Source: Catajapyx aquilonaris
Taxonomy: Eukaryota
Reading direction: 5' to 3'
Assembly: GCA_000934665.2 (NCBI GenBank)
Contig: JYFJ02003221.1
Location: 1 to 45,074 of the forward strand
Length of the DNA: 45,074 nucleotides
Made by a program: the position numbers and the translations under genes. The notes beneath the pieces are model-generated. The model ran no database searches and was not told the origin of the DNA. It saw only the letters and a program-made list of their open reading frames with translations. Shown piece after piece: positions 1 through 45,074 of this stretch (its first letter is position 1; every line of letters begins with the position of its first letter).

Positions 1-222
1 CCCCAGTCAGAATGCTCTGGAAGGTCTGGGGGCGGGACTTTGTTGGTTTGTTGCCCACAGGTGGTAAGGCCTCTTTGGCTAGTTACACCAGAAAATTCTA
101 TTTAAAAGTCAGAAGGAGCGATTAGGCAAAAATCGCTAAAGAGAGTAATGAGGCTGCCCAGACATATGACTCCTATACTTAAATCGATCCTCTGGTGGCT
201 AGGAAGGGAGTCATATACGTCG

Positions 223-247
223 GGGCACTGAGTTCAGATACACCCTG
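223..247. mobile_element. Right-hand TIR of a Tc1/mariner-type MITE (remainder upstream of or outside the window)
   Basis: Ends ...AGATACACCCTG|TA, the same CAGGGTG/TA terminus seen on complete MITEs later in the window; the partner TIR is not visible. Confidence 0.35.
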
Positions 248-501
248 TATAAACTACCTGTCAGGCGGGGTAGTGGGTTCACCACCACAATATGCAACTT
301 ATACAGTACTGATATTCAGTAGGCTGATGCACATACATAGATAAATATAAGCTTAAAGATCCTTAAAGCGTTCATTTATGCTCCCGGGTATTCCTACTCC
401 TTGAATTTGGTACTCCAGTTTACACTTTACAGTCGAGTGGTTACCCCCTCGACATCAAATAATTACTCTCAAATATCTTCCAAATCATAGTCGCAATCTT
501 A

Positions 502-756
502 GGGCTAGTCCAGATGGGACCAGTTTGCCGGGGCCAGGCCCCTCACTAGCCCTGGCCCCGGCTCCAGCCCCGGCAGGTTGAAGCCCTGGCGGGTTCACAC
601 CAGAGAGCCAAGGCTGGCCAAACAAACAAACAAGTAACGATCAGTATCCGCCATTGGCGCCATATCGCCACCTTAGCTGACCTTAGAGCATATGCGTATA
701 CCATATATATACCATATAATTATTATTACTATCATTATTATTGCTATTATTATTAC

Positions 757-828
<72 letters not shown>

Positions 829-1454
829 TATTATTATTATTATAGGTTTTGTACGGACTTTGATCCATCAGTACCTAACTCAAGCTGCCCTAAGTTCCGA
901 TATCACTCAAACGCTCACTTTTTATTTTTCGAATCATTAAATCAACCTCGATAATCGGCCCCGAGTTGGTGAAATATGCAGAGGAAGATTGTCTTTACGA
1001 CATTAAAATTTGGAACAGGTTAATGTGGTTGTTTGAGTGATGTAGTGACACAAACTGCACTTACGGAGACAAACAATGACAAAGTGTAGGATTTTCTATG
1101 TCCTTCCCCGCTCAACCTCTCGGATGGAGATGTACGGCATGAGACGGGGCATGGGTGGAGCTATCATTTGGTACCCATTGCATATTTCTAGTCCCAATAG
1201 GCGCCTCGCAGTGACGGCGCAAAGATAGTCGGAATCCCCATAAGGCGCCATGTTAATTTCGTCTTCCCGCCTCCCTTTTGCCAGGGCCCGGTGCCGGGGC
1301 TGTTGTCACCCACTTCCCCAAAGTGGGTCGCTTTCAGCCCACTTTGTGGGGTCTGTCGGGGCCGCGGCTCTGTCGTCTGAACCCCACTAGCCCCGACCGG
1401 CCCTGGATTTGCCCGGGCCTGGCCCCGGCAAACTGGTCCCGTCTGGACGACCCC
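502..1454. mobile_element. PIF/Harbinger (Tourist-like) MITE
   Basis: About 40-bp TIRs (GGGCTAGTCCAGATGGGACCAGTTTGCCGGGGCCAGGCCC vs reverse complement of 1415-1454), flanked by TTA at 499-501 and 1455-1457. Confidence 0.8.
717..843. repeat. (ATT)n microsatellite
   Basis: Direct reading; accounts for the poly-N and poly-I ORFs at 683-940. Confidence 0.95.
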
Positions 1455-1735
1455 TTAGACTTATCTTATTGTAGACTTTGAGGAAGTGGCATGGCGTGGC
1501 CTAAAATCTCAGGCTCACCCTTACGTCAGAATACCCCACTTCACGATCGGATTATAAGGTTCGCCGACGTCGAAGGGGTATCGCCTATATTTTGTCTCGC
1601 GCTCTACCCCGTGGACGTCTCCAAGGCGACATTTTCGAATGTTTACGAGTCATATTGTTGTACAGTATAGTGTTTGGATTTTCGAGCGAAAGACGTGTGG
1701 GCTAGTCCGGCTCCGCACATAGGATCCCTGGGACC

Positions 1736-1831
1736 ATGCAGGCCATGTTCAGAGACGTGATCTATCGCAATACCTTGCTGTCCATCCTGGACAGCACCAA
1801 GAGCAAGCCCCTCGAATGGTGGTCCAAGAAG
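1736..1831 (+). CDS. CFAP20: CFAP20/BUG22-like protein, coding exon 1 (MQAMFRDVIYRNTLLSILDSTKSKPLEWWSKK; alternative start ATG at 1745)
   Basis: Matches the CFAP20 N-terminus (MF...LSIL.S..SKPL..W.KK); phase-0 donor AAG|GTGAGG at 1831/1832. Confidence 0.9.
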
Positions 1832-1839
1832 GTGAGGTT

Positions 1840-2164
1840 TTTTTTTAAACTATACCCCGTTCTCGGACCTTCTGCCCTTATTGGGGGAGTGGGATACCAC
1901 CATTTGTGGAACCATACACTGGATGTGTTTAGTTGTTCCAAGGGTAAGTAGGAGGGGATGTGCAAAGTGCAGGTGCAATGTCGTATATTGGTCATTTTTT
2001 GAACTCCCCCGGGTGGATTAGTCTAGCGGAAATTTCCACCGGAGACGAAGCCAGAGATGGCCCAACTCTGCACGAGATGAAGGGGGGAACCCCGGGCTGG
2101 GATCGAACCCGGGACCTTAACATCCGCGGGCGCGTGCGTTACCGCTGCACCACTCCGCCTCCCC
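1840..2164 (-). mobile_element. tRNA-derived SINE, type A, in intron 1
   Basis: Minus strand has an A box (TGGTGCAGCGGTAA) and B box (GGTTCGATCCC); body homologous to copies at 5108 and 32529; poly-A tail; 16-bp TSD 1824-1839 / 2165-2180 with 2 mismatches. Confidence 0.9.
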
Positions 2165-2253
2165 CCAAGAAAGTGATGTTCCTCTTGTTAACTGTTGGTT
2201 CGTTGGTGTCGGCACTATAATGGCAAGTGCGATTATGCCAGGCTTGTCTTGTG

Positions 2254-2557
2254 GGAAGGAGTAGGTCCTTTGGACACGCGAAAGGCGGGAGAGGGTGAGT
2301 GGTGGCTGGGGGCAGCTTGGCTGTGTCGCAAAGTCAAGAATGCGAGTATTGATTTTTATTTTATTTTGGCTGTACCAACCTAACCTAACCTAACCTTCAT
2401 TCCTTGCGGATACAGACCTTTCTTCAGCCGATACAGACCTATCTTCAGCGGATACACGCCTATCCTTTACTTTATCCTTGCCTTTGAGACATAGCCATTG
2501 CCCCCAGCCGCCACTCACCCTCCCACCTTTCGCGTATCCAAAGGACCTAATCCAACC
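2254..2557. mobile_element. Long-TIR MITE (Mutator-like ends) with a central (TAACC)n tract
   Basis: About 85-bp inverted arms (GGAGTAGGTCCTTTGGACACGCGAAAGG... / ...CCTTTCGCGTATCCAAAGGACCTAATCC); 8-bp flanks GTCTTGTG / GTCTTGTC; AACCTAACCTAACCTAACC at about 2377-2395. Confidence 0.7.
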
Positions 2558-2826
2558 GTCTTGTCGAGGTTGATCCTCTGAATCAACGTATGGTTGCCTA
2601 CAATGCGCGGTTGTAAATGATGCCAAGTTAGCTACACATTAATAATTGTGACCATACACGGTCATCCGCACAAGGTACTGCGCTGGTTCCGTACAAGATC
2701 ATTGTGCAGGATGCTCATTTACAAACTTACGAGTAATAATCCTAATTGTTTTCAGCTCTCTCCAGGTTTCTTTTACGAAGGTGATGCACGCATGAGATGA
2801 GTCGACAGGAGCAATTGTGATAACTG

Positions 2827-3160
2827 GGGGAGGTGGGTGGCCGAGATGGTAACGTCTCGGCTTGCTGAGTGAAAGGTCCCAGGTTCGATCCCCGCCTGAG
2901 AGTTCACTTTCACCTGCGTCGGGAGGGTCTCTGACCTGCACCAAGGAGGTGTCTGGCAACCTAACCTCCTGGCGAACAGCACATGCCCCCTTTTCAGACA
3001 ATGCACTTGCACCCATGTTCCCTCCCTAAAAATCCCTATCCTTACCCAATGTCCTTGTTTCCCTGCACAGGAGTGAAGATAAATCAGAAAATTGATAGAA
3101 AATGTTGGTGTACCATCCCCCTTTAGAACCCGTAACGGTCATCACGGGGTACAACAAAAT
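2827..3160 (+). mobile_element. tRNA-derived SINE, type C
   Basis: Head TGGCCGAGATGGTAA...GGTTCGATCCCC; body closely matches 43565-43915; tail CCCC...ATCACGGGGTAC plus A-rich end. Confidence 0.88.
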
Positions 3161-3327
3161 AATATATATATTTTTATAACTGTCATTTTGTTAATTTTGC
3201 ATCTAGGTTATTTTCTGCCCAGTTCTTTTGTGAACTAATGAATTATAGTGTAAATGTGTTCTAATGCTGTTACATGCACTAGAAATAGTGAAATGCTAGT
3301 GGTTCGCTTTAAATCGCCGGTAGTATA

Positions 3328-3877
3328 CAGGGTGTTTGTTACTAGTCCAGCCGTCGCGCCGTCAGCGTATTTCGTGGCCCAAACCAAGTCTGAAATGTAT
3401 GGGGAGAAATGTCCAGGGACCAACCTGAAACGAGGTAGACGACCAGAAACATTGGCCTACCCCTAGACACAGGCGGAAACACACACGACGCCTCTTAGTA
3501 GGGGCAATCTCATGGCAGGTGGACCCTCGTTCTTCCAGTGGTTGCCTAGGGAGCAGGATATGAGCCTGATAATTATCAGGCTCGTATCCTGCTGATTATA
3601 ATCATGGTCGATAATTTTTTTCTCAAGATCGACAAGTGATTATCAGGCCCATATCCTGCTCCCTAGGCAACCGCTGTGAATGTCATCTGGACCGTCTGCC
3701 AGGAAATCTCCCTACTAAGAGGCGTCGCATGTGTTTCCGCCTGTGTCGAGGGGTAGGCCAATGTTCAAGGTCGTCTACCTCGTTACAGACATTTCTCCCC
3801 ATACATTTCAGACTTGGTTTGGGCCAAGAAATACGCTGACGGCGCGACGGCTGGCTGGACTAGTAACAAACACCCTA
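3328..3877. mobile_element. Tc1/mariner-type palindromic MITE
   Basis: TA|CAGGGTGTTTGTTACTAGTCCAGCC ... GGACTAGTAACAAACACCCTA|TA; inverted arms of about 250 bp. Confidence 0.85.
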
Positions 3878-4049
3878 TAGAACTAAACAGCCACATTAAT
3901 TAGAGATGTAGGAATCACCATGAGATGACAAACATTAAATGAAATTATACTATAAAATTGAATGTAAATTCATTTCTTTCGTGACCATAGTCGCAAACGT
4001 GGAGCATGTTGTTTTGAAACTGTTATCGTGCTGATCAACATGCAGTTTT

Positions 4050-4321
4050 TTTTTTGTTACCCCGTGATAGAGCTCGTGGCCCTCTTAGGGGGGAAGGGGA
4101 AGTTCCCAAGGGAGGGCGCCGTGCGATAGCCATTTCTGACATTCTTTAACACCAGGCCTTTTCTCCTGGCCCCGAGCAGAGAAGGGAGTGCAATTCTGCT
4201 CCGGCATGTCGGGTGAAAAGCGGAAAAAGACCCGGCCAAGCAGAGGTGACGGGGACGGGATTTGAACCCCGGCCTCCCGCTTGGCTGGCCAGCGGCGTAA
4301 CCGCTAGACCACCATGCCGCC
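4050..4321 (-). mobile_element. tRNA-derived SINE, type B
   Basis: Homologous to 10463-10744; 14-bp TSD CAACATGCAGTTTT (4036-4049 / 4322-4335); poly-A tail; ends about 50 bp upstream of the exon 2 acceptor. Confidence 0.9.
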
Positions 4322-4372
4322 CAACATGCAGTTTTCACCACGACTAAAAGCATGTCCTTCCGATCCCTGCAG

Positions 4373-4570
4373 GTACATGCACGGAGGGGGCACATCAAGC
4401 GCAGAATAGACAAGGATCTAGACTCCTTGGTGCTAGAGCTGATGTGCATGAAAACTATCACCACCTTCATCCACTGCCCAAGAGACCCGATGGAGAGCCT
4501 TTACCTTAGGCAGCCCTACTTGATCATGGTCGTCAAGAACCTCAGGAGGAGCTTAACCTTTGAAATTCAG
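4373..4570 (+). CDS. CFAP20: CFAP20/BUG22-like protein, coding exon 2 (VHARRGHIKR...SLVLE...CPRDP...KNLRRSLTFEIQ)
   Basis: Acceptor CCCTGCAG| at 4372 and donor CAG|GTGAGT at 4570/4571; 198 nt, phase 0/0; motifs GHIKR, SLVLE, CP.DP, KNL and TFE.Q. Confidence 0.92.
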
Positions 4571-4973
4571 GTGAGTATTTTCGTCATAAATATTTCTGCC
4601 TGGAGAATATATTGTTATGGCTTTTAGGTTTACATACAGTGAAACCTGTGCTTCAGTGTCGCAGTATCAGTACCGGTACATTGTTTTAACATTATTTTGA
4701 ATAAGTTCCAACTGACGTCTTAACCCGTTGCAACAGTCAAATGACGGGAAGTGCGTTTGCATGGCAATGGCATAAATGAGGCATTATTACTCTACATAAA
4801 ATAGCGAATTTTTGTATTTTACTTAATTTTCCCGAATGATAGTGAACACTAAGCAATTTTTTCGAGTTAGACTAGCAGTGTCCAACCTTTTCAGGCCTCC
4901 ATACCCCTTTGAAGATCCCCTGTCAGGATGAACTGTCGATTTATATTTTCCTTTTTTTGTTTCATTAGCAATA

Positions 4974-5447
4974 CAGGGTGGACCAACTTCAAGTGTCGTT
5001 TTATAACGGCTATTAATAGAAGCGCTTTACGATTGACGTAGCAGCGACGTGTAAAATGTCCCACTTCGGCTCCATCGAAAATATTAGCTGCCAATATTAG
5101 CGTACATAGGGGAGACGGAGTGGTGCTGCGGTAACGTATGCGCCCACGGATGTTAAGGTCCCGGGTTCAATCCCAGCCCGGGGACACCCCCTTCATCTCG
5201 TGCAGAGTTCATTGGGTCACCTCTGGCTTCGTCTCGGGTGGTATTTCCTACAGACTTAACCACCCGGGGGAGTTCACTAAAAATTGCCACATAAAGACAT
5301 TGCACTGCACCTTGCACATCCCCTCCTGTCATCCTGCTCGTCGGCCCGGGCGCTTCAATAATAATTAGGTTCCAAATATGTACATCGTACAAATAAAGGT
5401 CCGTGCTATATGCCGAGAAGGCCAAGCACTACCCGGATATTATTATT

Positions 5448-5528
<81 letters not shown>

Positions 5529-5833
5529 GTTATTATTATATTAGCGTACATGTAATGAACCTGCTGCAACGAGTGCAACCACATGCGGCACCAATGCCAA
5601 TCCGGCAGTCCGCAAAGAAGGCATTTCACCCAGGCGCGCACCTCAGGTCATGTGTGCACCTCCTTTTTTCCAGGTCAACCCAGCAGCAGGGTTGATTACA
5701 TGTGTGCTGCTATTGGCAGCTAATATTTTCGATGGCGCCGAAGTGGGACATTTTACACGTCGCTGCTACGTCATCGCAAAATCACTGCTATTAATCGCCG
5801 TTATAAAACGACACTTGAAGTTGGTCCACCCTG
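4974..5833. mobile_element. Tc1/mariner-type MITE (copy 1), interrupted by a SINE
   Basis: TA|CAGGGTGGACCAACTTCAAGTGTCG...CGACACTTGAAGTTGGTCCACCCTG|TA; TIRs of about 120 bp; second copy at 11150-11543. Confidence 0.9.
5108..5537 (+). mobile_element. tRNA-derived SINE, type A, with (TAT)n(CAT)n(TAT)n tail
   Basis: A and B boxes; 14-bp TSD ATATTAGCGTACAT (5094-5107 / 5538-5551); microsatellite tail at about 5439-5537. Confidence 0.9.
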
Positions 5834-6090
5834 TATATTGAACCGTTCTTCACACCTTCATTCCTTACTCAAAAGCCCAAATCCGTATCAGCAGTCAACA
5901 TTTTCCTTTGTACAAACCACTTACGAGCTGTGCCATGTCCAATATTGCCCGATGTATTTAGGCCCAAAACATTGACAAAATCCAAAGTAAGACTTATGTC
6001 CAGGGGTACCTTGCTCCGCACCCCTGGTTGCGAACCACTGAGTTAGACCGTGTTTATCACTAGTAATATCTATCTTCCCCCTCTCCACAG

Positions 6091-6393
6091 ATCATAGATG
6101 ACCAAGACCTGCGCCGCCACTTCCGAATTTCCACCAGACACCTGAGAACCACCATTAAGCCTCTACTTTGCATGATGCCCCTTCGCCTCACCAACGGATG
6201 GAACAGGATCCAGTTGGACCTAGAGAACTTGACTCGCCGTGCATTCGGTACCAGATACACACGGACCCTGCGAATGCAGATTCACGCCAACTGCCGAATC
6301 CGCCTCGTGTACTTCGCAGACAGGATCTACACGGACGAGGAGTTGCCTGAGAATTTCAAGGTCTTCTTGCCTGAGACGCAGCCTGCTAAGTAA
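6091..6393 (+). CDS. CFAP20: CFAP20/BUG22-like protein, coding exon 3 (IIDDQDLRRHFR...GWNRIQ...TRRAFGT...QIHANCRIRLVYFADR...ELPENFKVFLPETQPAK*)
   Basis: Polypyrimidine tract plus CACAG acceptor at 6090; contains the diagnostic QIHANCRIR.VYF motif; TAA at 6391-6393. The spliced ORF is 198 aa with no frameshift. Confidence 0.93.
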   Translation: MIDDQDLRRHFRISTRHLRTTIKPLLCMMPLRLTNGWNRIQLDLENLTRRAFGTRYTRTLRMQIHANCRIRLVYFADRIYTDEELPENFKVFLPETQPAK

Positions 6394-6575
6394 AGACGAG
6401 GTGGCCCGGCCTGCAAAAAAATATATCTAAATACAGGACTCTAAAGACTATGCCCATGCTCTTCGCACATGCTCTGAAAGAATAACCGGCATATAAAATT
6501 TGTTTGTGCTTGTGAAATAACCTCCCCCCTTCCTAGAAGGGCACCCGTTTGATGCTTACACCCATTATCTTTAGC

Positions 6576-6581
6576 AATAAA
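6576..6581 (+). promoter_or_regulatory. Putative polyadenylation signal of the CFAP20-like gene
   Basis: AATAAA about 180 nt after the stop codon, followed by a T/GT-rich stretch. Confidence 0.5.
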
Positions 6582-6651
6582 TGCTATACAAATTCATTTT
6601 CACGTATTTGTTTGTATTCAAAACAATTTCCAAAAATGTCTGAGATATTAA

Positions 6652-7617
6652 CTCCTTGAGCCCCAGCCGCCTAAAATCTAGGCGCTGAGAACTCGACTGC
6701 CAGGTACCCGCCTAGTTGTCCGCTTACTCGTGCGCTGAAGATACGAACAAGATATTTTACAAATAATAACAGCCGTTCCGGGAAAACGTTATGAATGTAT
6801 TGCCAACAATGTCCCTCCCATAGAAGTCCCTAATTAATTTCCAAAAATACCGCTGCAAAAACTCGGAATTAGAGTACTGCCGGCCAACTGTTAAGCTGAT
6901 TTAGTTATGAAATATGTTAAAATATATGGAATACCAATTTTGAGAAGGTTGCCAAATGGATTTGCTGAAATCGTCGTACTTTTCGAGAAACAAGTAAAGG
7001 GAGTAATCCGAAGTGACAGGCAAGCCGCAGAAAAGTATTAATTTATTTCTCGGAAAGTACAAGGATATCAACAAGTCTTCTGGCATGGTTCTCAAGATTG
7101 TTATTCCGTACATTTTAACATATCATTTCATAATATTAAATCACCCAAACAGTTGGCTGGTAGTACTTGGATTTTCATATTTTACAGCGATCTTTTTGGA
7201 AATTAATTTACGAACTTGTAGCCAAGGAAAATTGTTTCCAATACATATGCTGTGTTTTGCATGAACGGGTAAGTATAGCTGTTACAATTTGTAAAATATC
7301 TTGCCCTTGCCTTCAGAGAACTCGTAAGTTGAACAGGAGGGAAAATCTAGGCGGAAATCTAAGCGGAAATATAGCGGGTATCCTGTACGGCGATCTTTTT
7401 GGAAATTAATTTAGGGACTTCTATGGGAGGAAAATTGTTTTCACCACATTCATAACGTTTTCCCTGAACGAGTAAGTAGAAATGTTATTATTTGTAAAAT
7501 GTCTTGTTCGTATCTTCAGCGCACGAGTAAGCGGAAAACTATGCGGTGGCGGGTATAGCTGGTACATGGCGATCGAGTTCTCAGCGTCTAGATTCTAGGC
7601 GGCTGGGGCTCGAGGGG
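6652..7617. mobile_element. piggyBac-type MITE
   Basis: TTAA at 6648-6651 and 7618-7621; termini CTCCTTGAGCCCCAGCCGCCTA / TAGGCGGCTGGGGCTCGAGGGG; inverted arms of about 190 bp. Confidence 0.8.
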
Positions 7618-7645
7618 TTAATGCCACATGGGGAATAGTATGAAC

Positions 7646-7924
7646 CGGCGCTGGTGGTCTGGTCTCTGGTGGTTAGCGCGCTCGCCTCTAGACCCAAAGT
7701 TGTGGGTTCGAATCCGGCCGAGGACTTTTCTCCGGGTGGTAGAAAAGCGAGAGTGCGCCTTCCTTCGGAGGAGAAGTAAAGCCGTCGGTCCCGTGTGCTT
7801 GTGACATTGCGCGAGTGCACGTTAAAGATCCCTAGAGTGGCAAAATTTCCAGGAGGAGGACCACCCCCTGGCGTCAGTGTTGAGCCTTGCGGCAGATAAA
7901 GGCCGAAGTTAAGCCACACTGATC
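7646..7924 (+). mobile_element. tRNA-derived SINE with a Meta/Ruka-like core
   Basis: B box GGTTCGAATCC; core CCCGTGTGCT...GTGCACGTTAAAGATCCC...AAATTTCC resembles, from recall, the tick Ruka / MetaSINE domain; 9-bp TSD AGTATGAAC (7637-7645 / 7925-7933). Confidence 0.8.
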
Positions 7925-9388
7925 AGTATGAACACAAGAACTGATTATCAAACCATCAACTACAAGATTATTTCAAAGATCCAAATCAAAAAAGAACATA
8001 ATTTATTATAACAATGTTATGAAGTAACCGTTTGAAATGATTGGAAAACACCTTTCCTCTCTCTGTAAAGAATGTAGAATCGAGTGGAAAGTCATTCGAG
8101 AAATGAGTGATGGCCAAAACCACTCAAAAGGAGTGATATTTCTGAGAAGTACTCGTCATTCGAGTGAAATATCGAAGTTAACGCCAATGTTTCACACGAC
8201 GTGGTAAAATGGTTACCATCCTAATGGATTGAGTACAGTAGTTTCCACGGCTTTTTCCTACTTATACAATAATATTACTATTTTTCGAGTGATGTTCACA
8301 CGAATTTCAAATGTTAACGGTTATTTTGATAACTGTCGCGCACTCAGCAGGGAAATGTTGCCTGCTGGCGTTGACCTTTCGGCTTAAAAACTTATCGAAG
8401 GATACATTACATCACCTCATTATCACCAGATACGGTAAGTCTTAAAAATGGAACAAGTAAGAGTGGATATCTTGACGACACTTCTTGCCTATGCTATGTA
8501 TTAATAATTTGCTCATAATAATATTTATGTTTTCCTAAGGTAATCTGTGACATCTCCAAAACATAATTATCATGTTTTGGGGATTTCACAAATTTTTATT
8601 TCGCATCGTTTTTCGCAATTAATTTCCCTGCATACCAAATAATCACTTATTGCATCTACTAATACCGTCATGTTCTAAGAAAACAGAAGTCACATATTCA
8701 GGGAACTCCTCATTGGCCACTGTTTAAAAGTAATGTAAATAATAATTCTTCTGATATTTAAAATATTCCGCATTATTTAATTAGATGTAAAAAATAATCT
8801 GATATCATGACCTAATAGCAAGTGAATTGTCCGGGAAGGCAACTAATTACTATTATATTTGCTCTTTTTCCAGCACTTTGCAGTATATTCTATCTTCTTA
8901 TCATGACAATAATAAATACATAATGTACTACGTGTGCACATTTGCCTCAAAGTTGCGTAATTGTTTTCCGGCCATCAATATTCACTTTCACGCTATTATT
9001 AATGACGCATGCAATCATTTGTGGGCAACAGCAACTGCTGTTAGGTCGAATACGCTAGTAAATGGCTCTCTCATATGGGAAAAGGGGAAAGAAGCAGGGT
9101 GGCCTGAACAGGCCTTCCGAGTGGTCCTGCTCATATATTTTCCCACCCCTATATAGCTGCTGGCTTTACCTTGCAATTAGTTGCTACCCCCCTCGTGCTG
9201 AAAGGATGGTGAAGCACGACTCGCATTTCCTGAGACAATCTCACCCAATCATTATCCAACTTGCACAGTGTGGCCGAATTTATCACCTTTCAACGAGACT
9301 CGCCCAGAGTCATGACCTCTTGGAACTACCGGCTCCTTCTGAGTGAAAATCTTGCCTAAAACCACTCCTTACTTGCTGAGAGGATATA

Positions 9389-9950
9389 CAGGGTGGCGCC
9401 GGTAAATTAGGACACATTTTGCAGTCTAAAGGCCAAAACACAAAAAGATTTTGAGGCAGCGTCAAGCGGCAAACGCCTGCCCCGCCAATTATTATTAATT
9501 ATTGGCAATAATAAATATAAATAATAAATATGCCGCAACGCGCGCCGTTTGCCGCGCGTTTTTTTTGTGAAATGGCCTTAACAGTACATAGACAACAATA
9601 TGTAGATTAGCTACTGTAATTGGTATAGCAACAAGCTGTGTCTCTTGGGTTTACAAAACCGTCACTGTCAACATTTAATTATTGTGAACCGCACCATGAC
9701 TAGCCAATAGGACAAGAGAGGCACTACTATTGTGGCTGTCCGCGCCGAAAGGACCCCCAAGGAGATAGTGGGGTTCCTCAAGCTCCCAAAAGAGCCTGAT
9801 TTACTGGATTTTAAAAAAATCTGATGTTCCCGAGAACCAGGACGAGTTCTTTCCTTATGCAAAATGTATGCCCGTCGCTGTATCACCAAGAGAGGCAAGG
9901 AGTTTGTCACCGCAGATGTCGAGAAGATTGGGAAGAAGGAGAGGACCCTG
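9389..9950 (+). pseudogene. Decayed 5' end of a Tc1/mariner-superfamily transposon (TIR plus N-terminal HTH fragment)
   Basis: TA|CAGGGTGG at 9389; from 9696 the frame reads MTSQ*DKRGTTIVAVRAERTPKEIVGFLKLPK, resembling transposase N-terminal HTH; has a stop codon and frameshifts. Confidence 0.45.
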
Positions 9951-9963
9951 ATATCCATATATG

Positions 9964-10148
9964 CGGTGGCCGAGATGGTAACGTCTCGACTTGCTGAGTG
10001 AAAAGTCCCCGGTTCGATCCCCGCCTGGGAGTTCCCTTGCACCGTCTTGCACCGGATATTGAAGTAGAAAAGCGACGTAGAAAACTGATGGTGGTGTGCC
10101 ACCCCCCCCCCTATACAACCCGTAAGGGTCATCACGGGGTAAACAAAA
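9964..10148 (+). mobile_element. Short (internally deleted) type C SINE
   Basis: Same head as 2827 and 43565, lacks most of the body, keeps the GATGGTGG...CCAC CCCC...ATCACGGGGTAA tail. Confidence 0.85.
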
Positions 10149-10462
10149 CACACTGCATAAAGTTAGCTGTGCAACGTGGCACCACCGCATCTTATTAAGA
10201 GCATATGCACAGCCATAGTATATAAAATAAGTTTTGTACAGTATAGTTGTGCAAGTATGGTTAACATTAGTAAAACTTCTATAAGTCGAACTTCCCCAAC
10301 TCGAAGTTCTCTACAAGTCGAATAAAATGATGAGCTTAGTTGGTAACAATGTAAAATAATAGGAAATAAACTTCCCTAACTCGAATTTCTATAACTCGAA
10401 GTGCAGGCAGGGCCTTACGATGGGATATCAATGCATTTCCAGTCTCCCTAAGTCCAAGTTCA

Positions 10463-10744
10463 GGGGAGGCATGGTGGTCTAGTGGTTACGCTACGCCACT
10501 GGCCAGTCAAGCGGGAGGCAGGGTTCAAATCCCGTCCCCGTCACCTCTGCTTGGCCGGGTCTTTTTCCGCTTTTCACCCTACATGCCGGGCAGAATTGCA
10601 CTCCCTACTCTGCCCAAGGCCAGGAGAAAAGGTCTGGTGTATTTCACAGAGTCAGAAATGACTAAAAATTACAACGCCCTCCCTTGGGAACCTCCCCTTC
10701 CCCCCTAAGAGGGCTCCGCCCTATCACGGGGTATTACAAAAAAA
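10463..10744 (+). mobile_element. tRNA-derived SINE, type B
   Basis: Homologous to 4050-4321; TSD AAGTCCAAGTTCA / AAGTCGAAGTTCA (10450-10462 / 10745-10757). Confidence 0.9.
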
Positions 10745-11149
10745 AAGTCGAAGTTCATGTTGGCGAGTACGGAAAATTTTCTCATGTACAGAAAGGCTCA
10801 ATTTCCTGATCTCCGTCTACCAGACGTACTGTGTCAGAGTTACGGCGACCCGACCATAAAGGCCCCGCGCCAATGTATCTCATACTACCAGACGTACCGA
10901 AAGAAGTGTTTGACTCGATTGTGACAATTGAATCCTTGAATCTAAGAGTAGGCAAATGTCCATAACAGAGATTTCTTTTGCAACAAAACAACAAGGAACA
11001 TTGTAAGTGTGATAGTGACAGTTATTTTTAAGTTTTGAACACCTTTCGTTGCTTATAGAGTTATGTGCTTTAAAAATGCCAAACTTCTCTAACTCGAATC
11101 TTCTGTAACTCGAAGTTTTTTTCAGGTCCCATGTATGTTCGACTTAATA

Positions 11150-11543
11150 CAGGGAGGTCCAACTTCAAGTGTCGTTTTATAACGGCTATTAATAGAAGCG
11201 CTTTACGATTATCGTAGCAGGCACGTGTAAAATGGCCCACTTCGGCGCCATCGAAAATATTAGCTGTGTTTCGTTTGCAGGCTTCCCCCTTGCATTACAG
11301 ATCCATGGTCCATCTGGTGCCTTGGACGTCACCTATTTCACCCAGGCGCATCGCAGGTCATGTGTGCACCTCCTTTTTTCCCGGTCAACCCAGCAGCAGG
11401 GTTGATTACATGTGTGCTGCTATTGGCAGCTAATATTTTCGATGGCGCCGAAGTGGGACATTTTACACGTCGCTGCTACGTCATCGCAAAATCACTGCTA
11501 TTAATCGCCGTTATAAAACGACACTTGAAGTTGGACCACCCTG
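11150..11543. mobile_element. Tc1/mariner-type MITE (copy 2)
   Basis: TIRs nearly identical to those of 4974-5833; TA flanks. Confidence 0.9.
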
Positions 11544-13683
11544 TATAGAAGTTTTACTGTCATTATTAAAAAAAATATTATACAATGAACGGAGAGAAAC
11601 GTGAGGAGCAAAGAGGAGAGGTCGAAGAAAAGAGTCTCAGAGCTAGATATAAAACAGGAAATACTGCAGCATTTTAAATGCCACCTGAGTGGAAGGAGTT
11701 GGTGAAATTTTCAAAATGTTCCGTCCGCACAATAATGTACTCCACAGAGGTAGTTGAGAGGAGAGAGTATATAGCGTCGGAAGTTGGTCGACATGACGAC
11801 CTTTCTCATTTCCGTGACGACTGTACTTGGGAGTAGATCTGTTGGAAAAGGGCTACTCTCGGGGGGTTCAAAGGTGACACTAAGAAGTGAGCCTTGTTTC
11901 CGGGACAAATTAGAACAGGGACCCTAAGTCCCTCGTGTTGCGATCCCACACACGTTTCCAGTTAACTTCGGAGGCATTAGCACTTCGTCACTGTACTCAA
12001 GGATTAATTTAGGCTATTAGTTCAAACAATATTTCTGAACTCCTTATGCAAGAAGGATAACAGATATCATATTCCAGTCATTTATTTTTAACGAGTGTGC
12101 GGAAATCAAGTGATGATGAGCAGTTATGATAGATTCACCAAATGAACTCGGGAAAAATCCATATCTTCCTGTGATTTATTCAGGATGCTTAAAGCATGAT
12201 AGTAGGTTTAAGCTGATTATGATTGTTCACCAAAATATTAATTAGAGCAAAAAAATATATGATATCAACAGAAAACACACTGTGTTGTGGCTTGTCAAAA
12301 TTGCGAATTGATAGGTCATTTTTGTCAGGTCACACTCATGCGAATAATTATTATTATTGTATACAGTGTGTTCCGAGAGAAATGTCGTTAATGGTAATAA
12401 TTAATAGTTTCTAATATAGTGTCTATAAAATACCGGTACGGTAGGACCTAATACTTTTCGTGATCATTAAAAATGCCTAAGTTACAATGTATTAGCTGCT
12501 ACTATGAGGTTGAGTGGGTACATTCCTTAACTGATGAAGAAAGGCGTATACATTAAAATATGGGTCTAACTTTTGACCACAGATGCCAGTGGGTCAAAAG
12601 AGCTAGCTAGAAATATCTAATGTTAGAAAAGTTTTTACAAATCATAACAGCAAATAAATGCTTTTATTCAAACTAATAGTAGTAACAGCTAATGTTTTTC
12701 ATAACTGGTAGCAGGATATGCTCGAAATTAAGTAGGCTACCGTCACAAATAATAAATAAATTACGGCCAAAAAATCGTTAAGCAGCAAGGATATCATTTT
12801 AATTGGAACATATTTAATAGATGTGCTGAAATACGGTGTATTTTCAAATAGAACAACTTTATATCGATATACAGGAATGGGTAATAGCTCATAGGCATAA
12901 TTATTTCTGCTTTTCAAGACCTCAGCGATTAGAGAAAAGTAGAGGAAATGGAGGAGATGAAAGTCGTCAAATGAGGCTCCCGGACCCCCCCAATTGGTTT
13001 TTCCTGTATAACTTCTTAGATGTTAAAGTTACACTTAATTGCTCGATGTCAAAAATATTCTCTCATTAGTTAAGTTCACCTAAAAATTGGCTATAACAAA
13101 ATCCACGTAAATGTTCCAAGTCAATGGCATTTTTTAATTTAGTTAAACTCTGCAAAAAATTATTCTCCAGAAAAAGGGCTCCAAATTCGGACCGCCTCGC
13201 CTTTTCCTTCAAATGCAGACCTCCAAATGCAAACAATTTGTCAGGGGAAAATGAAAAGAAACTTAAGTCATGCATTGGAATAATTTATAAATTTAAAAAT
13301 ATATAATATAGTGAACATAAATAACATCAAGAACACCGAAGCAGTAGTGGTGGAGTGGATATGGTGTCCGACTGCTAATCGGGAGGTCCTGGGTTCGAAT
13401 CCCGGAGGCCAGCGATCCTGACCTTGGTTTTCTTTGGTTTCCCAAGGTCGCCCTAGGAAAAATTTCCGGAATCGTACCGTAACATAGGCCACAGCCTCTT
13501 CCTTCCTTTCCCTGCTCTGGAGGAGGTGCGGTGTCAGTGGGGAATATCTGACCCGCATCAAGGGATAATCTATGGCGAACGGGCCCCCTGAGGGACTGCA
13601 CATGACCCCTACTTTGATGACATTGCACATGCACCAGTGTCCCCCCTCCTTATCCCTACCCTGTCCCTGCACGATATAGTTAA

Positions 13684-16102
13684 GGTGCTAATAAGGGACA
13701 AATTTGACCCAAACTTTGCATTTTGTGACAAAAGTATGAAACTCGGTACACTTGTTCTTTGGACACCTCTGATCATATCTGGACGTGGAGCCACAATGAC
13801 CCACCCCGGTGGTGGTCCATTTCGCAGGGTTTCCATAACTACCAGATGCAGCATCATTTAGGACCTTGTATTGGGTGACAAAAACATGAAACTCGGTACG
13901 GTAGTTCTTTGAACACATCTCAACATATCTGGACGTGGGGTCACGGTGGGTGACCCCTGGTGGCCTCGTCAGAGGTCACTATCGCGGAGTTGCCAAATCG
14001 AACATGTGTTGCACACCTTTACATGAATAAGGGCCTGGCATTCGGTGATAAAACACTGATAAAACATGAAACTCGCCCCAATTGGTCTTTGGACACTACT
14101 GAACATGTCTGGAAGTGAGGCCACTATGGATGACCCCGCTGGGGGTCACTCGCAGGGTTGCCAGATCTAATGGGCTCTCTAAGTAAACTATGTGAATAGG
14201 GAGCTTGCATTCGGTGGCAAAGAAGTGAACCTCGGTACAATATAGTTTTTTGCACACTTCCGAACATATCTGGACGTGGGGCCACGATGGCCCACCCCGG
14301 TGGAGGGCACTATCATGGTGTTGCCAAATGTAACAGACTGTACAACATGCGTTTATGTTTGAATAGGGGACTTGCATTTGGTGACAAAGACGTGAAACTT
14401 AGTAGAATATTGTTCTTTGGACACTTCCGAACATGTGTCTGGACGTGGAGCCACAATGACCCATCCCGATGGAGGGAACTATCGCGGCGTTTCCATATCT
14501 GACAGACTGTGCAATATGCGTTTATATTTTGATAGGGAGCTTGCATTCGGTGACAAAGCCATAAAACTAGGTACATTAGTTCTTTTGACACTTCCGAACA
14601 TATCTGGACGTGGAGCCACGATGACCCACCGAATGCAAGCTCATTATTCAAATATAAACACATGTTGCACATTCTGTTAGATATGGCAACCCTGCGATAG
14701 TGCCCTCCCTCGGATTGGGTCATCGTGGCTCCACGTCCAGATATGTTCGGAAGTGTGCAAAGAACTATATTGTACCGAGTTTCACGTCCTTGCCACCGAA
14801 TGCAAGCTCCCTATTGACATGGTTTACTTAGAGAGCCCATTAGATCTGGCAACTATGCGAGTGACCCCCAGCGGGGTCATCCATAGTGGCCTCACTTCCA
14901 GACATGTTCAGTAGTGTCCAAACCCCAAAGACCAATTGGGGCGAGTTTCATGTTTTATCAGTGTTTTATCACCGAATTCATGTAAAGGTGCATTCACATA
15001 TCCGCGATCTCGTGCCCAGCGACCGATTCGGTGCCCCGTCGCTGTCGCCGGAGCGTTCACGTATCCACGACGCGGTGCCCCCAGCGACGGAGTTCCCGTC
15101 CAGCGACCGTTTTGGTGCCCGTCGCCAGGATCTGCTAGATCCAGATACCTGCGACGGCAGACACACGGTCGCTGGCGACAAAAGTCACGTGTCTTGTGCC
15201 AGGCCTTGCATCATCCTTGCATGGGCCGGCTTGGGCTCTGCAGTTGGGTCATTGGACCGCCATCTTCGATATAGGCTCAATTATTTTAAAAACTTAAATT
15301 ATTTTATAATTACAAACGTCCATGGAGTTGGCCTCTGACCATATCAGATGGCCGGTTGCAAATTTGTTTCGGAAATATGCCTTCCAAGCCTGTACTTTGA
15401 GGGATAAGGCCGGAGGCCAGCGGAGGCCAGCGGAGGCCAGCGGAGCCGCCATGTTTTTTTCGGGCATGAGATCGTGGCGACAGCTTACGTGAATGCTGTC
15501 ACGACGCTCGGGCCCGAAACAGCACTGGGACAATGCCCCAGCAGCTGGGCGACACCATGCCCGCGACGTCGCTCGGGCACGGGGTCGTGGTCGCAGTCGC
15601 AATCGCGGATATGTGAATGCACCTTTAAGGTGTGAAACACATGTTCGATTTGGCAACTCCGCGATAGTGACCCCTGGCACCAGGGGTCACCCACCGTGAC
15701 CCCACGTCCAGATATGTTGAGATGTGTTCAAAGACTACCGTACCGAGTTCCACGTTTTTATCACCGAATGCAAGTTCCCAATTTACATGATCTTCGCAGA
15801 GATGTATGTTTGGTCCGTTAGATCTGGTAACCCTGCAAGTGACCCACAGCGGGGTCAGTCATCATGGCCCCACATCCAGACATGTTCAGAAGTGTCCAAA
15901 GACCAATTGTGGCGAGTTTCATGTTTTTGTCACCCAATACAAGGTCCTAAAGGATGCTGCATCTGGTAGTTATTGCAACCCTGCGAAATGGACCACCACC
16001 GGGGTGGGTCATCGTGGCTCTACGTCCAGATATGATCAGAAGTGTCCAAAGAACAAATGTACCGAGTTTCATACTTTTGTCACAAAATGAAAGTTCAACC
16101 CC
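13684..16102. mobile_element. Foldback element made of 150-180 bp tandem units; TTAA-flanked with GG...CC ends (Kolobok-like by termini only)
   Basis: Six forward units (TGAAACTC-like anchors at about 13737, 13887, 14067, 14226, 14393, 14562) and at least five inverted units (about 14781, 14947, 15749, 15918, 16068); centre at about 14630; TTAA at 13680-13683 and 16103-16106. Confidence 0.8.
14986..15624. mobile_element. PIF/Harbinger MITE inserted in the right arm of the foldback
   Basis: 23-bp TIR AGGTGCATTCACATATCCGCGAT; flanks TAA / TTA; the empty site CATGTAAAGGTGTG can be read from the left arm at about 14012-14025. Confidence 0.85.
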
Positions 16103-17294
16103 TTAACACCCGGACTAATAGTGGTAATCCACTCCCCTAAGAGAACCTAGGGCTCTAGGACGGGGTATATCTTAAAAAATAACATCAAGAACGACATTTT
16201 TTTAAAAACCAAAACATTGAAGACTCGCATTGCAAATTGAAAAGTAGTCCCCGACCTTTACTTTCTATGTCACAGGACAAGGAGAGGATGAGGCCCAAAA
16301 GGAACCGATAGGTCATGGGGTCGTGATAAATCAAGCGCAGTGGACTTAATGATCATGTAACGGCAATTTGCCGCATTTAATGCCCAACAAATCATAATAC
16401 ACACATCCCTGACCCTGCATCTGCTTTTCAGCACACTATGACATATGCTTCGAATCCCTTTTCCTTTCCCTTGTTGCATCCAAAACATCAATCAAATAAT
16501 ACCTCCTCACTACCAATGAATTAACCCACACATTGCTCCTTTAATCCTTGCAGCAATAACCTCCAAAATAAAGAATAACTGATGATGCAATAATGGGGGT
16601 CGGAGGGGGGGGGTCGGTCGTATGATAAAAACCCACTGAACATCACACTTCAAAGTGCGGTTCAACATTTCCCAGAAAGAAAGAATGTCTGATGATGAAA
16701 CCTTGGGAAGAATAGGACATGCAACTCACTGAACCTCACACAACATGACGTGGGTTCAACCTGCCCCTCAAATCCCTCAACAATGAACCCGGAACCCCGG
16801 TTCAACAACACCATCAGCAACGGAGACTCCCAAACCCAATATAACACTGAATACTAACCAGTATCAGCAGTTCCTCTGACACCCACACATCGTGAAGCTC
16901 AAAAAGGGAGTGAGTCCCACAACTGTGGCTGTTCAGGCAAGGTCAGATAACTCGGTCTGCGTGGAGGGAAGGCAATGGCCCCATTGCCTGATCGTCGCAT
17001 TCAACTCTGACATTCTACTTAGCCGCCATCGTTTTCCATCATTTATCACTTAAAATTAACGAAGATAAGGCTACACTTTATAGTTTGAGGAAAAGGGAAT
17101 CTTCCGCCCCAGGTTGATGCCAAATGAGGTCTGAGGCTAAGCCTAATCCTAAGGCTCGGTTCCGAGCGCGGTTCATATGGTTCATATATAGAGCCGCGGG
17201 GGACACTAAGCGCGATCTAGTAGCTGTGATCTCCCACAGCTCTACTAGATCGCTTCTATGTTAGAGGCGAAACACTATGACCAAGTCAGCTATC

Positions 17295-17640
17295 GGACAC
17301 TTCCCCTACAATCTTATCTTATTGCCTGCCAGTCCCCTGCCGGGGCGTTTTGCATGATGTGCTCACCTGAGAGCGCCATGAGACCTTTCACTGCACTGTT
17401 ATGTGGCGACCCTACCGGACTACGCTGAACTTTAGAGGTACAAAAGGGAAGCGCTACATGTGGGCCCAACATGGTCGCCGGCGACCATGTTGGGTCCCCC
17501 AATGTAGCGCATCCCTTTTGTACCTATAAAGTTCAGCGTAGTCCGATAGGATCGCCACATAATAGCGCAATATAAAAGCTGTCACATGGTGCTCTCAAGT
17601 GAGCACCTCATGCAAAACGCCCCGGCAGGAGGGAGTGTCC
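17295..17640. repeat. Palindromic MITE-like element with no spacer
   Basis: Perfect 30-bp central palindrome CCCAACATGGTCGCC|GGCGACCATGTTGGG (17465-17494); arms extend about 150 bp with mismatches. Confidence 0.8.
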
Positions 17641-18323
17641 AGACCTTAGTATTCTAAGACCATGGACCAAGTAAACGAGTAGGATGGATTTGAACATGAG
17701 TGTCGCGGCTGTGAGACTTATTCGCTACCTATGAGCATTTTTCACCACTTTCGAATTTCAAAATTTCAACGGCGTCAATTGTTTGCTGATTTGTGCTGAT
17801 TTGTGCTCAAATATGAGAGTTTCTTCTGACTTGGTTTGAACGCTGTAGCACTTTTAATTGGGTGAGGGCAGGTTAACACTTTTGAAATAAAGCGAATCTG
17901 AAAATTTAAACGACGGCAATCGCTTCCGGGTAGTCTACTTGCTAATACGGTATATGTGTTCTCCTATTTGTCCATGGAATATTATAAATCATAAAACTTC
18001 AGGAGAGGGTTAAAGCGATTCACACACGTAGCAATCTACCTGCATGTATTTGATTTAAGGTAAGCTTATGTGTCAATTTGGTGTATTTCTTATCAAATGT
18101 TGGTTAGGCTAGGTTAATGTACGAGTACATTAAAAGTAACTGCCTCATAATGAATCCATTAGGTTTGGGAAGTAAGGATAGGTCAGGGTAAAGTAGATTA
18201 AAATAACCACCTATACTGGTGGTGTATCCATTAGATTTGGGAGGTTAGGTCAGGCAAGGGTAACGTTTATCAAAATACCTGCCGGTAGGTTGTTATACGT
18301 GCAATCATTAGCAGCAGCAGAAC

Positions 18324-18426
18324 CACTCGAACAGAGCCAAAACAATTACGCCCCGCTATTTTAACCTGCCCATATCTAATTATGAGCAGGTTTAAATAGC
18401 TGGGAGTGATTCTTTTGGTTCGAGTG
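18324..18426. mobile_element. Miniature CACTA/CMC-like hairpin element
   Basis: AAC|CACTCGAAC...GTTCGAGTG|AAC (3-bp TSD); folds into a hairpin over almost its whole length. Confidence 0.6.
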
Positions 18427-18650
18427 AACAAAATCTGTTATTCGAAGGTGTTACTGCTTTTGAAGCTTTTTTGCCCGACTATGCATCTCGACTCCCAACC
18501 TTCCTTGCATGTTGCAGCCCCCTTCTCGCTTTCCACCTTGTGGGGGTCCGCATTTGGAATTAGTAGCCGTCCGCATTAGTGGAAGAGCATTGCTTTGAAA
18601 ACATGACATTTTAAAGTATACATTTAAGAAACCGTTACATTTCCACATAT

Positions 18651-18950
18651 GAATATAATAGAATAGAATATGTTTATTTCCCTCTCGCCCTTGGGCATCT
18701 CAGGGAAGATATCTCTTGCACTTTGTTACCTTTACATAAAACTCAAACCACTTTATTTAGTATTTACAATATCATATCACAAAACATAATATTCACCACT
18801 GCTAATGAAATTTCCGAAGAAATAATGGATGTAATACGACATTGTAGAGCCTCGTAACTGTCACCGTCGCCTTTGATCCTAAATATGCTGCCTATGGTAA
18901 ACTAAAAATTCAGGTGTGTACATTCCAGTAGGTTGGCAATGTGTTGCAAG
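18651..18950 (-). mobile_element. Decayed LINE 3' end
   Basis: Minus-strand tail TTCCCTGAGATGCCCAAGGGCGAGAGGGAA-ATAAA plus (ATTCT)n; weak remnant HIANLLEC upstream. Confidence 0.5.
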
Positions 18951-19147
18951 TGAATTAGGTTTTGCCCGGTAAGAAATCGAGTTTACGATGGATTTTAAAA
19001 TGGAATGCATATTATTCCTCAGCATCCACTACTGCATTATATGCATATGTTTCCCCGAATTTAACTGCTCTAATTAACGTTTTTGTTCTAGACACTGAAT
19101 TGACTAGGAAAGTAGCTTCATATCCACCTTAATAGGTCAATGTTGGC

Positions 19148-19622
19148 ACCGAAGCAGTACTGGTGGAGTGGATATGGTGTCCGACTGCTAATCGGGAGGT
19201 CCTGGGTTCTAGTCCCGGAGGCCGACGATCCTGATATTGGTTTTCTGTGGTTTTCCATGGTCGCCCCAGGAAAATTCCGGGATCGTACAGTAAAATAGGC
19301 CACAGCCACTTCCTTCCTTTCCCTGCCCTGGAGGAGGTGCTGTGTCTGTGGGGAAATTCTGCCCCGCGATTTGACGCGTGTCTCAAGCTTGGCCCCCAGA
19401 GGGACTGCACACGGCCCCCACCAAAAGACAATGCAATGCACCACTATTCCTCCCTCTTTATCCCTTCCCTGTCCCCCGCACAGGAGAGAAAGAAAAAAAC
19501 ACGCGGAAGTAATTTCGCATAGAAAACGGAGGCGATCTCCCCCCCCCCCCCNTACATTGACCACTAGGTCTCAAGGGGGTACCCAAATAAATAAATAAAT
19601 AAATAAGTAAATAAATAAATAA
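19148..19622 (+). mobile_element. tRNA-derived SINE, type D
   Basis: Homologous to 13335-13683; (TAAA)n tail; 17-bp TSD AATAGG(T/C)CAATGTTGGC (19131-19147 / 19623-19639). Confidence 0.9.
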
Positions 19623-20115
19623 AATAGGCCAATGTTGGCAATGTTTAATGCTGATGAGAGCATAAATCGCTTCAAAATGTCTTCCGTAAATCACTGCCTC
19701 GTCCATGGGTACAGATATTTGTAGCAGTATTACACTACATTCCCCAACATTTCCCCATAGGACAACACTGTCTTGTACAGTATAAGTACGGTCGTGTACA
19801 AGATGGTCTCAGACGAATAAAAGTGAGGGCCTTTCAGCGCCCCGATGGAGGTGCCCAATAATTATATTAATAATAGGTTTGGTAGCTGGGCACCTCGACA
19901 TGGATCGTGCAAAAAAAGCTACACAAAACCAACAACATACGGTGATGAAATATATTCCAAGGAGTATACGAGACTGTTATGCACCCTTCGAACGCAGCTT
20001 CAGTATTATTATATTCGACTGCATTTAAAAGGAGGCCTATGAACTGTTCCCCACCGCAGAGAAATAAACAAAATAATTTATGTCACAGACCAGAATGTTA
20101 AACAAGGAGAAAACT

Positions 20116-20189
20116 TTCTAACACGGGAATCGAACCCGGGCCTCCTGGATGAAAGCCAGGTATCCTATAGCCACTAGACCAATATTGGA
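20116..20189 (-). tRNA. tRNA-Glu(TTC)-like gene, probably a pseudogene
   Basis: TCCAATATTGGTCTAGTGGCTATAGGATACCTGGCTTTCATCCAGGAGGCCCGGGTTCGATTCCCGTGTTAGAA; intact anticodon stem CCTGG/CCAGG with loop CT-TTC-AT, A and B boxes, TTTT just downstream; acceptor and T stems are imperfect. Confidence 0.75.
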
Positions 20190-20253
20190 GTTCCTTGTAG
20201 CATCATGGCGCCTACCCGTAAGTTACTCCTCCGACTCGCCTCCACCCTATATA

Positions 20254-20847
20254 CAGGGTAGGGTGTTTCAGAGTCACGGGTCAAGCGAGCGCAAGGGGGT
20301 GGGGAAAAATCGTAGGTGGCGACTACCCGGGTCGGTTTTATAAAACAATTAGAAATACGGCAGTAATCAATTTATTTATTAGGCCGTATGGCGTGACGTC
20401 ACATCCTTTCTGTATTCGAATTGACCGGCGCGGACTGCAAATGCAAGGCAATGGTATTGGGTTGAACGGGTTCTTAGCCTTGCGGGTTGCACTGAAAAAG
20501 GCGCTCTCATGCTACACAGGCAGGGTACTGTGCAACGTAGTGTACTACTGTACAGTGGTGTGTTCAGTACCCTGCCGGTGTAGCATGAGAGCGCCTTTTT
20601 CAGTGCAACCCGCAAGGCTAAAAACCCGTTCATCCAAGTTCAACAGAAAGCATTTGCCTTGCATTTGCCAGTCCGCCCCGGTCAATTCGAATACAGAAAG
20701 GATGTGACGTCACGCCGTAGACCGCAATAAATCAATTGATTACTGCCGTATTTCTAATTGTTTTACAAAACCGACCGGGGTTGTCGCCACCTACGATTTT
20801 TCCCCACCCCCTCGCGCTCGCTTGACCCGTGACTCTGAAACACCCTG
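20254..20847. mobile_element. Tc1/mariner-type fully palindromic MITE
   Basis: TA|CAGGGT(AGGGT)GTTTCAGAGTCACGGGTCAAG...CTTGACCCGTGACTCTGAAACACCCTG|TA; arms of about 280 bp, centre at about 20550. Confidence 0.88.
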
Positions 20848-20905
20848 TATTATGAAACTTGCTTCTTTTTTTTCCGCAGAGCGAGAAGTAAAGTAAAGGG
20901 CAGCA

Positions 20906-20979
20906 GTCCGGTTGCGTATATTGGTTAATGCCCCAGTCTTCCACCTTTGAGGTCCCGAGTTCGACCTCCGGGCCGGACT
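20906..20979 (+). pseudogene. tRNA-like pseudogene (anticodon TCC, Gly-like) or isolated SINE head
   Basis: Acceptor stem GTCCGGT/GCCGGAC pairs fully; loop CT-TCC-AC; GTTCGA B box; anticodon and T stems are mismatched. Confidence 0.55.
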
Positions 20980-22266
20980 GAGGAATTTCGCATAATTATG
21001 GAAAAGGAGTTCTCGTCATATTCTTATGGATTTTATCGGCATTATTCGGTTTGCTTCCATTCTCCAAAATCCAACCGTACCGAATGGCACTATAAAAGAT
21101 GATCCAAAAAGTACAAGTAGGCCCATCACGAGATATCAAATTTGAAAAGCATGCAACAGGTTGTAAATTTACGTAATACATTGTTAAATATTATATCAGC
21201 TCTTTAAGCCTGACTTTAAGTCTGTCCAAACACACACTCTCTCTCGCATAGTCTATATTATACAGAATACAGCATATACAGTATATCTGTTGAGCTTCTT
21301 CCAAACGACAATGCAGCAGCTGTTGTATTGGAATACATTGGACTGTAGGAACACAAAAGGGGGAAAGGGCTCGAGAAGAGCAAGAGAGAAGCTGGGATTA
21401 TCCATCAGTAGGGTTGAGAAGGGGCAAAGAAGTAGTTGATGGAAAAGCTAGGGCGTGAATAGCTGGGCTTGGAGACTTCAAGAAAAGAATAAGCTAGCAT
21501 GGGGAAAGATAGGGAGCGGCCTTGTATCTGAAGAAAGCCTATCTCGCTCTTCCACTCGGCAGTGAAACTGGGCCTTACTTCTTTGTATAGTCCTCCTTCA
21601 GATGTTTCAGGGCATCCATCCTCCCCTCTCCCTGTCCAACCGCCTATTCCACCAACAGTAGTCTGCTCTTTCTCATTAGTCAGCGGATGAATTGCCCAGT
21701 CTTGCACGCAAGCATATGGTTTCTGGCACCCGTTGAGCTTGCCTATATAGCAAATAACTCGGCTCATTCTAACGGCAGCTTTCAATATCTTTCAATTTAT
21801 TTTAGGGACCTAATCAACTTCTTTCGCGAATATACGGACCCAAATATTACTAAACGAGGATAAGTTATTAGAAATTAAATTACCAAGTGAAATCTGGACC
21901 ACTTTTTGAATGATGAATATTTTCTGTGTTCATTTCCCAAAAGACATTGGCTTGTAGGTTTCAGTATAGACGTAGCCTACATTGCATTCATCACATAGGT
22001 ACTGCTCATGTACAGTACACTGGAAAAGTGTACCTATACACACTTCCTCCAGCACAAAGGGGAAAGTCAGGCCAATGACCTTTTTTTCTCCCTTGAAGTA
22101 GAGGCCGTGCAACACCAATTCTTCCCCGGTAGCCACTATAAGTTTCATCAAAATCGATCAAACGTGTCAGAAGTTATGAACTTTTTTTTTGTGGTTGAGG
22201 GCGAGATGTCTAATAATAATGGGTATCCATTTCTTATGAAAAGTGGGAACATTCGACTTCAATGTA

Positions 22267-22800
22267 CGAGCGGTGTTCACCGTGTTCGAAAAGTAATGAG
22301 CGTTTCCATGAACGACTACAGGTGGAGAGGTAAGCAGAAATATTTTATTTTGCAATCTATTCCCTTTTCATGCTGATACACTTTGACCAGCCTTTCTCCC
22401 ATTTTTCCAGCGCGTCCCAAACATATTCTTTCTGACCTCCCCCCCCCCCTCCCCAAGCATCACCCCCACCGAAGCAATCATCGAGAAGCTGTTTTGTCAC
22501 ATTGGGGAACAGAAAAGGTCAGACGGGGCCAGATCTGACGCGTAGTATGGGTGGGGCAGTGGTCGGAAGTGGAATATATTCCTTCGCAGCAGCCATGAAT
22601 ACCCGTGCGATGTGTGCATTTGTAATGCAGAAGCAGCCCACTTCGCGTCAATTTTCCGGGCCTCCTCTTCTTTTTCAGTTCGTCCCTCAACTTGTGCAGC
22701 AGGTGGGTCTAGTACTCCCCATTGATTGTGTCCCCCTTTAGTGTAATAACCACGCCCTCTTCATCGCAGACAATACTCACCATCACCTTGAAAGTGGACT
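22267..22800 (-). pseudogene. mariner transposase remnant (catalytic domain to 3' TIR)
   Basis: With frameshifts the minus strand reads KVMVSIVCDEEGVV..KGDTINGEY*THLLHKLRDELKKKRRPGKL..GLLLH..LPHPYYASDLAPSDLFLFP..DALEKWEKGWSKCI, matching the mariner HPPYSPDLAPSD and KRWxKC motifs; terminus TA|CGAG...TCGAAAAGT at 22265. Confidence 0.85.
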
Positions 22801-23900
22801 GCTACACTTTGAACTGACAAAGGAATGAGTCGAATGACCAAGGGTCGTCCCCTCCGATTTGGCTGAAACTCGCTTGATGGGCAAATAATAATATGTCATA
22901 AACACAGTAGCTAAAATCCTCAAGGGCAATGTTCAGTCATTTCCGAGGTAGGCTATGATCGACAGAAACATCCGAATTTTCGCCGCGCGTATGCATACTA
23001 TACTATAAGAGTATACCAAAATGTTTGTCATGTCTTTTACATAGTTGCTTGGTGTTTAGTTCAAAAATGACAAAAATGTCAGTTATCATGGTTTTCCACC
23101 ACACCCCTCAAATCATTGTTCGCTGACACTGACCCAAAAAAATGTTACCAAAAAGTGCCAAAATAGCACTTTCTTACATTAGAAATTATAATATGTATTT
23201 TTGAGGGCAAGCATCCTCGCGGTTTGGATAAAGATTTTTTGCGATCTTTTCTGTACCTGTTACTAACAAAAGGAAGAGTCTTGACTTTTCACGAGCGCAA
23301 CTATAATATTATTTTGTTTTGTAATCCTATGGTCTTAGTTTCTTGCATAGCCTGCTAGAGCGTGCTAGAGCGTGCTAGAGCATACGAGAATTAATGGCTA
23401 ATGAGTTTGTCAAGTGTATTTTAAATAGGTCCAAGTTAGATCCAAGCAGAATATCAATTTCCTTCCTAATACCTGTACAGTTGAAGAAGCAGTTCAGCCT
23501 TCTTTTTCGCTTTTATTTCTCTCCCAGAGAAGGAAACGGAGAGCGCAAGGGCATTTTATGTCTTTTTGAAGAGGCTCTCTTCCGGTGTTGGCTCTTTGCC
23601 ATCGGTCTTCTCAAGCCCGAGCCCAGTTCAATAACGGTTTTATCAACACGTTGGGCATTCTGCAGATGGCTCTGATAAGATCCTTGTTGATACACGAGAC
23701 AACAAAGCTTATTTTTAGGAAAAAAATCGCCACAACCGGCGTCAAACAAAAATGGCGCCAGCATATTGCCGCATGTGACATTCACTTGCCCACCTGCTTT
23801 TTCTGCTGCTGGTGTTGCTGCTTTACCCTCTAAACTATGCGAATAAGAAGAGACAGGCAATTTCTTTCCTTGCCAAACCTCAGTGTATAGTTCGCCCACC

Positions 23901-24787
23901 CCCAAAAAGTGGAGTGGCAGGGATAATAAACAAAATGTGATAAAAAAACCTCCATTAAGAATATCTGAACTTTAGAATGAATAATTATTATGAATCGTAA
24001 CATTGGAGTTAGGGGGACACCAAAATTGACGTTGATTTCACAGTTAACAACTGAAATAAATATGATTATACATTAGACAGTGAATTTCCGTGGTGTATGG
24101 CAAGAATAATTATTGCTGCTACTACATTTATGTTACTTAGCAGGACATTCATTTTAATAATGAACCTGAGGGGCCACACAAATCTGAAGGGAGCATTAAA
24201 ATTAATTTAAAAAATATACCACGGAATTTAAAAATGTTCATCACGGATTGCAGATATGTCGAATTTTCTGTGCATTTTTGAATGTAGGGATTTTAAAAAC
24301 CATTTCACATTAATATATTGAATTGACATATTTTATCGCATCACATTGGACTGATGTATAAACTGGGTCTAAATAAACTATGACGTCACATTTTTATTTA
24401 TTTATAAATAACTCCTCCAAAGTGTAGCAATTTCAGAAAAAGTCCTCGAGATATAAAAAATTAATTCAGTGGTGAAATTATTTACATTAATTTTAATGCT
24501 GGCCTAGGGTTTGTGTAGCCCGCCCTCATTAAAATTAATGCCCTGCAAAGTAACAGTATAACGTAGTGGCAGCAATTTTTGCCAGACCCCACAGAAATTC
24601 ACTGTCCATGGTTTAATCATATTTATTTCAGTTGTTAACTTACTGTCAAATCGATTTCAACTTTGGTGTCCCCCTAACTCCATTGTTATGCTTCATAATA
24701 ATCTATTCTAAAGCCTAGATAATTTTAACGGTGATTTTTATCACATTTTGTTTATTACCCCACCACTTCATTTTTTGGGCCCCACTG
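23901..24787. mobile_element. Old long-TIR palindromic non-autonomous DNA element
   Basis: Diverged inverted arms of about 300-400 bp (e.g. TGGAGTTAGGGGGACACCAAA / TTTGGTGTCCCCCTAACTCCA); the right end reads CAGTGGGCCC in reverse complement; superfamily not assigned. Confidence 0.7.
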
Positions 24788-25254
24788 TTGGGGCGCGAGA
24801 CGATTTCTGGTGGGGCGTGGAAGTTTTTGAGATTTGAAAATTTTGCATTATAAGTATGAAGACCTGATGTGGCATAATTATGCTAAGTTCTAGAGACCGG
24901 TCAGTTTAAAAAATTATATTCCATTTATATATTTTAAAACGTAGTAGGCCTAATAATGACGATGATTATACATGCTCTCTCCCCCCACTCCCCCCAAAGT
25001 TAGGTGGGTCGCGAAAATTGGTTGATGTAAATAGTGGGTCGCCGTTCAGAAAAGTTTGGGATCCGCTGCTCCAGCCAATCGGAGTAGATCGATATGGTTC
25101 GGAATATCCCCGCTAGGTAAGGCGTCACAAGGGTAGCGAGACTAGCGCCGCCCGTGGCAAACCGCCCTCGGTGGGGGAGCAGAGTTAAGCTTACAGGGGG
25201 AGCTATGCACTGGTATAGGAAGTGTCAGGGGGCTGGATTACCACCTGTCCATGG

Positions 25255-25530
25255 ACAAGAAGAAATGGCTTGCAAAGCAGTATAGGTTAACGATGACGAA
25301 GAGTTGCAATCCAGCGTTCAGGGATAGCAGAAATGGCTGGCGGCAGGCCTCTATGACATATGCATACAAAATTTTGGGGAAGTCCATGAAAAATGACCCA
25401 ATTTGGCTGGAAACTATTTTGAAAAAAAAGTAGATAGTTGTCGATTTCAGATGTGTAAATAAATATTCTGGGGATGATTTTGTGATTTTTCTAATAAAAA
25501 AAGGAACTTACTTTCTGAAAGCGCCTTACT
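25255..25530 (+). pseudogene. mariner transposase C-terminal remnant with 3' TIR
   Basis: KKWLAKQ..NDDEELQSSVQG*QKWLAAGLYDICIQNF..HEK*PNLAGNYFEK matches the mariner C-terminus (F.DDEEL...W.....FYD.GI......KC....GDYVEK); TIR-like ACTTACTTTCTGAAAGCGCC. Confidence 0.75.
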
Positions 25531-26314
25531 TTAGGCCTATAAAATTATTATAGTTTTTTTTATTTTCTGTAACATTATCCTCCATACTCCCGAAAAAGTA
25601 ACAATTTTGTGCCTATTTGAAGTTTTTTCGTGCCTATTTAAGTGCCTATTTTAGGGTTTTTTTCGTGCCTAAAAATCCGGACTCTAAACATAATAATTAT
25701 TATTATCAATATGATGTAAGAGTATGTTTTCTGAGGGTCGAGAAGACATCTCTGTGGTTGCTCCCTTTCAAAAAAGTCCTTATGGCAAAACACGGAGGTC
25801 TATGAACGTGGAATCTTTAACCTTGTGTCTCGGTGGGACCAATGCATCAACAGAAATGATTCATATATGTTTCAAAATAGCCAATGATTGTCCCTTGCCG
25901 TCACCTATAAAACATTTGTTATTGAGATTAAACTTGGCTCGAACAAAATTATTGTGCGTCACTTATCGATTTCCCTTGTATTTTGTTATCTCCTACGCAT
26001 ATTTTGAATTGAACGGATATGAAAATGATTTTTTATTATTGATTTTAAAGTGCCACGTGGGATTTTCCACCAATTCCTTGTCCGCTCCTATTTCCTCGAA
26101 ACTGCTGACGTTACAACTTGGGGCAAGCGCTCTATGGGTGTAAGGATAAACATATTTGCTGTTGTTGGCCATAGGTTGAATGATGGAGACACCTCTTCAT
26201 GCCATGAATTGCAATGAATTTCCCGGAATTTCCTTAATATATTATGGAATTGTAAATGTCCCGCTGTAACTAGAATAGAAGTCAAATGTATGAAATCCTT
26301 TTTTCACTCTAGAT

Positions 26315-26738
26315 CAGTGGTTCCCAACCGGGGGGAGGATTTGAGGGGGGGGGGGGGGCNGGGCGTGAGGCCATGAGAAATAAGTAAAATGTGTAACGTG
26401 CTTGCGCTTGGAGCTGCTGGAAATATGAAGGGGTCGACTTTTCTACTTGCTTTTATCAGATGTGCTTACAGTATAGGAGGATTCCACTGTACTTTGTCAG
26501 TTATTACATTCACATAAACTTGTGTGACCTTGAACCAAAAATTTTTCGCCTGAGGCTGGCTTATTTGCCCTTCTGTCGTTTTCCCTATTCTGATATGTTT
26601 TCATTCCTCTTGTGTAGTTATCAAAATATCGTTCAAGAAACTCTTGCTGAAACTTATTGGGACGGGGGGAGGGGGGGGCGTGAGTGTTTGGTGAAAACGA
26701 AAAGGGGGGCTTCATGACGAAAAGGTTGGGGACCACTG
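26315..26738. mobile_element. hAT Charlie-type MITE
   Basis: CAGTGGTTCCCAACC...GGTTGGGGACCACTG with perfect 8-bp TSD CTCTAGAT (26307-26314 / 26739-26746). Confidence 0.9.
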
Positions 26739-29317
26739 CTCTAGATTCTAGATTATCCTGCAGTTGTTGAAATCTGATATTTTTGATAACCCTGAGTAAC
26801 TATTCAAATATTAAAAAATCTCTAACCACTGTAAAACAAATTCAGTGGAACATAGGAAATGCGTAAGTTACTGTATACCAGTAGGCCTAGTTGTCACTGA
26901 TTATCTCCAACAAAGGAAGAGATAATATACCTGCGGGCACTTCACAAAAAAGGTTTCAATTGTATACCTTACTTGCAACGGAAGGGAATTATATTCTCAC
27001 ACCTTCAGGTTTGGTTTATATCATTCTCATTGTTTGATCACTTGTTTGCATTGTGTTAGTCAGACATCGCAGAAATATGCTTTGGGGCTACTGCGATATA
27101 ATGGATAGGTTTTTCTCATGCGTTACACAAAGCCTTCATAACACACGACAAAGAATACAAAAAATATCCAGTTGTGATGCGTAGCGTAATTAATTGTTTC
27201 TAAAAGTGCATTCACACTTTTGAAGAAGTATTTTGACTGAGAGCTTCTATGGGTGTTTGATGTCAAAGAAGTGCCACATATTCTATGTTGTCCGGTGCGA
27301 TTGCGAGAATATGTATAGAACACTTGCACCGTTGGATGGCTTATGATGCAATCAGTAATGAAATTAAAATAATTTTCGTTGAAACTATTTTTATAGAGCT
27401 GAAATTTCTATATTGAAAAACTCCCTCGACCATCAGATTATACCTTTTGAGCACTATAATAAGCGACGACTAGAACTAAATTTCGAGAAAAATGTTACTC
27501 GGTGTTTTCAGTGCATTTTACCATTCTTCAACTGATAAACATGGCGCAAAATGCAGCATTTTGCTAGGTCAAAAGAATTATTATTCGGGAATGAAAGTGT
27601 AGGAGGTAAAAGCGGGTAAAAGCTGGAGATGTGGCTATGAAATACTAGGCATTAACGACGATGATTTGTAGCATGCGATCCGATTTAAGCTCCCCGAGCT
27701 GAGGTAAACTTTTTACAACCAACCAGTCGTATCCAGTCTCCAATACGTTCTGATATCTCCAAATCACCGGCCACAACCAGCGCCTATCCCGGTCCGGCAT
27801 CTTCAATTCCAAATAGGCAATAACTGCCGCTTACTCTGACGTTTACCACGCAATAACTAACACTCGGAATAAAAAAATCCAAAGTGTGGTTTTTTTTGTC
27901 ATCAACGATACCTACAGTAGAAGGCGCAACTGTGATCAGATATTTTGGATTTGGCGATGAAATATGTCTTGCCATTATTGCGTAATATAACATTACGACG
28001 GCTTTTGCTCTGTTGAACTCTGCAGTTATGTCGGTCTAACCTGGATTAACTTATGATGGACATAAAAATGTTTGAAACGTAGGATGGCACCAACGATAGC
28101 CTGCTGTGGTGCTGACGAACTCTAGGTGCTAGCGTGAAAACCATTTTAATGATGTAATTAATATCAATTTAAAATGCAATCAGTGCCACTAATAGAAAGT
28201 AACACATTATATTTGAATCAATGCTGTGATTATAAATTCGCACAAATTACTTACGCCAGTTACACCACGTATTAAATGAAAGAACAATTAGCGTATTTTG
28301 CAAATGAATCGTTAAATTACTCTGTCATCTGCAAATTGAATTATTTAGTTAGCATAATTAACGGGAAGTGAGCCCTACATTCAGTCCCCTTTTGGGGAGA
28401 ACCTGCAGAAAACACTGGCAAAAACTATGAAAATAATAATGGGTAGAAAGTACTCTTGTATTGCATATCTGAACGCCTATTATGATAACAAATGCTGAAA
28501 GACGACGATTCTCAAGTACCAGCAGGTGATCGGAAATCAGATTATTTCTAGAGAGATAATGAGTTGTCATGATACACAAGTTTTGTTAGTTCCGTATTTG
28601 ACATCAGCAGTAGGTTTCCGTTCCTTTGACTAGAGTCACTAGACTGTCAGCGCTCCATACCTTGCAGTTTTCTTTCCGGAAAAGTTGGGGGGAAAGAAGG
28701 GGGTGCTTGCGTGACGAAGGCTCCGGGTTTAGAGTAAAGTGTGCATTTACCTCCAGGGTATTCATTCCTCCATTAGAGTTTCAAGCAGTCTTCTTTTCCC
28801 TTACCATATATGCAGATTTCCAAGTGGGAGATGGGAGAAAGAGTCGAGAAGGGGGGTGGGTGGGTGGGTAGGAGGGAGGGGTGAGGTGGGGAGAGTTTTC
28901 TGAAAATTCTCTTTTATAGGCATGCGTTCTTTTTTTTTCTCTCTTCTCCCTTCTTAACGAATCGCAACGGAAGGCAAGAGATTGAAGTGGCGGCGGTACT
29001 GGTGTTGAATTGGAGATTCCAGCCAACGCGCCACGGCCTCTTTTCTAACTTCCGACTAAAAATCAATTTGGGGAAGGGGAAGTTGTGTATTGCAAACGAA
29101 ACTAATTTTATAGCGGAAAGATCGGCGAATCCGATTACAGCAGACCTGTGCCTTCGGTGATGTGCAGGAAATCCATTATTATTTTAATGTCAATTTTGTG
29201 ACCATGTATAAAGGAACCATCCGGTCTTCTAAGGCCTGATGCTGGCAGAAATGTTTATTTGAATATAAGTAAAATTAGCATATCAGAAAAAATTTGTCGT
29301 ATGCAATGAACAACACA

Positions 29318-30341
29318 TCTACTATCCGTTTATTTAATATAGAGCCCTGTGTTTAACTCTAAATAACTCCCAGGCAAATTATTCTAAAAAATAAAGTAAT
29401 ATATCGTTCAGAAGCTAGTTTAAATCTACGTTACATATATGCGAGTTGTTTTCCTATCGTCAGTCTCTAATTTTTTATCGTAAAAATAAGGTGGAAAAGT
29501 GTCATTTTTTGACTAGTTGCCGAGGTTGCACCGGAAAGTGAATTTTTTATGACACTTTCAGGAGGCAAAAAAAAATCCCCCTGTGAACCCTGGATAGTGC
29601 ACATCTTTTTCTATCTAATGATATATTTGAAACATTGAGATCGCCATTTCTGTAATCATAATTAAGTTAATTGCACACCTCTGTTATCTCGGCCGTTTAT
29701 AATCCGAATTACTTCGCGAATGTATCGACGGCAAGCCAGAAATGTGCGTGATAAGATTGCATTGTGCTCTATTACACTAAAAAATTTTAAAGTATTGTTT
29801 TAGTAGGTTTAATAAAAAAGGACCCAGCCCGCTTTCTGGCGGGAATAGACGGCGATACTTTTAAATACGTTTAAAATTTTTAGTGTAATAGAGTACTGTG
29901 TAATATTATCACGCACATTTCTGGCTTGCCGTCGATACATTCCCGAAGTAATTCGGATTATAAACGGCCGAGATAACAGAGGTGTGCAATTAACTTAATT
30001 ATGATTACAGAAATGGCGATCTCAATGTTTCAAATATATCATTAGATAGAAAAAGATGTGCACTATCCAGGGTTCACAGGGGGATTTTTTTGGCCTCCTG
30101 AAAGTGTCATAAAAAATTCACTTTGCGGTGCAACATCGGCAAGTAGTCAAAAAATGACACTTTTCCGCCTTCTTTTTACGATAAAAAATTATAGACTGAC
30201 GATAGGAAAACAACTCGCATATATGTAACGTAGATTTAAACTAGCTTTTGAAAAATATATTACTTTATTTTTTAGAATAATTTGCCTGGGAGTTATTTAG
30301 AGTCAAACACAGGGCTCTATATTAAATAAACGGATAGTAGA
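29318..30341. mobile_element. About 1-kb near-perfect inverted repeat (young foldback or MITE)
   Basis: Arms of about 470 bp starting TCTACTATCCGTTTATTTAATATAGAGCCC, with only scattered mismatches; spacer of about 80 bp; no clear TSD. Confidence 0.85.
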
Positions 30342-31504
30342 GGATTTTTCTATTTGTAAATTTCATTGACAACTCCTAAATGCTATATACCGCGGACCAT
30401 TTGTTTGATTAATTATTGGTCTAAAGTCTCTACACATTATTTAATAACGGTCGAAGGTGGTGCATAGGGATCATAGGGGGCGGAATGTACTGTACCATTC
30501 TTAATTGGTAAAATATTTGAAACAATTTACATTGCTGGAAAACCCATACTTCAGGAATTTATGAGCAAAGGTCTTTAAGTACTTTGATCCTGTATGGTTT
30601 TGGGCACCTTCTATAGAATAAGGACGACACATCCCGGCAGCTTTATTCCAAGTGCATATCATTTCCACTGGAACTAAACTCGCTTGTTTCCACTAGTCCC
30701 TTTAAACCTGGTGCCCCCGTCTATCTACTAATTAATGGGCACCAGAGGAGGAGTAGAGTGGGCAATAATCTGAATGAGATCTGTGGTATCGGAGCCGGGG
30801 ACTAAGATGTTCAGTATAAAAGCCGGAGTGTCGGAGGAAGGGCCGAGAAAACCACGTGCGACACCTCATTACGCGTTGGCATAATGTCACTGGGGGCACC
30901 CACCCCGTTCTACTCACGACACCCCCTGGCACAGGTGGGAAAGCTTCAACATCTGCCCATAATGATGCCGTTTGAAAGGAGATAAGGGAGTCATTTGGTC
31001 TCCTAAGTTGCCCCTAATGAGCCTAGAAATCATTTTGTAAGGGAGTCCTAATCCCCCAAGCACACTTGGCCTGTGCTACTGGGGTTTCCAAAGATACTGT
31101 CCACTGGATTAATAGTCTGTTGGACTCTGTGGCCCTCCCGTAGCTAAAACCCATAACGATGCACACCACTTCCAAGCAAATCCGTAGCCGACACAGGCTT
31201 TAGACAAGTCATTCATGAGAATGGCAAATTATGCTCTTATTCGTTCATTACTATTCATTGTAGTATTTCATAACAGTTCAATTTTTATATTCGATGGCTC
31301 CTTCTTCCCCACAACCATCACTTAGCTAGGCAATTCCATAAACTATACCGGTATGGGTGGTGACTGAAATGAACATGGTCCGCGTGTTTTCCTTTTATTT
31401 GGGTATTTGGGATACATTTGGGATATTACTGTATTGTATATATATGAGGCATTCCAAGTCAAGCGGGCCACCTTTCCGACAAATCTTTGAGAACCTTGAC
31501 CAAA

Positions 31505-32215
31505 TTTTTTTTATTATTATTTTTATTTATTTTTATTTATTACCTCTTGCTCAGGGCTGTAGCCCTGTTTCGGGGGACACACATTTCCAGTTTCCATATT
31601 ACAAAATTATAAAATTCCTTTTATCCCTATTTCATTCTTAGTTTATTCATTAACTACACTGGCCTTTTGTTCACTTTGTAGTAAAAAAAGAGAAAAAAGA
31701 AGAAAAAAGAAAAGAAAAGAAGAAAAGAGGACAGGAAATTTGAGTATTGGGGAACATCTCATACGAGTTACTTTTACGGGACTACAAAAATTGCTTTAGT
31801 ATGCAGAAAATTTAATTCGTTTGTTAACATTCTGAAAGAACTTAAATAAGGCAAAAATGTGTTTTTTTGTGATGTCATGGTAGAGCAGTTGGTAATGTGA
31901 GGGTGGATATCTGGGAAGAATGTATAGGTGGTTGGTTCTCGGGGTCGAAAAGTATCTGCATTCGTAAATTAAGTGATATGCTGTCAGTGGTTCCTTCATG
32001 TTACACCATTCACAAAAATCTTCATTAAAAGCATAATTGAATCTGCTTTCAAACGTACATACTTTGAGTTGTTTCTTAAATTTGCTATCATTCTTAACTG
32101 TATAATTGGGAGACCACATGTTAAATATTCTTGCCCAAAATTTAATGACATGTACTACTCATCAACTTATGCAGGAAGCCAAATTATTATACCTCTGCGC
32201 TGCGTAGTTGCGTAA
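31505..32215 (-). mobile_element. LINE 3' fragment (ORF2 C-terminal CCHC knuckle, 3' UTR and tail)
   Basis: QEYLTCGLPIIQLRMIANLRNNSK / CEWCNMKEPLTAYHLIYEC (one frameshift between them); tail TCCCCCGAAACAGGGCTACAGCCCTGAGCAAGAGGTAA plus (TAAA)n. Confidence 0.85.
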
Positions 32216-32528
32216 CTACAGGGTGGGCAAGTTGCTATTTTTCACTCATTTTACTCTGTCAGGGCTTTGAATGGAGGCCCGTAACTTCTGAACCTGATTT
32301 GGACAGGTCTGGAAACGCTCTTTACTACTATCACATCAGGAATGTTGAAAAATGAAAATTTCGATTTCAAAATGGCGACCAAATTTTGATTTTGAGTTAG
32401 CTAAAATTTTGATTTTAAGTTCGCTCAAATTTGGACATTTTTGATATTTTAAAAATGTCTCTTAAAATGAAGCTTGAACCACTCCGCCTCCCCTCGGAAA
32501 TATCAGTAGGATCTACTGATATTTCCGA

Positions 32529-32858
32529 GGGGAGGCGGAGTGGTGCTACGGTAACGTATGCGCCCACGGATGTTAAGGTCCCGAGTTCGATCCCAGCCCC
32601 GGGACACCCCCTTCATCTCGTGCAGAGTTCAGGGTCACCTCTGGCTTCGTCTCGGGTGGTATTTCCACAGACTAAACCACCCGGGGGAGTTCACTAAAAA
32701 TGGCCACAGCGTCAGATGCACTTCACCTTGCACATCCCCTCCTGTCATCCTGCCCGTGGGCCCGGGCTTTAATTAAACAGGCACCATGTACTGAACGACT
32801 CAAAATACAATAAAGGTCCATGCGATATATCCCGGAAGGGGTGAAAGCATTACCCACA

Positions 32859-32924
<66 letters not shown>
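32529..32924 (+). mobile_element. tRNA-derived SINE, type A, with (ATT)n tail
   Basis: Close match to 5108-5537; 15-bp TSD TACTGATATTT(C/A)CGA (32514-32528 / 32925-32939). Confidence 0.9.
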
Positions 32925-32927
<3 letters not shown>

Positions 32928-33230
32928 TGATATTTACGAAAACTCTAGAGAACCCTCTTTGATTTTTACCCGCTACAAGCTGCGATAGGACCCCCCCGCC
33001 CGCCCCCTCTCTTATTCCCTTTGCCCGGAAACCCATTAATTGCGCTGGCGTGGATCGTCTCTGCTGCAGCTGGGTCACTGGATCTCACTTTCTTACCTGC
33101 CCAACTGAAGGAAATACGTGTGATAGACACATATAAATATAGACACTGCTCTTCCCTGCTTACTCTACGAGTAGAATTATCAGCAGACACTAACATTGGG
33201 AAATATGACAAGAGTAATATTCGGAGCAAT

Positions 33231-33280
33231 ACAACAACAACAACAACAACAGCAACAACAACAACAACAACAACAACAAC
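33231..33280. repeat. (CAA)n microsatellite
   Basis: Direct reading. Confidence 0.95.
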
Positions 33281-33482
33281 GTGTTACTGAAGGTAATATT
33301 AGCGATGGACTGCTTTAAATGGGTCGTGGAAAACAAAGGTTGTTTCTTCCCCGTCATGAGGCAAGCCGTCAAAAAAAAATGCCAAGATAGTTATGAATCA
33401 AGTTGTGTTTAACAGGACTTCAAGGACACCCCTAAATTCATTCATCTTGATAAAACACATTGTTTATATTCACACGCATGAT

Positions 33483-34091
33483 ACGTTGACATTCCTATCA
33501 GGGTCGGACAATGCTTTTGAAAGAAATGAACTAACGGACCTTCAGCTCCGTGCACTACCCCAGAAGTTCGCAGATCATCAGACTGAACTGAGTATGTTAA
33601 AGTTAGCACATTCTTTCCGGTATGCTTATTACTGCGACCTGCAAGGTCCACCCCCGGCCAGTTACCTAAAGTTATCAACACCGATTAAACTTCAGAGAAT
33701 GATGGCCAATCTCCGCAATGCCTCACCCAAGTTGATAATTGAGGGAAAACAATTGCAATTCACATCAGAGGACATTTGCACGTGGTGCAACGACCTCGTA
33801 CCGTTTACAATGCATCACTTGTTGTTTATTTGCCCGTTTTTCACCTCTTCGAGAAAAAGTTTCCTTTCAAATTTATGTTCTTTTCCTCCGGACAGACAAC
33901 ATTGGATTCTACACGAAACACCGAAAGATCGAATGTATAGTTTATAAATTTTTTTTGCTAATGTGCTTAAGAGGATGGACCTATATATGTGAATAATCTC
34001 TGGCCTTTCTCATATGCAGGCAGAGTTGTCCCCCTATAGGGGCGCTGCCCCATAACGGGGTTACATAAATAAAATAAATAAAATAAATAAA
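33483..34091 (+). mobile_element. 5'-truncated LINE (RTEX-like ORF2 C-terminus) with an open frame to the stop at 33947
   Basis: SYLKLSTPIKLQRMMANLRNASPKLIIEGK...CTWCNDLVPFTMHHLLFIC (C-x2-C-x9-H-x4-C); tail CCCCTATAGGGGCGCTGCCCCATAACGGGGTTA plus (TAAAA)n; perfect 17-bp TSD ATATTCACACGCATGAT (33466-33482 / 34092-34108). Clade assignment is from recall. Confidence 0.88.
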
Positions 34092-34900
34092 ATATTCACA
34101 CGCATGATCTGTCCGAGTCACTGGCTCAAAATTATGAAAAAATTCATTTACATTGATTTTTCCCTTCCTCCACTCAGTTTGATTTTCGCGGACGTAGACC
34201 ATTCTATTTTATTGTCCAGTTCACGCTCCAAGTCGATCAGGTTCGATGTTCTCTTTCGTCGCCGTGGCGCTAGTTTCAGTACTCCTCGTCCGATCGCTTT
34301 GCTCACATCCAATAATCTACTCTTCTTTTCATCGCAGCATGTTAGGCCCATGATTTCTGCCGAAGCTTCCGACCGATCTTCTTCACACTTCACGTCAACC
34401 TTTCCCATCACTGTCAACCATGAAAATCATGGATATAATGGGGGGAAACTGGGAAAAACAGTGGCACAATCTCGCCTCGTCACCTTCACTTTTTAAACTA
34501 ATTGCATCATGTTTCAAAAAATATTTTCTTCGCATATTAAAGATACTAATTTGTACGGACAGTATGCCCATAACTCGTTTCCTATTTATTTCAAACATTT
34601 AAATAGTGTGGCCCAATCTCAACCAAACGAGGTGACGGTGTGAAATTGTGGCACGGAAAAGAGTTTATATCTTCCCTCTCTTAGTATTAATATAAAAATT
34701 ATTTTCACGTATGATCTGAAAGGTGAGATGTGCAGCAATGTTGTATAAAATATTCGTTCCAATATATCAATTACTCTGGTTCGCTTGCAAGGAAAACCTC
34801 CAAAGTGGCACAATCCCCCCCTCCCCCCCGTTTGACGGTAATATTTTCATTCGCCACATTACCGTCAAAACAATCGTATAAAAATAGCAATAGATTTTAA

Positions 34901-35027
34901 CCCTGTAATGCCCCTTGGGTCATATCTGGCACACCATTAAGTGCAATTTGGCACTTACAGGAAATATAAAAATTGCAAAAATTGCACTAAATGGTGTGCC
35001 AGATATGACCCAGTGGGCATTACAGGG
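34901..35027. mobile_element. 127-bp piggyBac-type mini-MITE
   Basis: TTAA|CCCTGTAATGCCC...GGGCATTACAGGG|TTAT; arms of about 50 bp. Confidence 0.75.
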
Positions 35028-35619
35028 TTATTGAAAGCTGCTATTTTGCTTCAAAAAGCAATTTAACTTACCCTAATTCGTAAGATATTGGATAGGGGAA
35101 TTTAGAATTTAAAAACATATTCAGTCATTTCGATTCATCCCGCCCTCCCAGCCTCCCTTGATGTCCCTTTTTCTTTATGCAAAAAACTGGTTAATTAAAC
35201 ATGTGATCATAGATTAATGCATCGTTAAATACAGCTTAATATAGCTTTTTGTAACTGAATGACAAAAAACATTTTAAAGTACGGTATATCACCTCATATA
35301 TCATCATGGAAGATGTACTGTACAGAGCATTCAGGAGATATTCTCCCCTGATCACTTGTTCGCAACTGGTGTAAATCAGATTTAGGGTCCTTGTACTGCC
35401 CCAGCATCTCATACTCGGATCCCAAGCATGGGATTGGAAGCCCTACACGAGAGGGAAAAACTCCTGAAGTTTCGAGCGTTTCTGTATTGTCTGGGAGCGC
35501 CAAGATGTACCTGGGAGTACCAAGTAGTACCAAGGAGTACCAAAGAGTACCAAAGAGTACCACTACAGGTGTACACCGGAGTACCGAAGTGAGTACCCCC
35601 TTGAAAAACAGGGTCATTT

Positions 35620-36113
35620 TTTATTTTGTTTTTTGTTTTACCCCATTGGAGGGAACGAAGCCCTTTTAGGAGGGTGGATTACCACCATCTATGCCAATTT
35701 TAACTTTTTTTTTCTTCAGATTCCGTGCATGGACATTAAGGAAGTATAGTAAGGATGGGGGAATTGGGAGAGGTCACAGGTGCAAGTGCAATGTCTGAAT
35801 AGGGTCATGTGCAGTCCCCCAAGAGGCCGGATGCCAAGACGCCTCCTTAGACCCACTGACGCAGGCGAAAGGTCAAGGGGGTAATCACTCGACTGAAAAG
35901 TGTACACTGGAGTACCAAATTCAAGGAGTAACCAAGGGGTAATAAAGAGTGAGGTACCTGAGGAGTACCAGGGAGTACCACTCGCAGGTGTACACCGGAG
36001 CACCGAAGTGATTACCCCCTTGCGAAAGGTTACTCCCGGATGGGGATTGGAACCCGGGACCTTTCGCACAGCAAGCCGAGACGTTACCATCTCGGCCACA
36101 GCACCTTCCCCTT
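35620..36113 (-). mobile_element. tRNA-derived SINE, type E (type C-like head, different body with GGTACTC repeats)
   Basis: Head GTGGCCGAGATGGTAACGTCTCGGCTTGCTG; shared TGCAC core; structured tail; 14-bp TSD AAACAGGGTCATTT (35606-35619 / 36114-36127). Confidence 0.85.
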
Positions 36114-39030
36114 AAACAGGGTCATTTAACTCATGTCAATAACGCTAGCAAGACGAGTTAACGACTCAACTCCATTGCCTACAAACATTTCATACACCTT
36201 GCGTAACACATGTTTTATGCAGATCAATAATTTATTATACGAACTCTAACATGCATGTAGTATTTGCGAAAATTTTTACATGCCTATATTCCAAATATTG
36301 TGGTCCCTGCACGGTTTTCTCCTGAAAAGTTTGCTTCACTGGAATTGGGTCACTTCTTTCCTGCCTACGCAATAATTGTCCCAAATGTTTAGAAATATTT
36401 TAGCTACCGGTAACATTATTTTACTGGCTTGAACAGACACGGGTCAACATACAATAGGCCTTTGTAAGTAATAATTATGTGACGTTTTAAATAAATTACA
36501 TGGTGAGCCTATGTAATCAAATATATCTAGATCTATACTATAAAAATGAATACTAAGATGTTATTAATGCATGCATTCGGCTACGGTTTATGTCAAAATT
36601 GAGAATATGTTGACCACTCATATAGAACAAGCATAACCATTACCTACCGTAAGTTTTCGCAAAGAGGGGTATCGCGACTAGTATCCACAAATTGGTATGA
36701 AAATAAAGTCGTACTGCCTAACTCATGCATATAGGGAACCCACCATGGTTATGAGAAATAGAAGTAGGGCTTTTTCGGAGCTGTAGCACAGCGTCAGGAG
36801 CAAAAAACGAAACAAAATCAGAAGGTAAATCTGGCAGGAATATATCCCTGTTTGTTTTTATTAATACATGTTAATGAGGGCAGGGGCAAGCCTCAACACA
36901 TGCCGAAAGTTTTCACCGGAGGATTGGATAAATTTGCACTCAAACGCGCCATACAGACCGGCAAATATTTTAATTAGTAAAGCGTGGATTGGGAGCATTA
37001 GGCCTTTTTTTCCTCTAACTGGTGTGTGGGTGTGCGTGTGTGTGGCGGGGGATACAGGATGGGAGGGTCGAGCTCTTCAATAACGGACAATTCGTAATGT
37101 GAGGGGAGAGAGCGCGCAAAGTTGAACATATGACGCATAAATTTTATTTATTGTATTGTCTGGTAGGCTTTCCGATGATTGAGCATGCTGGCCATTATGC
37201 AAAACTCCTATTGTGCTTTTGGCACGCCTCTAGAGTTAGGGGTCCACAAGTGTCACGTTATTGTCCCCGGTCCATTCCAGTGCAGTATGTGAAACGCACG
37301 AAGGCCTCCACACGATATATTACCACGTGTGTAAACCTTGATTCCCATTGTTTAGGCCGGTACAGCGCTGATGTTACTCGGAAGCGACCTAACTGGCCCA
37401 GGATAAAACAATCATGTTGACGCTGACTTGCTAACTGAAAGGTCCCGGCCCCAGGATCTCATCCTAATGAAGACTAAGCCTGACATAGGCTAAATGGATG
37501 CACTTTGCGTCCCCTAAATTGGGACCAAATCTGATCCAAATTGTGACCGGGACTCTTGGCCAGGACATTAGGCGCATAATGCATAAACTGCTGGTGTGCA
37601 AGTAAGGGCATAAATTTCAACCACAGGGTTTGCTCTAAAAATGGAACAACTGCCCTGGAAGTGGTGTCGAGAAACGAGGAGCCAATGGCAAAATTCAGTC
37701 CGACAGTCCAGAATATTAAAGGTATAATAGCGGTATATTGTATAAAGCGTTTTCTAACTCAAATGCCTGCAATAGTGATCAATTTCTAAGATCTAAGCTG
37801 CTTATTATTAAACAGTTACCGTACTTGTAGCCCTTATCGAAATTATTGAATAGAAGCAGTCATTCTGGCATTGAATTTCCCAAATTTCCGAGATGAAGGC
37901 ATTGCCAGTGACTTTTTCCAGTTTTTCCTGACCTATTGGAACTTGATGCCAGTGGTTGAATCCATTATATTAGGCAGTTAAAGAGGATGCGTCCATTCGA
38001 CCTATTATTGCTTAATTTTGTAAAATAATTATTGCCTTTAAAATTTATGTTTAAAAGTAACTACCGGTACTTTAAAATGCAGTTTAGGGTTTAAAAAAAT
38101 AGTCTACTAAGCACGACTAACAATTCAGTTGGAAAACACTGGATAAAGTCCAACCACTGAATTTACGATAATAATTGCTTGCACAGACCCTGCATTACCA
38201 TTCCATAATCTATTTCCGCAATAATGCTCGATATAAAATATGCTAAACTAGAAAAGCAAAACCCTTCTTCATAAATGCTGCAAAAAATTGTGGCAAAAAG
38301 CTTTTTAATTATTATGCGGACAACTATAGAATGTATAACTTCACTCTACTTAATCCATCCAATAGTGCTTTATGAACAAAACGCCACCGATAATTTCACT
38401 CTGGTAAAGACATTTTGGAGAACGTGAAAAAAGGAAAACCCAGACACGTGCCAAATACTGTTACTTATAAATGACGATTTACGCCACTGAACATGATTTA
38501 TCTCAATAATTGACATCATGAGGCATTGTTGCGAAATCGCGGGGTGAGAATTACAAGGTCGTGACTGCAATGAAAATTCTACATGCAGTTACACACTTGT
38601 AATTCCCACTCCGCGAAATGTGAAATACAACATAAGTGATGTGTGTCATGAAAAGGTAGTCTATAAGATTACTGTGGTCTGTTTTAAAGACGTGGACCTA
38701 CAACAAGAAAGTATTGTACAACTATATCGCATCATTGCCAAAATATAATTTATTGTCCGAAAATTTTACACAGCTACCATTGCTTACAGCACAGCGGTTC
38801 ACTTTTTAGGTCGGTGTGAAAGCCAATAGCACCAAATAGAGTAATTAAATTGCGGACAGTGCGGCGGAGCTAAAATAGTCCCACCAAAAAACCGCAGACC
38901 ATAAGGAGCGATAGATGTTTAAAACTGTCAGTTAGTAAACTCACGTCTGTTTCGCTGAAGCAGAGCTTTATTCTGGTTGGAGGATATAATATGACAAGGT
39001 TCCATTTCTTTTGCCCCAAAATACTGTATA

Positions 39031-39760
39031 GGGGAGACTGGGGCACAGTGGACCACGGGGCACAGTGGACCTTTCCATTTTAAAAATCGAAAAAGCCGCC
39101 AATTTTTTTTCATCTGGTACCTCGTGAAACAAGTTAGTCACTGCCATGCTCCTGCCAACATGGCTGGCAACGGCTAGCGATCGATCGATCGATAGATATC
39201 TAGCGAAATCGATTTGAAGATAAGTGAAGTAAATTACTAACCCACAGTTTAAATGCCACTTCAGGCGTAGATGTTGGGCATGAGCCTGATATAAAAATGT
39301 TGTGGAATAGTGCCGCCCTTTGTCCATGAATACCGGAAGTTTGGTAAGCCTAACTTGCAATCGAAGTTACAATCATAGCATTATGTCAGTTGCTGCCGTC
39401 CGGGGCACAGTGGTCCATGTACCACTGTGCCCCGAAATGCACACTGTGTCCGGAAATGAACAGTTGTAAAAAAAAATGTTAGACAATTATTTAAAAAATG
39501 TGAATTAGGTAGAAAAAAGGGCAAAACTGTGATTTTGACAAACCACCCTCCAAATGAACAACTGTAAAAAAAATGTGAGACAATGATTTAAAAAATGTGA
39601 ATTAGGTAGAAAAAGGGGCAAAACTGCTATGTTGACACAGTCCTCAAAATGAACAGGTGTAAAAAAATGTTAGGCAATGATAATAAACTTCTTGTGTGAA
39701 TTAGGGGTCCCAATCACTTCCGGACCACTGTGTCCCACCTATCGGGGTACAGTGGACCAT
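39031..39760. mobile_element. Truncated pogo/Fot1-like non-autonomous element with an internal ~97-bp tandem repeat
   Basis: TA|GGGGAGACTGGGGCACAGTGGACC terminus; repeated GGGGCACAGTGG(A/T)CC motifs in both orientations; repeat units start at about 39454, 39552 and 39647. Confidence 0.6.
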
Positions 39761-39969
39761 TTGCAGGGGGTCGCTTCTAATTTTTTTTTAAAGCCAAAAG
39801 GATGGCACTGCCTGTGAATATAGTAGTGACTTATAATACCAAGGAGTATCTCCACCATGCCTGAAAATATTGGGTGTGTAGGTATAACAGGTAGGTATTG
39901 AGGGAGATGAAGTGGCGTCTATCAAAATCCATCATATTACAGGCAAATGATTAAAGTCGGTTATTCAAA

Positions 39970-40012
39970 AGAGGATCCCCTAAGAGGCCCAAGGGGCCTA
40001 TCACGGGGTATC
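39970..40012 (+). mobile_element. Isolated LINE/SINE 3' tail
   Basis: CCCCTAAGAGGCCCAAGGGGCCTATCACGGGGTA has the same architecture as the type B and C SINE tails; no head is recognisable upstream. Confidence 0.6.
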
Positions 40013-42499
40013 CATTATTATAATAAAAACAACGGTAACATCAGTCAAAGCTTAGAGTATATGACGGAGAAAATTTGTCAAATGCCATGTACATTTAGAA
40101 ATAATATTTGTGCCAATTTTAGGACAACGTGTTGAGCAGAAAAGGTACGTGCTTCACTTGAGCAATACCAACCATGACAACTGAGTTGCAAATGGGTGAA
40201 ATTGTGTTAATCGTATAATAGGAATAGCTGAAAAGAGAACTATATTTTAGTGTAACACACTTGTCTAAGTGCCAGTGGAGGAATTAAGACCTAGTCCAAT
40301 GTATGTATTCCATAAGCATCTCGCTGCATCCTTGCGGAGCAATCTCGTAGAGCGAAGAAAGCGTGCGAGATAGAAAAATAAATGTCTGACCCAACTTGAC
40401 TCCTCTACCACTCCCATTTCCTCTATCCGAGGAAAATTGCGGCTGCCTCGCATCAGCTGTAATGTTGCTATTGTGGCAGAATTTTATCTGTAAGCAGCCC
40501 AGCCTCGTAGGCCTAAAAAGTGCTGGAGTAATAATCTAAACTCTGATAATAATGAAACTTGGGTCCCTGGTGTGAAATAATAAAGTCCTCCTCTTTATGT
40601 TCGTGCAGGAGCCGCAGTAAATGCTTTTCTCCAAGAGTGCAAAAGGGCCTCCAGTTTGCGCACTTCTCTCAACGTATAAAAACGGGGAAGGAAGTTATAA
40701 TAATATGCATAATAACATATCTTGATACAATATATTGGAAGCTAGAATGTTGTTGTGACTGATGGGTTAGTATCAAGATAGCTGTAGGAGTGTAGGGTAA
40801 GGAGTTGGGGAAAGGTTGTCCCAAGAAATTAATGGCTGTGAGCGCGAGGCAGCAGCTGATTATACTGTATAGGCTAATAATTACAGTGAGTAGGGAGCAA
40901 CGCATGATGGGAAACTGTAATCAGATGGATGCATGATACAATGCAGGGAGGTAGCAAGTAAGGGTATTCCGATGGGCAGATACAAATGTGTCACATTTTC
41001 AACTGGGTGCTTTTTTCAGCGAAGTTGATATTATTAAAACTGCAGCTTTATGATTCATTTAAATGCCCTCAAGCTTATCTCCTCTAAATAATTTGATCAT
41101 GTTAGTGGCCTGGAACTGGGGGCGCCATAGCAATTCAGCCAAGGGAATACGACAGGGGAACTCCGCCGCCTTTATCATGTCACGTCGAACTTGTCACTTC
41201 CCCCCAATTCTTTGGCAAAGTGGGGGGAATGTAATGTGGGAAGGGCGGGAGTCGAGGGGAAAATTCCGAATTTACATATGCCTCTTACCGCCAATGGTCA
41301 GCATGACGACAGATCATGTTGTCAATATTAAGTTATGTCGTAAGTAATATTGTTAGGAAAATATTAATATCTTTGAATATTTGTTCGACCTATCCCGCAA
41401 GGCGTACTAAATGTTCAGAACGAACTGATTAACTTAGCGCGAAGTAGGGAGACTCTGGTTTACCTGGCCCGACCTATACCCATAACATATGCGACGACCC
41501 CGTGACTGAATGAGCATTTACATAATTATCTCCGCGGTATACAGTAGGCCTACATACTGTACATAAATTCTATGCTGAAGCAATCTCTCTGACAATATTA
41601 TCGTGTATTAAATATTTATGGGTGTGGGCGGAACACCTTCGTTTTGGTTGCGACAACTCTTATCTTTACATTGGTTTAGTTCGTGTCCTAACGACGTTTC
41701 AAGTGCAGGCTGGCAGTAGCCAAGGCGAAACGCAAAGAGGGCCGGGCAAATGACGTCCCAAACAGCCTGAGAGAACATGCGACAATTAGTGTAACACAAG
41801 CGACCATTTTGTACGCACTCGCTTTCAACTGGCTGAAATTGTTCAGCGGCAATCCTACTCTCCGGGCCTTGGAAAACCAGGTTACACAGTGTACAGTTTC
41901 AAGTGGTACAGGGAACAAGTCGCATCTGTGCTGTACTTAGCAGCTAAATGATTGTTACCAGATTATTATCATCCAACAGCAAAGGCTGCTACTGCATCCT
42001 CTCCTTTTGACTCTGGTAATGCAACAAGTATTGAATGATCTAAAAGCCTCCAACTCATTTTCTAAATTGGCTCCAACTTTTGCCACTCTCGCCGCAAAAT
42101 GAAATTTGCAATACATCCATGGAAAAGAGACCAAGACATTATCCAGAAGGAAGTCTTCCCCCGTCGTAAAAATTATTAGGCTCGCAGTAAAACTTTTCTT
42201 GCCGGCACCTGCATGGGCCATTGATCCCACGGGACTAAGAAGGATTTGGGATGACTTTATGGATCCTGAGATGCGAGAGGGAGAGAAGAGGAGGGGAGGA
42301 TGTGGATTACATCATCATGGGGATGGTTCCGCGGGGGATGCCAATGCTTGGGGACACCCCCACACACTTACAGTGTATTATTGCTCTGGTTATACACCAT
42401 GAAGGGACCCTCTTATTACTAGCGTCACTAAAAATAACTAATATTAACCTCAGTGCTACTCATTATACTGATTGGGTAGGCCATCAGACAGGAGAACTG

Positions 42500-42660
42500 C
42501 TGCCGTCAGATGTAAGAAGACCGTAACTCAAAAACTAATGAAAGTCTCATGCATGCCCTGAACTAATTCCTCCTGACTCAGAATGGATTAGTGCAGGGCG
42601 TTCATGCGACTTTCACCCTTACTAGTTTTTGAGTTACGGTCTTCTTACATCTGACGGCAG
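42500..42660. repeat. 161-bp hairpin / MITE remnant
   Basis: CTGCCGTCAGATGTAAGAAGACCGTAACTCAAAAACTA is perfectly inverted at 42623-42660; the inner arms are imperfect. Confidence 0.8.
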
Positions 42661-43564
42661 ATACTGTCCTGCTCAGTTTTATCTGGTCAAAATTTCAGAG
42701 TTTTCCTGAATGTTTCCTGCATTCAAATGCCATCCTAAGCTCTGGTAGAGTGTATTGACTATCTAGTAAAGGTTATAATCTATGTATATTGACCAAATTG
42801 GCATTTTTGGTGGGGGGCCTTCCGCCAAAACTGTTTAACATTTCATGTGCAGGTGAATTACTTGGAAACTTGCTGCTTGAAGTAGTATAAATATTATATT
42901 GCTCATAGTTCAGGATTGCACATCCTCATTGATGACCCCTGAACTGGATATATCTTCGAGGGTCATTTTGGGCGTCAACTAGTTCCCCATGAAAAATGGA
43001 ACCAATCCGTTGATCCCTACGGCAACACTAATCTATGCAACGGCTAATAGATAGGCCGGATATAACCTAATTGTTAGGCGAGAGCATATCAAATTAATCG
43101 GGCTAAATGTGAAGCAACGTGATTGGCGCATTTTTGGATTCGACGAGAAGCAATGTAGGAAGTCGCGGTGGCATCGACCACGCACGTATCTCCGACATGC
43201 TGGAAGGGACCTGAACCGTAGGTCTTGTCCACGTCACACTAAACTTATTATTCTCCCCTCCGCTAAAGTTAGCTGACTCAGTCACATCCCAGATTCTCCT
43301 CCCTTTTTGCCATTATGGTCACACTTTGATATAGGAAAACACGGCGCGACAGTATTCTGAAACAACGAGGTGGGCTTCATGTTCCTAAGTAATATAATAT
43401 ATAGCAGTGGCCTAATGCCGTTTTATAGAAATTACACATTCTGATAAGACAGATGATAGAAGGACAAAAATTCCATTCGTATTTCTCAGTATTGGTCTCA
43501 GAAATGTGTTCAAGTAGCTATATTAAATGCAATCTCTACGTAAGTGTTACAAATTATTGCATTT

Positions 43565-43915
43565 GGGGGAGGTGTAGTTGGCCGAGATGGTAGCGTCTCG
43601 GCTTGCTGAGTGGAAGGCCCCAGGTTCGATCCCCGTCTGGGGTACTTTCCTTTCACCTGCGTCAGGAGGGTCTCTGACCTGCACCAAGGAGGTGTCTGGC
43701 AACCTAACCTCCTGGGGAACAGAACATGACCCGTTTACCGACATTGCACTTGCACCTATGTTCCATCCCCAAAAATCCCTATCCTTACCCCATGTCCTTT
43801 CATCCTTGCACCGCACCGGTGAGCGAATAAAAATAGTACACAGTTACTAGAAAACTGATGGTGGTGTTCCACGCCCCTAAAAAGGCTCCGCCTTATCACG
43901 GGGTAACTTAAAATT
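43565..43915 (+). mobile_element. tRNA-derived SINE, type C
   Basis: Homologous to 2827-3160; TSD TTATTGCATTT (43554-43564 / 43916-43926). Confidence 0.9.
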
Positions 43916-44585
43916 TTATTGCATTTGAAGAGCGCAGGGTCATGTAAAGGTTCATCTTACACCTTTCAAGTTTTGCCACTTACTGCACCGTAAATGAATG
44001 ACCGCTGTTGACCATGTTGATAATACCTGCGTATGTAAAGTGACCATTCAAAAGAGAACATCCCCAATACCTAATGTAACCAAAATGTGAGTCGGACAGT
44101 TCCGAATAGTTCACTTGTGTTATATGATAGTGAACACTACACCGCGAAATAAAACTCTTAGGTGGTGAAGTGGAGACAACATTGAAAGCTGTCACGCAGA
44201 CCAGTTTACTTCAAGAAGGGACAAGAGGGACTATTTACTTGAAAGCCTATTCGGCGACCAACTTCCCGTTTATTTAGGGCAGACTGTAACAAAGCAGTCC
44301 CACGTTGATGGGACAGGTTTCTACCAGCCTTATTTCAAGCACGAGAGCAACACTAAGCATCGAAAACGTTTCAAACCCCTGTGGCTGATAGTAAATTTTC
44401 CCGGTATTCTTCTCCGCGCCTTTACCGAGGGAGTGGTAAGGTGGCAAAGAAGTCAAACTTCCACACAGTCATGAGGTCATGGTTTGATATCTTTTGCTGC
44501 CTAAATGACGTACCGAATCTGTTGTTATTTTAAATTACGAGTATGAATGCCTGATAGTGTTGAAAATATGCTGTACCACGTACAG

Positions 44586-45074
44586 TAGGGCGGCTCGAAA
44601 AACACTTTTTTTCGAAAGTTGTAGTTCGCTAGTGAAAAAAAGTTGTGTTGGGCGATCCTTTTAGCAGGTAAAAAATCTTAGTCATGTGGGTTAATATCCT
44701 ACGGCTCCGCCAGGGGCGTAAGTGACGCAACTTCCGGTTTTTCGTTTTTTGGTGTGCGAGTACACTTACCCGGCCTAAACATGACATGTTGTGGCCCGTT
44801 GGGAGTGAAATGTCGTTATTTTTGCGATATCTTGCACCGTTGACGAGATATTGACCAAAACCCCAGGTTCAAAAATTACACCGTTCTGCAAAAAAAACTC
44901 TCTTTCGCTCTTTTGAAAACCTTTACGTGCTTTTTATGGATTTTGGGGTGCTGAATCCGAATCCGGCAACAGATTTTCTCTATCACGTACAGTTATTGAG
45001 ATATATAGTTTTAAAACTTTGGACGGTTTACTAGGGGTCTTTCCGAATCAAGTGGGCCTAAATGTTGCTAGACC
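44586..45074. mobile_element. Left part of a probable hAT-like non-autonomous DNA element running off the window
   Basis: TAGGGCGG... terminus and internal TTTTGGGGTGCTGAATCCGAATC motif typical of invertebrate MITEs; the other end is not visible. Confidence 0.4.

Follow-up and report, generated by a model that had tools for sequence, protein, structure and literature searches.

Does the structured 3′ end that recurs along a contig of Catajapyx aquilonaris serve as the recognition signal of one resident LINE family, and does that signal also mobilize the SINEs that carry it? The window that raises this question is the whole stretch of DNA analysed, 45,074 nt of contig JYFJ02003221.1. A sequence-only reading had described about 13 elements ending in a C-run, an inner hairpin and a G-run, mostly with TCACGGGGTA, and had assigned the signal to a single RTEX-like LINE family. 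We found 13 such elements, comprising 10 SINE-type tails and three LINE 3′ ends, with TCACGGGGTA in six of the 13 rather than in most. The tail is two-tiered: an outer stem (P1), an A-rich internal loop and an inner hairpin (P2) are followed by an A-rich repeat. All eight hairpins that had been quoted lie where they were placed, and the motif is indeed the 3′ terminal element of five SINE types (A to D plus a fifth, V) and of LINEs with an APE endonuclease and a reverse transcriptase (RT).

Elements are identified below by the first base of the G-run. Type A SINE tails are positioned on the plus strand at 3146 (3117..3151; element about 2827-3175; inner stem ACCC/CGGT with one mismatch), 10136 (10102..10141; ACCC-gtaa-GGGT; internal deletion, head at about 9962) and 43900 (43874..43905; AAGGC-tcc-GCCTT; element 43566-43915, 12-bp target-site duplication). 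A diverged type A-like tail at 35644 (35639..35673, minus strand; element about 35620-36113, 14-bp target-site duplication) has L018/L042 as its nearest LINE family. Type B is represented at 4063 (4058..4093, minus; element 4050-4322, 14-bp target-site duplication) and at 10728 (10700..10733, plus; AGGGC-tcc-GCCCT; element about 10463-10750), where the module is 91% like that of LINE family L015. The remaining SINE-type tails are type C at 19576 (19548..19581, plus; GACC-acta-GGTC; element about 19145-19630, 11-bp target-site duplication), type D at 1858 (1853..1887, minus; element about 1840-2165), the 5′-truncated type V at 40005 (39977..40010, plus; AGGCCC-aag-GGGCCT) and a very short, probably 5′-truncated SINE end at 16162 (16134..16167, plus). 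All six (G)TGG-N4-CCA(C) hairpins said to precede the tail exist, at 1858 (GTGG-tatc-CCAC), 3146, 10136, 16162 (GTGG-taat-CCAC), 35644 and 43900.

The three LINE ends are all 5′-truncated. The copy at 33483..34091 (plus; hairpin 34030-34062, G-run 34057) retains the C-terminal end of ORF2 (94% identity with the full-length ORF2 found in L021), together with its 3′ UTR and an (AAAAT)n tail, and is bounded by a 17-bp target-site duplication. The tail at 31546 (31541..31576, minus; CAGGGC-taca-GCCCTG; ORF2 end 31796-32158) belongs to the family of L101/L115 and carries a GAGGTA variant with one stem mismatch. The element at 18683 (18678..18707, minus; outer TTCCCT/AGGGAA) had been read as a SINE; its hairpin is present, and its final ORF2 codons (about 18770-18830), which resemble L034, make it the third LINE end.

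In the window, CCCC-N18-30-RGGGTW returns 35 overlapping matches spread over 17 sites, 10 of which are motif elements; shuffled sequence averages 4.3. Across the genome, a pattern that ignores the inner hairpin matches 6262 times (overlaps counted twice) versus 10 in a reversed control. One window match, at 24761 (minus), has no family context and was left out of the count. Three SINE heads in the window occur without the motif, those of type D at 5108 and 32528, which end in a different tail, and that of type C at 13334, which has no tail. Minimum-energy folding of the last 50 nt predicts both stems in 13/13 tails; the outer stem of the tail at 31546 is broken, and at 19576 the N was taken as A. 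Single-tail folding energies are mostly not below those of shuffles (z about −2.9 to +1.8), and support for the fold is therefore comparative rather than thermodynamic.

The inner stem covaries: P2 differs freely in sequence, in length and in loop yet stays paired, as had been proposed. P2 shows 28 double-change cells versus 14.0 in shuffles (0/500) on a MAFFT alignment built independently of structure and 46 versus 14.9 on a structure-fitted alignment, counts whose shuffle controls ignore relatedness. When anchors alone were used, the P2 count was 114/160 paired versus 93.9 ± 4.7. On the unfitted alignment a +1 slide matches the true register on covariation (0.189 vs 0.175). RNAalifold recovered both stems with RIBOSUM scoring and gap-rich columns removed; in default mode it returned zero consensus pairs on both alignments (A2 and A3), as it did with default scoring after gap removal. 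One stem pair of SINE A, scored by eye in 100 listed of 234 matches, is T-A in 55, A-T in 44 and mismatched in 1, and the 99 paired copies go back to a few master-copy events rather than to 99 separate ones. Arm-swap figures involve circularity for cognate pairs and were set aside.

The outer stem behaves differently from the inner one, covarying only in distant LINE families. Two-sided changes are seen there (CGTC/GACG, CGCC/GGCG, CCTG/CAGG, TTTCC/GGAAA and CACGCC/GGTGTG), and these altered complements occur in 4/258 windows of other LINE families, while CCCC/GGGG is kept in the SINE modules examined. The A two bases 5′ of the G-run is kept in 100/104 SINE modules and 55/65 LINE modules. Because SINE P1 stays C-run/G-run, the internal-loop A's are conserved and one SINE subfamily has the module of one LINE unchanged, recognition by structure rather than sequence, put forward earlier as a general rule, applies to the inner hairpin only.

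These patterns bear on a neutral origin, in which the tails would be common by descent only and the paired double changes would come from hairpin-templated (quasi-palindrome) mutation, not selection. Short palindromes self-correct via template switching, the tails are not unusually stable, and relatedness inflates the number of covarying cells, all of which would suit such an origin. It is nonetheless hard to reconcile with P1 strands that lie about 25 nt apart and yet change jointly, or with a fold and end distance that persist across ORF2s 34-46% identical and upstream 3′ UTRs of about 40 to 350 nt, and we regard it as highly improbable.

Is the tail then the property of one LINE family? With 150 of 998 LINE candidates scored and tail anchors chosen by eye, it was found in 46 of 49 sampled ORF2 clusters, directly 5′ of the terminal repeat in 108/120 LINE loci; the repeats include (AAAT)n, (ATT)n, (ATCT)n, (GACTT)n and (ACTT)n. 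Under a strict nested descriptor, the first member fits in 33 of the 46 families and fails in the other 13; the descriptor also fits 22% of shuffles and 42/184 upstream anchors. Tail versions track the ORF2 tree, the three LINE ends of the window represent three families, and 46 ORF2 clusters have their own version of the tail. The proposed single-family source is thus not borne out: no single LINE family owns the tail as its signal, and each inherited its own version alongside ORF2. An apparent LINE tail in L108 is a SINE A insertion and was removed, and L035 and L078, considered as a tail-less family, cluster with the tail-bearing L074 and appear interrupted within the 3′ UTR. The preceding hairpin, which had been included in the LINE signal, does not belong there by frequency, since it occurs in 9/34 LINE families versus about 6 in controls (5.8 and 6.1, with 9 reached by 100 and 132 of 1000); in SINEs it is unproven, because its stem hardly varies.

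The resident RTs were placed with FastTree in a tree that holds no named RTEX sequence. Twelve of them form a group (support 90) that joins pseudoscorpion and springtail proteins (99) within a further group (94); RTE-type rows bearing DUF6451, rows bearing RNase H and CR1/L2-like rows fall outside it. The elements have two ORFs, with APE endonuclease and RT in ORF2 and no RNase H (3/3 full copies scanned). The RTEX-like label fits this tree position and domain layout. According to passages of PMC3905857, RTEX, unlike RTE, encodes a full ORF1p, and an ORF1 esterase is reported for some RTEX members only. The esterase was not detected in our elements (no Pfam family above cut-off in 3/3 ORF1s), and an ORF1 search of PDB sequences gave no relevant match. 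Because no esterase was detected in ORF1 and its leads in the Atlas are towards clusters of the L1-type Transposase_22 or Baculo_FP-like kind, we call the element RTEX-like and do not file it as RTEX. A microsatellite 3′ tail, an RTEX trait listed for algal RTEX in a table of PMC3472496, is present in the resident LINEs; a gastropod supplement contained no RTEX labels. The two-tier fold was also seen in 4 to 7 of 10 termini of distant RTEX-like LINEs from other lineages. It is not unique to the clade, as 4/10 termini of other clades also fit, versus 35/117 controls.

In many LINE families AATAAA or a near match lies a few bases 3′ of P1, as would be expected if the hairpin acted in RNA 3′-end formation or stability, presenting the polyadenylation signal or blocking exonucleases, instead of as an RT handle. 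The SINEs argue against such a role. Their heads are tRNA-type, which should make them Pol III transcripts for which a polyadenylation signal is unnecessary, and yet they keep the fold and covary in it. Where tails of this kind have been tested, they are RT signals according to sections of PMC4176376, and a 3′-end role is in our judgement improbable.

Assignment of the heads rests on tRNA box-like motifs identified by eye against the box consensus; neither ARAGORN nor Rfam called them as tRNA, the Rfam search yielding only the tRNA. First-look candidates for SINE types A to D number 1589-3504. Target-site duplications of at least 8 nt flank 95/149 SINE copies versus 3/149 controls; together with repeat tails and 5′ truncation, they are signs of target-primed reverse transcription. 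A covariance model built from LINE tails alone places 9/10 SINE-type tails within its top 11 window hits. Capture of a LINE module by a SINE subfamily is exact in one case, the L037 module being found at 30 loci, 24 of them SINE A and six LINE, and amplified SINE subfamilies carry exact or near-exact copies of particular LINE modules. The apical loop is exact in the L037-type capture and variable inside LINE families and SINE subfamilies. Three short tail motifs were without match in the searchable part of cockroach SINE supplements.

How specific the recognition is can be judged from the modules themselves. At least 13 module types are borne by SINE A copies whose bodies are much alike, the commonest type with 78 exact matches among those listed. 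Most SINE modules have no close match among the sampled LINEs. Most abundant SINE modules reach no more than 77% similarity to a sampled LINE module, about the level seen between LINE modules (median 0.69, maximum 0.87), and therefore count against strict family matching. These observations, with the free variation of P2, would fit a clade-wide reading of shape alone, a broadened form of the earlier proposal, in which any ORF2 of the CCCC/GGGG subgroup mobilizes any RNA that has P1, the A-rich loop and an inner hairpin of some kind, P2 has no family identity, and the whole LINE pool is open to SINEs. We consider this rather unlikely, given that particular LINE modules were amplified in SINE subfamilies, that tails track the ORF2 tree and that, in sections of PMC4176376, swapped stem-loops in zebrafish L2 failed to retrotranspose; the unmatched modules may derive from unsampled or extinct LINEs. 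A softer version, a clade-wide and mainly shape-read 3′ element with outer stem and A-rich loop fixed and inner hairpin free, is possible, though we doubt it. If true, the SINEs would be general parasites of dozens of coexisting LINE families, sampling a library of interchangeable 30-nt tails via a capture hotspot at the C-run, in a state that is neither fully 'stringent' nor fully 'relaxed' in recognition, and RTEX-like LINEs of other lineages may have this two-tier fold as well.

The reading that we favor is that the motif is probably an RNA handle for target-primed reverse transcription in the RTEX-like clade, repeatedly captured by SINEs. The ORF2 proteins of this large, old clade would grip the two-tier tail, with P1 placed a few bases 5′ of the A-rich repeat and followed inward by the A-rich loop and the P2 hairpin, and we infer that this binding is needed for copying. 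Every LINE family would inherit its tail version together with ORF2, while the five tRNA-headed SINE types would have taken up this module of roughly 30 nt on more than one occasion, joined at the C-run or close to it, and SINE master copies would keep pairing as the module sequence drifts. Recognition is most likely bipartite, analogous to zebrafish L2: a conserved segment of the linker between endonuclease and RT may recognize P1 and the conserved loop A's, and P2 may be read mostly by shape with some family preference. The linker contains P/L-W-x18-W in 5/5 ORF2s, with both tryptophans invariant and 19 residues apart and the proline in 4/5. This spacing equals that of Pro324, Trp325 and Trp344 in the ZfL2-2 tail-binding region as numbered in passages of PMC4176376, a correspondence of residue numbers, not of alignment.

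The principle is established, as shared covarying tails and tail exchange are already published for L2, CR1 and plant L1 pairs. As described in the relevant sections of Hayashi et al. (2014, PMC4176376), zebrafish ZfL2-1 and ZfL2-2 and eel UnaL2 likewise have a terminal stem-loop before a short repeat, a stem exchangeable in sequence while pairing is kept, and the P-W-x18-W linker motif. There the apical loop is a family determinant and function was assayed, whereas the window tails are known from sequence, belong to a clade other than L2, are two-tiered and vary in apical loop even within one SINE family. Unrelated bodies with a shared compensatory tail are described in parts of Nishihara et al. 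(2016, PMC4824008) for CR1-14_CGi with BivaV-SINE2 and BivaCORE-SINE1 and for L2-31_ACar with BivaCORE-SINE2, with template switching proposed for the tail change; those pairs have one LINE per tail in the CR1 and L2 clades, in contrast to 46 coexisting LINE clusters and many modules per SINE family here. Maize LINE1-1_ZM with ZmSINE2 and ZmSINE3, in passages of Ohshima (2012, PMC3472496), shares the compensatory variable stem and conserved flanking bases, but is of the plant L1 clade with a single hairpin and a conserved loop. Mosaic SINEs (Kojima 2018, PMC5786205; Martelossi et al. 2024, PMC11481361, main texts, from which the word RTEX is absent) similarly combine one body with different tails and one tail with different bodies, with exchange that, in the sections concerned, is occasional or between LINE clades; here it occurs often, inside a single clade. 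RTEX-N1_Ec32 of Ectocarpus (PMC12477816) is also a non-autonomous element with the 3′ end of autonomous RTE-X LINEs, although it comes from a brown alga, with no tRNA head identified and no tail structure given in the pertinent passages. An RTEX-like clade with tRNA-SINE partners and a defined tail structure was not found by full-text searching of the literature, which leaves sequences in Repbase, Dfam and SINEBase outside its scope. Beside these systems, the RTEX-like clade joins the LINEs having such partners and such a tail, and its main value is practical: about 46 natural ORF2 linker/tail pairs in one tree and one genome, together with SINE tails that match a LINE exactly and SINE tails that do not, form an unusually rich LINE/SINE tail set that allows a direct test of how LINE protein/RNA-tail specificity evolves and of RNA recognition by a copying enzyme.

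Thirteen element ends in the window, 10 of SINE type and three of LINEs, share a two-tier 3′ tail of about 30 nt, in which an outer stem (P1), an A-rich internal loop and an inner hairpin (P2) precede an A-rich repeat. The element is real and covaries, and it belongs to many families of RTEX-like LINEs as well as to five SINE types, the tRNA-headed types A–D and V. P1 and P2 were present in the predicted fold of all 13, with P1 broken in the element whose G-run begins at 31546. The pattern CCCC-N18-30-RGGGTW gave 35 overlapping matches at 17 sites in the window (4.3 expected), and a P2-blind pattern matched the whole assembly (286 Mb, 20,583 contigs) 6262 times, overlaps counted twice, versus 10 for the reversed control. 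The eight inner hairpins quoted in the sequence-only reading were each found in the window, while TCACGGGGTA, there attributed to most elements, is carried by 6 of the 13. The motif was absent from the SINE-head copies at 5108, 32528 and 13334, and the preceding (G)TGG-N4-CCA(C) hairpin showed no enrichment among LINEs (9 of 34 families versus about 6 in controls).

Using the ORF2 end at 33360–33944 as query, we scored 150 of 998 candidates, giving 151 matches, and retrieved 120 LINE loci (two duplicates among them) that formed 49 clusters at 85% nucleotide identity. The tail was found by eye in 108 of these loci and 46 of the clusters; 11 loci without a located tail were interrupted, deleted or ended by a contig edge. 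One further locus, L108, was rejected as a LINE tail and is a SINE insertion. The signal had been assigned to a single LINE family; instead it has many owners, the three LINE ends in the window alone belonging to three separate families. Full copies contain an ORF1 of ~290–340 aa and an ORF2 of 1096–1283 aa, in which an APE endonuclease and a reverse transcriptase (RT) are accompanied by a CxxC-HxxxxC motif at the C terminus; RNase H gave no match in these ORF2s. Pairwise identity among full or long ORF2s is 34–46%, and the closest named relatives of the window LINE protein are from a pseudoscorpion and a springtail (29–39% identity), on which grounds we describe the host as arthropod-like. 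In the FastTree RT phylogeny, the 12 resident rows form one group adjoining arachnid and springtail proteins, within a wider group separate from the RTE-type, RNase H-bearing and CR1/L2-like rows. We take this wider group to be RTEX, and label the residents RTEX-like because no esterase was found in their ORF1 and the tree holds no named RTEX reference.

A strict nested descriptor was matched by the first member in 33 of 46 families and by the best member in 36; the match rate was 22% for shuffles and 42 of 184 for anchors placed upstream. When 54 tails were aligned with MAFFT without fitting to structure, 28 cells had two-sided changes versus 14.0 in shuffles that ignore the tree (0/500), but many rows were out of register and a +1 slide equalled the covariation score. 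The model-fitted alignment contained 46 such cells versus 14.9 and outscored every slide, and an alignment-free anchor test found 114 of 160 paired versus 93.9 ± 4.7, neither control being tree-aware. RNAalifold returned no consensus pairs on either tail alignment; RIBOSUM scoring of gap-trimmed columns recovered P1 and P2 from both. Two-sided changes in P1 were not seen in either alignment because distant families are misaligned there. Reading P1 family by family revealed pairs changed on both sides (CGTC/GACG, CGCC/GGCG, CCTG/CAGG, TTTCC/GGAAA and CACGCC/GGTGTG), and these five variant types are placed on different branches of the ORF2 phylogeny, which the tails generally follow. Single tails were not more stable than shuffles.

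SINE types A–D each gave 1589–3504 first-look candidates. In a harvest by head and body, biased because its queries included tails, the copies with a module numbered 57/64 for type A, 22/33 for B, 33/46 for C, 24/48 for D and 13/17 for V, the remainder being mutated, truncated or furnished with a second tail class. Target-site duplications of ≥8 nt flank 95 of 149 SINE copies versus 3 of 149 controls. A model built from LINE tails only placed nine of the 10 SINE-type tails among its top 11 window matches, missing the one at 19576; it ranked the LINE end at 18683 low. In SINE A alone the modules fall into 13 clusters, including two that are probably mis-cut. One P2 pair in one SINE A group, read by eye in 100 listed of 234 matches, was T-A in 55, A-T in 44 and mismatched in one; the split represents a few master-copy events and suggests that SINE master copies keep the pairing. 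In L293 and L317, a type C head is fused to a type A 3′ region, and body modules have therefore also been swapped between SINE types.

The proposal that structure rather than sequence is recognised holds for P2, which varies freely, but not for P1, whose C-run and G-run are kept in the examined SINE modules (to be read knowing that the harvest sought such a P1), nor for the A located two positions ahead of the G-run, which 100 of 104 SINE and 55 of 65 LINE modules retain. The module of the L037 LINE family occurs unchanged in 24 SINE A and six LINE loci (30 examined of 31 matches), and near matches link SINE B with L015 (0.91) and one SINE A subfamily with L038 (0.88). For types A, C, D and V, the most abundant modules are no more than 0.77 similar to their closest LINE module in the sample. 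This is near the background level seen from one LINE family to another (median 0.69, maximum 0.87) and counts against strict LINE–SINE matching. Because LINE sampling was incomplete, unmatched modules may have partners that are unsampled or extinct.

The second tail class consists of AATAAAGGTCC..., a variable hairpin and ...AAGCAYTACCC, followed by (ATT)n. It occurs at 5108–5450 (+) and 32528–32870 (+) in the window and at loci L242, L088, L150 and L240, terminating type D SINEs and one or more type A copies, and points to a second LINE partner. One such type D tail is interrupted, with a duplication of ~17 bp, by an apparently full-length LINE (L022:3090–7910; G000:C4241) with ORF1 and ORF2 open and a 5′ UTR of ~60 nt; the full copies L021, L022 and L024 start with an ACAC-type motif.

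The window is repeat-rich animal DNA. A type C copy without the terminal module (13334–13690, +) is followed by an array of tandem and inverted ~150–170 bp units (13716–16096), and a short inverted-repeat element (35880–36030; relative at 380–460) interrupts an A-like SINE (35620–36113). Two more tRNA-type SINE heads lack the motif (7640–7920 and 20890–21100, both +), and the body of the former may resemble Deu/Nin-domain SINEs. Other features are a CFA20-domain gene exon (6067–6390, +), a tRNA-Glu(TTC) gene (20116–20189, −) and long inverted-repeat, MITE-like elements (3347–3854, 4971–5836, 17392–17569, 20260–20846 and 29305–30354).

The two-tier element is most likely a handle for reverse transcription. 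Target nicking, gripping of the tail and priming on the repeat by ORF2p are established for stringent LINEs, and the resident ORF2p would likewise nick its target, grip the two-tier hairpin and prime reverse transcription on the A-rich repeat. The endonuclease–RT linker of all five ORF2s compared has two tryptophans 19 residues apart, then a basic, variable stretch. A comparable arrangement is described for the tail-binding region of zebrafish ZfL2-2 (PMC4176376), and by analogy the linker is the likely tail-binding site. The same source reports that ZfL2-2 reads the stem generally and the loop specifically, and that swapped stem-loops fail. On this analogy, P1 and the internal-loop A's would form the general determinant, with P2 read by shape and some family preference. 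SINEs may capture tails by template switching within the C-run. Alternatively, very short LINE ends may insert into a SINE tail, a route for which we have two anecdotes. At L159:1765–1850 (+), an L001-family insertion reduced to the hairpin module lies immediately behind a SINE B tail and is a possible capture intermediate; at L254 (−, near 749 on the reversed strand), a similarly reduced LINE end starts just before the C-run.

Of 80 metagenome loci, a terminus could be located in 10 that belong to the wider RT clade described above or lie close to it. The descriptor fits seven of these versus 25 of 116 control sites, with only four (L330, L337, L339 and L340) convincing by eye, and the fold may be clade-wide. 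In other clades it fits 4 of 10 termini versus 35 of 117 controls. The fold is not confined to the RTEX-like clade. The CR1/L2-like metagenome LINEs L357, L358 and L374 also end in a layered stem-loop, then TAAA and a microsatellite. Full-text literature searches showed no account of the present tail; subscription papers, Repbase, Dfam, SINEBase and most supplements could contain one. The tail collection offers a test set for the evolution of tail specificity. Tail exchange itself is already known from PMC5786205 and PMC11481361, the main texts of which do not name RTEX. Bivalve CR1 and L2 pairs (PMC4824008) and maize L1 (PMC3472496; PMC3747384) are documented cases of a common tail in which changes compensate each other, and a non-autonomous Ectocarpus element is described as having its 3′ end in common with RTE-X (PMC12477816).
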